This document shows, piece by piece, positions 1 through 64,000 of a stretch of DNA of 64,000 bases. The position numbers were made by a program, and so were the translations under genes. How positions within the stretch are numbered: the first letter of the stretch is position 1; every line of letters starts with the position of its first letter. Below the pieces are notes generated by a model, which saw only the letters and a list, made by a program, of their open reading frames with translations, was not told the origin of the DNA and made no database searches. Location: contig JBDRKL010000007.1 of assembly GCA_043814055.1 (NCBI GenBank), positions 32,001 through 96,000 of the forward strand, given 5' to 3'. Source of the DNA: an archaeon. Lineage in GTDB: Archaea > Undinarchaeota > Undinarchaeia > Undinarchaeales > JBDRKL01.

Positions 1-96
1 ATAAGGAACCCTGTTTTTGACATTACCCCGGCAGAGCGCATTCACAGGTTCATAACCGAGGATGGGGTTTTGCAGCCCGGCGAAATAGATATATAA
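1..96 (+). CDS. 3' end of an eIF-2B alpha/beta/delta-family protein (ribose-1,5-bisphosphate isomerase or MTR-1-P isomerase-like), partial
   Basis: Frame 1 reads IRNPVFDITPAERIHRFITEDGVLQPGEIDI*, matching the family C-terminal NPxFDxTP...ITExG motif. Confidence 0.8.
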   Translation: MRNPVFDITPAERIHRFITEDGVLQPGEIDI

Positions 97-117
97 TATA
101 CTGAATTAGTTTAGGGT

Positions 118-1113
118 ATGGAAATAAGATATGGAATTATGATGATTGCCGCACTGCTTGGCTTGGCTGTTGTTTATAACTTGCTCGCGCCCATTGTGTT
201 TGCTGTTCTGGTTGCGTTTCTCGCAATGCCATTTTATAGAGGGCTCAAGTGGGGGATAAAAAGCAGAACCGCTTCCGCTTTCATAATCACGGCTCTTGTT
301 TTTGGTTTCATAATAGCGCCTTTCGTCTTTGTGATAAAATCAATTCTGCAGAACACGGCAGGCATAAGCGTAATGGCGCAGAGCGGGCTTGCAGAAATCA
401 CAGCGCCGGCTGGCGAATATGGCGCGCATATTATTTCGCAGTTCGGCGCGCTTGCCTGGCAGAAGAGCCTTGCAATGGCATCAGGCCTTGTGCTGGCAAC
501 TCCGCTGTTCTTCGTGCAATTCTTCATTATGATAGTGCTGGTCTTTTATTTCCTAAGGGACGGAGACAAGATAAAGGCGTACGCGGAAAAGATAGCAAAC
601 GCGAACGGGCAGCTTCGGCTTATTAAGTCCGTTGAAACAATGTTAAAAGCCATACTCTTTGGCTACTTTGGAACCGCGATACTGCTTGGAGCGCTTGGCA
701 TCGTTGGGTTCTGGCTGCTTGGCTATGAGTATGCAATACTGCTTGGGCTTGTCGTGTTCCTTGCCGCGCTACTCCCAGTGCTTGGGATGTGGCTGGCTTA
801 TGTTCCGCTCACGGTTTATGAATATTTGCAAGACGACTACGTGATGATGGTGTCCGTGCTAGGTTTCGGCCTTATTTTGCAGATACTCGGGCTCTGGCTT
901 ATGCCAAAGATTGCCGGGAAGAAGGCAAGGGTGCATCCAGGGGTGATGCTCCTGGGTTTCATAGGCGGACCAATGTTCTTTGGGCTGCCTGGTTTCATAC
1001 TTGGACCGCTCATACTTGGCATGCTCAAGGCAGTTCTTGACAGCTACGAGCCTTTGCAGGCAAATGGCAACGGGGACCGGCATAAGTTTAAGTATTCTAA
1101 TGTAGAGAAGTGA
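118..1113 (+). CDS. AI-2E family transporter (PerM/UPF0118)
   Basis: 331 aa multi-TM protein with FYFLRDG, LPVLG and HP-x-GGPMFFGLPGFILGPLI motifs. Confidence 0.85.
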   Translation: MEIRYGIMMIAALLGLAVVYNLLAPIVFAVLVAFLAMPFYRGLKWGIKSRTASAFIITALVFGFIIAPFVFVIKSILQNTAGISVMAQSGLAEITAPAGEYGAHIISQFGALAWQKSLAMASGLVLATPLFFVQFFIMIVLVFYFLRDGDKIKAYAEKIANANGQLRLIKSVETMLKAILFGYFGTAILLGALGIVGFWLLGYEYAILLGLVVFLAALLPVLGMWLAYVPLTVYEYLQDDYVMMVSVLGFGLILQILGLWLMPKIAGKKARVHPGVMLLGFIGGPMFFGLPGFILGPLILGMLKAVLDSYEPLQANGNGDRHKFKYSNVEK

Positions 1114-1130
1114 ATTAGGAGTAATGCTTA

Positions 1131-1886
1131 ATGACCCTAACACTAATCTCACTCGGGCTTTGGAACGAAAAATCAATGACACTTGAAGCGCTGAAAGAAG
1201 CGAAGAAGTGTTCAAAACTTTATTCAGAACAGTATACGTCGCGCTTGTTTGGTTGTAGTGCAACAAAACTTGAGCAGAAGATTGGGAAGAAGATTGAGAT
1301 TCTGCCGCGGGAGAGAGTTGAGGATTCAAAATGGCTGATTGCTGAGGCGAAGAAAAAGAAAATCGGGCTTTTGATTGTTGGCGACGCAATGGCTGCGACA
1401 ACGCACGCGGACTTTTTGATTGAGGCGAAGAAGGCGAAAGTCTCTGTGCGGGTAATACCAGGGACTTCAATTTACACAGTTGCTTCAGGCTTGGCTGGAT
1501 TGCAGATTTATAAGTTTGGAAGGGCAACTACGCTGACTTTCCCGGATGAGAAATTCCCAGTGCGGAGCCATTATGATGTTATAAAATATAATAAGGGCGT
1601 TGGATTGCACACTTTGGTTCTGCTTGATATTCAGAATACAAAATACATGACTGCGAATGAGGGGATGAAAGTTCTGCTTGAGCTGGAGAAGAAAAACAAG
1701 GAGGGAGTTTTCAAGCCGGACACAAAGATTGTTGTGGTTGCGCGGGCCGGTTCTGCTAAGCCGAAAGTTAAATATGGACCTGTGAGCAAATTAGTTAAAA
1801 TGGACTTTGGCGGGCCGCTGCACACGATTATAGTTCCGGGGAAACTGCATTTTAGGGAGGAGGAGGCGTTGGAATTATGGGAATGA
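1131..1886 (+). CDS. dph5: diphthine synthase
   Basis: LISLGL, EQYTS, VGDAMAATTH, GLQIYKFGRATT, GLHTLVLLDI and PLHTIIVPGKLHFREEEAL motifs. Confidence 0.95.
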   Translation: MTLTLISLGLWNEKSMTLEALKEAKKCSKLYSEQYTSRLFGCSATKLEQKIGKKIEILPRERVEDSKWLIAEAKKKKIGLLIVGDAMAATTHADFLIEAKKAKVSVRVIPGTSIYTVASGLAGLQIYKFGRATTLTFPDEKFPVRSHYDVIKYNKGVGLHTLVLLDIQNTKYMTANEGMKVLLELEKKNKEGVFKPDTKIVVVARAGSAKPKVKYGPVSKLVKMDFGGPLHTIIVPGKLHFREEEALELWE

Positions 1887-2097
1887 TTACAAAACAGGGC
1901 TTCGGCGAAGCCGAACGCCCTCGCTTTACCTCCGCAAGCAGGCGGAGTGAGGAGGCGTTAGCACTATGGAAATAATTACAAAAAGGGGCTTCGCGAGCAA
2001 AGCGAGCGAATGCCCCCTGCTCTACCTCCGGGAGCAGCCGGAGCCGGGGAAGTTGCATTTTAGGGAGGCGGAGGCGTTGGAGTTGTTCAAGGCATAA
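1836..2097 (+). repeat. three diverged copies of the dph5 3' end separated by GC-rich hairpin units
   Basis: Live end PGKLHFREEEALELWE* (1836-1886), EEALALWK* (1949-1975) and PGKLHFREAEALELFKA* (2044-2097); copies 1 and 2 are each followed by TTACAAAA, a GGGC..GCCC hairpin and a CTCCG..CGGAG hairpin. Confidence 0.85.
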
Positions 2098-2167
2098 ATT
2101 TTGCATAATTAAAAAAAAGGTAACTTTATAAACCATAAAAGTGTAGTAAATTTGAGGTAATGACAGA

Positions 2168-3067
2168 ATGAACCAAACACTTTTGATTGCAGCACTAGGA
2201 CTATTAATTATCGCCGGACTTTTGAGCGGAACAGATTATAATATGGATAATTCCGACACAGACACTAGCATAACTGGACAAGTAACTGCTAGTACAACAG
2301 AGACCACAGCGTATACTTGCTGCTATTACAAAAGTGGAAGCAAATACTATTATGCCATTGTAGGAAACCCGACAAAATCCAACGGGTGCAATGACAAATA
2401 CAAATATGCTAGCGGCAATGGTTTCAACTATTGCGGCAAGAATCTTGGAACATCCGTATGCACTTCTTCACAATCAGCCACCAGCAAGAACTGTTGTACT
2501 GCCTGGTGCACTAAGAAAGGCATGACCATATCCTCAAATTCTGGAGCTTCCTGTACTTGCAAAAAAACAGTTGTAACAGTGCCTAAGCAATATGGTTCCG
2601 GTGAAGGAACTCCTGCTAAATGTACTATGTGTTATGTAAATATGAATACTGGTAATGAGGAGAAGAACGGCCATTGCGGTACTACTTGTCCTGCGGAACG
2701 AACAATCTGGGATGGCCAAATTTGGCTGCGTGGCCTAAGCGGTAAATATGATATAGTTAAAATTCCAAGACCCGCGGTTAAGATGACAGTATGTGGTGTT
2801 ATTGGTGGAGAGAACTGGGCTTGTGTTGACAAAGCTAAAGTAAGATTTTACTACAAAGAGAAGGGGGGAGATGAGTGGATTAAAATAGCTGACAAGTGGA
2901 TTACTGGAAGACATAATAAAGGTTGTGTAGATGTGTCGTTAGACTATGTAAATATTGATGCAGTAAGAGGTAAAATAGTTGGCACTGCAAAGAAGGATAT
3001 GTGGGATACTGGGGACTCTTGTAGCTATCTAGATGAACTATACATCAAGAGTATTTATGTAGATTAA
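2168..3067 (+). CDS. secreted or membrane-anchored Cys-rich surface protein
   Basis: N-terminal hydrophobic segment, Thr-rich linker, 10-Cys module shared with the pilins at 19287 and 19756, C-terminal domain shared with 26069. Confidence 0.75.
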   Translation: MNQTLLIAALGLLIIAGLLSGTDYNMDNSDTDTSITGQVTASTTETTAYTCCYYKSGSKYYYAIVGNPTKSNGCNDKYKYASGNGFNYCGKNLGTSVCTSSQSATSKNCCTAWCTKKGMTISSNSGASCTCKKTVVTVPKQYGSGEGTPAKCTMCYVNMNTGNEEKNGHCGTTCPAERTIWDGQIWLRGLSGKYDIVKIPRPAVKMTVCGVIGGENWACVDKAKVRFYYKEKGGDEWIKIADKWITGRHNKGCVDVSLDYVNIDAVRGKIVGTAKKDMWDTGDSCSYLDELYIKSIYVD

Positions 3068-3106
3068 GTATAGTAGCATCAAAGATGAAACTGATGTTCT
3101 TTAACT

Positions 3107-3158
3107 ATGGAACTAACTGAAGATTATGTCCTTGGGCTCTTGAAAAAAAACGAGACAG
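3107..3158 (+). repeat. direct repeat of the first 52 nt of the DUF357 gene (partner at 4215-4266)
   Basis: atggaactaactgaagattatgtccttgggctcttgaaaaaaa(a/c)cgagacag, 51 of 52 nt identical. Confidence 0.95.
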
Positions 3159-3231
3159 TCTGTGAAGAGAACATATTGACACTATTTGAATCATAAACTA
3201 TTTATATAGGTTCATATACATTTTATATAAA

Positions 3232-3813
3232 ATGTTAAAGAAATTATTTACATCAGGTAGTAGGGTGGAGATACTAAAAGAACTCCTGTTCAATCCGCAA
3301 GGAGATTTCTACCTTAGTGACCTTGCTAGAACCACAGGAACTGCTCCAATACAGACCAGCAAGGAGCTTGAAAATCTTGAGTCATTAAATCTGGTTGAAA
3401 GGAAGAAAGTTGGAAAGCTCACTTTTTATAGCATTAACAAAAATGCTCCGATATATGAAGATATCAAAAACATTTTTTTGAAAACGGACAGTTTGGGCAA
3501 TTTTTTGAGAACACGGTTGAAGAATTATGAAATAACTCATGCTTTGATTTTTGGAAGCTTTGCAGCAGGCGAAGAAAGAAAAGACAGTGACGTGGATTTG
3601 CTCATAGTGGGAGATATAAACGAGAATGCTTTAGTCAAGACAGTGAGAGAATGCGAGAAGAGCTTGAAGAGAGAAATAAATTATATACTCTGGAATAGAA
3701 AAGAGTTTGAGAAAAGAGCCAGAGAAGGTCATCATCTTTTGAGGGATATAAAGGAAAAGTCAATGATAATGCTGGCAGGAGACGAGAATGAATTTAGAGA
3801 AGCTATTAAGTGA
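3232..3813 (+). CDS. wHTH + minimal nucleotidyltransferase (MNT) antitoxin
   Basis: N-terminal ArsR-like HTH; IFGSFAAG...SDVDLLIVG pol-beta motif. Confidence 0.9.
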   Translation: MLKKLFTSGSRVEILKELLFNPQGDFYLSDLARTTGTAPIQTSKELENLESLNLVERKKVGKLTFYSINKNAPIYEDIKNIFLKTDSLGNFLRTRLKNYEITHALIFGSFAAGEERKDSDVDLLIVGDINENALVKTVRECEKSLKREINYILWNRKEFEKRAREGHHLLRDIKEKSMIMLAGDENEFREAIK

Positions 3814-4228
3814 TAATTATATAGAAGAAATAGGAGTTGACAAAGAACTCACAAAGCGGGCTTTGAAAATAGCCGAGCGGGACTTGGAAGCTGCAAAGGA
3901 GAATTGGGAGGGGGGGCAGTACGACTGGACACTAGCAATAGCATATAATTCCATGCTACAGGCAGGACGTTCTCTTATGTTTTCAAAGGGCTACAGACCA
4001 GCAGGAGCATACAGACACGTTTCTGTTTCTTTGTTTGTGGACACACTTGAGGAACTTCATGAGTTCAGCACTCATTTTGATCGGCTGAGGAAAAAACGCC
4101 ATAAAGCAGTTTATGAACAGGCAGAAATTGTGTCAGAAGAAGAAGCACAGCAAGCGATTAACTGGACAACAAAATTTATTTCAAAAATAAAGGAGATTAT
4201 TGGTGGTGATTTAAATGGAACTAACTGA
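3788..4228 (+). CDS. HEPN domain protein (toxin partner)
   Basis: AYNSMLQAGR and RKKRHKAVY (R-x4-Y type HEPN) motifs; overlaps the MNT gene. Confidence 0.85.
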   Translation: MNLEKLLSDNYIEEIGVDKELTKRALKIAERDLEAAKENWEGGQYDWTLAIAYNSMLQAGRSLMFSKGYRPAGAYRHVSVSLFVDTLEELHEFSTHFDRLRKKRHKAVYEQAEIVSEEEAQQAINWTTKFISKIKEIIGGDLNGTN

Positions 4229-4475
4229 AGATTATGTCCTTGGGCTCTTGAAAAAAACCGAGACAGCCCTGGTGAGCGTTGAGATTGTTGAAGAAGGCGG
4301 GCAGAGGGTCTTGGATATGGCCACGCGCTACCTTGAGGATGCAATTCACTTCTTTGAAAAGGGCGACCTGGAGAAGGCGATGGCAGCGGAGGAATACTCA
4401 CATGGGCTTTTGGATGGCGGAGTTGGGACTGGAGCACTAAGAGTAATTCAAAACGAGGACTTGTTTGTATTCTAA
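4215..4475 (+). CDS. DUF357 family protein
   Basis: 86 aa, MATRYLEDAIHFFEKGD...AEEYSHGLLDGG motif; family commonly linked to dph5 in archaea. Confidence 0.85.
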   Translation: MELTEDYVLGLLKKTETALVSVEIVEEGGQRVLDMATRYLEDAIHFFEKGDLEKAMAAEEYSHGLLDGGVGTGALRVIQNEDLFVF

Positions 4476-4545
4476 AGCCGAGCTGATGCGAGGCAGTTTT
4501 TCGTCAACGTTTTTGGACAAATTGCAAAGAAAAAGGTTGCTGCCA

Positions 4546-4632
4546 GAGGAATACTCACATGGGTTGATTGATGGAGCTGTAGGAACTGGAGCTTTGAAAG
4601 TAATTCAGAACGAAGATTTGTTTGTATTCTAA
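4546..4632 (+). pseudogene. orphan diverged copy of the DUF357 3' end
   Basis: EEYSHGLIDGAVGTGALKVIQNEDLFVF* versus live EEYSHGLLDGGVGTGALRVIQNEDLFVF* (4389-4475); mostly third-position changes. Confidence 0.9.
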
Positions 4633-4670
4633 TAATTATATTTATATAGAGAGAGCACTACTTCTAGAGT

Positions 4671-5819
4671 ATGAAAACAAAGCTCTTCCTGGGCACAGTA
4701 CTAATTTCTCTACTTACTCTTGTTAACGCGGCTTTTGCAGCCTGGATTTTAGACCCAAGCAATCCTATGAATTCGATCTCAAGCAAGGCAATGGGTTACA
4801 TATGGTTTATTTGGATAATGGTTCTTTGTTACTGGCTAGTTGACAGGCACTTCTCAAAGAAGATGGAAGAAGCAGGAATAGACGCTAAGTTTGGCGGACC
4901 AAACCTTCGCGCAGGAATTTTCGCAATAGTACTTATCATGATGATGATATCAGAATATGTTGACCTTCCAATTGGTCTGATAACCATGGGGATGAGCTTC
5001 ATAGTTCTATGGGGCGTTACTGTGTTAATAATAAACATTTATATTTACATTGAAAAATACAAGAAGAGCCCGGAAGTTGCTGAGGATGAGTTCCTGGAAG
5101 ACACCAAGCACAGGGCCGGCAAGAAAGAGAGACGTGCAATGAACGCGGCAAGGGGAATGGAGCAGGAAGAGAAAGCAACCATTGTCAAGATATTTGACCT
5201 TCTCAAGAAAGGTGAAATTCTGGCATACCTTAGAGGTGCGCTTGAACAATCCAAAAGGAGCCACGTTGACATAGTCAAAGAACTCAAAGAGGTTTACACT
5301 GAAAGCTCAACGGCTGGTGCAAACCAGAAGACAATAAAGGATTTGGAGACCGGCGAGATAGCATTTAAGCGCGCGGAGAAGAGGCTGAACAAAATGAAAG
5401 ACACAGCGCTCAGCAGTGAATTCACGCTTTTACACCAGTCTGCGCGGAAAATTTCCAAGAAGATATCAGACATAACCGCCAGGAGGATGGAAATCGGGGA
5501 AAATGAAGAAAAGGTAATACTGGAACTTGCCACAATTGTCAGGTATGGAGAGAAACACACAAAGAATATTATGGCTGATATGGAGGACAAGAAAAGTGAG
5601 GGTTACAAGTCACACGCAAAACAGCTGGAAGGGCTCAAAGAGCTTCATCACTTGCTGATAAAATTGGCAAAAGAGCTTGAGGTTGAAATGATGTGGGACG
5701 CTAAGGTGGAGAATTATACTTCAACCCGCAGGGAGAGGCGAACCAGTGAAAAGGCAGGGGAAGAGGGAAGCAAACCATCTGATACCAACGAAGACGAAGA
5801 AATAAAAGATTGGGATTAA
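4671..5819 (+). CDS. hypothetical membrane protein, N-terminal TM segments and long coiled-coil C-terminus
   Basis: About 4 hydrophobic segments then a K/E-rich helical region; TTTATATA about 30 nt upstream. Confidence 0.75.
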   Translation: MKTKLFLGTVLISLLTLVNAAFAAWILDPSNPMNSISSKAMGYIWFIWIMVLCYWLVDRHFSKKMEEAGIDAKFGGPNLRAGIFAIVLIMMMISEYVDLPIGLITMGMSFIVLWGVTVLIINIYIYIEKYKKSPEVAEDEFLEDTKHRAGKKERRAMNAARGMEQEEKATIVKIFDLLKKGEILAYLRGALEQSKRSHVDIVKELKEVYTESSTAGANQKTIKDLETGEIAFKRAEKRLNKMKDTALSSEFTLLHQSARKISKKISDITARRMEIGENEEKVILELATIVRYGEKHTKNIMADMEDKKSEGYKSHAKQLEGLKELHHLLIKLAKELEVEMMWDAKVENYTSTRRERRTSEKAGEEGSKPSDTNEDEEIKDWD

Positions 5820-5865
5820 AACTGAGGCTCCCATCCGGAAGCCCTGGGTAAGGAGGACTAAAAAA

Positions 5866-6597
5866 ATGGCAGACGAAGAACTTAACAAACAATATCAGCC
5901 ATACAGTGAAGCGGCGCAGAACGGCGAGTTCCACGAACTTAGCGAAAAGCATGTTAATAATCTTGAAACGGCTTACAAGAAAATAGAGGAATTCATCGCA
6001 GAGGAAAAAGAGTTTATGGGTCAGGTACACGAGGCGATTGCAAAGCCAGTCGCATTTCATCACCACGATTTTGTATCAGTTATCGGAAACGCAGAAAAGC
6101 ACCTTGCGCAGGTAGAGAAATTCACTAAAATACTTGAGAAGGACACTGGGAAAACTCCAAATGCAGAAGAGGCTGTGAAGGCGTATGAGGAAATTGAAAA
6201 AAACCTCGCAGAAATTGACGGAGATATCCGAAAGTCTATGATGACTATGGTGCTAATCACGAGAGTCTATGCAGGTTATTATAGAGTCAGAGTTGCGTTG
6301 GACAAGTATCTTGACTATCTTGGCGCAGGGCTGAGAGACCAGGACATTGACCAGAAGGATAAGGACAAAATCCTGGAACTGATAAAAACGCACAAAGAGA
6401 ACCTTGCGAAAGTAGACCATATCATAAAGACACTTGTGTTTCTCTCAAGAGTGTATGCACCAACAGGAGTACTATATACACTAGCGGATGAGATGACTGA
6501 GGTGTGTAAGGCAGAGGGTGTAGAGATAGAGAGCAAACGCATATCTCGCCACGGAATGGGCACCGAGTTCAAGGGCGCTGGAGAGGGCGCGGAATAA
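5866..6597 (+). CDS. hypothetical helical or coiled-coil protein
   Basis: 243 aa ORF, GGAGG RBS upstream. Confidence 0.7.
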   Translation: MADEELNKQYQPYSEAAQNGEFHELSEKHVNNLETAYKKIEEFIAEEKEFMGQVHEAIAKPVAFHHHDFVSVIGNAEKHLAQVEKFTKILEKDTGKTPNAEEAVKAYEEIEKNLAEIDGDIRKSMMTMVLITRVYAGYYRVRVALDKYLDYLGAGLRDQDIDQKDKDKILELIKTHKENLAKVDHIIKTLVFLSRVYAPTGVLYTLADEMTEVCKAEGVEIESKRISRHGMGTEFKGAGEGAE

Positions 6598-6633
6598 GAA
6601 AGCCTTAAATAAGTGGAGGTTCATTAAAAAACC

Positions 6634-7272
6634 ATGAAAAAGATATTACTTGCGTGTACGGCAAGCGCATCGTTTTTGTTTATTCTGAGTGCTGTATTTG
6701 CAGCATTTGACATCGCAACCATAAATGACATGTCGTTCCAGATTGGAATGTTCATGGGCGTTATGATGGGTCTTCCAAGCGTAATGGCAGCGGGAAACCA
6801 TTTCAGCGGCGTAAAAGCTGATGATACAAAATTGATTGATCCAAAGGTTTGGAAATATATGATAATTGGTATAATGGTATTTACAGTCATAGGCGGATTC
6901 ATTGCAGAAGATGCAGATGTGATGGGACAGTGGATGTGGGGACTAGTCGCGGGATTAATCATTACAATGATTTTAGGCAGTGTAGTCTTCCACTTTGTGC
7001 ATCAGGCTAAATCGAGCAGCGAGGGTTCTGGGGAAGCGAGGAAACAACTGAGCAAGGTAAAAACCGCTGAAGAACTAAAGAAGAAATATAGAAAAGAGGG
7101 ATATGAAATAAAAGAAAAAACACCGGCGAGCAAGGACCGGGACTTCTATGAGAGGGTTTTTAAGGAAGGGCTTCAGCGTCCTATAGGATTACAAGGCGGC
7201 CAACAACAGCCTTTTAACGTGCAGCAGACCATGCCTGCAAGTGCAGAGCTAGCAGAGGAGCAGGGGGCATAA
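6634..7272 (+). CDS. hypothetical membrane protein
   Basis: N-terminus resembles 4671 (hydrophobic leader ending A-x-AAF/AFAA), several TMs, charged tail; TTAAATA about 29 nt upstream. Confidence 0.75.
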   Translation: MKKILLACTASASFLFILSAVFAAFDIATINDMSFQIGMFMGVMMGLPSVMAAGNHFSGVKADDTKLIDPKVWKYMIIGIMVFTVIGGFIAEDADVMGQWMWGLVAGLIITMILGSVVFHFVHQAKSSSEGSGEARKQLSKVKTAEELKKKYRKEGYEIKEKTPASKDRDFYERVFKEGLQRPIGLQGGQQQPFNVQQTMPASAELAEEQGA

Positions 7273-7274
7273 AA

Positions 7275-7697
7275 ATGGCAAATCAAATAGACAGCATTTT
7301 GAAGAAGTATGTTGACACAATGGTATATTTTGGAAACAAGATAGAAGAGAAGCATAACTCTATAGCCACCCATAGTTCTATGAGAAGTACTGAATATGAA
7401 TCTCTGCTTCAGAATTTTGATAGGATATTAGGGGGTTATGACAAGCACGTTGTTGCTCCGATTGCTGATTTGTATATGTGCTGCAAAAATCCTGATTTTA
7501 AAATGAAACACGAAAAAGAACTTGGCAGGATTGCTGCAGAACTCAATAAGCATCACGCAGAGCTTGATAAGGCAACAAAGGGAGTACTCAATGCGAGTGT
7601 GCCGGATAAGTTAAATGATGCAGGACAAGCGCTTGCTGGTGTAATTCTTAACTTAGAGGGTACTATAAATAATATCAAAAAACTCCTCGCTAAATAA
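7275..7697 (+). CDS. hypothetical helical protein
   Basis: 140 aa ORF tightly coupled to its neighbours. Confidence 0.7.
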   Translation: MANQIDSILKKYVDTMVYFGNKIEEKHNSIATHSSMRSTEYESLLQNFDRILGGYDKHVVAPIADLYMCCKNPDFKMKHEKELGRIAAELNKHHAELDKATKGVLNASVPDKLNDAGQALAGVILNLEGTINNIKKLLAK

Positions 7698-7891
7698 TGA
7701 TACCATCTCTAATTGTAATGGGCGCTTTGGATTTAATAGCAGGATTATTTATGTTGAGCCTGCAATATAGAAATGGTTTTGAAGCAATGTTCTTCAGCGC
7801 TCCATACTGGTTTGTGTTTTATTTGGGCGTGGCAATTATGATAAAGGGCGCGTACTCAGTTGCCTACGGCGCGTTCGGGAAAGGGTGGTGA
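7697..7891 (+). CDS. small membrane protein (paralogue of 7893)
   Basis: DLIAGL...MFFSAPYWFVFYLGVAIMIKGAYS versus DLLVGL...MFSKVPTAWAYYVGLAVMLKGIYS. Confidence 0.75.
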   Translation: MIPSLIVMGALDLIAGLFMLSLQYRNGFEAMFFSAPYWFVFYLGVAIMIKGAYSVAYGAFGKGW

Positions 7892-7892
7892 A

Positions 7893-8150
7893 ATGTTTGA
7901 GATTTCCTTTCTGATTGTTTTCATAATGTCTGTCGTGCTCGCAGGGATGTTTGTACTCCGCACGCGGATGAGCATGTTTCTGCTCGCCTCGTTTGACCTG
8001 CTCGTTGGGCTAGTGCTGATGGGGCTTGGGCAGAGCGGAACAATTCAATTCATGTTTTCAAAAGTTCCAACTGCTTGGGCTTATTATGTTGGATTAGCAG
8101 TTATGCTGAAAGGGATTTACTCAATTGCACTTGGGTTTGTGAAAAGGTAA
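7893..8150 (+). CDS. small membrane protein (paralogue of 7697)
   Basis: GGTGGTGA RBS before ATG 7893; shared motif with 7697. Confidence 0.75.
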   Translation: MFEISFLIVFIMSVVLAGMFVLRTRMSMFLLASFDLLVGLVLMGLGQSGTIQFMFSKVPTAWAYYVGLAVMLKGIYSIALGFVKR

Positions 8151-8153
8151 AGT

Positions 8154-8190
8154 TTGTGGTAGGTAGTGTTTATTATTACTACAAACTACC
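8154..8190 (+). terminator. possible stem-loop after the small membrane gene pair
   Basis: gtttgtggta...tactacaaac imperfect inverted repeat just after the stop codon. Confidence 0.35.
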
Positions 8191-8260
8191 GACTATCAAC
8201 TTCAATAACAAAAACCCTTAAATACTATGCTCTTCACGGGAAATGTATAGGTGGGAGATA

Positions 8261-8536
8261 ATGGCTGTTGAAGTAATAACCGCAATGCAGTATTTTGTAG
8301 GGCACCAGGTGCCGCTTTTCTTACTAATATTTGGATTGCTTTACACCGCGATGGCTTTCGTTTTCAAGCCGCTGGCGCAGCTCGCTGGCGTGCCGATTGG
8401 TGTTCTTTGCATAGCAACTTCGCTCGCATGGTTCATAGTTAGCGGGGGCGGCATAATGGCCATCCCGGTTGACGTGATGCAGGTTGTGGGTGTCGGAATG
8501 GTTGTGCTTGTTGTAGGAAAGGTGTTTGCGGGGTGA
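8261..8536 (+). CDS. small 3-TM protein (paralogue of 8678); alternative start 8243
   Basis: VPLFLLIFGLLY...IATSLAWFIV versus IPLFLLCFGLIV...FAASLAYFII. Confidence 0.75.
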   Translation: MAVEVITAMQYFVGHQVPLFLLIFGLLYTAMAFVFKPLAQLAGVPIGVLCIATSLAWFIVSGGGIMAIPVDVMQVVGVGMVVLVVGKVFAG

Positions 8537-8676
8537 CAAGTGTAATCGCGGACTTCTCAGAGCGAAGAGCCGCAATGGGAGGGACAGACGCACGAAGTGC
8601 GTCGTACGTTTGGAGCTTTGCTCCAAACTGTATCGGAACCGTTAGGTTCCGATTGGGGAAGGTGTTTGCAGGTTAA
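8516..8676 (+). repeat. duplicated gene end (GKVFAG*) flanking four hairpins
   Basis: gga aag gtg ttt gcg ggg tga (8516-8536) versus ggg aag gtg ttt gca ggt taa (8656-8676); hairpins at 8548-8573, 8587-8603, 8608-8628 and 8632-8653. Confidence 0.85.
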
Positions 8677-8677
8677 A

Positions 8678-8968
8678 ATGTACTACATACCATATGGCTA
8701 CTGGGGAGTTGAACATATGCTTTTCTATGACATACCATTGTTCCTGCTCTGCTTCGGGCTTATTGTCATAGTTATGAAGTTTGTGGTTCGCCTGCAGGAC
8801 CCGGTAATGAACACGGCGATTGCAGCGTTCGCGGCATCGCTGGCTTATTTCATAATCAAGAGTGAGCAAGTTCTTTACAAGTTTTTTTATGATAGCTGGA
8901 GCGCAATGCTGGGAATTTTTGTAATGCTAATAATACTGCTGATGCTCTGGTTTATGATAAAACTCTAG
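8678..8968 (+). CDS. small 3-TM protein (paralogue of 8261)
   Basis: ATG 8678 directly follows the duplicated GKVFAG* end; the upstream ORF-track extension runs through hairpins and looks non-coding. Confidence 0.75.
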   Translation: MYYIPYGYWGVEHMLFYDIPLFLLCFGLIVIVMKFVVRLQDPVMNTAIAAFAASLAYFIIKSEQVLYKFFYDSWSAMLGIFVMLIILLMLWFMIKL

Positions 8969-9684
8969 ACCTTTTTTGGAGCCATTGCCCTTAGTTCAGT
9001 TATGAGCGCGGGCAGGGCAGTGTTCATCAGGCTGTTGAGCGCCTCAACTGTGGATTTTATCTCGTCAAGCTCGGATGTAATGTCGTCAAGATTGAGGTTG
9101 TCCGCAAGAGAGGTTAGTGATAATTTTATTTTTTCCTGCGACTCAGCGAGCTCATCCAGCTTGTGCTCAAGCTCTTCAAGCTTTGGCTCAAAGTCAGGCG
9201 CTGGCGCGTATTCCTGCTCGGGCATTGGAGGCATTTCTTCTGGAGCCGGATTCATTTCAGCTTCAGGAGCGTATTCCTGCGGCGGTGCATCATACTCAGA
9301 CTCACCTTGGACCTGGAAAGGGTCTGGCTCAGAAGGCAATTCCTCGTTGTATTCGCCCTGCTCGGCTGCCCCATAATCATTCTCCAAGAAATTGTCACCG
9401 CCGTGGCCGACCTCTGCCTTGACCTGCTGGTGATATTCTGCGTCTCCGCCCTGGTTCTGTGGATACATTGGAGGGAAAATCTCGTCAAGCGGATCCTTTG
9501 GCTGCGGGCCCTTGTATCCTGGCATGTCCATAGGAGCGCTCTTCGCCATTACAGGTGTGTTGTCTGAGGGCTCTTCCTCAAAAGGCGATGCATTTGGAGT
9601 GTCGCCAAATGGCGGGTTGCCCTCAAAGGGAGAAGCAAATGCGGTTGATTCTTCTTCCTTTTTTCGCTTTAGTGGATTTGCCAT
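8965..9684 (-). CDS. acidic Pro/Glu-rich low-complexity protein with C-terminal coiled coil
   Basis: ASPFE and QEYAP repeats; heptad tail LEELEHKLDELAESQEKIK. Confidence 0.75.
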   Translation of the reverse strand: MANPLKRKKEEESTAFASPFEGNPPFGDTPNASPFEEEPSDNTPVMAKSAPMDMPGYKGPQPKDPLDEIFPPMYPQNQGGDAEYHQQVKAEVGHGGDNFLENDYGAAEQGEYNEELPSEPDPFQVQGESEYDAPPQEYAPEAEMNPAPEEMPPMPEQEYAPAPDFEPKLEELEHKLDELAESQEKIKLSLTSLADNLNLDDITSELDEIKSTVEALNSLMNTALPALITELRAMAPKKV

Positions 9685-9686
9685 TA

Positions 9687-10034
9687 TTATGCACCTGTCC
9701 CCTTGCTTACGATTTGATCAAGTATTCGCTTTGCGTCCTCCTTGGTCATTCCCGCGCCTGATGCGGATGCGCCAAGGGCGAGTACAGACCTTGCAGGTAT
9801 TTTGACCTTTGAAATCTTGTCCTTGATTTCGCGCATATCCTGCATGAGATTGTCTATGCGTTCGCGGAGTTCTTTCTTGAGCTCTAGGAAGTTGCGGTTG
9901 ATGAGCTGGATTTGCTTGCGCTCGTTGAGGATATTCTGCTCGTTAATTCGGATTTTGGAGTCAAGGCTGTTGACTCTCCAGCTTAACTCATTCAGAACTT
10001 CCTCGCGCGACAGTGGCTGTTGTCCAGAGCTCAT
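9687..10034 (-). CDS. small coiled-coil protein divergent from the pilus ATPase
   Basis: Heptad pattern; TATA-like TTATTAA about 29 nt upstream on the minus strand. Confidence 0.75.
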   Translation of the reverse strand: MSSGQQPLSREEVLNELSWRVNSLDSKIRINEQNILNERKQIQLINRNFLELKKELRERIDNLMQDMREIKDKISKVKIPARSVLALGASASGAGMTKEDAKRILDQIVSKGTGA

Positions 10035-10086
10035 TGATTGGGATATGGCGAGTTGGTTAATAAGTGTTTTTGTTCTTCATCTACAA

Positions 10087-10096
10087 ACTTAAATAC
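10087..10096 (+). promoter_or_regulatory. archaeal TATA box for the pilus operon (leaderless-type spacing)
   Basis: acTTAAATAc about 29 nt upstream of ATG 10118; no RBS. Confidence 0.6.
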
Positions 10097-10117
10097 TTCA
10101 ACCCATTATTCTGATTT

Positions 10118-12430
10118 ATGCCAGAGATGAAGCCCGGCTCATATGAAGTGCAGAAAGAAGGAGACCAGACTGTCATTCGGTTCAACTGGGTTGGCGTGCC
10201 TTACAGCCCGTCAATTGAGGATGACCCGGAAACAATGTCCCGCGTCATAGACGCGATTCTCCAGGTTAGGGATGTTGACCGCATAGTGGTCGCGGAGGCT
10301 TACGAATATGAATATCCGCCGGACCAAACTAAAATTCTTGTTGAAATTGCCGAGACAATAGACCGATTGCTCCGCGGGGAGAACATTCTGTCAAAAGCAA
10401 AGAAGACCATTGCGGGCTGCGACCGCTGCGCAACCGAGCGCTTTGCATTCGTTGAGGACTTGCTGATTAACAAGATGAGGCGCGACCCAATCGCTGCGTA
10501 TATGAGCGTTCTCCGCGAGCTCAAGGACGCGGACGCAACCATACAATCGGTGAAATTTGACAAGTGTGCGGCCTGCTATGAGAATTATATCAACAATGTG
10601 CTGGACGTAATAAAGAGTAGCCTTGAGCAAACCCAGCTGATAAAGGCAATACTGCCAATTATTAGACAGGTACGACCAGGGGACCGGCTGGCTTACAGCG
10701 AGGTGTTCTCGCCGACCATTATGCCGAACTTCACGCTCACAAGGTACATGATAAGGCCGCCCAGCGACGGAGAATTAATAGACCAGTACACTCTGCTGGG
10801 CGACACTGATGTTGAGATTTACAGAATACCCCGCAAGACCGAGAAGTACTATCACATTGTCCCGCCGGAGTTCAAGCTCCCTGAGGACGAGTACATGGTT
10901 CTTGGGCTCGCGAGGAAGGTCATGCTTGGCTACAAGCCGAGCACTACGAGATTCACCGAGCACACGAGGGATTACTTCCAGAGGGTTGGCGAAGATTTGA
11001 TAGGCACTGTAGCAGGGGAGCAGAATATTGATTTGGGCTATGAAAAGGTGAAAGCTCTCTCGCAAATTCTCACAAGGTATACCACGGGTCTGGGCATAAT
11101 GGAAATACTGCTCGCGGACCCGAAGCTGCAGGACATTTACATAAACGCGCCAATCGGCGAGATGCCGATTCGCGTTTTGCACGCAGACTGGGAAGAGTGT
11201 GTCACGAATCTTATTCCGACCAGAGAGGACGCGCAAGCAATGGCAGCACGCTTCAGGCTTGAATCCGGAAGACCGCTGGACGAGGCAGAGCCAGTCTTGG
11301 ATACTAGCATTACGGTCCCAGGGGGAAGGGCGCGTGTCTGCGTTATCGCGAAGAACCTGAGCCCGCGCGGCTTGGCGTTCTGCTTCAGGAGGCACAGGAG
11401 CAAGCCGTGGACCTACCCGCTTTTCATAGCAAACAATATGATGAACTCGCTGTCAGCAGGGTTGTTGTGGTTCATCATAGATGGGGGGAGAACCATGCTG
11501 TTCGCTGGACCGCGAAGCTCTGGAAAAACCTCAATGCTTTCATCCACGATTGTGGAGATTATGAAAAAGTACCGCATCTTGTCAGTTGAAGACACGCTTG
11601 AACTGCCAATTGACGAGTACAGGGCGCTTGGGTTCAACGTGCTCTCAATGAAGGTGCAGTCTGTAATTACAAAACTTGAGGCAGAAGTCCCAGCTGACGA
11701 GGGAATAAGAACCGCGCTGCGCCTGGGTGACTCGTGTTTGATTATTGGCGAGGTTCGTTCAACTGAAGCAAAGGCGCTGTATGAGGCAATGCGGGTCGGC
11801 GCGCTGAGCAACGTTGTTGCAGGAACTATTCACGGGGATACTCCGTATGGTGTCTGGGACCGTGTTGTTAATGACCTGGGAGTTCCAACCACATCTTTCA
11901 AGGCAACTGACATACTCATAATGCCTGCCCCGATTAGGAGTGCGGATGGAATGCATAGGTACAGGCGCGTTGTCACGATTACAGAGGTCGGCAAGAACTG
12001 GACCGAGGACCCGCTGAAAGAAGGCGGTTTCACTGAATTGTTCAAGTATAATGCAAAGACAGACTCTCTTGAGGCGACCAAGGAGTTTCTGAACGGGGAC
12101 TCTGAAATTGTTAAAGCGATTGCATCGCGGGTCAAGGAATGGTCCGGGAACTGGGAAACCACGCTTGGCAACATTCAGCTAAGAGCGGACATAAAACAGG
12201 GCATTGTTGACCTTGCCAAGAAGAGCAAGAGGCCGGAGCTACTTGAGGCGCCGTTCGTTGGAGATGCCAACAACATGTTCCACATATTCTCTTCAGAAGT
12301 TAATCGCGAGCTTGGCGCGTTTGACTCCAAGGAAATACTCAAGAGGTGGAGGGACTGGTCACGCGACGAGGTAACTGGCAAGAACAAGAAAAAAGCAACG
12401 GAGACTGTGGAGTGGGAGTCCGGGGAATAA
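10118..12430 (+). CDS. type IV pilus / type II secretion assembly ATPase (PilB/TadA/VirB11 family)
   Basis: Walker A GPRSSGKT, SVEDTLEL Asp box, ALRLG...IIGEVRS Walker B, GTIHG His box. Confidence 0.93.
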   Translation: MPEMKPGSYEVQKEGDQTVIRFNWVGVPYSPSIEDDPETMSRVIDAILQVRDVDRIVVAEAYEYEYPPDQTKILVEIAETIDRLLRGENILSKAKKTIAGCDRCATERFAFVEDLLINKMRRDPIAAYMSVLRELKDADATIQSVKFDKCAACYENYINNVLDVIKSSLEQTQLIKAILPIIRQVRPGDRLAYSEVFSPTIMPNFTLTRYMIRPPSDGELIDQYTLLGDTDVEIYRIPRKTEKYYHIVPPEFKLPEDEYMVLGLARKVMLGYKPSTTRFTEHTRDYFQRVGEDLIGTVAGEQNIDLGYEKVKALSQILTRYTTGLGIMEILLADPKLQDIYINAPIGEMPIRVLHADWEECVTNLIPTREDAQAMAARFRLESGRPLDEAEPVLDTSITVPGGRARVCVIAKNLSPRGLAFCFRRHRSKPWTYPLFIANNMMNSLSAGLLWFIIDGGRTMLFAGPRSSGKTSMLSSTIVEIMKKYRILSVEDTLELPIDEYRALGFNVLSMKVQSVITKLEAEVPADEGIRTALRLGDSCLIIGEVRSTEAKALYEAMRVGALSNVVAGTIHGDTPYGVWDRVVNDLGVPTTSFKATDILIMPAPIRSADGMHRYRRVVTITEVGKNWTEDPLKEGGFTELFKYNAKTDSLEATKEFLNGDSEIVKAIASRVKEWSGNWETTLGNIQLRADIKQGIVDLAKKSKRPELLEAPFVGDANNMFHIFSSEVNRELGAFDSKEILKRWRDWSRDEVTGKNKKKATETVEWESGE

Positions 12431-14517
12431 TGGCGCTTTTTAAGAAGAAGGACAAGAACGATGAAATTCCAATACTGAAAGAGCAGAGGGAACTCCAGGA
12501 GCTTGTCAAGAAGTACAGGGAAAAAGAGCGGGAGAAGAGTTTAGTTGATAACGAGTTCACGCTTGAGTCTAACGAATACCAGCAATTTGTAGGGGAACGC
12601 GCGGAAGGAAAAAAATCGCACACTTATTTTGAAAAACTATGCAGCTTTTCGGGCAAGCACCTCAAAGTAGGCATGAAGAAGAAGGATGAAGACAAGATGA
12701 ATGAACATCTCTACTTCATTGGATACAACATAGAGGCAAGGGACGTGATAAGCTTCAGCATACTCACTTTTTTGATTTCAGTATTCATTGCTGGCGCGCT
12801 CCTGCTATTCTCGTTCCCGGCAGCGCTTATAATAATAATGATTGGATTGAGTGGATTGTTTGGAATTCAGCAATACCCGAAATACCTCTCCAAGCTTTAC
12901 ATAATGGACACCCTGAACGAGATGCCACTCGCGATAACGTATATGGTCATATACATGCGCTCAGCACCGACTCTTGAGGGCGCGGTGAGGTTCACGGCGA
13001 GGCACTTGAGCGGGTCGCTCGGCAGGGATCTTGAGAAAATGCTCTGGGACCTGGAAACTAATATTTACACGAATATGGATGACGCGCTCGCGAACTACGC
13101 AGCCAAGTGGAGGGATGCGAACAAGAACTTCTCAAATTCAATAGAGGTTTTGAGGAACTCTGAGAAGATTGGGAACGAGGGCGAGAGACTCAAGATGCTG
13201 GACGAAGCCACTAACATAATACTTAGCGGGAATTTGGAGACAATGGAATCCTTCGGCCGCAGCTTGAAGATGCCAATCATAGTCCTTTACATGATGTGCA
13301 TAGTGCTCCCGGTTATGGGATTGGTCATTGCGCCCGTGATGACAACGCTGGTTTCGCAGGGAGTTAGCGTGAACGCCATTGCGCTTGTGTATAACATAAT
13401 TCTTCCGCTGTTCGTTTACTTCTTCATCAAGTTCATAATGAGCAAGCGGCCCGGCTCTTTCATGAACCCGGACATAAGCACCCACCCTGGGCTTCCAAAG
13501 CCAGGGCATATGAGAGTTGGGAGCCATGACCTGCCGCTTTTGCCACTGTCAATAATCATATTTTTCGTTGTGTCACTCCCAACATTCCTGATGTTTGCGA
13601 ACCCTCCAGAGAATGTCGGCTATAGCCTGGCAAACATCCTGAAGTCCCTGGCAATCGTGTGGGGCGCTGCGCTGGCGATAGGCTTGTATGGCTGGGGGAG
13701 CTCATTCCAGAAGCTCAGTGTCAGGAAGAACCTGATTGAGCTTGAGCGCGACTTGGATATTGCCATATACACGATGGCTGACAAGCTCAAGATGGGCATA
13801 CCCATAGAGCGCGCGGTTGCAGACACCTCAGAATCCATGAAGACAGGCGCAATGAAAGAGTTCCTTGACAAGATTGGGACGAACATGAAGAACTTTGGAA
13901 TGCCCTTTGAGACTGCCATATTTGACCCAAAAAACGGCGCTCTGATAAATTATCCGTCAAAGCTGGTCAGGACGATAATGGAGGTTCTGGTGGAGAGCGC
14001 GCAGAAGGGAATAAAAGCCACTGCGACTTCAATGGCCACCATAGGCACGTACCTAAAGAACCTGAAGAAGGTCAACCTCACGATTGAAGAGCTTTTATCT
14101 GAGACCGCGAACACGATGAAGTTCCAGGCGCAGTTCATGACCTCATTCATTGCCGGCATCATAATCTCGCTTGACGTTCTCCTGTTCAAGATACTAACCG
14201 AGCTCGGGGGCAAGATAAACAGCTTGGACGTGTCCGCAGATGTAACTGGCAGCGTTGGGGTAAGCGGCATATTCCAGAACAGCATGTTCAACGTCGCGTC
14301 CGCGATACCTGCTGAACAAATGCAGATAGTAGTTGGCATCTATATGATACAGGTCACGTTCCTGCTCTCACTGCTCATCAATGGAGTCCAGAATGGGAGA
14401 GATAACATATACAGGAACTATATGGTGGGGAAAAACCTAATGATAGCCACGCTTGTTTACACGATTGCAATGCTGGCAGGAGTGTTCCTGTTTTCCGCGT
14501 TCAAACTGGGGGTATAA
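12430..14517 (+). CDS. pilus membrane platform protein (TadC/PilC/GspF family, two fused halves)
   Basis: TAATG-coupled to the ATPase; two T2SSF-like repeats (YMRSAPTLEGAV and KLKMGIPIERAV), many TMs. Confidence 0.88.
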   Translation: MALFKKKDKNDEIPILKEQRELQELVKKYREKEREKSLVDNEFTLESNEYQQFVGERAEGKKSHTYFEKLCSFSGKHLKVGMKKKDEDKMNEHLYFIGYNIEARDVISFSILTFLISVFIAGALLLFSFPAALIIIMIGLSGLFGIQQYPKYLSKLYIMDTLNEMPLAITYMVIYMRSAPTLEGAVRFTARHLSGSLGRDLEKMLWDLETNIYTNMDDALANYAAKWRDANKNFSNSIEVLRNSEKIGNEGERLKMLDEATNIILSGNLETMESFGRSLKMPIIVLYMMCIVLPVMGLVIAPVMTTLVSQGVSVNAIALVYNIILPLFVYFFIKFIMSKRPGSFMNPDISTHPGLPKPGHMRVGSHDLPLLPLSIIIFFVVSLPTFLMFANPPENVGYSLANILKSLAIVWGAALAIGLYGWGSSFQKLSVRKNLIELERDLDIAIYTMADKLKMGIPIERAVADTSESMKTGAMKEFLDKIGTNMKNFGMPFETAIFDPKNGALINYPSKLVRTIMEVLVESAQKGIKATATSMATIGTYLKNLKKVNLTIEELLSETANTMKFQAQFMTSFIAGIIISLDVLLFKILTELGGKINSLDVSADVTGSVGVSGIFQNSMFNVASAIPAEQMQIVVGIYMIQVTFLLSLLINGVQNGRDNIYRNYMVGKNLMIATLVYTIAMLAGVFLFSAFKLGV

Positions 14518-14519
14518 AA

Positions 14520-14639
14520 ATGAGAAACAGAAAAGCCGCGCTTGAATATATGGTGAAGATTATAATGACCGTGGTGATGGTCATCATATTCGGCACTTTG
14601 ACCTACATGATATTCATCAATGAAGTGAGGGGCGGGTAA
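14520..14639 (+). CDS. 39 aa class III signal-peptide mini-pilin (not in ORF track)
   Basis: MRNRKA/ALEYMVKIIMTVVMVIIFGTLTYMIFINEVRGG*. Confidence 0.75.
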   Translation: MRNRKAALEYMVKIIMTVVMVIIFGTLTYMIFINEVRGG

Positions 14640-14644
14640 AAGGT

Positions 14645-15295
14645 ATGATACGGCTGGACCTCTTGCCAAAAATACTGTACAGGCCGCGCGAGGCATTTGA
14701 GGAGCTCAGGGGAGATGCGAATGGAAAGGACGGACTCTTGCTATATGTTTCAATTGCCATACTCTCGCTGATGATGGCTATTGGAGTTTCACAAGCCACA
14801 AAGATAAGCTTGATGCCGCTTGACTTCGGATTTGGGGCAGTTCTTACCGCTGGCACGGCTTCGGCCGTGTTCTTTGTTGAAATAGTTCACTTCGGGCTTC
14901 TGGCTGCTTTTTCAAATTTCTTCGCGCTGAAAATGGGAGGAGATGGGAATTTCTCAAATATGCTCGGAATGTTTGGATATGCGCGGGTCTTGTTTTTAAT
15001 AAAAGCCATTGTGTCTGCGCTGATTGTCGCGTGGATATACACTGCAGGAATTTTTGCCGCAACACGGGCGATACAGGGAAACCTTGCCCCGCCTAATTTG
15101 TTTTTGATTGGGGCTGTTGTTTTGCTGGCCAATCTCGTGCTTGGCATTTGGAGCATTGGACTGTACATTGCCGCAACCTCAAAGGCGCATAACATTTCGC
15201 TTGCAAAGAGTTTCGTGAGCGTCATCATATCTGCAGTAGTGCTGGGGTTTATGGTCTATGGACTGGCACTTCTTCTTGTAAGGGGTGCTGCCTAA
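14645..15295 (+). CDS. Yip1-domain membrane protein
   Basis: KILYRPREAFEEL, MGGDGNF...MFGYA, AHNISLAKS; 5 TMs. Confidence 0.85.
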   Translation: MIRLDLLPKILYRPREAFEELRGDANGKDGLLLYVSIAILSLMMAIGVSQATKISLMPLDFGFGAVLTAGTASAVFFVEIVHFGLLAAFSNFFALKMGGDGNFSNMLGMFGYARVLFLIKAIVSALIVAWIYTAGIFAATRAIQGNLAPPNLFLIGAVVLLANLVLGIWSIGLYIAATSKAHNISLAKSFVSVIISAVVLGFMVYGLALLLVRGAA

Positions 15296-15296
15296 G

Positions 15297-16511
15297 ATGA
15301 AAAAACTCGGTATAAAGGGAGAAGTCGGAGGTGACGTGATACTTTCAATAGTATTCGTATTCATCATTTTTATCAGCGCCTTTGCGCTAATTGGAATTGG
15401 AGATGCGGTTTACAAAAATTCAGCCGGGGACCTGCGGATTCTTGAGTGCAGGAAATCACTTGAGTTCAAAAATGGATGGAATGAACAGCTGATTAGCGGG
15501 ATGAACAATGCTTATCAGGCAGGAGCTAGTGTGTTTGAGCCATTTGTGCGAATGGCTAATGTAGGCAGGAATGTTGAAGAATATGGCACAGGCGGGGTAA
15601 CTGTGGGGGGCAATGCAGGACTTGGAGGCGCAGTGATTGGAGGAATAGTTGGAGTTGGAGTTGGAGCCGGGGTTGGACTGTTTGATGATACTAACATTGT
15701 AAAAGATGCAATGAAAGGTGCCGTGAATGTTGCAGAGTACAAGACTGACACCTGCGTGGAGCGCCTGCCAGCGAAATGTGAGAACCCCGCGGAGTACGCA
15801 GCTGTGTGCGTATACGAGCACATTGCAAAAACTTATTACGGGCTTGGGGGCGGGACTCTTTTTGACGCGAAAACCACGAATGAGCAAGATGATAATTTCT
15901 ATGCCTACGAAATGGTAGTGAACATCACAAGTCCCTCCACTGTGCCGCTTTACGGCGACTGCAGTAATTACGCGGACAATCCGGAAGAGGTGGTGAGCGG
16001 AGTTATGCTAACTGAAACAAGTGACGGACACTGCAACGCGACCATAAGCAAGCTTGACGAGCGCCTGATAACACTTGTCATGATATCACGGTGCCAGAGG
16101 TATGGACCAACTGACCTGGGGAATTGCAAGTGCTTCCCTTCACCAGAGGGTGGGCACCATCTTAGAAATGGCTTGCACAACAATATCATAAGCGAGGGTG
16201 CATCAAATACCAGCGGGTCACTGCTTATGAATGACGACCTGTACAAGAACGCGCCTTATCCAATGGACCCTGAAAACTGGGACAGCAGCCCGAATCCGAT
16301 GTACTCCGGGTGTGGCGGCAGGTTCCCAGGGGACGCGGACATAGCGAAGTACATATCCATACCACAGAATGATAAAAATGGCGTGCATTACGAAGTTAAC
16401 ATTGATACAGACCCCATACTCATAAAGACCTTGTTTGGGCTGGGGGGAGAGAAAACGGTCTTAATACGCTTGAGCAGGAACGCAACCAGAGTTTTTGTTG
16501 AGCCGCTGTAG
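15297..16511 (+). CDS. class III signal-peptide adhesin or minor pilin with a glycine-zipper segment
   Basis: MKKLGIKG/EVGGDVILSIVFVF; Cys-rich body paralogous to 17203. Confidence 0.75.
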   Translation: MKKLGIKGEVGGDVILSIVFVFIIFISAFALIGIGDAVYKNSAGDLRILECRKSLEFKNGWNEQLISGMNNAYQAGASVFEPFVRMANVGRNVEEYGTGGVTVGGNAGLGGAVIGGIVGVGVGAGVGLFDDTNIVKDAMKGAVNVAEYKTDTCVERLPAKCENPAEYAAVCVYEHIAKTYYGLGGGTLFDAKTTNEQDDNFYAYEMVVNITSPSTVPLYGDCSNYADNPEEVVSGVMLTETSDGHCNATISKLDERLITLVMISRCQRYGPTDLGNCKCFPSPEGGHHLRNGLHNNIISEGASNTSGSLLMNDDLYKNAPYPMDPENWDSSPNPMYSGCGGRFPGDADIAKYISIPQNDKNGVHYEVNIDTDPILIKTLFGLGGEKTVLIRLSRNATRVFVEPL

Positions 16512-16555
16512 GCAAACTAGCAAACAATTTAAATAAAGGGGGTTTATGACAGCTT

Positions 16556-17206
16556 ATGGTAAGAATTGACCTCGCCTGGAAGATACTGCACAAGCCGCGC
16601 GAGGCATTTGAGGAACTAAAGGACAGTGTTGACTGGAAAGAAGGACTGACTGTCTATGGAATATACTCGCTTATCGGGTTGATTTTTTGCGGGGCAATGA
16701 TTAAGATGACTGGGCTCCAAATAATTCCAATTGACTTTGGGTTTGGGGGTTTTGTAAATGCAAGGTCGCTTGTATTTTCATTTGCCTATGGGATCGCGTT
16801 CCTTGGGGTATTCGCCGCAATGTCAAACTTCTTTGCCAGGAGACTGGGCGGCAACGGAAGCTTTAATGAAGTGCTTGGAATGTTCGGCTATGCGCAGGCG
16901 ATTGCGATAGTTCAGGGGTTAACCGGAGCTGTGATGCTTCTTGCCTTTAAGTTTAAGATGTTGGCTGACATCGGAGCAGCGATTGAGACTGGAGTAGTAG
17001 GGGTGAGTGATTACAGCTGGTTCCTCATAGGCGGGCTGATACTGGCAAACATATTTTATATTTGGGTTGGCGTGTTGCGCGGAGTTTCACTTTCAGTATC
17101 GCACGAGATTTCATTAATTCGCGGAATTGCTGCATCTTTCCTGCCGCTTTTGATTGTTGAGGTGGTGCTGTTTCTCGTGCTCCGAGCCATGGGAGTTGTC
17201 TCATGA
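16556..17206 (+). CDS. Yip1-domain membrane protein (paralogue of 14645)
   Basis: KILHKPREAFEEL, LGGNGSF...MFGYA; own TTTAAATA box about 28 nt upstream. Confidence 0.85.
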   Translation: MVRIDLAWKILHKPREAFEELKDSVDWKEGLTVYGIYSLIGLIFCGAMIKMTGLQIIPIDFGFGGFVNARSLVFSFAYGIAFLGVFAAMSNFFARRLGGNGSFNEVLGMFGYAQAIAIVQGLTGAVMLLAFKFKMLADIGAAIETGVVGVSDYSWFLIGGLILANIFYIWVGVLRGVSLSVSHEISLIRGIAASFLPLLIVEVVLFLVLRAMGVVS

Positions 17207-18339
17207 ACCGGAACCTGAGGAATAAGAGAGGTGGACCGAGTTCTTTCGTGCTCATAGTGATAACCATTTTAATCATACTTATTTCCGGAGCCGCAATAGG
17301 CAGTTTCAGCGCGAGCGCATCTTCAATAATCCCAGGAAAGGTGAGTGTGCAGAAGTGCAGATGGACTCTTGACATAAAGCACAAGTGGGATAATATGGTT
17401 GACGGGGGAGCGAAGGATATAGCAGATATAGGTAGAGATGTTGACAGCCATACTTGGCTCCCAGGTGAGAATGTGCAAAGAGTTGGCAATACGTTCAGTG
17501 GTAATGGCTGGAATAGTAATTTGGAGTTAGGAGCCAATGATATGGAAGAGGGGGGTCTGGATTCACTAAAGCTTAGCGTGGATATGTGCGTGGCGAACAC
17601 AAAGGTTAGTTGTATAGGTCCTGCGGATTATGTCGCTGACTGTCTGTACTCGTTGAGCACTGACACTTACTACGGGCTTGGCGGGGGAAAGGAAGAGGCA
17701 AAGACCAAGAATTACATTGACGATACCACGTGGGAAAATTTTGTCCTTTTCAACATATCGGTCAACATAACAAGACCAGGGAACATAAAACTGTATGGGG
17801 GCTGTGACAATTACACAACCCAAAGCGATGTAACCACGAGTACTTTCACGTTCCAGCAAATGACTGACGGAAACTGCAACGTCACCATACGGAATCTGGA
17901 CGAGGCACTTATTACGCTTGTTATGATATCAAAATGCCAGGATTATGGACCAGGGGATACTGAGAACTGCAAGTGCTTCCCGTGGGCTCATATTGGAAAC
18001 CAGCTTGGAAACGGGCTTCACAATAACAATGTGAGCGATGATGCGAGCTGGTCACCCAATTCAGGAACATACTTGAGAGAGGATGTCTTCACTAGCGCGC
18101 CATATCCAAGTGACTTCTCAAACTGGACATCTGCACCGCATCCGGACTATGCAGGGTGTGGCGGGAAATTCCCAGGAGACGATGATATTCAGAATTATAT
18201 ATCAGACCCGAGGGACGGGCTCTCTGTTGGGGTTGACCACGACCCGATATTAATAACCTCAGAATTTAGGATTGGAGAACAGGAGAATGCTTTTACCCGG
18301 CTTGAGCTCACACGGGATCGCGTGTATATGTATGGATAA
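17203..18339 (+). CDS. class III signal-peptide adhesin or minor pilin (paralogue of 15297)
   Basis: MNRNLRNKRG/GPSSFVLIVITIL; shared TYYGLGGG, LITLVMISxCQxYGP, NCKCFP, NGLHNN and GCGGxFPGD. Confidence 0.78.
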   Translation: MNRNLRNKRGGPSSFVLIVITILIILISGAAIGSFSASASSIIPGKVSVQKCRWTLDIKHKWDNMVDGGAKDIADIGRDVDSHTWLPGENVQRVGNTFSGNGWNSNLELGANDMEEGGLDSLKLSVDMCVANTKVSCIGPADYVADCLYSLSTDTYYGLGGGKEEAKTKNYIDDTTWENFVLFNISVNITRPGNIKLYGGCDNYTTQSDVTTSTFTFQQMTDGNCNVTIRNLDEALITLVMISKCQDYGPGDTENCKCFPWAHIGNQLGNGLHNNNVSDDASWSPNSGTYLREDVFTSAPYPSDFSNWTSAPHPDYAGCGGKFPGDDDIQNYISDPRDGLSVGVDHDPILITSEFRIGEQENAFTRLELTRDRVYMYG

Positions 18340-18475
18340 ATCAACAAACAAAAAAGCGGAACTCAGCATGACCTTCGGGACACTGATAGGGATAGTGATG
18401 GTTCTTGTGATTTTCGTAGTAGTAATGCTATTTTACAATCTTCTTGAAAAAATCGTGACAGGGATAACAGGATGA
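18332..18475 (+). CDS. 47 aa class III mini-pilin
   Basis: MDKSTNKKA/ELSMTFGTLIGIVMVLVIF. Confidence 0.75.
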   Translation: MDKSTNKKAELSMTFGTLIGIVMVLVIFVVVMLFYNLLEKIVTGITG

Positions 18476-18621
18476 AAATGAACAAGAAAGGCCAGATAAG
18501 CGCGAGCATGTTTATGATGATAGTTATGGCCATAGTTGGCATGCTGCTCATAGTGCTTGCCTATCAGCTTACTGCAAAGGGGAGCGCGCTTGGGCTGGAA
18601 GCAATACGCATATTTGGCTGA
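18472..18621 (+). CDS. 49 aa class III mini-pilin (not in ORF track)
   Basis: MKMNKKG/QISASMFMMIVMAIVGMLLIVLAYQ...RIFG*; ATGA overlap with the previous gene. Confidence 0.78.
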   Translation: MKMNKKGQISASMFMMIVMAIVGMLLIVLAYQLTAKGSALGLEAIRIFG

Positions 18622-18675
18622 GCTGATATGGGTTAACATTTAAATACTAGACGCCTAAATTAGAGCGGTGATTAT

Positions 18676-19062
18676 ATGACTGGAAATAAAGGGCAAGGAC
18701 TATCAATAAACATGCTGGTGGTCATAGCTCTCGCAGTTTTTGTTATTTTTCTCGTGTTCGGTTTCCTGACCGGAGGCTGGTCTTACTTTGCCGGCGCGTT
18801 CGGCGGGCTGACACAGCAGGGCGAGATGGACATTGCGAGGAGCAAGTGCCAAACCGACTGCACTCTATACATAACGCAGGGCAGGCCGCTTATTGACGAA
18901 AACGATGCGGACGACTACTGGAACAAGAAGCTTCTGCAAACAAGGAACGATGTTGACACGAACGGTGACGGCATAGTTGATCAATCTGACAAGAGTTACT
19001 CTTGCAGAACAGGTTTGAACCCAATGATGAGTGCAAGCGAGTGCGCTATCCGTACTAGTTAA
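18676..19062 (+). CDS. type IV pilin (candidate major pilin)
   Basis: MTGNKG/QGLSINMLVVIALAVFV; own TATA box (TTTAAATA near 18639) and GGTGA RBS; CxxxC, DTNGDG Ca-type loop. Confidence 0.8.
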   Translation: MTGNKGQGLSINMLVVIALAVFVIFLVFGFLTGGWSYFAGAFGGLTQQGEMDIARSKCQTDCTLYITQGRPLIDENDADDYWNKKLLQTRNDVDTNGDGIVDQSDKSYSCRTGLNPMMSASECAIRTS

Positions 19063-19068
19063 AGCAAG

Positions 19069-19287
19069 ATGAAACTTTTTGACAACAGAAAGGGCATATC
19101 TATTGGGATAAATATGATAGTAGTGTTAGCAGTCGCCCTTGTTGTCTTGATTGTCATTACTGGCTGGTTCCTTGGAGGATTCGGTGAAATAGGCGGTGCG
19201 ATACAGAACGTGTTCGGCGGAGCATCGGAACAGGCGAACGGCACTCACGTTGGCGAGCTTATTAACAATACAGGATGGGGTGGATAA
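19069..19287 (+). CDS. short type IV pilin
   Basis: MKLFDNRKG/ISIGINMIVVLAVALVVLIVITGWFLGG. Confidence 0.82.
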   Translation: MKLFDNRKGISIGINMIVVLAVALVVLIVITGWFLGGFGEIGGAIQNVFGGASEQANGTHVGELINNTGWGG

Positions 19288-19754
19288 TGAATAAGAAAGG
19301 AATGGAGCTTGGAATAAATTTGATTGTCATATTTGCAATATCGCTTGTAGTGCTGATAGTTATGATTGGCTGGTTCCTCGGAGGAGTTTCAGGAATTGGA
19401 GGCGCACTGAGGGGCGTTTCAGGAGACGCTGAGGATAAGGCAGATACCACTAATTTTAGCCAAGGGATAGAAGATGCAATTGGAGGGATTGGTGCGATTG
19501 GTGGGAGTGGAGGTTCAAGCGGGAGCGAGCAGGTTTATGTTTGCTGCAAGTATACAGTAGGTGGCGGATATGATGTATACAACGCCTGTGGAACAGGCTA
19601 CACGAGAGCCTCGTGGTCCACCAGCGTTGGAGGACACTGCTCATATCGCTGCTCAGATGCAACAGACAGCCAAGTATGCTGCCAGAACTATTGCAAAAGC
19701 ATGGGCGATGATTATGTAAGCTACAACTCGAATGAATGTACGTGCAGGAGTTAA
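19287..19754 (+). CDS. type IV pilin with C-terminal 10-Cys module
   Basis: MNKKG/MELGINLIVIFAISLVVLIVMIGWFLGG; Gly/Ser linker; CC..C..C..C..CC..C..CxC. Confidence 0.82.
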   Translation: MNKKGMELGINLIVIFAISLVVLIVMIGWFLGGVSGIGGALRGVSGDAEDKADTTNFSQGIEDAIGGIGAIGGSGGSSGSEQVYVCCKYTVGGGYDVYNACGTGYTRASWSTSVGGHCSYRCSDATDSQVCCQNYCKSMGDDYVSYNSNECTCRS

Positions 19755-19755
19755 C

Positions 19756-20214
19756 ATGAAAATGAAAATCAAAAATAAGCGCGGAGCAGAACTTGCGATT
19801 GGAACAATCGTTACAATAATAATAGTGCTCATAGTCCTCATAGTCATAGCGACCTGGTTCCTTGGCGGGTTTGACCAGATAGGGAGCAGCATATCCAACA
19901 TTGGGAACAGCACAGCCGGGGAGTCAACAGGGGTTATTGATGCTCTGAGGAGATCTACCAGCTCAGGGCAGGTCTACCTTTGCTGTAAGAAAGTAGTTGG
20001 CAATACCGCTTCATACACAACTAAAAAGAATGAGTGCCCACCTGATTTTCCAACTGTAGCGAACGACTTTTATATGTCGAGTGGTTACCTGACCTGTGGG
20101 TACTTATGCACCAACGCAAACGATGCCGAGAGCTGCTGCAGGGACTATTGCTCCACCCCCATCAAGGGTGGGTATGTAAGGGTAAGCGGCGGCAAGTGCT
20201 ACTGCAGGAGCTAA
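19756..20214 (+). CDS. type IV pilin with C-terminal 10-Cys module
   Basis: MKMKIKNKRG/AELAIGTIVTIIIVLIVLIVIATWFLGG; same Cys pattern as 19287. Confidence 0.82.
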   Translation: MKMKIKNKRGAELAIGTIVTIIIVLIVLIVIATWFLGGFDQIGSSISNIGNSTAGESTGVIDALRRSTSSGQVYLCCKKVVGNTASYTTKKNECPPDFPTVANDFYMSSGYLTCGYLCTNANDAESCCRDYCSTPIKGGYVRVSGGKCYCRS

Positions 20215-20215
20215 A

Positions 20216-20407
20216 ATGAAAATTAATAACACCCGTGGTGCGGAAATGGCATTCAGCACAATCATAGTAGTCATACTGCTCCTGATAGTTTTTACAGTGA
20301 TTGCGATGTTCTTCCTGGGGCAGACTGACCTGATATTTCCAGCGCTTGAAAACATCTCAGAGAGCGCGACCAATCAATTGCTGGCAGCTGTCACGCCTCC
20401 AGCATAA
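20216..20407 (+). CDS. short type IV pilin
   Basis: MKINNTRG/AEMAFSTIIVVILLLIVF. Confidence 0.8.
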   Translation: MKINNTRGAEMAFSTIIVVILLLIVFTVIAMFFLGQTDLIFPALENISESATNQLLAAVTPPA

Positions 20408-20440
20408 AGCTAATAAAGCGCGGTAGCTTTCTCCTATATT

Positions 20441-20875
20441 GTGAAAAGTGCAAGGTCGCGAAAGGGTGTAGGGATTACTATGGATTTCATAATCACGCTA
20501 GTCATAATCGTGGTTATGTTTTTTACCCTGCCTGAGGCCGCCGGGCAGTTAATGACTTCTTCTATTTTGGCCGAGTCTCACGCAAGAAACCTTGGGAATG
20601 CATTTGACGTAATAGCGCTGTCCCCTGGAAATGTTACAATAGAAAAATCCTGCCCGAAGGACGTGATTTTCGTTATAGATCATAACCAGATACTGGTACT
20701 GCTTGACGGAATGTCTGGCACGTATACTGCTGATTATTATTACATGATACCAACTGACGCGCGCTTCCCAACAGACCGAGTTGTCATAGACTGCAACATC
20801 AACACGATTGTTGAGCTTAGGAAATATGAGGAGGGGGGATACACGCAAATAGAGTATGAGGGGACGGACGGATGA
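20441..20875 (+). CDS. class III signal-peptide minor pilin
   Basis: GTG start; KSARSRKG/VGITMDFIITLVIIVV. Confidence 0.75.
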   Translation: MKSARSRKGVGITMDFIITLVIIVVMFFTLPEAAGQLMTSSILAESHARNLGNAFDVIALSPGNVTIEKSCPKDVIFVIDHNQILVLLDGMSGTYTADYYYMIPTDARFPTDRVVIDCNINTIVELRKYEEGGYTQIEYEGTDG

Positions 20876-21753
20876 AGGGAAAAGCACTCAGAAACCAGAA
20901 AGGAGACGTGGTTGCTTCAAAACCATTCAGCCTTATTTTGTTCGCAATACTGATTGTTTTTGTCGTGAGCACCCTGACGCTGATGCAGCTCACGGCCAAC
21001 AGCACTGCAACCTCAATCATGTTCCACGACGCGAATAGCTCGGTCAATATGATAACCGAAGCCCTCATAACTTACCCTGAATGCTTCGGCAGCGGGGAAA
21101 AAGGAATTCTGGACAAGAGCAAGGTGGAGGACATTGAGAACAGGAGAAATTGCGTGCACAAGGGGCCGTACACCTGGGAGATTGACATTTTTGCTGAGAA
21201 TGAATATGGAGGGGAAATAAACCAGCACGCGGACAGCGACTGCGGCATACTCAGTACTGCAACCCAACACGGGTCGTCAATAGATTATGATGTTAGTAAA
21301 TACGTGACTCCATACCTGGTGGAGCCGATTACGATAAGGGGCGAAGGCAGCGATTATGTTGGATGGATGTATTTTTACTTAGGAAGCATGGAATTTGCAA
21401 TGGTGCTGGACAAGAAAGATAGGGATAATTATGAGCTTACTGTTGTAAATGTTGGCAATTGCCACCAGCAAGATGTCACCTATGACGTGAGGATTAGCAT
21501 AGCGAACGTGAGCAATGGTGAGATACCAGTAGATTTCATTGACACCTATGGCATAGAATTTGAGGGTGACACCGACGGCGACCACATCGTGAAGCAGGTC
21601 TTTTCCCTTGGCATTGATGAAAACAAGAAAATGGCTCTGAAGATAAACAATCCTGATAACGTGAAATTGCCAAGCGATTACATGATACGCGTGGTTGGGC
21701 AGATAGACGGGCATCCTGCTTACTCAAAGACAATGTGGAGGCGGGTGACGTGA
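20872..21753 (+). CDS. class III signal-peptide minor pilin
   Basis: MKGKALRNQKG/DVVASKPFSLILFAILIVF; beta-rich body. Confidence 0.72.
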   Translation: MKGKALRNQKGDVVASKPFSLILFAILIVFVVSTLTLMQLTANSTATSIMFHDANSSVNMITEALITYPECFGSGEKGILDKSKVEDIENRRNCVHKGPYTWEIDIFAENEYGGEINQHADSDCGILSTATQHGSSIDYDVSKYVTPYLVEPITIRGEGSDYVGWMYFYLGSMEFAMVLDKKDRDNYELTVVNVGNCHQQDVTYDVRISIANVSNGEIPVDFIDTYGIEFEGDTDGDHIVKQVFSLGIDENKKMALKINNPDNVKLPSDYMIRVVGQIDGHPAYSKTMWRRVT

Positions 21754-22217
21754 GAATTTCAAAAAACCGCAGAGGCGTTAGCGAACTGCCATTCGCTGCT
21801 TTTGCCCTGATACTTGTAATCATGGGGCTTGGGTGCCTGATGTTCTTTTTCAGCATAGTGCTCCCACTGGTTGTCGGAGGCGGGGTTGAAAGTACGTACG
21901 TGGCGCAGGAAGACGCGGCAATCGCATCCCGGCAGGTGCTGAGCATTCTGAGAACGCAGGACTCAGACGGTGTGACCTATTCAAAAAGGATAGAGTCCGC
22001 AGTTGAGGGGGAGAATGTTGACGAGACCAAGGAACTAATACGGTCTTACTTGAGAACCAGTGGCACTTGCTACAACCGGTTTTACGCGCAGCACAATGGG
22101 GCAGACCATCTTCTCATAGAGAATAACCAAGTGACAGATTACATAATGAAATATGAACTGCCGGCAAAGGACGGGAACAAGATAACCGTTGTCCTGGAGG
22201 TGTGCGAATGGCGCTGA
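21750..22217 (+). CDS. class III signal-peptide minor pilin
   Basis: GTGA overlap start; RISKNRRG/VSELPFAAFALILVI. Confidence 0.75.
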   Translation: MRISKNRRGVSELPFAAFALILVIMGLGCLMFFFSIVLPLVVGGGVESTYVAQEDAAIASRQVLSILRTQDSDGVTYSKRIESAVEGENVDETKELIRSYLRTSGTCYNRFYAQHNGADHLLIENNQVTDYIMKYELPAKDGNKITVVLEVCEWR

Positions 22218-23485
22218 AAGGGAACAGAAAAGGACAGATGATTAAGATAGTCTTTGCAGGCGCAATTGTGTTCCTGCTCGGCGGGGCGATAGCGACTTAT
22301 GTAGTTGGAATGGGCGGAGCAGCAGCAGCCCGGACAGGGTACAGGCAAATTGTTTTTGATAATATTTATGAAATGGAAGGCATGACAATATTTTACGACG
22401 ATATGCTGGACCAGCAGGTGGAACTGGAGCTTGAGGGGCTTGGATACGACCTCACGAATTTCTGCCCCTACGACTTGTTTTCGTACAGCGACTCTGGGTG
22501 GGTGATAGATCCAGACGCGGAGAGCGCGCTGACAGGAATCACGTCACAATACCACAACTATGGCAGAAATGTGCTCCCTAATCCGAAGACTGTTGAAATA
22601 GAGTTTGAGGCAGAGCCAGAGAGCAGTCTGGCGCGTGAAGACTGGCAGCTTGACGGGCTTTACTCAACCTTGAAATTGGAAATAATTCCGGAAGAGCCGC
22701 TGAAGACAAATTCATCAGGCATCAAGATAGTTTCAACACACGGACCGTACAATACTGAGATAGTTCAAACCGCGCTGCCCCATCCAAATTTGGTTGTTGA
22801 GTCTTCTGATGCAACCGCGCCTGATGGATTTTATGCTGGGAAAAAAATAATAGTTAATGGTTTCGTGAACAACAACGGGTGCGCTGCGGCAAAATTCTGG
22901 ACAATATTCCAGGGGGACTTTGAGTTCTGCCCAATTGCCCTGCAACTGGTTGCCATAGACGACACAGGGGCTGAAACAATTGTTGACAGCATAAATGCCA
23001 ATGACTGGGGAAATCCAATTTCAGGCTCGCAGCATTGTATGATAATACATCCAAAGGAACAAGTTGGCTTTTCAATGGAATGGACCCCTGCGAATGCCGG
23101 TACATACACGCTCAGGGTTGATGTTGACCCAATCACCCCCCACAACATAATTTATGAGGCAGATCTCACTGATAACCAGATGGAGCTTGACCCTGTAACC
23201 ATAATGGACACTACAAATATTGAGGAGTATAAGTGCGGATATTATCACGTGAGTGATACAGTAGTTGAAACAACTGCGCGCTGCTCGGTTTCAACAGATG
23301 GGAACAAGGGCTGGGGCTGGATAAAACTACCCCGCATTTATGCTGACCCGTGGAACGATTGCCTGGGCGCTGAACTAGACAGTGATGTTCTTTGCCTAAG
23401 TGGAATTTGGATCTGCGGCTCAACGCAGATAACGACTTGTAACGAGACCGCAACGGTAACAGAGTGCAGTTGTGACAATACTTAA
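22208..23485 (+). CDS. class III signal-peptide adhesin with CARDB-like Ig domain and Cys-rich tail
   Basis: MALKGNRKG/QMIKIVFAGAIVF; HPNLVV...VNNNG...WTPANAGTYTLRVDVDP..NIIYEADLTDN is CARDB-like. Confidence 0.78.
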   Translation: MALKGNRKGQMIKIVFAGAIVFLLGGAIATYVVGMGGAAAARTGYRQIVFDNIYEMEGMTIFYDDMLDQQVELELEGLGYDLTNFCPYDLFSYSDSGWVIDPDAESALTGITSQYHNYGRNVLPNPKTVEIEFEAEPESSLAREDWQLDGLYSTLKLEIIPEEPLKTNSSGIKIVSTHGPYNTEIVQTALPHPNLVVESSDATAPDGFYAGKKIIVNGFVNNNGCAAAKFWTIFQGDFEFCPIALQLVAIDDTGAETIVDSINANDWGNPISGSQHCMIIHPKEQVGFSMEWTPANAGTYTLRVDVDPITPHNIIYEADLTDNQMELDPVTIMDTTNIEEYKCGYYHVSDTVVETTARCSVSTDGNKGWGWIKLPRIYADPWNDCLGAELDSDVLCLSGIWICGSTQITTCNETATVTECSCDNT

Positions 23486-23525
23486 CGCAAACTATTTAAG
23501 ATTGGCATAATTAGCAGACTGTGAG

Positions 23526-23816
23526 GTGGCAACAATGACTAATACAGATTCAGAGAATACAGTGTTTGTCGGCAGCAAGCCAGTGATGAATTATGTGCTT
23601 GCGGTTGTAACGCAGTTCAACAAAGGCCAGCCCAACGTTAACGTTGAAGCCAGGGGAAAGGCCATAAGCAGGGCGGTTGACGTGGCGGAGATTGTAAGGA
23701 ATCGATTTTTGTCCGAGCTGAAGATAGGGGGGATAGGCATAGGAACTGAGGAACTTACGAGCAAGGAAAATGAGCAGGTCAACGTGTCCACGATAAAGAT
23801 AACCCTTGAGAAGTAG
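23526..23816 (+). CDS. albA: chromatin protein Alba (start may be ATG 23535)
   Basis: [15 protein letters not shown]...[20 protein letters not shown]...NVSTIKITL. Confidence 0.96.
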
Positions 23817-23860
23817 ACAGCGGCATTAAGGTTATAAGTGAGCTTATTCTAATCCTAATT

Positions 23861-24379
23861 ATGATTCTGTCCAACGAGGACATCAAAAAGCACCTGGCCA
23901 AGGGCACGATAAAGATAGACCCGGCGCCATCGGATGACCAGATTGGCTCGGCTTCTGTTGATTTCACGCTGAGCAACGAGTTCTACAAGGTCAGAAAAGA
24001 GTATATTGGCAAAAAAGTTGAGATGGGCAAACTAAGCTATGAGGATGTTACTGAGAAAGTTATCGCTGACGAGATAACCATAAAGCACCACGACCTGATT
24101 CTAGGAAAAACTGTTGAAAAAATTACATTGCCAGCTGACATTGCTGGAAGGATTGAGGGGCGGAGCAGCGTGGCGCGGCTCGGGATTGCCATACACGTGG
24201 CATCAGGCTTCATACAGCCTGGCTCTGACAATCATCAAGTGCTAGAAATTGTTAACTTGTCACCGTATGCGGTCAAGATAAAGGCAGGGACAAAGATTTG
24301 CCAGATAATATTTGAAACGCTCAAGAGCAAGAGCAGCAAGCCATACGCGAAATTCGGCAGGGTGGCGGTGAATCAATGA
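23861..24379 (+). CDS. dcd: dCTP deaminase
   Basis: MILSNEDI, ASVDFTL, EGRSSVARLG, GFIQPG, LEIVN, ICQIIF. Confidence 0.9.
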   Translation: MILSNEDIKKHLAKGTIKIDPAPSDDQIGSASVDFTLSNEFYKVRKEYIGKKVEMGKLSYEDVTEKVIADEITIKHHDLILGKTVEKITLPADIAGRIEGRSSVARLGIAIHVASGFIQPGSDNHQVLEIVNLSPYAVKIKAGTKICQIIFETLKSKSSKPYAKFGRVAVNQ

Positions 24380-24570
24380 AATGTGAATCAACGCTATGCA
24401 CAGATTTTAGAAAGCCATTCACTCTAGATGGCGATGATTTACATACAGAGGTTCTGACCCGAAACAACCGCTTAAAAGCGGCGGAATCTCTGGGATTTGA
24501 AAGTTTAGCAAAAAGAACCAGCTTTCAAATGTATTTGTTTGCTGACGGAGAGGGAGAAGCAAATAAATGA
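24376..24570 (+). other. four-hairpin junction cassette that is also a 64-codon ORF coupled to both neighbours
   Basis: ATGA overlap at both ends; stems 24381/24444, 24446/24492, 24495/24530 and 24532/24565; aatgaaa at both ends. Confidence 0.65.
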
Positions 24571-26072
24571 AAAAGCTGAAGACAAAACTTCTTGACATAG
24601 AGGCAGGAAAGCCCATAGTACTTTTAAACCGAGAGGATGCGACTGATATGTCCCTGCACATTGCTGACCGCGTCAGGGTTGGCGTGAGAGGGAAAACGCA
24701 GACAGCGATTGTTGACATTTCTGACAAATTTATCAAGCCAGGAGAAGTTGGAATATTTGATGAGATAGAAAAAAGGCTTGGCCTGAAGAGAGGCAACATA
24801 GTAGAGGTCAGGGTGGCGGATAGACCTGAATCTATTGATTATATTCGGAAGAAGATGGATGGAATGAAACTCACAGAGCTGGAATTGCTCTCAATAATAC
24901 AGGACATTGTTGATGACAACCTGAGCAGCGTTGAGATAAGCGCGTTCGTCGCGGCGTCATACATAAGGGGCTATGACATGGACGAGACCGCCGCAATGAC
25001 AAGAGCAATGGTTGCGACAGGAAAGCAGATAGACTTTGGAGATCATGTTGTTGACAAGCACTGCATCGGAGGCGTTGCTGGGAACAGGACCACAATGCTC
25101 GTGGTTCCAATCGTGGCTGCGGCTGGGCTTACCATACCCAAAACGAGCTCAAGAGCCATAACAAGCGCGGCAGGAACTGCTGACACTATGGAAGTCCTGG
25201 CAAATGTTGAATTCAAGGTTAACAAGATACGCGAGATTGTGAAGAAAACCGGCGGATGCATCGTATGGAGCGGTGCAGTTAATCTAGCGCCAGCGGATGA
25301 CAAAATAATAAGAGTCAGGTATCCGATGCTGCTTGACCCTGAAGGCCAGCTGCTCGCGAGCATAATGGCGAAGAAGAAGTCCATTGGGTCTGATTATGTT
25401 GTAATAGATATTCCAGTGGGTAAGGGCGCGAAAATATCAAACAAGAAAGATGGGAATGCTCTTGCAAAGAAGTTCATAGATTTGGGCAAACGTATTGGAA
25501 TAAAAGTTGAATGCCTTGTCACGGATGGGAGCGAGCCAATAGGGCGCGGCATAGGCCCGGGGCTTGAGGCGCGGGATGTCTTGCTTTGCCTGAACAATGA
25601 AGGGCCCCAGGATCTTTCTGAAAAAGCGTGCGAACTTGCTGGTGTGCTATTTGAGCTTTCAGGGAAGAGCAAGAGAGGACAGGGCAAGAAACGCGCACAG
25701 CGCCTTTTGGAGTCTGGCAAAGCCAAGAAAAAGATGATGGAAATCATAAAGGCACAGGGAGGAAACCCAAAAGTAACGCCTGAAGATATTAAAATTGGCA
25801 AATACACTCAAGTAGTTATTGCAGCACAGAATGGAAATGTGCACCACATAGATAATAAATTGCTTTCAAAGGTGGCAAGGGCTGCTGGAGCTCCTAAGGA
25901 CCATCAGGCTGGGATATATCTTCACACATCGCTGGGAAAAACGATTGAAGCGGGAATGCCGTTGTTCACGATATATGCCAGGGACAAGGAGAAACTTAAG
26001 GATGCTGTTGAACTAACAAAAAGGTATAATCCCGTGCAGGTAGGCGGGTTGACGCTAGAGGCGCTGGAATGA
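24567..26072 (+). CDS. AMP phosphorylase (archaeal thymidine-phosphorylase family)
   Basis: 501 aa; N-terminal extension, DKHCIGGVAGN, PKTSSRAITSAAGTAD, SIMAKK, ARAAGAPKD. Confidence 0.95.
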   Translation: MKKLKTKLLDIEAGKPIVLLNREDATDMSLHIADRVRVGVRGKTQTAIVDISDKFIKPGEVGIFDEIEKRLGLKRGNIVEVRVADRPESIDYIRKKMDGMKLTELELLSIIQDIVDDNLSSVEISAFVAASYIRGYDMDETAAMTRAMVATGKQIDFGDHVVDKHCIGGVAGNRTTMLVVPIVAAAGLTIPKTSSRAITSAAGTADTMEVLANVEFKVNKIREIVKKTGGCIVWSGAVNLAPADDKIIRVRYPMLLDPEGQLLASIMAKKKSIGSDYVVIDIPVGKGAKISNKKDGNALAKKFIDLGKRIGIKVECLVTDGSEPIGRGIGPGLEARDVLLCLNNEGPQDLSEKACELAGVLFELSGKSKRGQGKKRAQRLLESGKAKKKMMEIIKAQGGNPKVTPEDIKIGKYTQVVIAAQNGNVHHIDNKLLSKVARAAGAPKDHQAGIYLHTSLGKTIEAGMPLFTIYARDKEKLKDAVELTKRYNPVQVGGLTLEALE

Positions 26073-27748
26073 AAATGAAAAACAGAAAAGGGCAGGAAGG
26101 TGGCGGGCTTGGTACAATGATATGGTTCATAATAGCCTTCTTCATATTTTTCCTGCTCCTCCCCATAATAACAAGCGTGGGGGGAAGCGTTCTTGACAGC
26201 CTCAACCTTATGGTATACGAACCAGGGTTTGACCCTGCATTTTCGTGGCAGGAACAGGAGAGCAGGCCGATGTACCCAGAATCACTGCAGGTTGATAGGG
26301 AAGGCAGAATATACTTTTTTATCAAGGAATCCGATTATGAGATTACGCTGATACAGGTTGACGCGGGTGGCTCTTATTATGATGAACTGCAAACATTTCC
26401 AAGCACGGAATCGCAACAGATTTTTCCGAGCTCATTGCGGGTTAGTGAAGATGGCAAGGAGTTTTATTTTGCGGGCTTGTATGCTGTTAGAGATGATGAT
26501 TATTTTAGGATAAGAAAATACCTCAGGGGCGAGACAAGTTTGGGGGATGACCAATATGAGTTACTCAATAAAGACAGCAGCAAAATTTACCCCGAGACAT
26601 TGATGCTGAGCGAATGGAACGACGTGTATTTCGGGAAGAGGTATGACAGCAAACAGGTTGACATTTACAAGGTGGGAACTGGAAACACCGAGGTGCTCAC
26701 GTATTCCTATGACTGGGACTCAAGCAACAACAAGGAGAATAAAATGGACACGTGGTCGCTCTCTGTTGACAAGTACGGCGACTTCACTTTCATAACCGAG
26801 GATAACTGGGGGAATTCTCCCGACAACGCATACATAAAAAGATATGATTATTCGGAAAACGCGCTGAATACCATTTACGAGTGGAATGACCAGGGAGAGG
26901 ACGAGCACGACATATTCACGGATTCTGTAACAACCGCAAATAATGGGAAAACTTATTTCTTTGTTCGAGCCGAGGACAAAGACAAGGTAAGCTTTAGGCG
27001 GGTTGGGGCAATTGACAGTTTTGCCCCGCTTGCAAAATGGGACTTCCACGAAACAAAGCCGATTCAGACAAACTCTGTAACGATTGGCTGGGATGAAAAT
27101 GCTTATTTCGTGTACAAGGATGATGACTCTAGGTACAACATAGGGAAGGTTGACTTGCCGGCTGACGCGCATGAGGTTGACTCGGATGGCGATGGCCTTA
27201 CAGACAAGGAGGAGGCTGCTAGCGGGACTGATCCAATGAAAGCAGACACTGATGGGGATATGTATACTGACTTCTTTGAGATACGCTCAGGGTCAGACCC
27301 GACGAATTCCAGTGTCATAGCGATGGAGAAGGCAACATACGCTGACAGCATTGACAGCTGTGTTGAAGATGAAGACCACGAGGGATATTGCAACCGCACA
27401 CAGATTCTTGTCTTTGACGAGGACTTAGAAAACATTATAAACATAAAGGCGTGCGGTGTGAGAGGCGGTGGCGATGGCTGCCTTGCTGAAGCAAACATAC
27501 AATTTTGGTATAATAGCAGCGCCACAGGAAACTATGTGGACATTGGCATTAGCGGGTACGCAGCATCCGGCTTGCCGAACTGGAACTGCTTGGAAAAGGC
27601 ATTCGCTCCCAGCAGTTCAGTGAATAGCAATGCTTTAAAGGGCAGAATAAAAGAGGAACAAGGGAGTTGGGCTGCCTCGTGCAAATATCTGGACGCCCTG
27701 AGCGTGACCATTACGTATATGACGCCTGCAGAGCAGGACGTGGTGTGA
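26069..27748 (+). CDS. class III signal-peptide adhesin: propeller-like repeats, Ca-binding TSP3-like repeats, Cys-containing C-terminal domain
   Basis: MKMKNRKG/QEGGGLGTMIWF; repeated (YP)ESL-x-V...G-x-x-YF units; DSDGDGLTDKEE..GTDP..ADTDGD. Confidence 0.8.
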   Translation: MKMKNRKGQEGGGLGTMIWFIIAFFIFFLLLPIITSVGGSVLDSLNLMVYEPGFDPAFSWQEQESRPMYPESLQVDREGRIYFFIKESDYEITLIQVDAGGSYYDELQTFPSTESQQIFPSSLRVSEDGKEFYFAGLYAVRDDDYFRIRKYLRGETSLGDDQYELLNKDSSKIYPETLMLSEWNDVYFGKRYDSKQVDIYKVGTGNTEVLTYSYDWDSSNNKENKMDTWSLSVDKYGDFTFITEDNWGNSPDNAYIKRYDYSENALNTIYEWNDQGEDEHDIFTDSVTTANNGKTYFFVRAEDKDKVSFRRVGAIDSFAPLAKWDFHETKPIQTNSVTIGWDENAYFVYKDDDSRYNIGKVDLPADAHEVDSDGDGLTDKEEAASGTDPMKADTDGDMYTDFFEIRSGSDPTNSSVIAMEKATYADSIDSCVEDEDHEGYCNRTQILVFDEDLENIINIKACGVRGGGDGCLAEANIQFWYNSSATGNYVDIGISGYAASGLPNWNCLEKAFAPSSSVNSNALKGRIKEEQGSWAASCKYLDALSVTITYMTPAEQDVV

Positions 27749-27776
27749 GGAAAACAATATAAATAAGAGAGGATTA

Positions 27777-28136
27777 ATGCGAAAGATGGGCAAAAACTAC
27801 ATATTTAAAATCGGCGGCGGGCTTTTCGTGGCCTCGGGTGCCTTGGGCTTGTTCTTTTGGATACTGTCAATTCTTGGGCAGTTTGAGTCAGTAATACCAG
27901 CGGCAAAAGCGCTGTCCGGTCTTGGCGGGCTTGAGATGCTCAAATCCATAATCATACTTGTTGGCAGCATTTTAGTTTCTGTTGGGTTCGTGCTTGCCGG
28001 CCTTGTTTTCATAAAGATACCGAGCGCGATAAGCGGCGGTGACTTTAACGAGGTCAACGAGAAAGTGAACCGCCTGCAGACCGTGGTCTGGAAGCTCCTG
28101 CAGAAAGTCAAGCAGGAAAAAAGCGTGGAAGGCTAA
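27777..28136 (+). CDS. 2-TM hypothetical protein (start may be ATG 27786)
   Basis: Two hydrophobic helices plus a short coiled coil; TATAAATA about 28 nt before 27786. Confidence 0.7.
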   Translation: MRKMGKNYIFKIGGGLFVASGALGLFFWILSILGQFESVIPAAKALSGLGGLEMLKSIIILVGSILVSVGFVLAGLVFIKIPSAISGGDFNEVNEKVNRLQTVVWKLLQKVKQEKSVEG

Positions 28137-28184
28137 TACACAAAGTTTAAATTAGGGCCTGCGGCTATATTTTAAAGGGGAGAA

Positions 28185-29372
28185 ATGATTTGGATATATC
28201 CGATACTATACGTGGTACTCTTTGTTACCATGTGCTTCCTCTATACGTTCTTTGAGAACAAGGAGCACAAAAATCCAGGTGGCAAGTGCACTGAGAAGGT
28301 TAGCATACTTGTTCCAGCTTATAACGAGGAGGAAGGCATAGCGCGGCTGTTGGACTCGCTTCTTGACCTTGATTACAAAAACAAGGAAATCGTGGTTATT
28401 GACGATGGTAGCAAAGACAAAACGTACGAGATAGCGAGCAAGTACAAGCGGCGAGGCGTTAAGGTTTTCAAAAAGGAGAATGGCGGCAAGGCGAACGCGC
28501 TGAACTATGGGCTGAAGCACTGCACAGGGGAATTCATATTCACTATTGATGCTGATTGCGTTGTGGACAAGAAAACCCTGAAAAAGATGGTGCGGTTCTT
28601 CAAGAATCCTGAAGTAATGGCGGTTGTGCCGTCTTTGAGGGTTTACAAACCAAGAAAGATTATTGAAAGGGTGCAGGCAGTTGAGTATATAATTACGTCG
28701 TTCAACAGGAAAATGCTCTCGTTTATGCAGGCGCTCAATGTTGTGCCAGGCGCGCCTATGTACAGGGCAAGCTTTTTCAGGAAGCATGGCAAATTTGACG
28801 AGACCACGATGACCGAGGACCTTGAGATGGGAATGAGAATGCAGTCTAAGGGATACAAGATTGATTTTGCGTGGGACGCCCCTGTCTTGACTAAGGTTCC
28901 GAAAACCATGGTGAGCCTGTTCAGGCAAAGACGGCGATGGGGCTATGGGTTTCTTGAAAACTTTATGAAGTACAGGAAGATGGTTGGCCTGAAGTATGGT
29001 GAGCTGGGCCTGTTCTACCTGCCTGCGATGTTTTTCTTTGCAGTATATCCTGGAATTTTTTTGGTGTACCTGATAAGCTGGCTTTTTGAAAAATCAGTTA
29101 CGTCCGCATATTATCTTTCAGCTGTCAATTATGATGTTGCATACGCTGTCACTACTGGAACAATGGAGTTCCTGCTCAACCCAAGATTCTTCCTTTTAGT
29201 CTGCAGCGTCATAATGGGACTAACTGTGTATTACCTGGCAAAGACCCACATAAAGGAGCGGAAGTTTAAAATAGATTATATCGCCTATGCACTCGTGTAC
29301 GGGTGGGTGCTGGCTCTGTTCCAGCTTTTCGTACTGTTAATATTCATACTTAGGAGGAAACCAAAATGGTGA
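28185..29372 (+). CDS. processive-type GT2 glycosyltransferase with TM segments
   Basis: VPAYNEE, DDGSKD, GKANALN, IDAD, TEDL, QRRRW (D,D,D,QxxRW). Confidence 0.9.
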   Translation: MIWIYPILYVVLFVTMCFLYTFFENKEHKNPGGKCTEKVSILVPAYNEEEGIARLLDSLLDLDYKNKEIVVIDDGSKDKTYEIASKYKRRGVKVFKKENGGKANALNYGLKHCTGEFIFTIDADCVVDKKTLKKMVRFFKNPEVMAVVPSLRVYKPRKIIERVQAVEYIITSFNRKMLSFMQALNVVPGAPMYRASFFRKHGKFDETTMTEDLEMGMRMQSKGYKIDFAWDAPVLTKVPKTMVSLFRQRRRWGYGFLENFMKYRKMVGLKYGELGLFYLPAMFFFAVYPGIFLVYLISWLFEKSVTSAYYLSAVNYDVAYAVTTGTMEFLLNPRFFLLVCSVIMGLTVYYLAKTHIKERKFKIDYIAYALVYGWVLALFQLFVLLIFILRRKPKW

Positions 29373-30004
29373 GAAGACAAATAGACAAGAAAAAGTACAT
29401 AACAATACTAAGCGCAACCACGCTCATATTCCTGGTTGGAATAATGCTGGGGCAGCAAATCGCAGAGGCCAGGATTAATGAGGTTATCCAATTTGAGGAC
29501 GCGCTTGGTGAGGAGGCGCTCGCTCTTGACCTGAAAAAAGAGTTGCTGGCAGAGAACATATGCGAGATAGATGTTCTTGACAGTTTCAGGGAGAAAAACG
29601 TGCTCGGGGAAAGGCTGAGCCTGCTAGAGGCGCGGCTTGGGTCGGATGATCAGCAAGTCCAGAAGCTGAAAAACAAGTATTCGTTGCTCTCCATACAGCA
29701 GTACCTCTTGGTAAAGCAATATAAGGAGGAATGCGATGACAGCGTGAGCATAATCCTTTTCTTTTACTCAAATGAAGACGCAAAAGCAGAGTCAAAAGCG
29801 CAGGGCGGGGCGCTTGATTATGTTTATAGTAGGCACCCAGATGACACTGTAATTTACGCGTTTGACATAAACATAAAAAATCCTGCGACAACCAGCCTGA
29901 TGGAGCTGAACAACATAAAGAGCGCACCGTCAGTAGTTATAAATGGGGCACTGCATCAGGGCGTACTGAGCGCAAGCGAAGTGGAGGCGCTGTTTAAGGA
30001 TTAA
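29366..30004 (+). CDS. membrane-anchored protein with C-terminal thioredoxin-like fold
   Basis: N-terminal TM; ILFFYS...IYAFD...APSVVING; no CxxC. Confidence 0.6.
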   Translation: MVRRQIDKKKYITILSATTLIFLVGIMLGQQIAEARINEVIQFEDALGEEALALDLKKELLAENICEIDVLDSFREKNVLGERLSLLEARLGSDDQQVQKLKNKYSLLSIQQYLLVKQYKEECDDSVSIILFFYSNEDAKAESKAQGGALDYVYSRHPDDTVIYAFDINIKNPATTSLMELNNIKSAPSVVINGALHQGVLSASEVEALFKD

Positions 30005-30005
30005 A

Positions 30006-30881
30006 ATGAAAGTACTTGTTACCGGCGGAGCAGGATTTGTAGGTTCCTATGTAGTTAGGAAACTGGCTGAAAACGGGCATGACGTTGCTGTGTTTGACAG
30101 CCTTGCAAAAGAGGGCACAGTAGCTAGCGATGTTAAATTCATTAGGGGGGACATCACCAATGCCTCAGATGTAAATGCTGCCTTCAAAGGGCGAGAGGGT
30201 ATTATACACCTCGCAGCACAGACACAGGTCCAAGAATCTATCAAGAATCCGGTAAAAGATGCAACAATTAACATACTCGGCACACTGAATTGCTTGAACG
30301 CTGCTGTAAATTCAACTGTTGAAAAATTTGTATCATTCAGCTCAGCTGCGGCTTACGGCGAGCCAAAAGAGCTGCCGCTCAAGGAAGAAACACCCTGCGA
30401 ACCAATATCCCCTTACGGCGCGTCTAAACTGGCGACTGAAACGTATTGCAATGCATTTTCAAAAATTCATAATTTAGATACAATTGTACTGCGGCCGTTT
30501 AACATATATGGGAAAGGGGGCGGAGGCGTTATTCCTTTGTTCCTTGGACGAATTCAAAATGAGGAATCGTTTACAATGTACGGGGATGGAACACAGACAA
30601 GGGATTACATATATGTTGAAGATATCGTGAATGGCTGCATTTTAGCCCTGGAAAAAGGGAAGAGAGGGGTGTATAATATTGGAACCGGGATTGAGACATC
30701 GCTTAACGAGCTTATTGAGACCATGGGGAAGGTTACTGGGAAGAAACCAGATGTTAAGCTAGGAGAACATCTTGAAGGGGACATCCAAAGGAGTGTTGCA
30801 GACATAATCAAGATAAAGAAAGATCTGGGCTTTGAGCCGAAGTATTCTTTGGAGGACGGACTCAGAGAGATGGTAAAATGA
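30006..30881 (+). CDS. NAD-dependent epimerase/dehydratase (UDP-glucose 4-epimerase-like)
   Basis: VTGGAGFVG, HLAA, YGASK, GDGTQTRDYIYV. Confidence 0.9.
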   Translation: MKVLVTGGAGFVGSYVVRKLAENGHDVAVFDSLAKEGTVASDVKFIRGDITNASDVNAAFKGREGIIHLAAQTQVQESIKNPVKDATINILGTLNCLNAAVNSTVEKFVSFSSAAAYGEPKELPLKEETPCEPISPYGASKLATETYCNAFSKIHNLDTIVLRPFNIYGKGGGGVIPLFLGRIQNEESFTMYGDGTQTRDYIYVEDIVNGCILALEKGKRGVYNIGTGIETSLNELIETMGKVTGKKPDVKLGEHLEGDIQRSVADIIKIKKDLGFEPKYSLEDGLREMVK

Positions 30882-31567
30882 GTGAGAAACTTGCTTTTGT
30901 GATTCCAGCGTATAATGAGGAAAAAACACTTGGACTTACACTGGATGACGTGAAAAAGAATTTTCCAAAAGCAGAGATTTTCGTGGTTGATGATGGCTCT
31001 GCAGACAAGACACGGGAAATTGCAAAGAGCAAAAAAGTCCATGTTCTGCAACACGTCATAAACAGGGGATTAGGTGCAGCGCTTGGCACGGGGATAATTG
31101 CGGCGATAGCATACAAGGCGGATTATATTGTTACTTTTGATGCAGACCTGCAGCATACTGGGAAAGACGTGAATCGACTTATAGAACCGCTTAAAAAAGG
31201 CAAGGCAGATGTTTCGCTTGGCTCAAGATTTTTGGACAAAAAGGACCTTGAAATGATGCCCGCTGTCAAGAGAATAGGCAACAGCACGCTTACTGGAATA
31301 ACAAACATTCTCGCCGGAACGAAAGTAACTGACTCGCAAAGCGGGTTGCGAGGTTTTACAAGACAGGCTGCGGAAAAGCTGATGATAATTTGCGATAAGT
31401 ATGAGGTGAGCTCGGAAATCATATACGAGCTCGGCAAAAAACACCTGAGAATTGTTGAGGTTCCAATAAAAGCTATATACTACGATGTCAAAAAGGGAAC
31501 CACGATAAAATCAGGCGTTCACATTGCGTGGAGCATGGTGCTTAAAAAGATAGGTGTTAAAAGATGA
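30878..31567 (+). CDS. DPM1-like GT2 (polyprenol-phosphate glycosyltransferase)
   Basis: IPAYNEE, DDGSAD, NRGLG, FDADLQH, GSRF, DSQSGLR. Confidence 0.9.
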   Translation: MSEKLAFVIPAYNEEKTLGLTLDDVKKNFPKAEIFVVDDGSADKTREIAKSKKVHVLQHVINRGLGAALGTGIIAAIAYKADYIVTFDADLQHTGKDVNRLIEPLKKGKADVSLGSRFLDKKDLEMMPAVKRIGNSTLTGITNILAGTKVTDSQSGLRGFTRQAAEKLMIICDKYEVSSEIIYELGKKHLRIVEVPIKAIYYDVKKGTTIKSGVHIAWSMVLKKIGVKR

Positions 31568-31908
31568 TACTAATAAGTGGAATACAAGTGATAGGAATTG
31601 TTCTTGCAGGATTGATATTCTATGAAGCGCGAGTTCTTTACAAGGTTGGAAAGTTCAAGAAGCGCGACTTTGGGATGTGGACAACGATTGCGCTGGGTCT
31701 GGTTGTGTTTTCAGCAGCCCCGGCCATGATGGCAGGGTTTGTGAACTTGTTCGCCAATGTCACGAGGGGACTGGACGCGCTCATTCTGTTCGCGCTATTC
31801 GGGGCGTATGCGCTGGTTTTCCAGGTTTATATCAGGATTCAGGAGACGAACAGGCAGATAACCGAGCTTGTGAGGAAAGTTGCGATTGAACTGGAGAAGA
31901 AAAAATAA
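31564..31908 (+). CDS. DUF2304 family membrane protein
   Basis: 3 TMs, RGLD, C-terminal ITELVRKVAI; usual partner of DPM1-like GT2. Confidence 0.85.
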   Translation: MILISGIQVIGIVLAGLIFYEARVLYKVGKFKKRDFGMWTTIALGLVVFSAAPAMMAGFVNLFANVTRGLDALILFALFGAYALVFQVYIRIQETNRQITELVRKVAIELEKKK

Positions 31909-31932
31909 GCGACTCAATTTAGTTTAAAGAGC

Positions 31933-33144
31933 TTAGTCCATTTGTATTTCGCCAAATGTTTTTACAATAACATCAAGATCGTCTTGTGAAAGATACTGGT
32001 GGCAGCCAATGTAGAAACCATTTGAACCTGTATAGTCTGCGTTTGGTAGTTTTCCTTCATATGTAGCCTTAAGATAAGAATATGCTGCCTGCTGTGTTGG
32101 GATACAACCGAAGAGTGGTCTTGTCTCAACTCCACGCGACTCCAGCTCTGCTCTGAGTTTTTTCCTAGGTATTTTGTCAGGATTCTTTATTATAATTGGA
32201 TATGCAAGATAGCTTACGTTCTCGTTGTATGGCGGAAGCTGTAGAACGTCAGAGTATTTTTTAAGATTTTCATTTAGATACTTAACGTTATTTAACCTGC
32301 TTTTAGTTATGTCATCTGCTTTTTTTAGTTGGGTACCGGCAAGTGCTGCCTGAAACTCCATGGTCTTGAAGTTGTAGCCAATCAAATCGTGTGTGAATCT
32401 TGGGTCAAAATCATCGTCACCTTTGTAAGCTGCCATTTTTGGGCATTTCCCCTCGTTTCTTGTGCAGACTGGGCAGTCACACATGCGCCCATTTGCCTTG
32501 ATGCGTTTGAGCAGTTTGTATATCTCAATGTCATCTGTTGTTATTGCACCCATCTCTCCCGCCTGTATGTTGTGGGCTATATAAAATGAGAAGTCCGCCA
32601 ACAGAGAGAGCGATCCTGTTTTTTTGCCTTTGTACGTTGTCCCATGAGCCTGCGCAGAGTCCTCAAATGTAATCAAGCCATATTCTTTTGCGATTTTGTT
32701 TATTTCATCCATATCGCAGGGATAACCCATTAGGTGTACTGGCAGAATTGCTGCGTATTCAGATGAGTCGTCGACTCCCTCAAGATGAGCTTTTATGTTC
32801 TCAGGCGTGATTCCAAACGTTGCCGGATCTGTGTCAACATATACAGGTTCAAAGCCTGTTGTGACTATTGCATTACTCGTAGCTATGTAGGTTAGAGGCG
32901 TGGTTATTATTTTTGACTTCTCTTTTATAGGGGTGATTGGGTGGTGTTTAAGAGCTGTAAGCCCCCCCATTATTGCACTTGTCCCAGAGCTTAGAGCCAC
33001 TGCATATTTTGTCCCTATATACTCTGCAAACTCGCTTTCAAAATTTCTTACACACTCTGCCTCAGATATTCGACCTGATTCCAGCACGCGAAGTACTGCT
33101 TCTTTCTCGTCTTTTCCAATAACAAAATCCCCTACATGTATCAT
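31933..33144 (-). CDS. DegT/DnrJ family PLP enzyme, RfbH/E1-like 3-dehydrase type
   Basis: SSGTSA, PVHLMG, EDSAQAHG, FSFYIAHN (His at the usual Lys), GRMCDCPVC..C. Confidence 0.85.
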   Translation of the reverse strand: MIHVGDFVIGKDEKEAVLRVLESGRISEAECVRNFESEFAEYIGTKYAVALSSGTSAIMGGLTALKHHPITPIKEKSKIITTPLTYIATSNAIVTTGFEPVYVDTDPATFGITPENIKAHLEGVDDSSEYAAILPVHLMGYPCDMDEINKIAKEYGLITFEDSAQAHGTTYKGKKTGSLSLLADFSFYIAHNIQAGEMGAITTDDIEIYKLLKRIKANGRMCDCPVCTRNEGKCPKMAAYKGDDDFDPRFTHDLIGYNFKTMEFQAALAGTQLKKADDITKSRLNNVKYLNENLKKYSDVLQLPPYNENVSYLAYPIIIKNPDKIPRKKLRAELESRGVETRPLFGCIPTQQAAYSYLKATYEGKLPNADYTGSNGFYIGCHQYLSQDDLDVIVKTFGEIQMD

Positions 33145-33288
33145 TTCAAAGTTTCACCTCTTTCATCAGCTTTGGAATCAACACAAAACTCAGCAATTTC
33201 TAGGGATTTTGTGTCTGATTTCAAAGTTTCACCTCTTTCACGGGCTTTGAAATGAGTACATTCATAGATTTCATGGTCTGTACCTCAT
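33141..33288 (-). repeat. tandem pair of two-hairpin junction cassettes carrying three chained mini-ORFs
   Basis: atttcaaagtttcacctctttca at 33143 and 33218 and again at 41353; 9-bp stems atttcaaag/ctttg(a/g)aat. Confidence 0.85.
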
Positions 33289-34238
33289 TTTTTGTTTCGC
33301 CAATACTCCAAGATGTCTTTGAGCGTTGTGTCAAAGTCTATCTCAGGTTTCCAACCGGTCTGCTTGCAGAATTTTGTGTTGTCCCCAAGCAAAATTTGGA
33401 CATCACTTGGCCTCATTCGCTCTGGGTCTTCCTTTACTTCTATTTTTGCGTCTGACATTCCCAATAGCTTGTCCAGAACTTCCTGGATTGGGTGAGTTGT
33501 TCCACTGCAGATATTGTAGACATCTCCGGGTTCGCACTTCTCAACCGCGAGTAGGTATGCGCGAACTGTATCTCGCACGTCAGTGAAGTCGCGCTTTGCA
33601 GTTAGATTTCCGACATTAATTATTGGATCTTTTTTATTGTTTTCAATGTCCACTATCTGCTTTGCAAAGTTTGAACAGACGAAAACACTGCCGCGTCTTG
33701 GACCGGTGTGATTGAACGCGCGCGTCCTAATTACTTTTACCCCGTATGACTGGAAATACTGGTAACCGAGGTAGTCCTGCGCGACCTTGCTCACTGCGTA
33801 CGGGCTCAGCGGCCTTAGCGGGTTCGTCTCCTTGATCGGAACTTCGTCTGGCATGACCATGCCATATTCCTCAGAAGAGCATGCTATCTGAATGGTTGGG
33901 TCTGCGTCTGATTCGCGGACTGCTTCAAAAAGATTTAGCTCCCCTATTAAATTGGTGTGCATTGTATCTGCAGGGGAACGCCAGGACGCGGGGACAAAAG
34001 ACTGTGCAGCCAAGTGGAAAATGTAATCAGGCTCGGATTCTTTTACAGCCGCTTTCATACTGTATGCGTCGTGCAGATCTGCCTCTATAAGTTTGAGATT
34101 GTTTTGTATATGCTTTATGTTTTCTGAGTCGCTCCTCCAGCGGGTTAATCCATAGACCTCATGCCCTTTTTCAAGCAGGAGCTCTGCCAGGTGGCTTCCT
34201 GCGAAGCCGGTTATGCCGGTTATTAATGAGTTTGTCAT
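33285..34238 (-). CDS. GDP-mannose 4,6-dehydratase family SDR (Gmd/Rmd-like)
   Basis: LITGITGFAGSHL, HLAAQSFV, SSEEYG, SPYAVSK, FNHTGPR, RDFTDVRD; start set at ATG 34238 after a GGAGG RBS. Confidence 0.88.
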   Translation of the reverse strand: MTNSLITGITGFAGSHLAELLLEKGHEVYGLTRWRSDSENIKHIQNNLKLIEADLHDAYSMKAAVKESEPDYIFHLAAQSFVPASWRSPADTMHTNLIGELNLFEAVRESDADPTIQIACSSEEYGMVMPDEVPIKETNPLRPLSPYAVSKVAQDYLGYQYFQSYGVKVIRTRAFNHTGPRRGSVFVCSNFAKQIVDIENNKKDPIINVGNLTAKRDFTDVRDTVRAYLLAVEKCEPGDVYNICSGTTHPIQEVLDKLLGMSDAKIEVKEDPERMRPSDVQILLGDNTKFCKQTGWKPEIDFDTTLKDILEYWRNKK

Positions 34239-34315
34239 TTCAAAGCCTCCTTGAATTTTACCAGCTTTGAAATACACACAAAGCTGGACACATTTGTTAA
34301 ACTTTGTTGTGTCAT
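34235..34315 (-). other. two-hairpin junction cassette / 26-codon leader mini-ORF
   Basis: GGAGGT RBS, MTQQSLTNVSSFVCISKLVKFKEALK*, ATGA overlap with the 34238 start; aaatgaca at both ends. Confidence 0.75.
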
Positions 34316-34348
34316 TTTTACCTCCACCTATTCCGTAGGATTATAATT

Positions 34349-35173
34349 TTATTTCCACTCCTTTATCGCCTTTTCGTAGCTTTCATTTGTGCCAAGGTCG
34401 TACCACGGACCTGAGTAGACATATCCAGAAAGTTTTCCCTGCTTTGCGAGCTTTGGGAAGACATCCTTTTCCAGCATTGCCTTTTTCTTGTTTGGCAGGT
34501 AATCAACAATGCTTGGCTCAAAAATGTAAAGACCTGCATTTATTAGGTTGCTAATGCGGTCTTTTGGCTTTTCAATGAATCCGGTTATTGCTGATCCGTT
34601 TAGAGTTGCAACACCAAATCGAGATGGATCCTTGACTGTTGTGAGTGCAATGGTTCCGGTAGAGTTTGAATTTAGATGAGTCTGGAGCATGTCAAGTACA
34701 TCTATTTTAGAGAGAAGGTCGCCGTTCATCATTACGAACGTGCTGTCAATCTTGCCTTTCGCGAGCCGAAGCGGTCCTGCGGTTCCAAGCGGCTCTTTTT
34801 CAACTAAATATTCTATGTTCACACCTAGGTTGTTGCCATCACCTAAGTGGGCTATTATTTTTTCAGACATATGACCGACCGACAATAGAATATCGTTTAT
34901 GCCAAAGCTTTTGAGGTTCAGGATAAGGTGTTCCACAAGAGCCCTTCCTTGAATAGGGATAAGCGATTTTGGAACTTCGTAGGTTAATGGGCGGAGTCTT
35001 GTCCCAATACCCCCTGCGAGCACAACTGCTTTGCTTATGCCATTGATTTGAAATGCTTTTCTGACAAGTTTCTCAACTGCAGCAGACCTGTTTTTGACAG
35101 TAATATTATCTATTGTTCCGTCTACTTTTTTAAGAATTCCCTTATCCAACGTCATGGTAATTCGCTTTTTCAT
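34349..35173 (-). CDS. ribbon-helix-helix + sugar-phosphate nucleotidyltransferase fusion
   Basis: N-terminal RITMTLD...NRSAAVEKLV (RHH); LAGGIGTRLRPLT..PK, EPLGTAG, NGD, INAGLY. Confidence 0.85.
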   Translation of the reverse strand: MKKRITMTLDKGILKKVDGTIDNITVKNRSAAVEKLVRKAFQINGISKAVVLAGGIGTRLRPLTYEVPKSLIPIQGRALVEHLILNLKSFGINDILLSVGHMSEKIIAHLGDGNNLGVNIEYLVEKEPLGTAGPLRLAKGKIDSTFVMMNGDLLSKIDVLDMLQTHLNSNSTGTIALTTVKDPSRFGVATLNGSAITGFIEKPKDRISNLINAGLYIFEPSIVDYLPNKKKAMLEKDVFPKLAKQGKLSGYVYSGPWYDLGTNESYEKAIKEWK

Positions 35174-35224
35174 AGAAGTATGATGATGTATGATAAGGGT
35201 ATATAAAGCTAATGAACCAAAGAT

Positions 35225-36562
35225 TTACCCGGATGCTGCGCTCACTCCAAGATCCAATAGTTCTTTGGCACGAGCCTTTGTTTTTGCCTCTGCAAACACT
35301 CGGATTACTGGTTCGGTGCCGGATGCTCGAACCATTACAGAGCCATCTTCATAAATTGCTTTTATGCCGTCCATTGTGATCAACTCTGCACCTGATACCT
35401 CAAGTTTTTTCAGTACATTTGCCATCACAGAACCTTTGGTTTCAGGGCTGCAGTTCATTTTTGTCTTTAATTGATAGTATTTTGGAACTTCCGATATCAA
35501 TTGCTCAAGGAATTTGCCGGTTGATGCTAGAAGGTCGAGTAGTTTTGCCACAGTTGCCGAGCCATCTCGCATAAAGCTTATCTCTGGGAATATGCTACCA
35601 CCGTTTTCCTCAAAACCATACGCTGCCTTTGATTTCATAACGCTTTCCCCGATGTACTTTCCGCCGACTTTGGTCTTTACAACCTTGCCGCCCAGTTCAT
35701 CTGCCACATCGTCTATAGCTTTTGAAGTTGCAATCGGTGTGACCACCTTACACCCTTTACTGTTGATAAAAAAATTGTGGGCAAGCAATGTGCCTGTAAC
35801 GTCTCCCATTATGAATTCACCCTGACCTGTTGCGAATATGGCTCTATCGCCATCTGTATCAAAAGCCACGCCAAAGTCTGGCTTTTCTTGTTTCACAACA
35901 TCCAAAAATGTTGTCAAGGTTTCTGGTGTTGGCTCAGGCGGCCTTTCAAACGCTCCAATGCTTGTGTGGAGGGCAATTACTTCGCAGCCAAGAGATTCCA
36001 AAAAATCTGGAATGAAAAGGCTTTGGGCGCCGTTGCCGGTGTCAACTACTACTTTGAACCGCTTCGCTCGAATGGCATTCGCGTTTATATTATTTGTTAA
36101 AGCGCGTGCATAAGGCTCGAGGATGTTGCAGTTTTTGCTTGTTCCAGCGCTTCCATTCGGAGCGAGTAAAAACTTTTTTGAATTAAAGATTTTCTCAAAT
36201 TCCACTTCTTCCTTTTCAGCGATTTCAAGGCTGCTGCCCATTATAAACTTAAGACCGTTCCACTCCGGCGGGTTGTGGGATGCAGTTATCATCGCACCTG
36301 CAGTATAGTTCTGCTTAACCGCAAAGCTTACTGAAGGTATTGGAGCTACACCAGCATCCTCAACATCTGTGCCTGTGGAAAGCAGGCCACTTACGAATGC
36401 GTTTTTTAGCGCCTCTGAAGAGCTTCGTGTATCCCTTGCAACAAGAACCTTACCGCCCTTCAGGAAAGTGCCAAATGCCTTGCCAAGCCCAAGAACAAAC
36501 TCTGGAGTAAAATCGCGGTTTGCAATGCCGCGGATTCCTGTTGTTGAGAAAAGTCCGGTCAT
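35225..36562 (-). CDS. phosphohexomutase (PMM/PGM/GlmM family)
   Basis: TASHNP, FDTDGDR, GFEENG, RASGTEP. Confidence 0.93.
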   Translation of the reverse strand: MTGLFSTTGIRGIANRDFTPEFVLGLGKAFGTFLKGGKVLVARDTRSSSEALKNAFVSGLLSTGTDVEDAGVAPIPSVSFAVKQNYTAGAMITASHNPPEWNGLKFIMGSSLEIAEKEEVEFEKIFNSKKFLLAPNGSAGTSKNCNILEPYARALTNNINANAIRAKRFKVVVDTGNGAQSLFIPDFLESLGCEVIALHTSIGAFERPPEPTPETLTTFLDVVKQEKPDFGVAFDTDGDRAIFATGQGEFIMGDVTGTLLAHNFFINSKGCKVVTPIATSKAIDDVADELGGKVVKTKVGGKYIGESVMKSKAAYGFEENGGSIFPEISFMRDGSATVAKLLDLLASTGKFLEQLISEVPKYYQLKTKMNCSPETKGSVMANVLKKLEVSGAELITMDGIKAIYEDGSVMVRASGTEPVIRVFAEAKTKARAKELLDLGVSAASG

Positions 36563-36664
36563 TTATAAATAGGACATAGGGAAATGCCTTTTTAAGCTTT
36601 TTAGAACACTGATACACAAGAGTTATAAAATGCTGCAGGACCTATACGAAGACAGAGACATTGG

Positions 36665-37882
36665 ATGAACACTAAAAAAAAGTTTAAAGTGCTGATTGTG
36701 CAGCATCATTACTACCCTTCGATAGGCGGGGCGCAGGAATATGTTAGAATGTTTGCCGAAGGGCTCGTGAAGAATGGGCATGAGGTTACAGTTTATACAA
36801 CCAACAGCATGACAGGAGAGGATGTTCCTGGAATTTCGTTCAGGTGGCCGTTTTTTAATAGACCAAAGAAAAGGGCGCAGTTGGCGAGAGAGGAAACCAT
36901 AAATGGCGTAAAGGTAAAGCGGTTTGATGTTAAGCTACGATTGTACAGTTTTAATTTTATGCCAGCTATGTTTAAAGAGCTGGGAGGGCTAGGGGATTAT
37001 GATATTGTAAACGGCTGCGGGTTTAATTTGCTCAGCACGTATAAGGCCTGCAAAGCTGCGAAGAAAAACAATAAGCCTTTTGTGCTGTCTGCGATTGATA
37101 TAACCATACCTAGAAGCCTGCCTGTTTTGGCAAAAATTTTCAAAGGAATATACGACTGTACGTATGGGAAGTATATTGTTGCGAATTCACAGGCGTTTAC
37201 AGCCCTTACAAAAGGACAGGTTCCGCAGTATGAAAGAGTTGGAGTCAAGGCGAATGATGTAACTGTGATAGAAAGCGTAATTGATTTGAAAAAATACAGG
37301 CAAAAACCACGAGGGAATTTTAGACGAAAGCATGGGCTGAAGAAAGAAGACAGGTTGATACTATATGTTGGGCGGCTTATCGAACACAAAGGTGTGCAGG
37401 ATGTCATAAATATGATGCCAAAAATTCTTGAGAAGCACGCAAACGCAACGTTCCTGATTGCGGGGGTTGATGGCGGGTACACAGGTGAGCTTGAAAAATT
37501 AATTGAGAAAAAAGGACTGAAGAGTTCTGTTAAAATGCTTGGGGCACTTGGCAAGGAAGAGCTCTTGGATGCATACGCAGACTCTGAGATATTTGTGCTG
37601 CCAAGCAACATGGAAGGCTTTGGGATAGTGATGCTCGAGGCTATGGCCTCTGGAACTCCGTGCGTTGCATATGATATAGAGAACGTGAGGGAAGTTATTT
37701 TAAACAACAAAACTGGGTTTCTTGCAAAGGATGAGAAAGAATTTAGAGAGCAGATTTTGGAGTTGCTAGGGGACAAAAAGAAACTTGGTTCATTTAGAAA
37801 AGCAGGGCTTGAGGACGTGAAGAAATACTCAAAAGAGACGTTTGCAAAGAAATTTGAAAAAGTTTATCAAGAGTTGGATTAG
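36665..37882 (+). CDS. GT4 glycosyltransferase
   Basis: YYPSIGGA, VGRL..HKG, EGFGIVMLEAMASG. Confidence 0.92.
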   Translation: MNTKKKFKVLIVQHHYYPSIGGAQEYVRMFAEGLVKNGHEVTVYTTNSMTGEDVPGISFRWPFFNRPKKRAQLAREETINGVKVKRFDVKLRLYSFNFMPAMFKELGGLGDYDIVNGCGFNLLSTYKACKAAKKNNKPFVLSAIDITIPRSLPVLAKIFKGIYDCTYGKYIVANSQAFTALTKGQVPQYERVGVKANDVTVIESVIDLKKYRQKPRGNFRRKHGLKKEDRLILYVGRLIEHKGVQDVINMMPKILEKHANATFLIAGVDGGYTGELEKLIEKKGLKSSVKMLGALGKEELLDAYADSEIFVLPSNMEGFGIVMLEAMASGTPCVAYDIENVREVILNNKTGFLAKDEKEFREQILELLGDKKKLGSFRKAGLEDVKKYSKETFAKKFEKVYQELD

Positions 37883-38574
37883 CGCTCTTTAAATCCTTCC
37901 TGGTTTATGCGCTCAAGCGATTCCAGCGAGCCGAACTCATTGAACATTTTTTCAGTTACAAAAGCGAGCAGCTCTTTTTTGGATACAAGTTCCTGAAGCG
38001 CGGAAACCAGGTCGGATTTTCCTTCTGGAATTAATTTTAGAATTTCTTTTTTGAAAATCAATAGCCCGAAGTCCATGTATTCCATATCAGGAGTTATGTC
38101 TTCCTTGTCGTATTTTGAGATTAGCTCATCTGAAACTGCAACGTTTGAGGAGTATCCCTCAGGGGTCTTTCGCACAACCATAAGACTTGTCTTGTTGTGA
38201 TTTTTGAAATAGTCATAGACTTCCCTGAAGTCAATTGGGAGGTATGTATCGCCGTACATTACCATGAATGTTTCTTCAAGCAGAGATTCTGCGTTCTTCA
38301 GGGCTCCTGCAGTGCCGAGCGGCTCTGCTTCTTGGCTGTATTTTAGGTTCACCCCGAACTTGGAGCCGTTGCCAAAGTGTTCTTGGAGTTTTTCACCTAG
38401 GTATCCTGTGCAGAGGACTAGGTCAAGGATGCCATTGTTCTTTAGGCGCTCTATAACGTGCTCAAGAAATGGCTTGCCCTGAACTTCAAGAAGTGTTTTT
38501 GGAACTTTTTCAGTGAGTGGCTTAAGCCGCGTGCCCAATCCTCCGCAAAGTATTGCTATCTGCATTTTAATCAC
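37879..38574 (-). CDS. sugar-1-phosphate nucleotidyltransferase (HddC-like; start may be 38565)
   Basis: LCGGLGTRL..PK, EPLGTAG, YGDTY; lies in the heptose operon. Confidence 0.85.
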   Translation of the reverse strand: MIKMQIAILCGGLGTRLKPLTEKVPKTLLEVQGKPFLEHVIERLKNNGILDLVLCTGYLGEKLQEHFGNGSKFGVNLKYSQEAEPLGTAGALKNAESLLEETFMVMYGDTYLPIDFREVYDYFKNHNKTSLMVVRKTPEGYSSNVAVSDELISKYDKEDITPDMEYMDFGLLIFKKEILKLIPEGKSDLVSALQELVSKKELLAFVTEKMFNEFGSLESLERINQEGFKER

Positions 38575-39532
38575 GATTTAACAATTGCTTGTTCTCCAAA
38601 AGATAACGAACAGTCCGGCGAATCCCTTCCTCAATGGATATTGTTGGCGCCCAGCCGAGCTTTTTTATTTTGGTAGTGTCCAGCAGGATTTTCGGCGCGT
38701 CGCCTTTCCATCCGCGCTTGCCCCCCTTGTATTTGTATTCAATCTTGCTCAGGCCGAGCTCGTCCACGATTATGTCGCGGATTTTGTCCACGTTGATGCA
38801 CTCGTCATTGCCTATGTTGATGACATTTACCTGCTCTTTTGACTTCTCAATTGCGCAGAGAGTTCCTGCAACAGAATCGCCTATGTAAAGATATGGTTTT
38901 TCCTGACTCCCATCGCCGAATATCTCAAGCTCTTTCGGGTTTGCAAGCAGTTTCTTCGTGAAGTCAAAGATAACTCCGTGCGTGTAGCGTTCGCCTATCA
39001 TGGAGACATACCGGGTTATTGTTGATCGGATGCCGTAATATTCCGAGAACGCCTCAACCATTGCTTCCCCAGCGAGCTTTGACGCGCCGTAGAGCGAGGT
39101 CTGTGTTGGCGCATAGGTCTCAGGGGTTGGGAAAACTTCAGCATCTCCGTAGATTGCGGATGAGGATGCAAACGAGAGTCCTTTCACGTCGTTGGCACGC
39201 ATGGCTTCAAGAACGTTGTATGTGCCTATCGTGTTCTGCTCAAGGTCAACCTTGGTGTTTGTTATCCCGCCGCGCACGTCAGCGTTCGCCGCAAGGTGGA
39301 AAACAAAGTCCTTGCCGGCCAAAGCTTTCTTGAGCGAGTCCAAATCAAGAATGTCAGCTTCCACGAGCTGAAAGTTTGGATTGTCCTTGTGCTGCTTGAT
39401 GAAAAAATCGCCCGTGCTCTTCAAAGTATCGTAGACCGTGACGCTGCAGCCATCCGCGATTAGGCGGTCAACTATGTGGCTTCCTACAAATCCAGCCCCG
39501 CCTGTCAAAAGGACTTCACCAAGATTTTTCAT
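38567..39532 (-). CDS. NAD-dependent epimerase/dehydratase
   Basis: TGGAGFVG, HLAANADV, YGASK, GWKGD. Confidence 0.9.
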   Translation of the reverse strand: MKNLGEVLLTGGAGFVGSHIVDRLIADGCSVTVYDTLKSTGDFFIKQHKDNPNFQLVEADILDLDSLKKALAGKDFVFHLAANADVRGGITNTKVDLEQNTIGTYNVLEAMRANDVKGLSFASSSAIYGDAEVFPTPETYAPTQTSLYGASKLAGEAMVEAFSEYYGIRSTITRYVSMIGERYTHGVIFDFTKKLLANPKELEIFGDGSQEKPYLYIGDSVAGTLCAIEKSKEQVNVINIGNDECINVDKIRDIIVDELGLSKIEYKYKGGKRGWKGDAPKILLDTTKIKKLGWAPTISIEEGIRRTVRYLLENKQLLNRD

Positions 39533-40182
39533 TTTTTCTTTTTGAACTTAGCCCAAGTGTCCAGGAACTCGTCTATCGTGCTTTCGGTGCGCGGGTTCCA
39601 CGGGAGCGTCTTAAGAACTGGCGTTGGTATTGTCAAAACGTGCGCTCCGCTTCGGAATGCGCGGTTCAGATGCGATGCCTGCCTGAAGCTGCCAAGGATT
39701 ATTTTTGTCGTAATTCCGTGCTGTTCAAAAATGTCAACTGTCTCCATTGTGACCTGCTCGGCGTCGTAGCCCATGTCCTCTATGCGCGCCCAGAACAGGC
39801 TCACGTAGGTTGCGCCTGCAAGCGCTGCCAGAACTGCCTGGCGGGTTGACATGCACGCAGTCACGTTGGTCTTGATTCCTTTTTCAGAAAGGATTTTAAC
39901 CGCCTTTAGGCCCGGGATGCCCATTGGGATTTTTATCGCAATGTTCTTGCCCCATTTGTTGTATTCCTCGGCTTCCCTGACCATCTCGTTCGTGTCGTTC
40001 GTGGTTACTTCCACGCTTATTGGACCGTCAGTCAGCTTTGCTATTTCCTTTATCTGCTTTTCAAAGTCGCAGCCCTCTTCCTTTGCCACGATTGACGGGT
40101 TTGTGGTTACCCCGCTGATTATGCCCCAGCTTATCAGCTCTTTTATTTCCTCTATGTTCGCAGTGTCTGCAAATATTTCCAT
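39529..40182 (-). CDS. transaldolase / fructose-6-phosphate aldolase family
   Basis: FADTAN, GVTTNPS, ISVEV, IKIP, KTNVT, GATYVS. Confidence 0.92.
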   Translation of the reverse strand: MEIFADTANIEEIKELISWGIISGVTTNPSIVAKEEGCDFEKQIKEIAKLTDGPISVEVTTNDTNEMVREAEEYNKWGKNIAIKIPMGIPGLKAVKILSEKGIKTNVTACMSTRQAVLAALAGATYVSLFWARIEDMGYDAEQVTMETVDIFEQHGITTKIILGSFRQASHLNRAFRSGAHVLTIPTPVLKTLPWNPRTESTIDEFLDTWAKFKKKK

Positions 40183-40185
40183 TTT

Positions 40186-40758
40186 TTATTCCTCCTTTAG
40201 TATCAATTCAACAGACTCATACAAGTCCTTGACCATGAAATCCGGCTTTGCGTTTTTTTCCTCAAGCAATTTGCAAACGTCGCACTTGCCCTGCATACCG
40301 ATTAAGATTGTAGTGCAACTCGCACTTGCCCCTGCCTTGATGTCAGCCCAGCTGTCTCCAATCATGTAAGACTGCTTTGCGTCAATGCCCAGGTCTTTGC
40401 AAGCCTGCTCAATCATGCCGGGTTTTGGCTTGCGGCACTCGCACTCGTCCTCGTGCTTGTGCGGGCAATAGTATATCGCGTCAAGCTTTGCATCAGCCGC
40501 TTCAGCGAGTTCTTTCTCCATTTTTTCGTGTATTTTCTTGAGCATTTCTTCAGTTAGGCGACCTTTTGCAATTGCTGGCTGGTTTGTAATTACAATCGCG
40601 AGGTAATCTGAGTTGTTTATCTTTTTAATTGCATCCGCAGCGCGCGGCAACAGTTTGAAATCGTTCGGCTTGAGTGGAGAGTCCACTATACCGAGCTCCT
40701 CGTTCAGATATGGCTCGTTTATGGTGCTGTCCCTGTCTATGAAGATTGCTTGCTTCAT
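40186..40758 (-). CDS. gmhB: D-glycero-D-manno-heptose 1,7-bisphosphate phosphatase
   Basis: Start MKQAIFIDRD at 40758 (ATGA overlap); ITNQ, YCPH..CECRKPKPG, MIGD. Confidence 0.88.
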   Translation of the reverse strand: MKQAIFIDRDSTINEPYLNEELGIVDSPLKPNDFKLLPRAADAIKKINNSDYLAIVITNQPAIAKGRLTEEMLKKIHEKMEKELAEAADAKLDAIYYCPHKHEDECECRKPKPGMIEQACKDLGIDAKQSYMIGDSWADIKAGASASCTTILIGMQGKCDVCKLLEEKNAKPDFMVKDLYESVELILKEE

Positions 40759-41354
40759 TCTTTTTCTATTTTCTCCTTGAGCGCTGCGCACAACAGATGC
40801 GAGAGCACTGCGTGGAAGCCTTCTGTGAGCGGCGTGGATTCTACCGGCACAATTAGGCAATGGTCAGCCATCTGCTTCATTGCTCCGCCGTCAAAACCGG
40901 CAAGGCCGATTGCAACTCCACCATTGTCCTTTGCATACTGAAGCGCCTTGAGCAGGTTCTGGGACCAGGTGCCTGCCTTGTCAGAGCCAGAGCCGCCGTG
41001 CACGCTGAACGCGATTACCACGTCGCCTTCCTTGAAGAAGTTGATGAGCTGTTCGGAGTAAACGTCACCCCAGCCGTTGTCATTTGTAAGAGCGCTGACA
41101 AGCGGAATGTTGTCCACGAGCGCAAGCGCCTTGAAGCGCTGTTTGCCTTCAACATTGCAGTATTTGTTCAGGTCACATGCCATGTGCGTTGCAGTTGATG
41201 CTGAGCCGCCATTTCCAATAAGGAAAACTGTTGAGCCGCGCTTCCACGCCTCAAAGAGCGCATCTATGACTGCATCTATATCCTTTTGTGAAATATTTTT
41301 CACTATATCCTCCATGTTGGAGAAGTATTTTTCAAGAAATTCTTGGTTGTTCAT
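40755..41354 (-). CDS. gmhA: sedoheptulose-7-phosphate isomerase (SIS domain)
   Basis: GNGGSAS.A.H, TNDNG...SEQL, GFDGG, EGFH. Confidence 0.85.
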   Translation of the reverse strand: MNNQEFLEKYFSNMEDIVKNISQKDIDAVIDALFEAWKRGSTVFLIGNGGSASTATHMACDLNKYCNVEGKQRFKALALVDNIPLVSALTNDNGWGDVYSEQLINFFKEGDVVIAFSVHGGSGSDKAGTWSQNLLKALQYAKDNGGVAIGLAGFDGGAMKQMADHCLIVPVESTPLTEGFHAVLSHLLCAALKEKIEKE

Positions 41355-41430
41355 TTCAAAGTTTCACCTCTTTCAGCAGCTTTGAAATAAACACGAAACT
41401 GCTTGACAGATTTATTGTTTTGTGCCTCAT
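41351..41430 (-). other. two-hairpin junction cassette / 24-codon bridge mini-ORF
   Basis: MRHKTINLSSSFVFISKLLKEVKL* (41430-41356) starts in the ATGA of the upstream stop and ends 1 nt before the gmhA ATG; homologous to 33141-33288. Confidence 0.8.
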
Positions 41431-42419
41431 TTTGCCTCCGAGTGCGCCTTGCTCCAGTTGTAGAGCTTGTGCACTAGTTTTATTGATTCAAGAGCGTCAT
41501 TCGCGTTCGCGAGCGGCTCGCGGTTTTCCTCTATTGCTGCAAGAAGTTCCTTGAACTCAAGAGCCCAAGAGTTGTCAGCTTCAGGAAATTCAAACACCTC
41601 TTGGTCAGGCGGACCCATCTCTGGTTTCATCTTGTAGAGCGTGAGAGTTTCTGGACCGTAGCTTCTGCCGAGCCCGTTTATTTCAATTACACCTGTCTTG
41701 CCGAATATGTGGAAGTAAAATCGGTTTTTCCACTCGGTCCAGCTTGCGTGCAGGAACGCTGTTTTGCCTTCCTTGCTCCTGAGTATTGCAAAGCCATTGT
41801 CCTCAACTGGTATTTCCCAGAATTCGTTTGTCGCGAAGCCGACAGCATCATCAAAATTGCCGGCGTACCAGCGCGAAAGATCAATTAAATGAGAACCTTG
41901 GTCAAGCATTTCTCCGCCGCCGCTTTTCTCTGGGTTTGCGCGCCACTCTTTTTCATATCCTGGGCGACCGCCGTGGCCATAAACAGCGCGGATGTAGCAG
42001 AACTCGCCGATTGCTCCGGAGTCCAAGAGCTCCTTTGCCTTGAGCATCGCGGGGTGGTATCTGTGATTGAATCCAACTTTGACTTTCTTGCCGGATTCCT
42101 GCGCGGCTTTGACCAACTGCGCGACTTCGTCAGGATTCCTGCCGGCTGGTTTTTCAACAAGCACGTGCTTGCCGTTTTGGAGTGCTTCAACTGATATTGG
42201 TGTGAGCAGGTCGTGTGTAGTGCATACAAAAACTATGTCAATTTCAGGATTTGATACGACTTCTTTCCAGTCCGTGGTGTATTTGCAATTGTATTCTGAC
42301 GCAAGTTTTTTTGCACTTTCCTCATTAACGTCTGCAACTTGGATGAGCTCTGCGCCTTCAAGCGCTGCCGCGCGCTTGTTGCCTATGAGCCCTGCGCCGA
42401 TTATTCCAACGTTAACCAT
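41427..42419 (-). CDS. Gfo/Idh/MocA oxidoreductase
   Basis: IIGAGLIG, HVLVEKP, VGFNHRY, GGGEMLDQGSHLID. Confidence 0.92.
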   Translation of the reverse strand: MVNVGIIGAGLIGNKRAAALEGAELIQVADVNEESAKKLASEYNCKYTTDWKEVVSNPEIDIVFVCTTHDLLTPISVEALQNGKHVLVEKPAGRNPDEVAQLVKAAQESGKKVKVGFNHRYHPAMLKAKELLDSGAIGEFCYIRAVYGHGGRPGYEKEWRANPEKSGGGEMLDQGSHLIDLSRWYAGNFDDAVGFATNEFWEIPVEDNGFAILRSKEGKTAFLHASWTEWKNRFYFHIFGKTGVIEINGLGRSYGPETLTLYKMKPEMGPPDQEVFEFPEADNSWALEFKELLAAIEENREPLANANDALESIKLVHKLYNWSKAHSEAK

Positions 42420-43257
42420 TTTCATCACCTTTCTTCTCAAACGCTAGGAAATTGTCAATTCGCCTGAGCCTGTAGAGCGAATTGTTTTCAAAATCAGATT
42501 TGCTGAGATTTTCCCAGTTGTCCCACTTCGCGCTTATAAGGCGGCCGGTTATTCCGTTGGATTTTTCAGATGCGAGGAAAGAAACAAGCTCCGCGACTTT
42601 TTCAACTGAATCACCGCCGAATTCTTTCTGCTTCTTGGATTGCTCCAGAAAGTCCTTGCCAGCTTTTTCACCCGCTTCAAGAATCTGCTCAAGAAGCTGG
42701 GTGTTTATTGCCCCAGGAGCTATGCAGTTGATGTCAATGTTTTTCAATTCAATGGAAAGACACTGGGTCAGACCGGCAACAGCGAATTTTGAAGTGGTGT
42801 ATGCGCTTAGGTTTGGCTTAAGGTTTCCTCCAACTCCGCCGCCTGCTAGGTTTATGATTTTTCCGCTTGGCATATGCGGAAGCACTGCCTTTATGCAGTT
42901 CACCATTCCGAGCAGGTTGACCTCAATGGTCTTCTGCCACAGCTTAAGGTCATTCTGTTCAAGTGGGCCGATTGGACCGTACATTCCGGCGTTGTTTACA
43001 AGAATATCTATCTTGCCGAACTTCTCAGCTGCCTGTGAAAAGCATTTTTTAATGCTTTCTGAATCTGAAACGTCTGCCTGACACTTCAGAACTTCAACCC
43101 CGCTTAGTTCGGATTCAAGCGAGTCAAGGTCTGCTCTGGTTCGCGCGATTATTACAAGGTTTGAGCCCTGGCTTGCGAGATGCTTGGCTATTTGGCGGCC
43201 AATTCCCTTGCCAGCACCGGTAATTACGCTTGTTTTTCCGCTCAGTGTTTTTACCAT
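42412..43257 (-). CDS. classical SDR oxidoreductase
   Basis: TGAGKGIG, NNAG, YTTSK, IAPG. Confidence 0.9.
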   Translation of the reverse strand: MVKTLSGKTSVITGAGKGIGRQIAKHLASQGSNLVIIARTRADLDSLESELSGVEVLKCQADVSDSESIKKCFSQAAEKFGKIDILVNNAGMYGPIGPLEQNDLKLWQKTIEVNLLGMVNCIKAVLPHMPSGKIINLAGGGVGGNLKPNLSAYTTSKFAVAGLTQCLSIELKNIDINCIAPGAINTQLLEQILEAGEKAGKDFLEQSKKQKEFGGDSVEKVAELVSFLASEKSNGITGRLISAKWDNWENLSKSDFENNSLYRLRRIDNFLAFEKKGDENG

Positions 43258-44561
43258 TAGACCCCCATCCCGTAGTATTCAAACCCGGCTGACTTAAGCA
43301 ATTTGTGGTCAAGGAAATTTTTAATGTCGTATATCTCTGGGCTCTTCATGGCTTTGCCTAGTTTTTTAAAGTCAATCTCTTTGAACTCCGGCCACTCTGT
43401 GGCAAGTATTAGCGCGTCGCAATTCTTCGCTGCTTCGTCTGCTGTTTTTGAGAGTATGATTTCCTTTGTGTCTTCGCTTGGTTCTGAAATTTTTGGGTCA
43501 AATGCCTTTACTTCTGCACCCTCCTTTTTCAAGGCTGACGCGATTTCAAGTGAGATTGAGCGCCGAAGCGTGTCCGTATTCGGCTTGTAGGTCAGACCGA
43601 GGAGCCCGAACGTGAGGCCGCTCAGATTTTTGTGCTTTTTCCTGATTTTTTTCAGGAGTGCATTTATCCGGTTCCTGTTCACGCTGAGCACTGAGTCAAG
43701 GAGCGCGGTTTCAATTTTATTTTCTTCGCCGAGCTTTCTGAGAGTTTGTATGTCGCGGCCGAGAGTTCCTCCGGCAAAGCCGAAGCCCGGCAGTATTGGG
43801 GCTTTTGGACTCACGCGGGAGTCTGCCTTGAGCGTTTCTACAACTTCAAATGCATTCGCGCCGACTGATTCGCAGAGGTCTGCGAGCTCGCTTGAGAAAC
43901 TTATGCAGGTTGCGAGGTACGCGTTCATCGCGTGCTTTGACATTTCCGCGCTTTCAACTCTTATCACTATTTTTTTGCAATCAATTTTGTCAAAAACACT
44001 AAGAACTTTTTCTTCAGCTTCTTTGTCACTCACGCCAAAGACCATTCGGTCTGGCTCAAGGAATATCTTTATCGCATTGTTAAGCCTCAGATTTTCCGGA
44101 ACGTATGAGATTTTCACTTTGCCCTCTCCAAACTTTTTATCAAACAGCCCCTTGAGTTTCCTGCAAGTTCCAACTGGGACTTGACTGGTCATCACTATTG
44201 CTGGAAATTCGTTGTTCTCATTTGGCTTGAGGTTTTCAAGCAAGTAGTCTGTTGAGTTGTCGATTATGGATAGGTCAACAACATCATTGTCATCAACTGG
44301 TGTGTCAAAAGCTATGAAAATGAAATCAGTGTTTAGGAGTTCTGGGCTGAGTTTGGAAAATGAAAGCGCACCTGAGCTTATGTGTGCATTTACAAGTTCT
44401 TCCAAACCAGGCTCGTAGATTGGCAATTTGCCACCTGAGATTTCTTCCACCCTTGTTTCATCAAAATCTGTGCCTATCACTGTGTGGCTAAGTTTTGGAA
44501 GACACGCGCAGTGGACAAGACCAAGATGCCACAATCCGATGACTAAAATTTTGACCCCCAT
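43257..44561 (-). CDS. UDP-glucose/GDP-mannose dehydrogenase family protein lacking the catalytic Cys
   Basis: IGLWHLG, PIYEPGL, PENLR, SAEMSK, FAGGTLGRD, GLTYKPNT. Confidence 0.85.
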   Translation of the reverse strand: MGVKILVIGLWHLGLVHCACLPKLSHTVIGTDFDETRVEEISGGKLPIYEPGLEELVNAHISSGALSFSKLSPELLNTDFIFIAFDTPVDDNDVVDLSIIDNSTDYLLENLKPNENNEFPAIVMTSQVPVGTCRKLKGLFDKKFGEGKVKISYVPENLRLNNAIKIFLEPDRMVFGVSDKEAEEKVLSVFDKIDCKKIVIRVESAEMSKHAMNAYLATCISFSSELADLCESVGANAFEVVETLKADSRVSPKAPILPGFGFAGGTLGRDIQTLRKLGEENKIETALLDSVLSVNRNRINALLKKIRKKHKNLSGLTFGLLGLTYKPNTDTLRRSISLEIASALKKEGAEVKAFDPKISEPSEDTKEIILSKTADEAAKNCDALILATEWPEFKEIDFKKLGKAMKSPEIYDIKNFLDHKLLKSAGFEYYGMGV

Positions 44562-45541
44562 TAGTTACCCACCAATATTTTTGAACCCTCAAAGTCAAAC
44601 TTGAATTTGACTTCGTGAAGACCCTCTTTTTTCATTGCTGAGCGGAGCTTGCCGGCATCTTCTGTGCAGAACATGAGAAATCCGCCACCGCCGGCTCCGA
44701 CCAGCTTTCCGCCTATTGCGCCATTTTTAATTGCAATGTCGTACCATTTGTCAATTTCAGGATTGCTCATACCTTCCGTGCGCGTTCGCTTGTTTTTCCA
44801 GTGAACATCAAAAAGCTCGCCGAGCTCACGTAAGTTTCCAGATTCAATTGCCTTCCCGCATTTTATGCCGAGCTCTTTTGTTTTCTTGAGATTTTCAATC
44901 ATGTGTGAATCTGCGCTTTTACTCTTGTCATCCTGGTCTTTGAGTATTGCAGATGCAGAGCGGGTCTGTGAGGTGAAGAACAATAAGAGGTTATTCTCAA
45001 GCTCGTTGACTATGTCAGGAGAGAGCTTGAGCTGGTTTATTTCAACGTTTCCATTGCTCTTGAACGTGAAAGACGTTATGCCACCGAAGGCGGCTATGTA
45101 CTGATCCTGCTTCCCGACCGGCTCTTTAAGAATGTCCATTTCAATGTGGCATGCCTCTTCCGCCAAGTTCTTTGTCAGGATTTTTTCTCGCTTGTAGTGG
45201 TGCAGCGCGTTCAGGAGCCCGACCGTAAACGAGCCCGAAGAGCCAAGGCCAGTGCCGGCTGGGATGTCCGCCATGCTCGCGACCTCTATTCGTTTTGTGA
45301 CTCCGGTAAGCTTGAGAGCCTCGCGTATGAGCGGGTGTTTCAGGTCGTCAATGTTGTCAACGCGCTCGGATTTTGAGTAGTGGGCTATTATGTCGTCCTT
45401 GAAATTCTCGTGCAGGCTTATGTAGACGTATTTGTCTATCGCCGCGCTTATCAGAAAACCGTCATCCTGCGTGTAATATGACGGCAGGTCAGTGCCCCCG
45501 CCCCCCAAGCTGATGCGCAAAGGTGTCTGAGAGATAATCAT
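44561..45541 (-). CDS. hddA: D-glycero-alpha-D-manno-heptose-7-phosphate kinase (GHMP family)
   Basis: PLRISLGGGGTD, PAGTGLGSSG, GKQDQY, GGKLVGAGGGGF. Confidence 0.88.
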   Translation of the reverse strand: MIISQTPLRISLGGGGTDLPSYYTQDDGFLISAAIDKYVYISLHENFKDDIIAHYSKSERVDNIDDLKHPLIREALKLTGVTKRIEVASMADIPAGTGLGSSGSFTVGLLNALHHYKREKILTKNLAEEACHIEMDILKEPVGKQDQYIAAFGGITSFTFKSNGNVEINQLKLSPDIVNELENNLLLFFTSQTRSASAILKDQDDKSKSADSHMIENLKKTKELGIKCGKAIESGNLRELGELFDVHWKNKRTRTEGMSNPEIDKWYDIAIKNGAIGGKLVGAGGGGFLMFCTEDAGKLRSAMKKEGLHEVKFKFDFEGSKILVGN

Positions 45542-45559
45542 ATTGTTTCAGTCGTGAAT

Positions 45560-45626
45560 CAGCCTATATAAACGTTATAGAACAAGAGTTCATACCCAAG
45601 ATTCGGAAACAAAGATATTTATAGAT
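45560..45626. promoter_or_regulatory. divergent TATA boxes for the heptose operon (-) and the GT2 gene (+)
   Basis: TTTATATA on minus about 30 nt from ATG 45541; TTTATA on plus about 31 nt from ATG 45649. Confidence 0.6.
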
Positions 45627-45648
45627 TACAAAGAGAGGGTAGAGAATA

Positions 45649-46659
45649 ATGGAAGTAAGCGTTATTGTTATCACCTATAACGAGGAACAGAACCTGGGAG
45701 AATGCCTTGAGTCGCTTGTGGCGCAGGACTACCCACCGAAAGACTACGAAATTCTCATAGTGGATGCTGATTCAACTGATAGAACTCATGAGATAGTAAA
45801 GAAGTTTTCAAAGAAGTACAAGAACATCTCACTGCATATTGAAAAGAAAATGGGACGGCCAGCCAGCAGAAACCGCGGAATAAAGGAAGCAAAATATGGA
45901 TACGTTGCATTCACAGATGCGGACTGCGTTGTGCCAAAGAATTGGCTGAGTGAACTGGCCAAAGCGTTTGATAAGAACCGCACGGAAAACCTTGCAGGTG
46001 TCGGAGGCGCAAACATAGCTCCAAAAGACGCTGTGGATTTCATGAAAGCGGTCTACATAGCGCAGAACACGTTTCTTGGATCGCTCGGAAGCGTGCAGAG
46101 CAAGGTCTTTGACAAGGTTGGGAAGGTAAGGAGCATTGCGTGCGCGAATGCTTTCTATGACAAGAGAAAGCTGGAGGAGGTTGACGGGTTCACAAAGGGT
46201 ATTGTAGGGGATGATTGGGAGCTCAATTATAAATTAAGGAAAAAGGGCTACGAACTGCTTACGGTTCCAAAGTCGTACGTATGGCACAAGTTCAGGGCAA
46301 CCCCGCGGGTTTTTTTAAAGCACATGTACATCTACGGCCGGATTCGCGGTGATTTGTTCAGGAGATATCCTGATACGCTTTTTTCAGTTTACTCACTTTC
46401 ACTCATTTTCACCCTGATTATATTGGCGCCGCTGTTTTACTGGGTACATCCAATATTTTTGCTACCGCTCCTTTATTTTCCAACTATACTGGCGTACAGC
46501 GCATACCTAGCTATAAAGAACAAGAGTGCAGAACTATGGGCAAAAGTGTTCGCGGTCTTTGTCATACAGCACTTCGCGTATTCATTTTCAGTGCCGATTG
46601 GAATGGTAGTAAGATTTAAGGTCCGCAAAAGTATTAAAGAAGGACTGGCAAGAGAATAG
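45649..46659 (+). CDS. GT2 glycosyltransferase with C-terminal TMs
   Basis: ITYNEE, DADSTD, FTDADC, DDWEL. Confidence 0.9.
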   Translation: MEVSVIVITYNEEQNLGECLESLVAQDYPPKDYEILIVDADSTDRTHEIVKKFSKKYKNISLHIEKKMGRPASRNRGIKEAKYGYVAFTDADCVVPKNWLSELAKAFDKNRTENLAGVGGANIAPKDAVDFMKAVYIAQNTFLGSLGSVQSKVFDKVGKVRSIACANAFYDKRKLEEVDGFTKGIVGDDWELNYKLRKKGYELLTVPKSYVWHKFRATPRVFLKHMYIYGRIRGDLFRRYPDTLFSVYSLSLIFTLIILAPLFYWVHPIFLLPLLYFPTILAYSAYLAIKNKSAELWAKVFAVFVIQHFAYSFSVPIGMVVRFKVRKSIKEGLARE

Positions 46660-46665
46660 GTCTGA

Positions 46666-47253
46666 ATGGAATTAAAAAAATGTCAACAAATAGAAATGGG
46701 GAAGATAGCGGAGCTTGTAAAAGGCAAGCGAATAATTGACTTTGGATTTGCAGAGACACCTAATCCTTTTCTTGAGGGGGGTGTTATAGGCGTTGATATA
46801 AATAAGCCGTATAAGATGCCCAAGAATTATGACAGGTTCGTCCAGCAGGACCTAAATGAAACTCCTTATTCTTTCAGAAGTGGATATGCAGATTGTATAA
46901 CAGCATCGGAGGTTATTGAACACCTTGAACGACCGTATGATTTTTTGAAAGAATGCCATCGCATACTAAAGCCAAAGGGAAAACTGCTACTGTCCACGCC
47001 AAATGCATTTTACTACACAGTGTTTGTCAGTGCGATGCTGGGTAAGTGGAAAGTTTATGCAAAAAAGAAAACTGACGAACACCTCCAGGAGTGGTCAATA
47101 CCATTAATGAAGTATAATTTGGAGAAATTTGGGTTCAAAGTTGTGAACGTGCTTCCAACTTTCATCACAATTCCAAAGACGAGGATTACAATAGGACTGA
47201 GAAAGGTGCTTAATCTTTCAAGCACAGTTATTTATGAATGTGTCAGGAAATGA
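46666..47253 (+). CDS. class I SAM-dependent methyltransferase
   Basis: IDFG, GVDI, SEVIEHL, LKPKGKLLLSTPN. Confidence 0.85.
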   Translation: MELKKCQQIEMGKIAELVKGKRIIDFGFAETPNPFLEGGVIGVDINKPYKMPKNYDRFVQQDLNETPYSFRSGYADCITASEVIEHLERPYDFLKECHRILKPKGKLLLSTPNAFYYTVFVSAMLGKWKVYAKKKTDEHLQEWSIPLMKYNLEKFGFKVVNVLPTFITIPKTRITIGLRKVLNLSSTVIYECVRK

Positions 47254-47353
47254 GAGCTATAAAAAATCAAATAATATGGTGAAGAAGTAATCGATTCGCT
47301 GCCAAAAATTATTGGGCAGAAGTGCCCCTCACAAAATTTAAAGAATACCTAGC

Positions 47354-49459
47354 TCAGTAGATTACCTTGAATACCTTAATTTCTTCGCCGAACTTGGTTA
47401 TAAGCTCAAAATGCTCAAGACCTGCACCTTCAAAGAAGTGCAGCCTTGTGAGCATATTCTCCTCAAGATTCTTTGGTAGGTAAATTGCCTGCTGGAATCC
47501 AGGCTGTAAGTAGAGCATCGCATCAAGGGTGTTTTCACCATCTGTCTGGCTCACCATTCCTAGGCCATTCTGGTTGAATAGGAATACTCTTTGTATCTGC
47601 TGGCTCTGGTAGCCCTGCCGAAGTGTTGCAGTGACTTCTTGCTCCTGCAGGTTTACAATTATGCTTGAACCCGAACCAAGATTATAGATTAGGAGCGTGC
47701 CATTGGAAGTTTGCTTATAATCGGACAGACTGAGTATTGGGTAATACTCACCCTTGCCGCGGCCGAGGAAGCTTATCGGACCATACTTTGCTATGAGGTC
47801 AGAGCTTGTGAAGAAGTAGCTCACGTTGTACTTGTCCAGCAACTCAACAGCTTCTTGTTCATCAGTGCTTGTGAATATCATGCCAAGGTCGTGGACATGG
47901 AATGGATTCTGGCTCCCGTCTGCCACAACAGACCTTTCTGCAAGCGCCGTGACTGCGTGGCCAGGGTCCCACCAAGATGCGAAAATTGCATCTTTTGGCG
48001 TTTCTGTGCGCGCCCACTCAAAGAAGTTGAGCCAGTTTGGACCAAGGGACGGGCCTGATTGTTTTGAGATTAGGGTTGCAGTTGAGAAATATGAAGGTCC
48101 TACTGGAGCGCCATCAGAGGAAGGAGTGTTTGGAACACTGAATATTACAAGAACCACAAACAATAATATTAATATTGAAAGGATTGGTTTCTTTTTGTTA
48201 ATTAGTGAGAGGAGATATGAAACAGCCACTGCACTAAATATGATGAGTGGAATGACCATCATCTCTATGAAGCGGACTGCGCCGAGGGAGGAATATAGGG
48301 TTGCGAGGAACCAGAGCGCGAAGAACATTAAATGGTGTACTTTTCCCTTAATTTTTTTCCATAAGCCAAGCGGCAGTAAGCAGAAGAATGTTATTGCAAG
48401 GATCAGATTGGTAATATGAATACTAGATAAAAGTGCTTTGGTTGATGGCGGGTTCATTTCAGAAACTGTCAGCATGACGTTTCTTACTTCAACGTCACCC
48501 TGAGCCACTGTTTCTGTGGTTTTTAGGTTCAAAGCGCTTGATATCGCGCCCCAAAACTTGACTGCACCGAGACCCTGAACAGCAGCAATTATGAGTAGAC
48601 CAACTACCAAGAGTATTAGAAGAGTCAGGTATTTTTTGTCATGCTCTTTGAAATGTGATTTTATGTTGTTAATTAAATTAGCTTCTTTGTTGAGAAGGTT
48701 TTTAGAAATGTGGTATAGGAAATAGAAGAACGCCGAGGCTAGCATAAGCAAAGGTGCAAACTGATAACCGCCCCAGGTAAGGCCGAAAAGACCGAGTGAG
48801 AGTCCGCCGGCAAGGGCATAATATATTGATTTTTTATCCCACGCAGCCAAGAAGAAGTAGAAGGTTAGTATGGTGAAAAAAGCAATAGGCGCATCTGAAT
48901 CAGAGAACCCGATAACACTTCTCTGCAGGAATGGCGCGGATAGAGTGTAGAGAAACGCCGCAGAGAGGCCTGCTTTTGCTCCAAAGAGCTGCCTCACGAG
49001 CAGAAACATTGCCAGCACTGCGAAAATGCCGAAGATGGCAGGCGTATATCTTGTCCATTCAACAAGGCTTGAAGTCATAAAGGTTCCAAAGAACTTGTAG
49101 GAATATGCTATGAAGTATGGGTAGAGCTCAAAAGCAGATTGACTTCCAAAGGGCGCGTCATGCATTGTGTCCCACGTGACCATTTTTCCATTGACTTCTT
49201 TCATTGTATCACCGATGTAGCCGTGATCCAGAACTTCGCTTGCGTGCCTGTAGTGCCAATAGGGATCCATTGCAGAAAGAGAGCCTTCATTTATGCCAGT
49301 GTAATTAGCCACTGGAGCAAAGCGAAGCCATGCTGAGAGAAGCAGGATTAGGATAAGTATGATGTAAGTTACAGCTTTCTTGTTTTCAGTCAGTTTACTC
49401 AGAAAGCCGAACTTTTCTGCGAACTTTGAAAAGTCCAGCTCAATCTCCTTTTCTCCCAT
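47354..49459 (-). CDS. aglB: oligosaccharyltransferase AglB (STT3 family)
   Basis: Many N-terminal TMs; DPYWHYR, GFSDSD, TVSE, SWWDPGH. Confidence 0.92.
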   Translation of the reverse strand: MGEKEIELDFSKFAEKFGFLSKLTENKKAVTYIILILILLLSAWLRFAPVANYTGINEGSLSAMDPYWHYRHASEVLDHGYIGDTMKEVNGKMVTWDTMHDAPFGSQSAFELYPYFIAYSYKFFGTFMTSSLVEWTRYTPAIFGIFAVLAMFLLVRQLFGAKAGLSAAFLYTLSAPFLQRSVIGFSDSDAPIAFFTILTFYFFLAAWDKKSIYYALAGGLSLGLFGLTWGGYQFAPLLMLASAFFYFLYHISKNLLNKEANLINNIKSHFKEHDKKYLTLLILLVVGLLIIAAVQGLGAVKFWGAISSALNLKTTETVAQGDVEVRNVMLTVSEMNPPSTKALLSSIHITNLILAITFFCLLPLGLWKKIKGKVHHLMFFALWFLATLYSSLGAVRFIEMMVIPLIIFSAVAVSYLLSLINKKKPILSILILLFVVLVIFSVPNTPSSDGAPVGPSYFSTATLISKQSGPSLGPNWLNFFEWARTETPKDAIFASWWDPGHAVTALAERSVVADGSQNPFHVHDLGMIFTSTDEQEAVELLDKYNVSYFFTSSDLIAKYGPISFLGRGKGEYYPILSLSDYKQTSNGTLLIYNLGSGSSIIVNLQEQEVTATLRQGYQSQQIQRVFLFNQNGLGMVSQTDGENTLDAMLYLQPGFQQAIYLPKNLEENMLTRLHFFEGAGLEHFELITKFGEEIKVFKVIY

Positions 49460-49510
49460 GGCTAGCTAGTAACTTTGTGTGATTAATAAATCTTTTGATT
49501 TAAAAATAGA

Positions 49511-50962
49511 CTAGGATTTAACGTAGTACGAGGACTTTCGCCCAAGGTTGAAATATATTTTTGCAAGTATTTTTTTCACAAAACTACTGGTCATTATTTT
49601 TGAGTGTATGTACTTGCGCGTTACAATATATGCCATTAAAGCGCCGAGCGGGCCGAACCTCTTGAACTTGTGTCCAAGGAACTTGCGCTTTATGGCTAGG
49701 CTTATGCGTTCGCCCTCCTTGTACAGCTGCTTTCTTTTTTCAATTGAAAGCTCAGGCGTTGAGAAGCACGGGTCAGAAGACCACTGATGGGTCCGGTTTA
49801 GATAATCGCTGGGAGGGGATATTAGACACTTGTCTGCGTTTAGCTGTTCATACATTTCAGTCTGGGGGAAAGGTGTTGGCATATAAAAATATGCATATGC
49901 GACCGGGTATTTCTGGGCGAACCTGAAGGAGTTTCTAACGTGAGTTTCGGTTTCTCCAGGAAGACCCAGTATGAAGAACAGGCCAACCTCCATTTCAAGG
50001 TCTAGTGCGATCTTTATCGCATTTTCAATGTCCCCCAGCTTTTCACCTTTTTTGACTTTCTTCAGAATGTCCTCATTTGCGGACTCAACTCCAAACGCAA
50101 GCTCATTCACCCCAACTTTTTTTAAGCGCTTTAGCATTTCACGGTCAATGCCGTCTGCGCGCACGCCGTTTCCAAGGACCAGCAATAAATCAGTGAGGTT
50201 TCTTTTCTCTATCTCGTCGCAGATATCATATACGTGCTTCTTGACGAGTGTGAAATTGTCATCAATTATGCCAAAGCGCCGGTATCCAAGCCTGTACCAG
50301 TATTCCAGCTCATCTACAACATTTTTCCCTGAGCGCATACGGAACTGCTGACCTATGGCAACCTTGACCGGGCAGAATGTACAGGAGAATGGGCATCCGC
50401 GGGAAGTAACGATTGGAATTGTCTTCTCCGGGTATTTGTCAAGGTCAAACTTTTCGTATTTGGGGAATGGAATTTTGTCCAAGTTAGTTTCAAATGGTCT
50501 GTCAGGATTTTCAACTATCTTGTTTCCGTCGCGATAGAGAAAACCCTTTATCTTTTTTAGAGGGGTGCCTTTGCAAAGTTCCAATAGCGTTGTTTCACCC
50601 TCCAGCTTTATTGCGTAGTCAACTGCATCGCATTCAAAAACCTTTTTGCGGAACGTGGATACGTGAGGGCCGCCAACAACTATCTTCATATTTGGAAATT
50701 CTTTTTGGATAGCAGTTAGGATTTCATAAACATGTGCGTAAAGCGGACTCATTATTGACATTGCTATTAAATCCGGTTTTGAGCCACGGATTTTTTCAAA
50801 AAGAGTTTCAATCTTTGGGTCTATAGACATATCCCATACATCGTGGCTAATTGAGTTCTTTTTCAAATATTCAGAGAGGTAACCTAAACCTGCACACAAG
50901 ACTGCTCCGTAATGCCCTTTTCCATAGGCGGGATTGATTAAAAAGACTCGCTTAAATCGCAT
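49511..50962 (-). CDS. B12-binding radical SAM protein
   Basis: GGPHVS, EGE, TSRGCPFSCTFC, DDNF, GVES, GLPGET. Confidence 0.92.
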   Translation of the reverse strand: MRFKRVFLINPAYGKGHYGAVLCAGLGYLSEYLKKNSISHDVWDMSIDPKIETLFEKIRGSKPDLIAMSIMSPLYAHVYEILTAIQKEFPNMKIVVGGPHVSTFRKKVFECDAVDYAIKLEGETTLLELCKGTPLKKIKGFLYRDGNKIVENPDRPFETNLDKIPFPKYEKFDLDKYPEKTIPIVTSRGCPFSCTFCPVKVAIGQQFRMRSGKNVVDELEYWYRLGYRRFGIIDDNFTLVKKHVYDICDEIEKRNLTDLLLVLGNGVRADGIDREMLKRLKKVGVNELAFGVESANEDILKKVKKGEKLGDIENAIKIALDLEMEVGLFFILGLPGETETHVRNSFRFAQKYPVAYAYFYMPTPFPQTEMYEQLNADKCLISPPSDYLNRTHQWSSDPCFSTPELSIEKRKQLYKEGERISLAIKRKFLGHKFKRFGPLGALMAYIVTRKYIHSKIMTSSFVKKILAKIYFNLGRKSSYYVKS

Positions 50963-51091
50963 TATGAACTGGTGTATTAATTTACCATATTTATATGTGC
51001 TGAATCTTTAATTCGTGCCATTATGAAAGTTTACAATGGGAAAAGTACGAGACATATAGATTTATATAAAAAATAAACAAAGGCAAGGGTT

Positions 51092-52654
51092 ATGGAACTG
51101 GAGAAGCGCGACTGGTTGTGGTGCGGAATTATTGTTCTGGCACTCGTTCTGATGTCGGTTTATGTTAACATACAGGTTAGTGGATTTCTCCAGGGGGATG
51201 AGGTTACCGAGGTTCTGGACGGCATATTCATAATGAATTATGTTGGGGATAGTATTGCACAGGGCAGTTTCATAAATCCGCTGCAGTACGCAACTGACTT
51301 CCAGAGCAAGTCATTCGGGCTCACCATCAATAACAGGCCGTTGTACTTTAGGGGGCTTGAAGCCGTGCTGTTCGGGGCGTTTGGCGTCAATCTGCTGATA
51401 CCGCGGCTCCTCTCACTGTTTCACGCAATAGGATTCTTTTTGATTTGGTACTTCTGGATAAAGCAGGAGTATTCGGAAAAAGTTGCGGTGTTTTCAAGCT
51501 TTATAATGCTCACGAGCTGGAAGTTCGTTATGTACTCTTGGCGAATAACAATGGAGTTCCCGTATCTGTTATTCCTGTTCCTCTCGCTCTTCTTGTTTGT
51601 CAAGTATTACAGGAGCAGGGATGAGAAGTATGTTCTTCCGTTCTTTGCCACAGTTTTTCTGGGTCTGATGACGAAGAATGTTATGCTTTTTCTTTTTCCA
51701 ATCATTGCACTATATCTTATTATTAGATGGAGGTTCAGGATTAATAAGGAGAAGCTTTGCGATTTGAAGAATTTGGTTTTTAAAAAGAGGTTTGTCTTTT
51801 TTGGGATTTTGACTGGCGCTCTCGCAGTGCCGTGGTACTTCCTGAGCATTACGACGAGCTCAACTGTGCAGGGGCTTGTTAACGATGGGGTGCGCTCGTT
51901 CAATCCGCTGACTTATTTAATATTAATAGTAAAAGAAGAGCCGATTATACTTGTAGGGTTCTTGGTCTATGTTTTGTTCTTCCTGTTCTATAGAAGGGCA
52001 GATGCAACAACCTGGGAGCGGGACGCTCCGTATCTCGCAGCACTTGTTGTTTTCTATACAGTTCTTAGTGCAATGGGATGGAAGCACTTCAGGTACATAG
52101 CGATAATCTATCCGGTGTTTGCGCTGTTTACAGGAGTTGTGCTTGCAAATTTAAGAAAAATTGGCTATGCTGTTTTTGCCTTGATACTTCTATTTAACGT
52201 ATTCCTGTTTGTTGGATATATGCAAACGCCTGCTGTTGGAGGAACATATGAAGAATTCAATGCGAACTTAAAGCCAGGAGTGTTTGAGGTGCAGGGCATT
52301 CAAGATGTTCCTGACAAATGGGGTGAGGTTGCTGAATTTATGGCAGAAGTTGAGCCGCAGGGCAACGTGCTTTATGCAGGGTATCCTGGGAATTTCCTTT
52401 ATAGCTATCACATAAACATGCTTGGCCGGCCCGAGGTGCGGCTTGTGAGGGACCATCCAAGCGACGTGGCGCAGTTTGACACAGTTGAAGATGTGGTTGA
52501 GCATTATGATATTGAGTATATAGTATATGACACTGAATTGGACCTTTCATACCACTGGGCTAAAATTCTCCCATTGGTTGGGGATGAGCTTGCGAAGGAC
52601 AGGTATGAGAAGATTGGCGATGTGAACAAGGTTGAAGTGTACAGGATAAAATAA
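51092..52654 (+). CDS. GT-C fold glycosyltransferase (ArnT/PMT-like)
   Basis: DE motif in the first loop, about 11 TMs, RY motif, C-terminal soluble domain. Confidence 0.75.
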   Translation: MELEKRDWLWCGIIVLALVLMSVYVNIQVSGFLQGDEVTEVLDGIFIMNYVGDSIAQGSFINPLQYATDFQSKSFGLTINNRPLYFRGLEAVLFGAFGVNLLIPRLLSLFHAIGFFLIWYFWIKQEYSEKVAVFSSFIMLTSWKFVMYSWRITMEFPYLLFLFLSLFLFVKYYRSRDEKYVLPFFATVFLGLMTKNVMLFLFPIIALYLIIRWRFRINKEKLCDLKNLVFKKRFVFFGILTGALAVPWYFLSITTSSTVQGLVNDGVRSFNPLTYLILIVKEEPIILVGFLVYVLFFLFYRRADATTWERDAPYLAALVVFYTVLSAMGWKHFRYIAIIYPVFALFTGVVLANLRKIGYAVFALILLFNVFLFVGYMQTPAVGGTYEEFNANLKPGVFEVQGIQDVPDKWGEVAEFMAEVEPQGNVLYAGYPGNFLYSYHINMLGRPEVRLVRDHPSDVAQFDTVEDVVEHYDIEYIVYDTELDLSYHWAKILPLVGDELAKDRYEKIGDVNKVEVYRIK

Positions 52655-52663
52655 ATAGGTAAA

Positions 52664-55150
52664 GTGCATATAAGAACAGAGATGATAAAGAAAATGTGGG
52701 ATTTTGTATTTGGAAGGGCTAGAGAACCCTCTATGTTTGTCATTATAGGCGGGCTTAGCACGATTGTGAATTATGGTCTTTTTGCCTTGCTTTTTACGCT
52801 TGTGGGGGTTCATTACTTGTTTGCCGCCGGGGTTGGCTATGTTTCGGGGGTTATGTTCAGTTATGCTTTCAATACAAAGTACACGTTCAGGAAAAAAATT
52901 GGAAAAACAGTATTCACATACTTTTTGTCTTATGGTGTGACGCTTGTGATGAGCTTAAGCTTGCTGATGTTCCTGAAAGTCTCGCTCGGCATAGATCCGC
53001 TTATAGGCAATATCTTGACTATTGGCTGCATAACTTTTGTCAATTTTGCCTCGTGCAAGTTTTTGGTTTTCAATGAGAAGCTTAAAGTTCCAAAGATTTT
53101 TAAGAGCAGAATTTTCTTGTCAGTTCTTGGGCTAAAAATTATAGCATCTTTTGTGTTCACCTCTGATGTGATTATGACGCTGTTCATCCCATTTGTGACC
53201 AGTTTTGTTTCAAATCCTCTTGCAAATCCTTATTCAGAATTTGCCGTTATTAATTCAAAGGCATTTCCATATCCGCCGTTTATGCTTGCGGTGTTCAGCC
53301 TTCCGTATGTTTTCTTTGGATTGGCAGCTGTAAAAAGTATGACGATAACGATATTTTTGATTAAGCTTCCACTGCTCCTTGCGGACATCGGAGTGTTCTA
53401 CATACTCTACAAGCTTTTTGAGAATAAAGAGAAATACATAACTTATCTGTACTGGTGCTCGCCGATAATATTCTACGTGAACTACATACACGGGCAGCTG
53501 GACATAGTGCCGATAGCTCTGCTCCTTGCCTCGATGTATTTCCTCACGAAAAACAAGTTTAGCCGCTCAGCTATTTTCTTAGGCCTTAGCATAGCAACAA
53601 AGTCCAATGTATTTGTTGTAATTCCAATAATATTCCTTTACCTGTTGAAGAAACGGAAGGGGGTTCTTGACTCAATTGATATAGCAAAGTATTTCCTGAT
53701 TTCGCTTGGGATTTACGCTGTTTTTGTGCTGGCGTTCTTATCTCCTGGCTTCATAAAGATGGTTTTTCTCGCGCCGGACCAGGCAAGGTTCTTGTACCTC
53801 GGCGTGAACTTCCCAGAAGGTCTTGTGTTTTACGTGATACCTGCGCTATACCTCTACCTCATTTTCAAGACCTGGAGCTTTAAGCGAGTGACAAAGGACA
53901 TACTGTTCATGGTGACTGGAGTCACGTTCACTCTGCTCGTGACTCTTCTTTATCCGCTTCAGGGGTGGTACGTATGGTGCATACCATTCATAGTTTATTT
54001 CTTCATAAAAGAAAAGAAACTTGATCCGTGGATATACATTTCATTCAACGCCGCGTACCTCCTTTACTTTGCACTCATACCTGCCTCTGACATATTCAAC
54101 GTGTTCCAGAGGATTTCTCCTGCAATAGCTTCAATGCCAACGCCTTATGTGATTCTTCAAAGTTATGGAATAAATGCAGTTCTTGTGCAGGGTTTGGCGT
54201 TTACAGCATTGACATCTGCCTTGCTCTACACTGGGTATAAGATATACGTGTATGGAGTCAAGAACAGCCTCATATTCCAGGAGAAGAACGGCATACCTGC
54301 GATAGGAATTTGCGGAGACTCTGGAACAGGCAAGACTCTGCTTGCTGAGGATATTTCAAATTTCTTTGGAGTGGACAACACCACAGTAGTTCATGGAGAT
54401 GATATTCATAAGTGGGAGCGGCACGACGAGAACTGGAAAAAATACACGCATCTAAATCCAATAAGCAATAAAATACGGTTCAATTATGAGCAGATGAACG
54501 CGCTCAAGCAGGGCGTTGAAGTGCAGCGCGCGAGTTATGACCACGACACAGGTTCTTTCACAGAGGGCCACGCGGTACTTCCAAAGAATCTTTTGATTTC
54601 AGAGGGGCTGCACACCTTCTTCCTTAATGATGAAAACCAGGTATATGAGCTCAAAATCTACTTGAAGCCGGACGAAACCATAAGGAGAAAATGGAAAGTA
54701 GAGAGAGACACAAAAAAGAGGGCGCACAGCAAGAAGAATGTGCTTGCACAGCTAAAGGCAAGGGAGCAGGATGCTGCGAAGTACATAACACCGCAGGAAG
54801 AAAAGGCTGATGTGATTATTTCTTACAAAAAGGATGGAGTTGAGGTTGATGTCAGGACAGATATACAAATGGATGTATTCATAGAGAGGATTAGGGACAT
54901 AAGAAGTTTAAGCTGTGAACTTGAGTATCCGAATGACAAATTCCTGCGAATGCGGCTTGGCGGTGAAATAAGGAGAGGGGATGTTGAAAAACTTATTGAG
55001 GGCTTTGAGGTTGAGCAGGACGATTATGAGATAGACAGACAAAAAATAAAAGACGGCTATGATGGGCTTATGCAGGCACTAGTTTTGTACTTGCTTAACG
55101 AAAAGCTCAGGAAACTGGTGGGAAAAGACTCTAATGGACGAAACATTTGA
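52664..55150 (+). CDS. fusion: GtrA-like flippase + GT-C-like membrane domain + phosphoribulokinase/uridine-kinase domain (start may be 52682)
   Basis: GtrA pattern (FVIIGG..TIVN...SYAFN.KYTF); FPYPP..KLP...D..HGQLD; ICGDSGTGKT, DDIHKWER, YDHDTG.F, EGLH. Confidence 0.8.
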   Translation: MHIRTEMIKKMWDFVFGRAREPSMFVIIGGLSTIVNYGLFALLFTLVGVHYLFAAGVGYVSGVMFSYAFNTKYTFRKKIGKTVFTYFLSYGVTLVMSLSLLMFLKVSLGIDPLIGNILTIGCITFVNFASCKFLVFNEKLKVPKIFKSRIFLSVLGLKIIASFVFTSDVIMTLFIPFVTSFVSNPLANPYSEFAVINSKAFPYPPFMLAVFSLPYVFFGLAAVKSMTITIFLIKLPLLLADIGVFYILYKLFENKEKYITYLYWCSPIIFYVNYIHGQLDIVPIALLLASMYFLTKNKFSRSAIFLGLSIATKSNVFVVIPIIFLYLLKKRKGVLDSIDIAKYFLISLGIYAVFVLAFLSPGFIKMVFLAPDQARFLYLGVNFPEGLVFYVIPALYLYLIFKTWSFKRVTKDILFMVTGVTFTLLVTLLYPLQGWYVWCIPFIVYFFIKEKKLDPWIYISFNAAYLLYFALIPASDIFNVFQRISPAIASMPTPYVILQSYGINAVLVQGLAFTALTSALLYTGYKIYVYGVKNSLIFQEKNGIPAIGICGDSGTGKTLLAEDISNFFGVDNTTVVHGDDIHKWERHDENWKKYTHLNPISNKIRFNYEQMNALKQGVEVQRASYDHDTGSFTEGHAVLPKNLLISEGLHTFFLNDENQVYELKIYLKPDETIRRKWKVERDTKKRAHSKKNVLAQLKAREQDAAKYITPQEEKADVIISYKKDGVEVDVRTDIQMDVFIERIRDIRSLSCELEYPNDKFLRMRLGGEIRRGDVEKLIEGFEVEQDDYEIDRQKIKDGYDGLMQALVLYLLNEKLRKLVGKDSNGRNI

Positions 55151-56048
55151 GGAGTTCGTGGAACTCTGCGACATTGTAGGCAATGATGCTCAGCTCACTC
55201 AGGGCTCTGGCGGCAACATCTCTGTAAAGGATGGGGGTGAGATGTACATCAAGGCATCAGGTTTTCTTATAAAAGATGTTAACAAAGACACTGGTTTTGT
55301 AAAGGTTGACTACAAAAAGCTTGTCAGCTTGCTTGAAGCAGGAAAAGAGGTTGGCAGCAGGGAAGTTTTGGATGCAAAGATTAGCGAGGGTGAACTGCGG
55401 CCTTCAATGGAAACTAATTTTCACGCATTTTTAAAAAAGTATGTTGTACATCATCACTCTGTGAATGTCAATGTGCTTGGATGTTTGAAGAATGCAGAGA
55501 AGCATTTGGATGCGGCGCTTGGTGATGATTTTGCGTTTGTAGGGTATGAAACTCCAGGCGGCGCTCTTGCGAGGAAAGTTTGGGAGAGTGATTATGAAAA
55601 AGAAATTATTGTGCTACAGAATCATGGAATAATATTGCACGGAGATGATTTTGGAGAAGTAAAGAAAAAAATAAAAAACGTTGAGTCAAGAGTGAAAAAA
55701 TACCTGAGAGAGAATATTGAAGGTTTTGAAGAGTATTCGTACAAATCGCTTGAGAAGATTGTGGGCGGGTTTGTAGGAGCCCCTGAAGAACTGCTTGAAG
55801 AGGTAAAGAAAGGATACATATTTCCGGATGATGTTGTTTTTCTGCACGGGAAAAAGATTGAGGTAGAGAACGGCCGGGTAAAATATGAAGGTGATTTAAA
55901 AGAGGCGACAAATGTGGATGAGACCCTGCAGGCGAATCATTTTGTACTCTCCAATGCTGAGAAGCTTGGTGAGGTCAGGTATTTGACTGAGGCTGAAGTT
56001 AATATAATTGTAAATCTTGACGAGGAAAAGTACAGGAGAAAAAATTGA
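55134..56048 (+). CDS. class II aldolase/adducin family protein
   Basis: QGSGGNISVK, IKASG, RPSMET.FH, VHHH, LQNHG. Confidence 0.88.
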   Translation: MDETFEEFVELCDIVGNDAQLTQGSGGNISVKDGGEMYIKASGFLIKDVNKDTGFVKVDYKKLVSLLEAGKEVGSREVLDAKISEGELRPSMETNFHAFLKKYVVHHHSVNVNVLGCLKNAEKHLDAALGDDFAFVGYETPGGALARKVWESDYEKEIIVLQNHGIILHGDDFGEVKKKIKNVESRVKKYLRENIEGFEEYSYKSLEKIVGGFVGAPEELLEEVKKGYIFPDDVVFLHGKKIEVENGRVKYEGDLKEATNVDETLQANHFVLSNAEKLGEVRYLTEAEVNIIVNLDEEKYRRKN

Positions 56049-56926
56049 AAATAGTAATACCGATGTCAGGAGCAGGGACAAGATTTGTTAAGGCCGGGTA
56101 TGAGGAGCCGAAGTCGCTGCTCATGGTAGACGGCAAGCCGATAATAGAGCACATAGTTGATATGTTTCCAGGCGAGGACGATTTCATATTTATTTGCAAT
56201 CCAGAGCACTTGGAAAAGACAAATTTGAGAGAAGTTCTTGAAAGGATTAAACCGACTGGGAAAATAATTGAGGGCGAGAAGCACAAGAAAGGCCCGGTTT
56301 ACACTGTGCTTCCGTTTTTGGACGAGATAGGTGATGATGAACAGGTTATTGTTAATTACTGCGACTTTGGATGGGACTGGGATTATGAGGATTTCAAGAG
56401 GAAAATGGAGGAGACCAAGTGCGACGGATGCGTTGTGGCTTACAAGGGATACCACCCGCATCACTTTGGAGACACTTATTATGGATATATGAGATGGGAC
56501 GAGAATAATTACATGCTTGAAATCCGAGAAAAAGAGCCCTTCACAAACAATAGACAAGAAGAGTATGCGTCTTCAGGGACTTATTATTTCAGAAAAGGGG
56601 AATTTTTGAAAAAATACTTCAAGGAAGTTGTGGACAAGGACATAAACAAGTATGGAGAGTACTTCGCGAGCCTTCCATACAATCCAATGGTGCGAGATGG
56701 TTTGAAAGTTTACATTTATGAGATTCCGGTTTTCCTGCAGTGGGGCACCCCGCAGGATTTGGAAGAGTACGAAGCGTGGTCCAGGCATTTCTTGGGAGAG
56801 GATAAAGGAAAGACTAGCGAGCCAAAGGGAAGAAAAGTTGATTATGAAATAAAACTTGAGCCAGGGTCAGAAGAGTACAAAGAAGCAGAAGCATACTGGG
56901 CGAAATATTTTGAGGGTAAAAAATAA
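56045..56926 (+). CDS. nucleotidyltransferase-like (GT-A fold) protein
   Basis: IVIPMSGAGTRF..AGY..PK, NYCD, SGTYYF, GEYF, WGTPQDL. Confidence 0.85.
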   Translation: MKIVIPMSGAGTRFVKAGYEEPKSLLMVDGKPIIEHIVDMFPGEDDFIFICNPEHLEKTNLREVLERIKPTGKIIEGEKHKKGPVYTVLPFLDEIGDDEQVIVNYCDFGWDWDYEDFKRKMEETKCDGCVVAYKGYHPHHFGDTYYGYMRWDENNYMLEIREKEPFTNNRQEEYASSGTYYFRKGEFLKKYFKEVVDKDINKYGEYFASLPYNPMVRDGLKVYIYEIPVFLQWGTPQDLEEYEAWSRHFLGEDKGKTSEPKGRKVDYEIKLEPGSEEYKEAEAYWAKYFEGKK

Positions 56927-57000
56927 TGGCAGTTGGAAGCTTCCAAAAATATATCAGCTCCCAACTACATTTAACTCACAAAAGGCAGGGAAGTTAAATG
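56926..57000 (+). other. two-hairpin junction cassette / 23-codon bridge mini-ORF
   Basis: TAATG start, MAVGSFQKYISSQLHLTHKRQGS* ends at 56997 abutting ATG 56998; stem catttaact/agttaaatg contains the ATG; aatggca at both ends. Confidence 0.75.
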
Positions 57001-57801
57001 GCAAATATAATTCCAATGGCAGGAGAAGGAACAAGATTTGTTGAGGCAGGGTACGACTTGCCCAAGCCACTTATTCCGGTTTCTGGAAAACCCATGATAC
57101 TCCGGGTTGTTGAAAACCTTCCTGAAACTGATAAATGGATTTTTCTTGTGCGAAAGGAGCATATTGATGAGCACGAAATTGACAAAATTTTAAAAGATAA
57201 TGTTCCGGGCGCGATTATTGTTCCAGTTGAGGAAACTACAGAGGGGCAGGCAAGCACGTGCATGCTCGCGATGCCGCACCTTGAGCCCGATGAGCCCATG
57301 TTCATTGCTTCGTGTGATAATTCTTTCTTGTACGACAAGAAGAAGTATGTTGAACTTACGCAAGATGAAAGCGTGGATGCAATTATTTGGACATTCACGC
57401 AGAGCGAATTGCTCAGGGAAAAGCCGGAGAGCTGGGGGTGGGTTGTTCTTGGAGAAAAGAATGAGGTGAAGGACATGTCAGTAAAGACCCCAGTTTCTGA
57501 CAACCCTTTTAATGACCATGCGGTTGTGGGGACGTTTTACTTTAAGCGCGCTGGAGACTTTGAAGCAGCGTACAACATGATGGTTGAAGAGAAGTTCAGG
57601 GTAAATAACGAGTTTTATGTTGACTCCATCCCAAAGTTCTACAATAAGATGGGCAAGAAGAGCATTATTTTTGATGTTGAGCTGTATGTTGGCTGGGGGA
57701 AGCCTAAGGATTTGAAAGAGTATGAAAAAATAGAATTAGAGAAAGACAAACCTTTAATATGGAAGAGGTACTTTGAACAATTGGAGGATTTGAATGGCTA
57801 A
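56998..57801 (+). CDS. nucleotidyltransferase-like (GT-A fold) protein, paralogue of 56045
   Basis: IIPMAGEGTRF..AGY..PKPLI, TEGQA, SCD, VNNEFYV, WGKPKDL. Confidence 0.85.
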   Translation: MANIIPMAGEGTRFVEAGYDLPKPLIPVSGKPMILRVVENLPETDKWIFLVRKEHIDEHEIDKILKDNVPGAIIVPVEETTEGQASTCMLAMPHLEPDEPMFIASCDNSFLYDKKKYVELTQDESVDAIIWTFTQSELLREKPESWGWVVLGEKNEVKDMSVKTPVSDNPFNDHAVVGTFYFKRAGDFEAAYNMMVEEKFRVNNEFYVDSIPKFYNKMGKKSIIFDVELYVGWGKPKDLKEYEKIELEKDKPLIWKRYFEQLEDLNG

Positions 57802-58522
57802 ACAAAAAAAAGATGTGTTAAAACTGGCCAAGTCAGTTTTTATATTTCAGGACGTGTTGTCGTGGCTAGACACGAAAGTGCCAGTTGTGCTTGAACACAA
57901 CCTGCAAAAGTATTCAGCGATAAAAAAGACATTTTACATGACCGCACTTGAGGAATTGGACGGTGATTATTATGAATTCGGTGTGTTTACAGGTAGCTCG
58001 TTTGTGTGCGCAATGAGGGCGCACAGAAAACTGAAGAATTTAGGAGAGATAAAAACAAAATTCTTTGGCTTTGACTCGTTCACCGGCTTTGGAGATATTG
58101 CAAAAGAGGATGAACACGGATTTTATCAGAGCAATATATTTACAATAAATGAAAAAAAAGTGTTAAGGTATATCAGAAAACGGGCAAAGGGACTGAAGTA
58201 CAGTATAATCAAAGGGTATTTTGAAGATACCTTGAAGGGAAAAACCTGTGTAGCACTTAGCAAAGATAAGGCGCGAATTGTGTTTATTGACTGTGATTTG
58301 AAAAAGCCAACTGAGCTCGCGCTCAACTATGTAAAGCCTGCTTTGCAACAAGGAACTATGGTAATTATGGATGATTTCTACTCATATAAAGGAAGTTCGA
58401 AGAAAGGCGTTGCAGGGGCTTTCTTTGAGTTCTGTGACAGAAACACGAAGATAAAGTTCAGGCGAGTGTTTGACTATGGAATGGGGGGAGTTGGCTACGT
58501 AGTTTCTGAGATTAAAAAATGA
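57794..58522 (+). CDS. TylF/MycF-like O-methyltransferase
   Basis: GDYYEFGVFTG, GFDSF.G, KGYFEDT, FIDCD, MDDF. Confidence 0.85.
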   Translation: MAKQKKDVLKLAKSVFIFQDVLSWLDTKVPVVLEHNLQKYSAIKKTFYMTALEELDGDYYEFGVFTGSSFVCAMRAHRKLKNLGEIKTKFFGFDSFTGFGDIAKEDEHGFYQSNIFTINEKKVLRYIRKRAKGLKYSIIKGYFEDTLKGKTCVALSKDKARIVFIDCDLKKPTELALNYVKPALQQGTMVIMDDFYSYKGSSKKGVAGAFFEFCDRNTKIKFRRVFDYGMGGVGYVVSEIKK

Positions 58523-59229
58523 AACCAAAACTTTCAATCGTCGTGCCATGCTACGATGAAGAAAAGAACATACCGCTCATTTTGGATAGATTCAAGAGTG
58601 TCATAAAGACAAAGGATGTTGAACTTATTTTGGTTGACAATGGTTCGAATGATAATACTCCACAGGTCTTGAAAAAGCTTCTGCCAAAGTATAAATTCGC
58701 GCGGTCTGTTAGGGTTAAGAAAAATATTGGATATGGCTGGGGTATATTTTCAGGATTGAAATCTGCAAAGGGTGAGTTCCTTGCGTGGACTCATGCAGAT
58801 ATGCAGACAGATCCAAAAGATGTTATTACTGCATTCACATTCATCAAGAAGCAGGAGAACCCTGAAATGACTTATGTCAAGGGTAGAAGAAGAGAACGTC
58901 CGCTGTTTGATGGGGCGTTTACCTTGGGAATGAGCATAGCAACAACTTTGCTCCTTGGAAAGTTTATGAGCGATATAAATGCTCAGCCAAATGTATTCCA
59001 CAGAGAATTCTTTAATCTGCTTAGAAAAAAGCCTCCAACGGATTTCTCATTTGATACTTATGCGTATTATCTTGCAAAGAAGAATGGGTATAAAGTTGTG
59101 AAAATTCCAGTTTATTTCAAAAAAAGAATTCATGGAGAGTCACACTGGAATGTGAGCTTCGGCGCGAAGTGGAAGTTCATCAAGCGCACAGGGAAATTCA
59201 TAATGATGCTTAGGAGAGAATACAAATGA
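58519..59229 (+). CDS. DPM/GtrB-like GT2
   Basis: VPCYDEE, DNGSND, GYG.G, THADMQTDP, R.HGESHW. Confidence 0.88.
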   Translation: MKPKLSIVVPCYDEEKNIPLILDRFKSVIKTKDVELILVDNGSNDNTPQVLKKLLPKYKFARSVRVKKNIGYGWGIFSGLKSAKGEFLAWTHADMQTDPKDVITAFTFIKKQENPEMTYVKGRRRERPLFDGAFTLGMSIATTLLLGKFMSDINAQPNVFHREFFNLLRKKPPTDFSFDTYAYYLAKKNGYKVVKIPVYFKKRIHGESHWNVSFGAKWKFIKRTGKFIMMLRREYK

Positions 59230-59807
59230 TGCTCATAATGCACCGCGTGAACACAATTGAAGGGCTTAAGAACGTTTCGGCCGAGTACGGGGTTGAAGTG
59301 GATGTAAGAACTGATGGGAACAAGCTGATTTTAAACCACGAGCCAATGGAAGGCGGTGACGAGCTTGAGGAATACTTGAAAGAGTACAAACACAAATTCA
59401 TAATATTCAATATAAAAGAAGCTGGGATTGAGGATAAGGTTAGGGCGCTTGCTGAAAAATATAAGGTAAAAGATTACTTTCTGCTTGATGTGGAATTCCC
59501 ATATATCTACAAGGCGGCGCGGAGTGGTGTGAAAAACATTGCAATACGATTCTCAGAGGATGAGCCTATTGAGGCTGCGCTCGAGTACAGGGGGAAAGTT
59601 GATTGGGTGTGGATTGATACTAACACTAAATTGCCGCTTGATGCTGATGTTGTTGAAAAGCTTAAAGGGTTTAAAACATGCCTTGTTTGCCCGAGCAGGT
59701 GGGGAAGGCCAGAAGATATAAAGGAGTATAAAGAGAAAATAAGCGAGCTTGGGATTAAACTTGATGCTGTTATGACTGAAGAAAAATATGTAGGAGATTG
59801 GAAATGA
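59226..59807 (+). CDS. PI-PLC/glycerophosphodiester phosphodiesterase-like protein
   Basis: HRVNT, GVEVDVR, NHEP, NIKEAG, RFSEDE, WVWID. Confidence 0.7.
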   Translation: MMLIMHRVNTIEGLKNVSAEYGVEVDVRTDGNKLILNHEPMEGGDELEEYLKEYKHKFIIFNIKEAGIEDKVRALAEKYKVKDYFLLDVEFPYIYKAARSGVKNIAIRFSEDEPIEAALEYRGKVDWVWIDTNTKLPLDADVVEKLKGFKTCLVCPSRWGRPEDIKEYKEKISELGIKLDAVMTEEKYVGDWK

Positions 59808-60457
59808 AGATAAAAGCAGTTTTAATGGATTTGGATCATACCCTTTATGATTATCACGCATGCAATGACGCCGGGATGGATGCGGTTTTTGGATTTATAG
59901 AGAAGGAATACAGCAAAAAGCGCGATGATGTTGAGAAGATTTTCTACGCAGCGCGGAAAAAGGTCAAGATGGATTTATTGGGGGCAGGGGCTTCGCACTC
60001 GCGGCTCTTGTATTTCCAAAAAATGCTTGAGGAGATTGAAGGGACTACAAATCCAAAAACAATACTTGAGGTTTATAACTTGTTCTGGGACACTTATTTT
60101 GAAAAAATGAAGGTTCCGGATGGTATCAGGAAACTGCTTGAGCACATCAAGACAAAAAAGGTCAAGATTGTGCTGGTCACTGATTTGACTGCGAGGGTTC
60201 AGATGCAGAAGCTTGAGAAAATGGACCTTGGCAACTTGATTGACTTTGTGGTAACTTCAGAGGAAGCAGGAAGGGAGAAGCCAGCCCCGTATATTTATTA
60301 TCTCGCGCTTGAAAAGGCAAAGTGTGATATTGACGAAGCCATCTTCATAGGGGACGACTATGACAAGGACATTGCAGGCGCAGAGAATCTTGGGATTAAA
60401 AATTTTAACTTGAGCCACAACTCGGACTGGAAAGAGATTTGGGCTCTGTTTGAATGA
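59798..60457 (+). CDS. HAD-superfamily hydrolase
   Basis: DLDHTLYDY, VTD, EKP, IGDD..KD. Confidence 0.9.
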   Translation: MEMKIKAVLMDLDHTLYDYHACNDAGMDAVFGFIEKEYSKKRDDVEKIFYAARKKVKMDLLGAGASHSRLLYFQKMLEEIEGTTNPKTILEVYNLFWDTYFEKMKVPDGIRKLLEHIKTKKVKIVLVTDLTARVQMQKLEKMDLGNLIDFVVTSEEAGREKPAPYIYYLALEKAKCDIDEAIFIGDDYDKDIAGAENLGIKNFNLSHNSDWKEIWALFE

Positions 60458-60512
60458 TACTGGAGCACTAATTCACCACATATTTAAATGGAAAAATGTT
60501 CCAATCGCTAAA

Positions 60513-61595
60513 ATGATAAAAGTAGATTTGATAAACGGCATAAAAACCGAGAACCCCTATGGGTTTAAAGTGTATGTTGATGAAATAAACCAGCTGCTAA
60601 AGGAGGAGGTTGAGATAAACGAGATACTTTATACTCCGAGCAAGAGCCAGATTGTCCACTTTTTCCAGAGGTTTGTGGAGTATCCGCTTAGGATAATGGC
60701 GGGAAAGCAAAGAGGTGCAATAAAGCACATAACCACACCGGATCTCGCATATCTTTTAAACATGTTCAGGTTTAGAAACTGCCTGATAAATGTCTACGAC
60801 GTCACGTTTCTGGAGAGGATAAAAGACTACAATATAGTGGTTAGGTTCCTGCTGAGGCTCAATGTTATGGGCATAAAGAAGGCAAAACATATTGTAACGC
60901 TTAGTGAGTACTCGAAAAGAGATATACACGAAAAAATTGGAGTGCCTCTGAATGACATAACCATTATAGTGCCATCTCTGAATCACAAAGTGCATAAAAA
61001 AAATAGGAGCAAGGAGATACTGAAAAAGTATGGAGTAGAGAAAAAAACTGTTGTTATGTACGTTGGGTCAGAAGAGCTCAGGCAGAACATGGACAAGACA
61101 CTTAGAATGCTCAAGGAAATAAAAAAGGATGTCAAGGATGTGGTTCTTGTAAAAGTTGGAAACCCCCAGTGGAGCGGGGGCAGGGAGAATACCTTGAGAA
61201 TTATCAAAGAACTCGGGCTTGAGAAGGATGTGATTATTGTTCCGATTGAAGATTCGCAAAGTGCAGAAAGCCTGAGTAAGTTTTACAACGCAGCGGATGT
61301 GCTTGTGTATCCATGTGCGTACACTGGATGGGGGCTCCCCCCTCTCGAGGCAATGGCGTGTGGAACGCCTGTTGTTACTTCTAATACAACCTCGCTGCCA
61401 GAGGTTGTTGGAGATGCAGGGATTATGATAAAGCCAGATGACATCAAAGCGTATGCGTCAGCAGTAATCAAAGTACTTAAGGACAAAAAAACTAGGGAAA
61501 AAATGATAAAAAAAGGATTGGCAAGGGCGAAAAAGTTTACATGGGATGCATCAAGTAAAAAAATGCTTGCTGTATACAAGAGATTGGATAGCTGA
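60513..61595 (+). CDS. GT4 glycosyltransferase
   Basis: [28 protein letters not shown]; start placed at ATG 60513, 29 nt after a TTTAAA box. Confidence 0.88.
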
Positions 61596-61677
61596 TACAG
61601 ACTTCCATTTGTATGTGGTTACAATGGTCAATGAGAAAATTAATAAAAATAGGATAATTACGAAATAAGTTAATGAG

Positions 61678-62526
61678 ATGGCGAAACTAAAAGTAAAAGA
61701 GATAAAGTGTGAAATTTGCGGCTCTAGTGAACACACTTTGTACAGGAAAAATTCTAATTTGGACATCGTGAAGTGCAAAAGCTGTGGTCTTATATATGTA
61801 AACCCACAGCCAACTCTGGAATACTTGAAGGATTTTTACAATGAGGGGGAATATCGGCAGGAGCGATGGGATTATGTTCCGCCTTACATTGGACTTGTCA
61901 AAGAAGGGTATAAGAAAGTTACCAAGTTTTTGAATGAAAACATAAAGGCAAAGAAGCCAAAGCTTCTTGACATAGGAAGCGGGTTTACACATGAATATAA
62001 TGTTTTAGAGACGCAGGGCTGGTCCGTCTTGGGCACAGAGCTTTCAAAAACATTCGTCAACGCGGCAAAGAAGAAGGGCTTAAACGTTGTGTATGGCGAC
62101 ATGCTGAAAATGAAATTGAAGGCTAGGGACTTCAGTGCGATAATAATGATGGCTGTTTTTGAGCATTTGACAAATCCACGCGAGTACCTGAACGAGTGCA
62201 AGAGGATTTTGAAAGATGATGGTATTATTGTGATAAAGATACCAAACCTTAATTACACGCTTATGAATTCAACAAAGCTTTCGCTGGCCGAGCAGATGCA
62301 CCTATTCCATTTCACTCCGAAGACCATCAAAATGCTCTTAGAGGATTGTGGTTTTGAGGTTATAAAGAATGAACCAGTGCTTGAATGTGGTTCTGAGCAC
62401 AAAGCAAAACATTTTGCCATGGTCGCTTGGGATAAGGCGTCCTGGGCAATATACAAAATGACTGGGATTCACACTAATCTACAGATGACTGTTTACGCGA
62501 GGAAAAATAAAGAATTTAACAGTTAG
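61678..62526 (+). CDS. class I SAM methyltransferase with N-terminal Zn ribbon
   Basis: CEICG..CKSCG, LLDIGSG, VFEHL, PN, HLFHF. Confidence 0.88.
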   Translation: MAKLKVKEIKCEICGSSEHTLYRKNSNLDIVKCKSCGLIYVNPQPTLEYLKDFYNEGEYRQERWDYVPPYIGLVKEGYKKVTKFLNENIKAKKPKLLDIGSGFTHEYNVLETQGWSVLGTELSKTFVNAAKKKGLNVVYGDMLKMKLKARDFSAIIMMAVFEHLTNPREYLNECKRILKDDGIIVIKIPNLNYTLMNSTKLSLAEQMHLFHFTPKTIKMLLEDCGFEVIKNEPVLECGSEHKAKHFAMVAWDKASWAIYKMTGIHTNLQMTVYARKNKEFNS

Positions 62527-62603
62527 GACGGTAATGCAGATATCGGTTTCGGCAATTAATTATTCATAAATTATATAAATGCTATTTTTAAGTACTTGAG
62601 CTA

Positions 62604-63413
62604 ATGATAAGTGCAACTACTGTGTTATGCATATCTATAGCGGAGAAACCCGGGACTTTTGGCTCTCTATTCCACAACAGGGCCTACGAAATGCTCGGAT
62701 TGGACCAGGTTTATATCCCAAGGAAGGTTGAGGCAAAGAAGCTTGAATCAACCATTGCTTCAGTTAGGGCTTTGGGAATAAAGGGGTGCAGCGTCTCCAT
62801 GCCACACAAGGTTGAAGTTATGCAATACCTGGACAGTTTTGATAGTTCTGCATCAAACGTGGGTGCTGTGAACACAATCGTGAGACAGGGTGATGGGACG
62901 CTTAAGGGTTATAATACGGATTACTACGGAGCGAAAAAAGCGCTTGAAGAAAATGCAGATGTTGCGGGGAAAGATGTTCTTATGATAGGCGCTGGCGGAG
63001 CTGCGAATGCAATTGGTCAGGCAGTAAAGGACCTTGGAGGCAATTTGAGCATTGCGAACAGGACTGAGGAGAAGGCAAAGGAGCTGGCGGATAAGCTGGG
63101 TGCAAAAACAATTGCCTGGGGTGACTTGACGAGTTCAAAAGGATACCTTTTGATAAATGCAACTTCAATTGGTATGAAGGATTCAGATACAATGGTCGTT
63201 TCCAAGGAAACGCTTAGTAATTTTGAAGTTGTAATGGACGTAGTTATATCACCACCTAAACCGAAGCTGATTCAAGAGAGTGAGGCTCTTGGAAAGAAGA
63301 CTATCCCTGGTACATATATGTGCACTTATCAAGCTGCTGAGCAAGTAAAACTTTACACCGGGCAGGATGCTCCTGAGGAATTGATAAAAAAGACATTGGA
63401 GGAATTTGCATGA
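62604..63413 (+). CDS. shikimate dehydrogenase family, SdhL-like
   Basis: SVSMPHK, AVNTI, NTDY, GAGGAA, NRT, NATSIG; N-terminus LCISIA..PG.FG..FHN recalls the SdhL subfamily. Confidence 0.85.
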   Translation: MISATTVLCISIAEKPGTFGSLFHNRAYEMLGLDQVYIPRKVEAKKLESTIASVRALGIKGCSVSMPHKVEVMQYLDSFDSSASNVGAVNTIVRQGDGTLKGYNTDYYGAKKALEENADVAGKDVLMIGAGGAANAIGQAVKDLGGNLSIANRTEEKAKELADKLGAKTIAWGDLTSSKGYLLINATSIGMKDSDTMVVSKETLSNFEVVMDVVISPPKPKLIQESEALGKKTIPGTYMCTYQAAEQVKLYTGQDAPEELIKKTLEEFA

Positions 63414-63877
63414 CCAAAAAATACAATTTTGTTCTTGATGTTGACGGGGTTTTGACAACCGGGCAGTTTTTGTACTCACCCAATGGGAAGGAGTACAAAG
63501 TTTTCGGCCCACACGACGCGGATGGGCTTGAGCTGATAAAAGATGAGGTTGAGATATTGTTCATAAGCGCGGACAAGCGCGGCTACCCGATTTCTGAGAA
63601 AAGGGTGAAGGATATGGGATACCCTATAGAGCTTGTCACTGCTGCAGAGCGTTATGAGTATATTGAGAAGAAATATGGATTTGAGAACACAATTTTCATG
63701 GGCGATGGCATAAATGACGTTTCGCTCTTGAAAGCGTGCAAGCTTGGAATTGCTCCTGCAAATGCAAGGGTTGAAGCAAAAGAAGCGGCAGACTTTGTTA
63801 CAGAGTCAAATGCGGCAGAGGGTGCGGTTTGCGACGCGTGCATTGAAATAAAGAAGAGATTTTTGGAGGAAAAATGA
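63410..63877 (+). CDS. KdsC-like HAD phosphatase
   Basis: LDVDGVLT.G, K.F...D..G, MGDG.ND, GAV. Confidence 0.85.
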   Translation: MTKKYNFVLDVDGVLTTGQFLYSPNGKEYKVFGPHDADGLELIKDEVEILFISADKRGYPISEKRVKDMGYPIELVTAAERYEYIEKKYGFENTIFMGDGINDVSLLKACKLGIAPANARVEAKEAADFVTESNAAEGAVCDACIEIKKRFLEEK

Positions 63878-64000
63878 GTGATTACAAGGTTTGTATTCTG
63901 GCTGCAGGTGTAGGAAGCAGGATTGGAGCAATGTCAAATCATATTAACAAGGCTATTCTGCCTGTCAATTTTAAGGCAGCAATCTCATACATAATTGAGA
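63874..64000 (+). CDS. nucleotidyltransferase family protein, 5' partial
   Basis: MSDYKVCILAAGVGSRIG...NKAILPV; runs off the window. Confidence 0.8.
   Translation, partial: MSDYKVCILAAGVGSRIGAMSNHINKAILPVNFKAAISYIIE

Follow-up and report, generated by a model that had tools for sequence, protein, structure and literature searches.

Two adjacent genes on the forward strand of the stretch of DNA analysed here (the window, 64,000 nucleotides, G000:C7:32001-96000) encode pilin-like proteins that end in a cysteine-rich module. The genome comprises 979,685 bases in 14 contigs and is 82% complete. Pilin 1 (19287..19754, 155 aa) and pilin 2 (19756..20214, 152 aa) can also be read from further upstream, as adjacent open reading frames of 159 residues (19275-19754, P0001) and 160 residues (19732-20214, P0002), and their database copies are 155 aa (P0003) and 150 aa (P0004) long. 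The likely start of pilin 1 is ATG 19287, which shares a TAATG with the stop codon of the gene before it, and that of pilin 2 is likely ATG 19756.

Both proteins are tripartite, with a short basic N-terminus (KKG or KRG) and a hydrophobic segment of roughly 25 residues that extends to WFLGG, a Gly/Ser-rich linker of 32-47 residues and the C-terminal module. Their N-termini read MNKKG in pilin 1 and MKMKIKNKRG in pilin 2, with the hydrophobic stretch directly after. In pilin 1, the class III signal and the hydrophobic α1 segment (19287..19385), seen in the translation and found by an N-terminus scan, precede a 47-residue linker rich in Gly, Ser and Asp (19386..19526) and a module of 75 aa (19527..19751; 62.2 bits against a nine-copy profile that includes pilin 1 itself), whereas the module of pilin 2 spans 82 aa (19966..20211) and is matched by a profile of eight non-pilin copies. 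Each pilin has ten cysteines, every one of them within the C-terminal 75-82 residues and in the order CC, C, C, C, CCxxxC and CxC, followed by RS and the stop codon; the tails quoted in the earlier note match the translations exactly. The two proteins are 34% identical (56 of 163 positions, E = 2e-14) and the modules alone 36%, with all ten cysteines in register, so the residues between the cysteines vary strongly, as had been claimed.

The terminal RS, which the earlier note had counted as part of the shared tail motif, calls for another explanation. The last codons of both genes are TGC AGG AGY TAA, followed by one base and the ATG of the next gene. An AGGAG thus lies within the Arg-Ser codons of pilin 1 (19746..19750), 5 nt before ATG 19756, where it would be the ribosome-binding site of pilin 2, and another within those of pilin 2 (20206..20210), 5 nt before ATG 20216. 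None of the eight non-pilin copies of the module ends in RS (their ends are A, KK, SE, SE, RD, K, EG and W). Given the AGGAG before both next genes and the missing RS in the other eight copies, the conserved RS would most simply be an embedded ribosome-binding site that stands outside the protein motif.

A pilin-type locus

The two genes lie within a run of 12 tightly spaced or overlapping forward-strand genes (17203 to 23485), whose translations all begin with [KR][GA] and a hydrophobic N-terminal stretch; a crude genome-wide scan for such N-termini returned 11 of the 12 as a single run of adjacent hits, both pilins included. The run opens with a cysteine-containing protein of 378 aa (17203..18339; NKRG plus a hydrophobic stretch) that matched no Pfam or NCBIfam family, and continues with three short pilin-like genes (18332-18475, 18472-18621 and 18676-19062) with N-termini KKA, KKG and NKG before the hydrophobic stretch. 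Next comes a 72-aa paralogue of the pilins (19069..19287), which consists of an α1 helix ending in WFLGG and a Gly-rich tail. It is 49% identical to residues 5-67 of pilin 1 (E = 1.9e-14), lacks the module, and its stop codon is the one that overlaps the start of pilin 1. Five more genes that are pilin-like by their N-termini, again tightly spaced or overlapping, follow pilin 2 (20216-20407, 20441-20875, 20872-21753, 21735-22217 and 22202-23485), and four of these five were caught by the scan. The last encodes a 427-aa protein that matches CARDB (E = 2.4e-5) behind its class III signal-like N-terminus and has an eight-cysteine C-terminal tail of its own ending in CxC. Beyond the run, a 559-aa protein (26069-27748) with a class III signal-like N-terminus matches the bacterial TSP3 repeat (E = 1.5e-12).

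Upstream of the run, also on the forward strand, lies a gene for a FlaI/TadA-like secretion or assembly ATPase of 770 aa (10118..12430; Pfam T2SSE, E = 5.1e-13), which among the NCBIfam models is closest to that of archaellum FlaI (E = 5.1e-31, under its equivalog cut-off). Its neighbour encodes a 723-aa candidate for the membrane platform protein (12346..14517), on the strength of its position beside the ATPase and of a weak Pfam T2SSF match (E = 0.0022; 18.4 bits, under the 25.2-bit cut-off). Two Yip1-domain proteins are also encoded upstream of the pilin run, and elsewhere in the genome there is an A24 prepilin peptidase (PF01478, G000:C13:35428-35772; 37.3 bits, over the cut-off).

The 12 consecutive genes with [KR][GA] and a hydrophobic N-terminus, placed after a FlaI-like ATPase in a genome with an A24 peptidase, argue for a pilin context. 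The designation as pilins made in the earlier note stands as far as the class III-like N-terminus, the ATPase and the peptidase are concerned, but not at the level of curated models: no Pfam or NCBIfam pilin or archaellin model matched either protein (at E ≤ 0.01 and 0.1, respectively), and the only match, to PilX on one of the modules, stayed below threshold with 16.5 bits where 25 are required. Proteins that form no filament, such as the bindosome components of Sulfolobus, carry class III signals too, so we treat incorporation into a filament as putative.

Two further clusters of class III signal-like genes lie at G000:C12:73323-80550 and G000:C9:74570-78930, which together with the locus in the window gives the genome at least three pilin- or archaellin-type loci. 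Among the three clusters found by the N-terminus scan, the ten-cysteine module occurs only in that of the window. Elsewhere in the window, adjacent genes at 3232-4228 encode a nucleotidyltransferase (Polbeta/NTP_transf_2, E ~1e-9) and a HEPN protein (E = 7e-15), the usual pairing of a HEPN/MNT-type toxin–antitoxin module. Genes of the aRF1 and aIF-2B type found nearby, together with the FlaI-like ATPase, identify the organism as an archaeon.

A ten-copy module family in one genome

The genome encodes ten module-bearing proteins, two of which are the pilins. Nine were returned as ORFs by a regular expression for the cysteine framework run over the six frames of the genome, and the tenth, a divergent copy with eight cysteines, by a profile of those nine (E = 5.6e-5). 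As a non-circular check, we built a profile from the eight non-pilin copies only and compared it with the 7,901 six-frame ORFs of the genome. Pilin 2 came out at E = 7.9e-5, pilin 1 reached E = 0.31, and no other ORF fell below E = 10, so the shared framework exceeds a chance resemblance. Pilin 1 is thus tied to the family mainly through pilin 2.

One of the eight other carriers lies in the window (2168..3067, forward strand, 299 aa; 79 bits). It matches no Pfam family, and its module (2303-2566) comes after an N-terminal signal or anchor and before a second cysteine-containing domain. Among the remaining carriers, two are membrane proteins, one multi-pass and of 1115 aa, the other of 436 aa. 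Two more, of 277 and 161 aa, are anchored proteins encoded side by side, and one of 512 aa has a lipobox-like SGC signal. The eight-cysteine copy belongs to a protein of 588 aa with FG-GAP repeats (E = 1.4e-6), and the last carrier, which has InlB B-repeats (E = 1.4e-11), is divided by a contig join. An ORF that runs off the start of contig C7 (L025 3-917, minus strand) and one that starts contig C4 (L013 2-451, plus strand) share an identical overlap of 28 residues, from which we conclude that the two contigs probably abut and encode a single protein with InlB repeats and the module at its end. Together, C7 and the start of C4 hold nine of the ten copies. Weak Pfam matches to CARDB and TSP3 also occur among the carriers, all of which have N-terminal hydrophobic signals or anchors when read by eye.

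The copies are 75-91 aa long, in proteins of 150-1115 aa, and are usually preceded by a linker rich in Ser, Thr, Gly and Pro. The module is terminal in all ten proteins and C-terminal in nine, where it ends 0-2 residues past the CxC. Such a placement would suit a common docking or scaffolding module that binds no foreign ligand and, much as SLH or dockerin domains do, fastens surface proteins of the organism itself to one common receptor (the S-layer, the pilus or another copy of the module), with the pilin copies as attachment points on the filament. Its presence on pilins and non-pilins alike, and on proteins that already have FG-GAP, InlB-repeat or CARDB-like domains of the adhesion type, would fit as well. 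Most carriers, however, already possess a membrane anchor, a lipobox or a pilin helix and have no obvious need of a second anchor, and the divergence between copies (23-43% identity), together with net charges from -13 to +10, fits diversified ligands better than one receptor, so we consider docking unlikely.

Within the family, the pilin copies form a divergent pair in which the fourth cysteine is shifted and makes a CxxxC with the fifth. They are sisters in the tree (support 81/83), and the other eight copies form no resolved grouping. Given the sister relationship, the simplest history would be that a pilin recruited the module once and was then duplicated in tandem, and the occurrence of the module on eight other surface proteins points to a mobile, lineage-restricted surface domain rather than to an invention of the pilins.

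A second recurring domain of ~90 residues, also cysteine-containing, accompanies the ten-cysteine module in four proteins (window 2600-3067; L014 6277-9624, L025 999-2765 and L025 3-917, all three on the minus strand). Recognizable by CG..GGE towards the start and YLD towards the end, it has no Pfam match. In addition, L014 22-6223 (minus strand; G000:C7:19021-25222) holds a run of five paralogues that bear lipobox-like SGC signals and match CARDB weakly. The ten-cysteine module is found on one of them, and another, of 438 aa (L014 22-1338), has a different cysteine-rich tail with CxxxC ... CxC that does not match the module profile.

Predicted fold, cysteines and relatives

With the canonical copy placed first in a ten-row alignment, AF2 gave a confident model (pLDDT 90.2, pTM 0.79), whereas the module of pilin 1, run with a nine-row alignment, was modelled poorly (pLDDT 57.9, with only the last 30 residues at ~74). 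The predicted architecture is a β-hairpin, a loop, a helix and a second hairpin: strands at 2-8 (with the CC) and 14-18, a long loop with three cysteines, a helix at 55-65 (CCxxxC) and strands at 70-74 and 77-80 (CxC). The assignment of the CxxxC to a helix and of the CxC to a strand, made in the earlier note from the letters, holds for the predicted secondary structure of the canonical copy, with C59 and C63 inside the helix and C78 and C80 inside the last strand. In the weak model of pilin 1, the CxxxC falls inside a helix at 45-58.

Nine copies have an even number of cysteines (ten). In the eight-cysteine copy exactly two are missing, cysteine 1, which opens the N-terminal CC, and cysteine 4. 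The joint loss of these two hints that they form one disulfide, which in the canonical copy would join C6 and C41, and we infer that five disulfides hold the module together. A search of the 82%-complete genome for VKOR (PF07884) and DsbA-like (PF13462) genes found neither, and hence no dedicated disulfide-forming system was identified. In many other proteins predicted to be secreted or to have a lipobox, cysteine is highly abundant (C4:39557-40111 encodes 20 in 184 aa, and C10:11935-14535 encodes 62 in 866 aa), so that extracellular cysteines appear to be a general habit of the organism.

Such a habit would agree with an inert structural cap, a cystine knob that stabilizes the ends of proteins or protects them against proteases or low pH and binds no ligand. 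The terminal position of the module would agree with it too, as would its high content of cysteine and of aromatic residues (8-13 F/W/Y per copy), which is typical of a self-contained core. Yet ten copies are kept in a reduced genome of ~1 Mb, and the module is the sole folded part of the two pilins, which makes a mere cap distinctly improbable. We give even less credence, and the least among the alternatives, to a metal-binding cysteine cluster (Zn or Fe-S) in place of the disulfides. It could draw on the density of ten cysteines in ~80 residues and on the VKOR and DsbA-like genes not being found, but the module is predicted to be extracellular, behind signals and anchors, its cysteines occur as CC and CxC rather than in paired CxxC knuckles, no His is conserved, AF2 folds it confidently without metal, and one copy dispenses with exactly two cysteines.

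The earlier note had likened the tail to defensins, that is, to peptides of the CS-αβ type (cis-defensins and scorpion short toxins). As in these, the CxxxC lies in a predicted helix and the CxC in the last strand of the hairpin that follows it. CS-αβ peptides have 6-8 cysteines, whereas the module has ten, together with an added N-terminal β-hairpin and a loop of ~35 residues predicted to be stapled by disulfides; they are small (~30-55 aa), freely secreted and usually cationic, whereas the module is a domain of larger, anchored proteins. Two disulfides of CS-αβ peptides link helix and strand, C(i) with C(j) and C(i+4) with C(j+2), for which C59–C78 and C63–C80 would be the counterparts in the canonical copy. 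The third core disulfide of CS-αβ peptides uses a cysteine in the penultimate strand (GxC), which the module lacks: in all ten copies there is no cysteine between CCxxxC and CxC, in keeping with the earlier remark that this one is absent and that extra cysteines lie upstream.

Searching the PDB with Foldseek, we obtained 14 rows at E ≤ 10 for the good model, none of them at E ≤ 0.001, with kaliotoxin as the best (E = 4.0), heliomicin at 6.8 and BmKTX at 8.8; for the poorer model, tamapin, NaD1 and OsAFP1 stood at E = 9.0 among 48 rows. The best match among the viral structures of BFVD reached only E = 2.7. Pfam matches of all ten modules at E ≤ 10 comprised six singleton families and no defensin or CS-αβ toxin family, and the module profile found no PDB sequence at E ≤ 10. 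A PDB sequence search with pilin 2 gave two rows only, which we judged to be chance. Kinship with defensins is thus not borne out by any significant structural or profile match in Foldseek against the PDB, Pfam or PDB sequences. For the domain as a whole, as modelled, no match among solved structures was detectable, and the CS-αβ peptides that recur in the sub-threshold Foldseek rows may serve as a lead for a shared helix-hairpin motif but not as evidence of membership.

The net charge of the modules, from -13 to +10 across the family, with -2 in pilin 1 and +3 in pilin 2, is a poor fit to a family of cationic membrane-active peptides. For all the likeness of the predicted helix and hairpin, we therefore find it very improbable that a defensin- or scorpion-toxin-like module permeabilizes or attacks host envelopes from the pilus, as had been suggested alongside binding.

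The module appears to be restricted to this genome among everything searched, in the sense of not found in those searched rather than absent. Where the earlier note had looked to archaeal proteomes at large, the profile matches this genome's proteins only: six-frame searches with the nine- and ten-copy profiles gave no real match in 1007 other archaeal genomes sampled from six phylum-level groups (16 from its own phylum, plus 17, 1, 371, 301 and 301). One match in the set of 371 (E = 7.5e-4) is attributed to chance: it shows no cysteine pattern and uses another frame of an ORF of 136 aa rich in Lys and Arg, by eye a ribosomal protein gene. The profile of the two pilins gave four weak matches in 60 relatives (E = 0.03-0.18), which were rejected from the table data, three containing stop codons and the fourth covering 29 positions in a 63-aa frame.

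Protein databases returned a similar picture. A word-seeded search with pilin 1 found only itself among 230 candidates, the nine-copy profile found three own proteins only among 5,834 candidates of greater length, and the ten-copy profile likewise three own proteins among 35 candidates of 41-160 aa. With HMMER, the two-pilin profile matched two of 1.84 billion representatives, both of them the pilins themselves; this is the only exhaustive scan, with a profile so insensitive that it scores the paralogues in the genome only at E = 0.4, and the other protein-database searches require shared exact words. Pattern-seeded scans for single proteins gave 126 pattern matches in genome contigs and 100 in metagenome contigs, of which none was confirmed, and the ESM Atlas yielded no usable match and PHROGs none. 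We found no description of the ten-cysteine module in the available portions of the literature on DPANN pili and surface proteins or on archaeal cysteine-stabilized defensins.

Candidate modular pilins

The best-supported description of the two proteins is that of a short pilin reduced to its α1 helix and joined, through a flexible Gly/Ser-rich linker, to an extracellular domain of ~80 residues with five predicted disulfides. The 72-aa paralogue, which shares 49% identity with the N-terminal region of pilin 1 but has no module, argues that the module was grafted onto such a short pilin. With moderate confidence, we take them to be modular type IV pilin-like proteins that display a cystine domain able to bind the envelope of a partner cell, the binding being deduced from the context. 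The A24 prepilin peptidase would cut after [KR]G, and the hydrophobic helix would then enter the filament that the neighbouring ATPase and candidate platform protein would build. By means of the linker, the compact, protease-resistant cystine knob would be kept off the filament, at its tip or along its length. The variable loops between the fixed cysteines would then bind their ligand on a surface or another cell, with the envelope of an episymbiont's host as the most plausible target. A doubtful, if serious, possibility is that the module is a new disulfide-rich fold on a cystine-stabilized helix-hairpin core, be it the first archaeal, domain-embedded relative of the CS-αβ motif or an independent re-invention of it, that acts as a general host-recognition device of this episymbiont lineage; it would then be displayed on pili and on the eight other surface proteins, with the loops between the cysteines diversifying specificity.

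The favoured reading, a binding domain displayed on a pilin, has a precedent in the modular pilins of bacteria, which, according to the available text of a survey, are widespread and mediate adhesion through a functional module grafted for presentation (PMC8179133). In Streptococcus sanguinis, PilB carries a vWA module and PilC a lectin module, and some pilin modules are common to the non-pilin adhesins PilC/PilY1 (PMC8179133). The survey covers bacteria only, and the word 'archaea' does not occur in its available text (PMC8179133). As far as that text goes, the proteins described here resemble the bacterial ones in combining an N-terminal pilin part, a linker and a module presented on a filament, for which ligand binding is a common theme there, and in having the module also on non-pilin surface proteins (adhesins in bacteria). 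They differ in that the carrier is an α1 helix with a low-complexity linker and no globular pilin module, and in that databases contain no signature for the grafted module, whose relatives were found in this genome only. With archaeal type IV pilins, they share the [KR]G and hydrophobic N-terminus, the FlaI/TadA-like ATPase in the operon and the A24 peptidase in the genome, but the usual β-rich head is replaced by the cysteine module and no curated pilin model was matched.

Judging by its small genome, the organism may lead a DPANN-type life. Archaea of this small-genome kind are believed to spend their lives attached to other cells, and to our knowledge the molecules that make the contact are largely unknown. 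Here, ~1% of the genes (10 of ~1,081 ORFs in a rough greedy set) carry an orphan cystine-rich domain in a reduced genome of ~1 Mb. Its small fold, predicted with confidence and without a match in the PDB, offers itself for experimental structure work. The two copies on pilin helices inside a pilus operon are concrete candidates for an attachment device, and would extend the modular-pilin principle, as the available text of the survey describes it for bacteria (PMC8179133), to archaea.

Follow-up and report, generated by a model that had tools for sequence, protein, structure and literature searches.

A repeat with two hairpins and its own SD at start codons of an Undinarchaeota genome, probably a MIRU-like non-autonomous element

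Introduction

The question raised by this locus is why several of its gene junctions hold a cassette of hairpins between a stop codon and the start codon that follows. The window, by which we mean the whole 64,000 nt stretch analysed (contig JBDRKL010000007.1, positions 32,001-96,000, forward strand), belongs to the Undinarchaeota MAG GCA_043814055.1 (~0.98 Mb, 979,685 bases; 82% complete), and an SSU model score of 1506 bits places the host among the archaea. A preliminary description had assigned one design to six junctions (24376-24570, 33141-33288, 56926-57000, 60453-60518 and those beginning at 34235 and 41351) and offered two readings of it, an element that targets start codons or a regulatory device. 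Our analysis partly confirms that description, and we conclude that the cassettes are probably a lineage-restricted, non-autonomous MIRU-like repeat, inserted in sense at the start codons of unrelated genes and rendered harmless by the SD, start codon and coupling mini-ORF that it carries.

Copies in the window and in the genome

Read 5' to 3', the unit consists of ATG1, hairpin 1, hairpin 2 with GGAGGTGA in its loop, and ATG2. Three of the six junctions (41351, 34235 and 33141-33288) contain four copies of a genome-wide repeat, and the sites that had been called sequence-related are thus one repeat, matched by the R1 covariance model at 70.2-86.4 bits and always on the (-) strand:

41345-41434, (-) strand: family copy (R1 85.5 bits) at the junction of a GFO/IDH/MocA oxidoreductase gene, 41427-42440, with a SIS-domain gene, 40755-41354 (Pfam); ATG1 41428-41430, overlapping the upstream TGA (ATGA); hairpin 2 41355-41386, loop GAGGTGA; ATG2 41352-41354; 24-codon mini-ORF ending UGA-A-AUG.
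34229-34319, (-) strand: family copy (R1 73.8 bits) upstream of a GDP-mannose-dehydratase-like gene; ATG1 34313-34315, after the flank SD GGTGGAGGT; hairpin 2 34239-34271; ATG2 34236-34238; 26-codon mini-ORF with an AUGA overlap at its end.
33210-33292, (-) strand: first unit of a tandem dimer (R1 70.2 bits); ATG1 33286-33288, overlapping the TGA that ends the dehydratase-like gene upstream; hairpin 2 33220-33251; end ATC 33217-33219, not ATG.
33135-33223, (-) strand: second unit of the dimer (R1 86.4 bits); 5' triplet ATC, with a central GAT as its compensated pairing partner; hairpin 2 33145-33176; ATG2 33142-33144, the start of a DegT-family aminotransferase gene, 31933-33144 (Pfam).

ATG2 is the working start of the downstream gene; at 34236-34238 this is concluded because the Pfam match begins at residue 18 of the GTG-extended ORF. 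The first dimer unit was aligned to the second dimer of the genome (G000:C10:34922-35072). Two further junctions share the architecture but match the family model weakly:

56922-57007, (+) strand: candidate member (R1 33.3 bits, E 3.6e-4, filters off) between two nucleotidyl-transferase genes; TAATG 56924-56928; two hairpins, the last with a purine-rich loop; ATG2 56998-57000; 23-codon mini-ORF with UAA directly before AUG.
24376-24570, (+) strand: four-hairpin cassette between dCTP-deaminase-like and thymidine/AMP-phosphorylase-like genes; crossed by a 64-codon ORF with an ATGA overlap at both ends; last loop holding GGAGAGGGAG.

Abutting hairpins, the last of which displays the SD in its loop and has the ATG at or in its 3' arm, were recovered as described at 41351 (-19.3 kcal/mol, z -2.0), 34235 (-24.5 kcal/mol, z -3.4) and 56926 (z -2.5), and the dimer units fold more weakly (z -1.3 and -1.4). 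The stretch 24370-24575 folds into four hairpins at -58.4 kcal/mol (z -4.27, 0 of 200 shuffles as good); its last two (24486-24576) give a weak R1 match (27.8 bits, E 0.004, filters off), and its 64-aa ORF matches no Pfam family. No sequence copy of 24486-24576 or of 56922-57007 was found elsewhere, and 56922-57007 is probably a distant or convergent family member. The sixth site, 60453-60518 (+), does not belong to the family: R1 gave no match there at E<=10, the segment is unstructured (z -0.61), and a glycosyltransferase frame (ORF 60450-61595, Pfam) is open across it from TTG 60450.

Over the 979,685 bases R1 returned 35 matches, corresponding to 33 distinct sense loci, and an nhmmer genome search with the repeat returned 32 at E<=1e-3. 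The unit is ~85 nt long, copies span about 62-95 nt, and some are tandem or composite, in arrays of two or three modules at most. Median pairwise identity among copies is 65%, which suggests that the repeat is old. Rfam 15 gave 0 matches at gathering score across the window and 0 at E<=1 over 33100-34350.

Structure of the unit

Hairpin 2 is constant. Its loop sequence is complementary to the 16S 3' end (GATCACCTCCT), this SD is retained in nearly all copies, and ATG2 lies directly 3' of its 3' arm. Hairpin 1 is variable and is swapped for unrelated hairpins in some copies, and the 5' triplet is usually ATG, with ATC in one subfamily. Compensatory changes occur in both hairpins (double changes at 12 of 21 pairs), and paired cells across the copies amount to 82.6% against 77.9% in shuffled data (0/500 shuffles). 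Pair 7-54, between the G of ATG1 and the C of a central CAT, is CG in 4 copies. In the MFE folds the predicted partner of ATG2 is the central CAT/TAT, (C/U)AU, located at the base of hairpin 2; the four ATC/GAT copies are without ATG1, and there ATG2 would stay unpaired as well.

Such features raise the possibility of a lineage-specific cis-regulatory RNA under selection. Here hairpin 2 would partly hide ATG2 until it is opened by mini-ORF translation or by a protein or RNA acting in trans, which would make downstream translation depend on that of the upstream gene or on a signal; duplication would account for the origin of the copies only. The predicted pairing of ATG2, the compensatory changes, the ATC/GAT copies and the retained SD all argue for it, as does the nature of many served genes, which we take to be highly expressed (for instance aEF-2, S28e, Ndk, Spt4 and RpoP, named by reading their translations). 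Against it, the downstream genes have no function in common (sugar metabolism, topoisomerase VI, transketolase, pyrI, Mrp antiporter, ABC ATPase), no Rfam family was matched, and an alternative 1:2/3:4 pairing is not conserved among the copies because hairpin 1 can be replaced by unrelated hairpins.

The structure has also to be considered at the level of DNA. The consensus ends, AAATGAGAC... and ...CTTTGAAATG, are not mutual reverse complements; the unit is therefore without terminal inverted repeats, the inverted repeats being its internal hairpins, and a classical MITE was rejected by this test. Two subterminal hairpins lacking terminal inverted repeats would suit an element of the REP/RAYT or IS200/IS605-derived (PATE) kind, in which a Y1 transposase recognises ssDNA hairpins and inserts strand-specifically 3' of AATG, the SD and ATG content letting insertions survive. 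The antisense strand has the slightly more stable fold in 22 of 30 copies (p=0.024), and A.C mismatches (G.T when read on the opposite strand) occupy 51 hairpin cells, G.U pairs 20. A role in the mRNA gives no account of this strand bias or of the A.C excess, and neither of them proves a role in the DNA. The tandem and composite arrays, as in BIMEs, and the single fixed orientation fit such an element too, as does the AATG found ahead of the unit in 24 of 30 copies and again as its own end. The strand bias is modest, however, the ATC subfamily violates the AATG rule, the cleavage-site geometry generally described for IS608 differs, and the assembled 82% contains 0 Y1_Tnp and 0 TnpB matches. 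We regard this explanation as doubtful.

Placement at start codons and bridging by mini-ORFs

All 30 full copies are co-oriented with the downstream ORF, whose start is ATG2 or lies <=12 nt away. In nine of the 30, ATG1 and the upstream stop overlap (ATGA or TAATG), and in eight more ATG1 falls 1-9 nt past that stop. Among the 24 copies with a 5' ATG or GTG, the non-repeated flank of ATG1 holds an SD of at least 4 nt in 15; three of the nine others are internal ATGs of composite cassettes, which leaves 15 of 21 cassette-initial ATG1s. For comparison, the rate is 63% among 124 ordinary overlapping starts, and random 12-mers show 18%. Judged by its sequence, the flank SD appears to be of native type, the gene's old SD surviving ahead of ATG1.

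Direct repeats at the cassette ends were present as had been claimed, namely AAATGA at both 41351 and the 33141-33288 dimer, AAATGACA at 34235, AATGAAA at 24376 and AATGGCA at 56926. Bases after ATG1 match those after ATG2 more often than in permuted pairs (sum 29 vs 16.1, p=0.0003, 20 copies). The repeats include the ATG and differ in length (3-15 nt), and the youngest copies (C10/C11, below) share only AATG, so from the sequences a clean fixed-length target-site duplication appears to be absent. The preliminary description had pointed out that deletion between the repeats gives back a normal overlap, and this is the one point in favour of an RNA-level insert, an intron-like or processing cassette between AAUGA repeats whose removal would leave an ordinary ATGA junction in the mature mRNA. 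In the folds the ends do not pair with each other in the way that a bulge-helix-bulge requires, and a good SD with stop codons in all frames beside ATG2, both carried by the unit, would be pointless if it were removed; we consider this explanation scarcely credible.

In 19 of 21 cassettes, in one of them by reading through a tandem unit, a mini-ORF of 21-46 codons runs from ATG1 across both hairpins and ends as UGA-A-AUG or AUGA, its stop lying at -4 or +1 when counted from the working start. Counted over the 24 copies with a 5' ATG or GTG, the ends are AUGA in 7, UGA-A-AUG in 11, tandem read-through to AUGA in 1 and elsewhere in 5. The bridging mini-ORFs reported earlier were found with stops at -4 (41351), +1 (34235 and 24376) and -3 (56926), and the 33141-33288 dimer is bridged by a chain of short ORFs only. 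Comparison of bridged gaps with shuffles, a check that had been proposed, gave 23 of 184 co-directional gaps (40-200 nt) against 7.3 +/- 2.5 and a maximum of 14 in 200 shuffles, an excess over chance. Gaps with a family copy are bridged in 12 of 17 cases, and those without one in only 11 of 167, against 5.9 +/- 2.3 shuffled (maximum 12).

This regular placement of the stop is a further argument for a cis-regulatory RNA. The peptide lacks conservation, the mini-ORFs using two frames as had been noticed, and this weighs on the other side.

Evidence for insertion

At all three conserved junctions examined (3/3), same-order relatives have plain ATGA/TAATG junctions where the analysed genome has ATG1; the empty orthologous sites that had been proposed as a check therefore exist. 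Across 11 relatives' loci, pyrB-pyrI has an ATGA overlap in 9, TAA+1 nt+ATG in 1 and a different neighbour in 1. At tktN-tktC, loci L158-160 have the ATGA after a conserved EEL(K/R), the same place as ATG1 in the analysed genome, and at topoVI B-A the stop lies <=14 nt from the start in 9 of 10 informative loci, compared with 75 nt to ATG2 here. An R1 search of 35 orthologous loci (125 kb in total) gave no match, and the repeat is at orthologous junctions in none of 12 same-order genomes, which counts against a selected cis-regulatory RNA. Weighing this with its structural and coding evidence, we judge that explanation unlikely.

Sixteen other genomes of the phylum gave 0 matches at E<=1e-4, 40 other genomes gave no convincing match, and a scan for the pattern in 185,579 species genomes returned 3, all in unrelated bacteria. 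One true relative was found, on a metagenome contig, upstream of L19e (75.1 bits). As the nearest genomes compared belong to other families, the insertions could be ancient and already fixed. Two composite copies (G000:C10:26378-26518 and C11:6811-6952) are identical at 133 of 135 positions (98.5%) beside unrelated neighbouring genes, with identity starting at AATG and stopping at AATGGC, which at the sequence level shows one recent duplication. Profile searches of the MAG, 82% complete, with Y1_Tnp (PF01797), TnpB Zn-ribbon (PF07282), DDE_Tnp_1, rve, Phage_integrase and RVT_1 gave 0 matches, and the missing transposase is weak evidence either way because of that completeness.

Proposed mechanism

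The first reading of the preliminary description, a non-autonomous start-codon element made neutral by its own RBS and coupling ORF, is favoured by the 33 sense copies against 0 in 16 genomes of the phylum, the empty junctions, the native-type flank SD and the 98.5% identical pair. On this MIRU-like reading, which implies mobility, the 5' triplet of the unit would take over the position of the gene's previous start. Ribosomes delivered from the upstream gene, or recruited via the old SD, would initiate at ATG1, translate the mini-ORF through both hairpins, terminate at the UGA one base ahead of ATG2 or at the overlapping AUGA, and restart at ATG2; by another route, fresh ribosomes may bind the loop SD directly.

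The second reading, that mini-ORF ribosomes melt a stem hiding the start, is compatible with the pairing of ATG2 predicted by the MFE folds, and the kept hairpins, strict sense orientation and retained SD could equally result from selection for mRNA function. A more far-reaching form of the MIRU-like reading, which we put forward tentatively and consider less likely than its alternatives taken together, is an archaeal mobile element homing to start codons with a portable loop-SD ribosome-binding module as its sole cargo. It would have rewired initiation in ~3% of genes in a streamlined genome, and the host would use it as a coupling switch in which mini-ORF ribosomes melt hairpins 1 and 2 to free the CAU-paired start.

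Comparison with known systems

MIRUs are short interspersed repeats of many copies that form long variable-number arrays. The earlier remark that no described archaeal element of this layout was known needs qualification, since a bacterial precedent exists in MIRUs, for which a review gives insertion at start codons, a coupled ORF and a -4 nt spacing, corresponding to the AUGA overlap (PMC12548453). The archaeal family resembles them in its 33 sense loci, its sense placement at start codons (30/30 full copies), an internal ORF with predicted downstream coupling (AUGA 7/24, UGA-A-AUG 11/24), the occurrence of tandem copies and the lack of a known or found transposase. It differs in its two covarying hairpins, an SD of its own in a hairpin loop and arrays of two or three modules instead of long ones. 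The likeness is one of description, and common descent is not expected because the host is archaeal.

REP/BIME sequences with RAYTs, and PATEs, are generally described as small, hairpin-based and non-autonomous, without terminal inverted repeats, lying between genes of one transcription unit; composite or tandem arrangements and structure-preserving variation are also common to them and the archaeal family. REPs, however, usually follow stop codons and carry no SD or ATG, whereas the archaeal family sits at start codons, and no Y1 transposase was found in the MAG (82% complete). MITEs such as Correia and ERIC are likewise short, multi-copy and co-transcribed with neighbours whose expression signals they can alter, but the archaeal repeat is without terminal inverted repeats, has direct repeats of 3-15 nt and, it appears, no fixed-length target duplication, keeps a single orientation, and has no parent IS found in the 82% complete MAG. 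The synthetic translation cassettes of bicistronic design are parallel in layout: a short leader ORF, translated from an SD of its own, encloses a second SD and ends at or overlaps the gene start, so that ribosomes unwind structure and reach the start; this use appears in PMC12548453. The archaeal case differs in being natural, in ~33 copies in one genome and with hairpins added, its function being predicted.

Implications

For annotation, gene callers will over-extend starts, as with the GTG at 34277, and will call spurious small proteins such as the 64-aa ORF at 24376-24570. We know of no solved mechanism for the precise landing of short transposase-less repeats on start codons, MIRUs included. 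The archaeal repeat would be a second, unrelated case of such landing, in a ~1 Mb genome, and its clear boundaries, empty orthologous sites and one recent copy pair make it a compact system in which to study the insertion mechanism. It would also let one ask, in a natural setting, whether translational coupling in archaea is kept by a leader mini-ORF with a loop-displayed SD.

Repeat family in the archaeal genome

The preliminary description of this window, G000:C7:32001-96000, proposed hairpin cassettes at the following junctions, and held that three of them are related in sequence:

33141-33288, minus strand: family copies in a tandem dimer
34235-34315, minus strand: family copy
41351-41430, minus strand: family copy
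24376-24570: site assigned on architecture
56926-57000: site assigned on architecture
60453-60518: site assigned on architecture, the weaker case

The first three do carry a common long motif. A motif search followed by nhmmer gave 32 matches at E ≤ 1e-3 in the whole genome (G000; 979,685 bases in 14 contigs, 45–48% G+C, completeness rated at 82%), 30 of them full length. The host is archaeal (archaeal SSU model, 1506.6 bits), and a crude ORF map holds 1030 genes of at least 70 aa at a coding density of 93%. The 30 full copies were aligned (alignment A1) and used to build a covariance model (R1) that returns 35 G000 matches: 33 sense loci, plus two antisense echoes of palindromic copies. A typical copy, about 85 nt long, runs from a first ATG (ATG1) through hairpins 1 and 2 to the working start (ATG2), and the sense consensus is a-AATG-A-GACaCAAAGC-loop-GCTTyGTGT-t-CAT-TTCAAAGC-TGnTGAAAgGAGGTGAaa-CTTTGAA-ATG. 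Median pairwise identity across the family is 65%, and no Rfam family matches the repeat. One copy is a variant at both ends:

G000:C9:267-341 (contig 9), plus strand: variant with ATA at both ends within a 10-nt direct repeat (CAAAATAAGA)

Here the C-G pair of hairpin 2 has become G-C, and the real ATG lies 4 nt 3′ of the second repeat. From their translations, we take the genes with cassettes to include aEF-2, topoisomerase VI A and B, S28e, RpoP and Spt4. The aEF-2 match in a relative (G012:C14:1734-3932, locus L196) has one in-frame TAG.

Hairpin structure and loop sequence

With the two-hairpin structure imposed on A1, 82.6% of cells are paired versus 77.9 ± 0.6% in shuffles, none of the 500 shuffles equalling it, and slid controls pair at 22–46%. 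The covariance check yielded compensatory double changes in 12 of the 21 pairs, including 8 of the 10 pairs of hairpin 1. A pair links the G of ATG1 to the C of the central CAT, and ATC...GAT replaces ATG...CAT in four copies, two of which are mutually related second units of tandem dimers. The abutting stem-loops first described are indeed the MFE structure of the single window copies (z −2.0 and −3.4), and the tandem units fold more weakly (z −1.3 and −1.4). ATG2 is base-paired, at the foot of hairpin 2, to the central (C/U)AU in the MFE folds of the window copies, and the RBS is where it had been placed, in the last loop, as GAGGTGA or GGAGGTGA, both being complementary to the 16S 3′ end ...GATCACCTCCT. 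In 22 of 30 copies the sense strand is less stable than the antisense (mean −19.2 vs −21.1 kcal/mol, Wilcoxon p = 0.024), and A1 holds A.C mismatches in 51 cells versus G.U pairs in 20; antisense stability and the A.C excess hint at selection on the bottom DNA strand.

The loop could be read as a C/D box or K-turn (CUGAUGA ... GUGA), a reading we set aside because UGAUGA is not conserved across copies and Rfam is negative. The CAAAGC/GCUUUG core common to both hairpins would allow an attenuator-like alternative pairing, which we rejected as a trait of the family, since the hairpin-1 stems of at least five copies are unrelated. At two places hairpin 2 returns every 75 nt, as in a CRISPR-like array; this reading was rejected because the supposed spacers are hairpin-1 modules that are themselves conserved and the majority of copies stand alone.

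Placement at start codons and mini-ORFs

All 30 full copies lie in sense orientation with an ORF directly downstream. The triplet at the ATG2 position is ATG in 25; two copies with ATC are the first units of tandem dimers, and the other three have ATC, ATT or a degenerate triplet there and begin the long ORF at a TTG within the 3′ arm. At the other end, nine copies have ATG1 overlapping a long upstream ORF's stop codon (as ATGA or TAATG), and in eight more ATG1 sits 1–9 nt past the upstream stop. An SD of at least 4 nt is found in the flank 5′ of ATG1, outside the repeat, in 15 copies out of the 24 whose 5′ triplet is ATG or GTG; three of the nine copies that lack it are internal ATGs of composite cassettes, so that 15 of 21 cassette-initial ATG1s have one. 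Among ordinary overlapping starts (n = 124) the rate is 63%, and random 12-mers reach 18%. Given the overlap with or proximity to upstream stops and the SD in the flank, the surroundings of ATG1 are fully those of an ordinary start codon.

The mini-ORF read from ATG1 or GTG1 (n = 24) had been said to end close to the downstream start, and it does so as UGA-A-AUG in 11 cases and AUGA in seven. One ends at +13, one after five codons and one runs via a tandem second unit to its AUGA; three of the 24 starts are the internal ATGs of composite cassettes, in which one ORF from the first ATG spans the whole (sequences read). As had been noted, peptide frame is not always kept: two frames are in use, and none of the differing peptides is conserved. 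A conserved micro-protein was rejected on the two frames together with variable lengths and a 64-aa ORF (24376-24570, plus strand) without a Pfam family.

A genome-wide scan of the proposed kind found 23 of 184 co-directional gaps of 40–200 nt bridged, versus 7.3 ± 2.5 in shuffles and 14 at most in any of 200 shuffles. Bridging affects 12 of 17 family gaps and 11 of 167 non-family gaps, the latter versus 5.9 ± 2.3 in shuffles (maximum 12), which is mild enrichment only. The ORF list over-extends a dehydratase-like gene (window 33285-34277, minus strand) to GTG 34277; its Pfam match begins at residue 18, and the true start is therefore ATG 34238.

A second, unrelated repeat cluster, absent from the window, comprises G+C-rich palindromes in G000:C12:67485-67615, G000:C3:23710-24079 and 20 further intergenic segments; TTTTTGGTCAAGC is one of its motifs. 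Some members adjoin tRNA-like sequence, one pair is 36/37 identical, and two members are in gaps likewise bridged by mini-ORFs.

Sites assigned on architecture

The claim for two of the remaining sites held in part. Run with filters off, R1 picks up 56922-57007 (33.3 bits, E 3.6e-4; fold z −2.5) and 24486-24576 (27.8 bits, E 0.004), both end to end and in register with real starts, and neither site has a sequence copy elsewhere. The entire four-hairpin stretch at the 24376 site folds at z −4.3. In a rough calibration, chance loci chosen for the hairpin-2 pattern score 25–31 bits. Weighing the weak R1 matches and good folds with the absence of copies elsewhere and this chance range, we consider both sites probable old or convergent members. 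The 60453-60518 site has no R1 match, its fold is not significant (z −0.61), and the downstream frame runs open across it; it was dropped from the family.

Signature of proposed insertion

Orthologous junctions were sought as empty sites, setting three conserved junctions against 12 genomes of the same order, all of other families, and plain junctions were found in relatives at pyrB-pyrI, tktN-tktC and topoVI B-A. Among 11 relatives' loci at pyrB-pyrI, nine have an ATGA overlap of the pyrB stop and pyrI ATG, one has TAA, 1 nt and ATG, and in the remaining one the neighbour differs; in G000 it is ATG1 that overlaps the pyrB stop, with the pyrI start 76 nt further on, at ATG2. At tktN-tktC, loci L158-160 have ATGA straight after a conserved ...EEL(K/R), matching the position of ATG1 in G000, and in other relatives the genes overlap, are fused or have a different small ORF. 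Nine of the 10 informative loci have the topoVI B stop at most 14 nt from the A start (in the tenth, an in-frame ATG follows the stop by 10 nt), and 75 nt separate stop and ATG2 in G000. R1 has no match in 35 orthologous loci (125 kb total). The genes neighbouring the window junctions at 33141 and 41351 differ in relatives. A different insert of about 94 nt is found at tktN-tktC in L153 and L154 (relatives G009 and G001), with a Cys-rich ORF of about 30 aa from the ATGA overlap to beside the tktC start.

Recent copying within the genome is seen in a nearly identical pair:

G000:C10:26378-26518 and G000:C11:6811-6952: 135-nt composite (hairpin 1a, hairpin 1b, hairpin 2), 133/135 identical

Identity begins at AATG and ends at AATGGC, and the flanking genes are unrelated; from their translations, those of the pair are presumably 2-oxoacid:ferredoxin oxidoreductase beta-like and Spt4. 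The two tandem dimers share a second unit at 94% identity and have different first hairpins. The terminal direct repeats first proposed are real, with varying length: matches after ATG1 and ATG2 sum to 29 versus 16.1 in permuted pairs (p = 0.0003), and runs of at least 3 occur in five copies versus 1.06 expected (p = 0.0005). The ATC/GAT subfamily suggests that the 5′ triplet is part of the element and that insertion occurs immediately 5′ of the native ATG, the cut position being ambiguous within the repeated AATG.

Distribution and nature of the element

None of the 16 other genomes of the phylum has a family match at E ≤ 1e-4, and 40 other genomes gave one weak match (G010, E 6e-4) in which the motif was absent when read. 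Scanning 185,579 species genomes for the exact pattern yielded three matches, all in unrelated bacteria, and a scan of viral contigs gave 13 loci, none above 27.1 bits. A pattern scan of metagenomes gave 78 loci (L060-L137, two datasets), and inspection of the matches listed left one true relative:

L115:15-104 (metagenome contig, 51% G+C): sole copy found outside G000, 75.1 bits, ahead of an L19e gene

Its direct repeat is 15 nt (AAATGAACACACAAA) and covers the first four codons of L19e, a gene with no counterpart in the assembled G000 contigs. About 50 of the 78 loci are one abundant unrelated repeat (loop GAGTCTAAGTGCGAAGT, preceded by AATAAGCCATTTCCGAGTTCGCTCGAGCCTCT, contigs of 32–43% G+C), its likeness to the hairpin-2 stem being due to chance, and the rest are scattered chance matches.

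The assembled 82% of G000 contains no Y1 transposase, TnpB, DDE transposase, rve integrase, tyrosine recombinase or reverse transcriptase; since no such enzyme was found there, we make no assignment to the REP/RAYT or IS200/IS605 world. The family lacks the terminal inverted repeats of a classical MITE. It would seem to operate much as MIRUs do, which PMC12548453 describes as repeats that insert at start codons and carry a coupled ORF; the same review mentions leader ORFs in synthetic use. Unlike MIRUs, the present family is archaeal, hairpin-based, supplied with its own SD and unrelated to any Rfam family. No archaeal description of such a repeat was found in the literature searched. The repeat is a real, non-random feature, and the most likely account of it is an archaeal, MIRU-like repeat family associated with start codons, on top of which a regulatory or coupling role is possible.

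What the first reader, a model, noticed from the sequence alone, without database searches (positions are those of the whole stretch)
33141..33288. Three-step mini-ORF relay between the Gmd-like and RfbH-like genes
On the minus strand the gap is tiled exactly: upstream stop -ATGA- MRYRP* (33288-33271) -ATGA- MKSMNVLISKPVKEVKL* (33274-33221, GAGGT RBS) -TTGA- (TTG)KSDTKSLEIAEFCVDSKADERGETLK* (33224-33141, GAGGTGA RBS) -ATGA- DegT-family gene. Four consecutive 4-nt overlaps seem unlikely by chance. The gap is two tandem copies of the atttcaaag-loop-ctttgaaat unit, suggesting a second insertion at the same site or the remnant of a lost gene cassette.
Basis: seen in the sequence. Interest (0 to 1): 0.78.

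Follow-up and report, generated by a model that had tools for sequence, protein, structure and literature searches.

The report
Tandem start-codon repeat creates ribosome relay
The three tiny overlapping reading frames between two sugar-pathway genes of a small archaeon are real, but they come from two back-to-back copies of a genome-wide hairpin repeat that sits on start codons and likely passes ribosomes on to the next gene, much like the MIRU repeats of mycobacteria, not from a purpose-built control switch.

Summary
In detail: all four 4-nt overlaps and three mini-ORFs are where stated. The interpretation needs changing. The 144-nt gap is two units (69 and 75 nt) of a two-hairpin repeat with about 35 units at 33 sites in this genome, each ending on a gene start and carrying its own Shine-Dalgarno. 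Three of the four overlaps are built into the repeat. A shuffled gap gives such a relay in 0.8% of trials, but random tandems of real units do so in 487 of 572. Across the family, open frames do look selected (16 of 17 loops open, 10.1 expected), and the repeat's TTG is the only candidate start of purD. Unit 2 is 93% identical to the second unit of the only other tandem, whose orthologous junction in a relative is an empty 4-nt overlap. That supports a second insertion, not a lost cassette. Translation is untested and no mobilising enzyme was found. The scan reported this family before on other pieces of this genome, and MIRU-like tandems in other genomes.

The parts
33285..34238 (-). Upstream gene, NDP-sugar 4,6-dehydratase family (best NCBIfam match Gmd, below its cut-off); its TGA stop overlaps the first ATG of unit 1
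33220..33288 (-). Repeat unit 1 (69 nt), variant subfamily; the only one of 22 ATG/GTG-starting units examined whose length is a multiple of three
33252..33288 (-). Hairpin A of unit 1 (begins at the ATG, closes on CAT)
33218..33253 (-). Hairpin B of unit 1, with the Shine-Dalgarno in its loop
33229..33235 (-). Shine-Dalgarno GAGGTGA of unit 1, 4 nt before the TTG of ORF3
   Evidence: complementary 16S 3' end present in the genome
33271..33288 (-). Mini-ORF1 MRYRP*
33221..33274 (-). Mini-ORF2 (17 codons), in the frame that 11 of 22 units use, ending at the TGA of the 3' arm
33141..33224 (-). Mini-ORF3 (27 codons, TTG start): the two-codon frame at the end of unit 1 lengthened by the 25 codons of unit 2
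33145..33219 (-). Repeat unit 2 (75 nt, ATCA-starting type), 93% identical to the second unit of the tandem at G000:C10:34988-35062
33177..33219 (-). Hairpin A of unit 2
33143..33178 (-). Hairpin B of unit 2; its 3' arm holds the AT of the DegT start codon
33154..33160 (-). Shine-Dalgarno GAGGTGA of unit 2, 9 nt before the DegT ATG
31933..33144 (-). Downstream gene, DegT/DnrJ/EryC1/StrS family (best NCBIfam match RfbH, below its cut-off)
34239..34315 (-). Single copy of the same repeat in front of the Gmd-like gene (26-codon mini-ORF ending in ATGA)
41355..41430 (-). Single copy of the same repeat in front of the GmhA-like gene (24-codon mini-ORF ending 1 nt before the ATG)

Best explanation
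The gap is two back-to-back units of a dispersed two-hairpin repeat that ends on gene start codons, likely inserted one after the other into an ATGA stop/start junction, and the mini-ORFs are the repeat's built-in frames, which likely carry ribosomes through the hairpins to the DegT start. Shown: the anatomy, the family, the frames, and empty junctions in relatives at other sites. Inferred order: unit 1 entered the Gmd/DegT junction and left a new start-like end; a younger 75-nt unit then entered that end and, being 25 stop-free codons long, lengthened the existing two-codon TTG frame into ORF3. Inferred function: ribosomes that terminate on Gmd, or load at the unit-1 Shine-Dalgarno, reinitiate at the overlapping starts, open hairpin B and stop on the DegT ATG. 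The peptides are probably disposable. How the repeat moves is not shown. My best guess is a folded single-stranded intermediate of the non-coding strand that enters by short homology to the start region, with the enzyme supplied in trans.
For: Family: 39 model matches, i.e. 35 units at 33 sites once 3 antisense duplicates and a split composite are merged; no match in the reversed genome with the profile HMM. A profile built without any window or C10-tandem unit still finds both units (E 6e-15 for unit 2; 8e-9 for the hairpin-B half of unit 1). Both stems covary (10 of 18 pairs with changes on both sides, 0 of 500 shuffles). Relay built in: 487 of 572 random tandems relay, and unit 2 behind each of the 22 ATG/GTG-starting units relays 22 of 22 times; only 30 of 420 substitutions break it. 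Frames look selected family-wide: 21 of 22 units open through hairpin A; loop-only control 16 of 17 against 10.1 expected, P 0.0004; 1 of 22 lengths divisible by three (P 0.0016); units whose frame needs the gene's own ATGA as stop sit before ATGA genes in 8 of 9 cases against 4 of 10 (P 0.04). TTG usable: in purD the arm's TTG is the only start codon between the upstream in-frame stop and +54 nt, and GARS_N matches positions 1-100 of 100 from it. Insertion: orthologous junctions of topo VI B-A, transketolase, EF-2 and the C10 tandem show no element in relatives, several as direct overlaps or 2-11 nt gaps. The DegT start codon is predicted paired (unpaired probability 0.01). Coupling fades beyond about 30 nt (PMC12548453, passage) and the gap here is 140 nt.
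Against: No translation or transcript data. No orthologue of this Gmd-DegT junction was found, so its empty state is inferred. DegT has a strong Shine-Dalgarno of its own (-11.7 kcal/mol) and may not need the relay; four reinitiations in a row should lose ribosomes (inference). Single units fold only modestly on the mRNA strand (z -1.3 and -1.6). Copies share ancestry, so the P values overstate. 27 of 35 units were curated by hand; composite and decayed ones were left out, and at least 4 units (ATCA type) have no start codon of their own. No mobilising enzyme was found.
Confidence: 0.6

Rival explanations
1. The repeat and the double insertion are right, but the relay is not used. DegT starts de novo at the Shine-Dalgarno in unit 2's loop, and the overlaps are an unselected by-product of the motif.
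For: 85% of random tandems relay without any selection on the pair; strong own Shine-Dalgarno; weak folding of single units on the mRNA strand; some units lack a start codon. One archaeal adjacent gene pair was uncoupled in vitro (PMC6728339, passage).
Against: Variable loops avoid stops specifically in the mini-ORF frame (1 of 17, against 14 and 4 of 17 in the other frames); length classes and ATGA use are biased.
Confidence: 0.2
2. Unit 2 arrived not by a fresh insertion but by recombination or template switching between hairpin B of unit 1 and another tandem such as the one on C10, copying an A-plus-half-B patch and duplicating the local 3' end.
For: At each tandem the two B hairpins share their 3' ends (34 nt at C10, the longest of 351 pairs; 21 nt here), while the middle is shared between the two loci; this unit type occurs only as a second unit, 2 of 2.
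Against: The 21-nt end is also shared with the single copy at 41355-41430, so it may just be a local sequence type; two single copies also start with ATCA and show the matching change in the partner strand.
Confidence: 0.12
3. The region is a locus-specific regulatory leader (attenuator-like or peptide-sensing relay) that tunes DegT against Gmd.
For: Alternative long-range folds are possible in the tandem; the start of ORF2 is ATG here, where three related units have TTG or TTA at that place.
Against: The same repeat precedes unrelated genes such as EF-2, topo VI, hydrogenase subunits and ribosomal proteins (names from reading the translations); peptides vary freely in sequence and frame; no terminator- or promoter-like site by a bacterial-type scan.
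Confidence: 0.05
4. The gap is the remnant of a lost gene cassette between two recombination sites, as in an integron array.
For: Paired hairpins, better folding on the non-coding strand, and composite sites with further nested hairpins.
Against: No sequence is left over between the units; copies are dispersed before core genes, not arrayed; no tyrosine recombinase in the assembly (82% complete); no unit enclosing a gene was seen.
Confidence: 0.03

Closest known systems
MIRUs, mycobacterial interspersed repetitive units (Supply et al. 1997, not held; known from passages of PMC12548453, PMC3184786, PMC4213456 and PMC3914561)
   Same: 40-100 bp, dozens of copies, insertion at start codons in operons, internal ORF coupled to the neighbouring gene, short flanking direct repeats, empty sites in relatives, tandem arrays in one intergenic gap (senX3-regX3).
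   Different: Archaeal host; AT-rich stems and no terminal inverted repeats; own Shine-Dalgarno in a hairpin loop; mini-ORFs end by 4-nt overlap or 1 nt before the ATG and differ in frame between copies; flanking duplication varies (3-7 nt shared from the ATG in 19 units); the tandem here is of two unlike units (69%). No sequence comparison with MIRUs was run.
Neisseria REP2 and Borrelia IR-A/IR-B repeats (PMC3184786, passages)
   Same: Two internal stem-loops, no terminal inverted repeats, own ribosome-binding site and ATG directly upstream of genes.
   Different: Those are 120-180 bp and carry a promoter; this one is 59-77 nt, sits inside operons, keeps the old start at its 5' end and bridges it with a mini-ORF.
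Translational coupling by termination-reinitiation (PMC6728339, abstract and passages; PMC12548453, passages)
   Same: NTGA overlaps with a Shine-Dalgarno upstream; short ORFs that only deliver ribosomes.
   Different: Here the coupling cassette is a repeat and is chained three times; coupling was shown in Haloferax and E. coli, not in this lineage.
REP/RAYT and IS200/IS605-derived miniature elements (recalled, not from a call)
   Same: Small hairpin repeats with strand-biased imperfect stems that nest into mosaics.
   Different: No Y1 HUH transposase in the assembly; variable target duplication and start-codon targeting are not typical of them.

Membership tests
MIRU | 40-100 bp unit, tens of dispersed copies per genome | tested here: met
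   59-77 nt, 35 units at 33 sites
MIRU | Sits at start codons / coupled junctions; empty sites in relatives | tested here: met
   for other sites; not testable for this junction
MIRU | Internal ORF whose ends overlap the neighbouring genes | tested here: met
   19 of 22 ATG/GTG-starting units end at -4 overlap (8) or 1 nt before the unit's 3' end (11)
MIRU | Tetranucleotide direct repeats at both ends | tested here: inconclusive
   3-7 nt shared from the ATG, more than by permutation (p 0.00013); length not fixed
MIRU | Imperfect terminal inverted repeats, GC-rich internal stems | tested here: not met
   ends are direct, stems AT-rich
MIRU | Sequence homology to mycobacterial MIRUs, mycobacterial host | not tested
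   no MIRU sequence was compared; the host is an archaeon (archaeal LSU rRNA). Verdict: works like a MIRU, is not filed as one
MITE (TIR-bound, DDE-mobilised) | Terminal inverted repeats and fixed-length target duplication | tested here: not met
REP/RAYT or IS200/IS605-derived element | Cognate Y1 HUH transposase in the genome | tested here: inconclusive
   none found, but the assembly is 82% complete
REP2-type repeat | Two stem-loops plus ribosome-binding site and ATG before genes | tested here: met
REP2-type repeat | Carries a promoter; 120-180 bp | tested here: not met
   length 59-77 nt; the promoter scan is bacterial-type only and found none
Integron cassette array | Arrayed attC-like sites separating cassette genes, with a tyrosine integrase | tested here: not met
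   dispersed before core genes; no PF00589 match in an 82% complete assembly
Known structured RNA (Rfam) | Match to a covariance model | tested here: not met
   one chance-level hit, E 4.1, in 33000-34500

The most novel reading that the evidence does not exclude
An undescribed archaeal class of protein-less mobile element whose sequence is a frame funnel: whatever frame a ribosome enters in, NTGA overlaps in the Shine-Dalgarno loop and the hairpin arm hand it down to the host start. The element can therefore land on the start of essential genes, replace their start codon (purD) and stack into its own copies without cost. It would move as a folded non-coding strand by short homology to start regions, a mechanism unlike known MITEs.
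Probability: 0.25. Interest if true: 0.75.

Novelty: new variant of a known kind. Interest (0 to 1): 0.4.

Why it matters
For this locus the lesson is modest: an eye-catching relay is what this repeat yields almost automatically. The family matters more. It shows a MIRU-like strategy (land on start codons, repay the host with a Shine-Dalgarno and a ribosome-delivering frame) in an archaeon. I found no such archaeal element in 7 literature searches, in a library that lacks most subscription papers. Tandems like this one give a compact test of how many reinitiations can be chained, and the unlike tandem units and variable end duplications bear on how such enzyme-less repeats spread, which the passages I read leave open for MIRUs and REP2.

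Tried and rejected
Sequencing runs: none was listed for 32000-35000, so no reads were laid. Pattern search in 41 genomes used a gap one base too long and shows nothing. GTDB pattern scan: 11 single hits in bacterial contigs; viral scan: 2 hits; on reading, none showed hairpin A or the Shine-Dalgarno loop, so taken as chance. Model search in 16 other genomes of the phylum: 5 weak hits in 4 genomes (E 0.0009-0.01) without the architecture; none at E 0.0005 in 140 other genomes (only the 31 best candidates per genome were scored). Orthologous Gmd-DegT junction: not found. DegT matched 8 of 400 other genomes at E 1e-110; in 3 of the 8 a Gmd-family gene lies directly upstream (gaps of about 19, 25 and 132 nt, automatic start calls) but is only 31-35% identical. 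One search covered a one-genome phylum and found nothing. GmhA orthologues in three relatives keep the same upstream gene with an ordinary spacer and no visible element, not a direct overlap. Mobiliser searches in the own genome: Y1_Tnp, GIY-YIG, DUF559, tyrosine recombinase and reverse transcriptase none; two weak zinc-ribbon hits below the TnpB cut-off; no unit enclosing an ORF. Mismatch counts alone did not settle strand bias: 23 A-C against 9 G-U on the mRNA strand, but 15 of the 23 are one inherited position. Supply 1997 and Magdalena 1998 are not held. No supplements were consulted.

Full report
Observation. On the minus strand a Gmd-like dehydratase gene (34238-33285) is followed by MRYRP* (33288-33271), a 17-codon ORF (33274-33221), a 27-codon TTG-started ORF (33224-33141) and a DegT-family gene (33144-31933), with overlaps ATGA, ATGA, TTGA, ATGA. 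Both gene names are best matches below NCBIfam's cut-offs. The DegT start is right: 73 of 120 homologues listed place the first conserved motif two residues further from their start, and 6 of 120 (this protein included) at the same distance.

What the gap is. The window holds four copies of the hairpin. The own genome (980 kb, 82% complete, archaeal rRNA) holds many more. A covariance model from 26 units gives 39 matches, which reduce to 35 units at 33 sites; a profile HMM gave no match in the reversed genome. The full unit is 59-77 nt: a start-like 5' end, hairpin A, hairpin B with a Shine-Dalgarno in an 18-nt loop, and a 3' arm ending on the start of a gene. Both stems covary: 92% of cells paired, 10 of 18 pairs with changes on both sides, none of 500 shuffles as high, slid controls at most 46% paired (copies are kin, so this is not a probability). 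The genome's 16S 3' end is complementary to GAGGTGA. The finding's gap is unit 1 (69 nt) plus unit 2 (75 nt) with nothing left over. A profile built from 20 units, none from the window or the C10 tandem, finds unit 2 whole and the hairpin-B half of unit 1; unit 1's first hairpin resembles that of three other variant units.

Is the relay more than chance? Against a shuffled gap, yes: 0.82% of 100,000. Against the repeat, no. Keeping the skeleton and shuffling the variable parts gives 36%; shuffling only unit 1's first hairpin region gives 56%; joining any of 22 ATG/GTG-starting units to any other of 27 curated units, in front of the DegT start, gives a complete 4-nt-overlap relay in 487 of 572 pairs. 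The reason is visible in the motif. The unit begins ATGA, its loop and Shine-Dalgarno hold ATGA/GTGA, its 3' arm holds TTGA, and it ends on ATG, so each stop offers a restart one frame on. Only the second overlap is particular to this copy, and there three related units have TTG or TTA instead of ATG. Thirty of 420 substitutions and 36 of 140 single deletions break the relay. These tests count TTG and GTG as starts; without TTG there is no strict relay.

Is the frame used? Untested, but family statistics lean yes. Of 22 units with an ATG or GTG start, 21 are open through hairpin A; 11 stop 1 nt before the unit's 3' end, 8 by a 4-nt overlap, 3 elsewhere. Shuffling only the variable loop, 16 of 17 are open against 10.1 expected (P 0.0004; five short-loop units left out). 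One length in 22 is a multiple of three (P 0.0016), and that one is unit 1 of this finding. Units that need the gene's ATGA as their stop sit before ATGA genes in 8 of 9 cases, the others in 4 of 10 (P 0.04). Shared ancestry inflates all of these, and 8 composite or decayed units were not curated. The TTG is credible: at purD it is the only start between the upstream stop and +54 nt and the GARS_N domain begins on it; an HTH gene likely starts the same way; GGTGA-to-ATG spacers of 3-9 nt are common in the genome (crude ORF calls). Against: DegT has its own strong site, single units fold weakly on the mRNA strand, and at least four units have no start codon.

History. Relatives show no element at orthologous junctions: topo VI B-A (gaps of 2, 11, 2 nt and an 11-nt overlap in 4 of 5 genomes; one split hit left out), transketolase (overlaps of 1, 4, 13 and gaps of 32, 91 nt in 5 of 5), EF-2 (gaps of 7, 4, 5 nt in 3 of 5; no upstream ORF called in 2). 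The only other tandem (C10) has an orthologue in 1 of 5 genomes, and there the genes overlap directly by GTGA. The two second units are the closest pair in the family (70 of 75 nt; next 87%, median 68%), while the first units differ. At C10 one 46-codon ORF runs through both units; here, removing unit 2 leaves a two-codon TTG frame ending on the DegT ATGA. So unit 2 is a young, frame-preserving addition to an existing unit. Whether it came by fresh insertion or by recombination between B hairpins cannot be told: the B hairpins within each tandem share 34 and 21 nt of their 3' ends. No orthologue of the Gmd-DegT junction itself was found. One metagenome contig (L015) has a copy before an L19e-like gene with a 24-codon mini-ORF and a 16-nt direct repeat at its ends; G000 lacks that operon, so the contig may be a relative or a missing piece of the same organism.

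How it moves. Not shown. The 5' end of a unit matches its own gene's start by 3-7 nt, more than by permutation (p 0.00013, 19 units), which suggests a variable duplication or target choice by homology. The non-coding strand folds better than the mRNA strand in 23 of 27 units, with RNA or DNA parameters; this fits a single-stranded intermediate, or selection for weaker folding in the mRNA. No candidate enzyme was found among six families.

Comparison. The lead to MIRUs came from earlier notes of this scan and was checked in papers. PMC12548453 (passages) says MIRUs appear mobile and insert at start codons with an ORF coupled at -4 nt. PMC3184786 (passages) gives 40-100 bp, 40-50 copies, tetranucleotide direct repeats and imperfect terminal inverted repeats, and describes REP2 with two stem-loops, a ribosome-binding site and ATG. 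PMC4213456 (passages) notes two or three MIRUs in tandem between senX3 and regX3; PMC3914561 (passages) describes them as tandem repeats at 41 loci. This element works like a MIRU but lacks terminal inverted repeats, is AT-rich and archaeal, and carries its own Shine-Dalgarno, so I do not file it as a member.

Verdict. A real feature, explained as a tandem of a MIRU-like start-codon repeat; the relay is built into the repeat and is likely, not shown, to be translated. New variant of a known kind; interest 0.4.

Noticed in passing
G000:C9:38014 (minus; L062) and G000:C10:112156 (plus; L097): Two genes, purD and a small HTH regulator, appear to use the TTG inside the repeat's 3' arm as their start codon; the HTH gene also has a GTG 30 nt further up.
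   Followed up: partly
G000:C10:26419-26471, C10:112076-112128, C11:6858-6910, C10:139290-139337, C12:9100-9153, C4:963-1017: A second hairpin family: inside the start-codon repeat at three sites, and alone just behind a tRNA-like sequence, about 100 nt beyond the 23S rRNA end, and at one more site.
   Followed up: partly
G000:C12:143445-143610 and C9:28241-28370: Composite leaders with several further hairpins nested between or inside the A and B hairpins.
   Followed up: no
G000:C8:32635-32716, C10:138482-138641, C9:11417-11453, C12:3833-3869, C12:12905-12928 and others: A T-run/A-run palindrome family, several copies next to tRNA genes, some repeated in tandem.
   Followed up: no
window 34239-34277: The mechanical ORF call starts the Gmd-like gene at a GTG at 34277; those 13 codons are repeat sequence and the likely start is the ATG at 34238.
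   Followed up: yes
L015:19-110: Repeat copy before an L19e-like gene with a 16-nt direct repeat covering the gene's first codons, longer than any such end duplication among the single G000 units curated.
   Followed up: partly
window 4389-4632 and 3107-3158 / 4215-4266: An 87-nt direct repeat with 157-nt spacing that ends in a stop codon, and a 52-nt near-identical repeat that begins with ATG.
   Followed up: no
L073, gap upstream of the DegT homologue: A 132-nt gap holds a short frame that looks like the start of a glycosyltransferase (motif recalled, not tested), perhaps a gene remnant in that genome.
   Followed up: no
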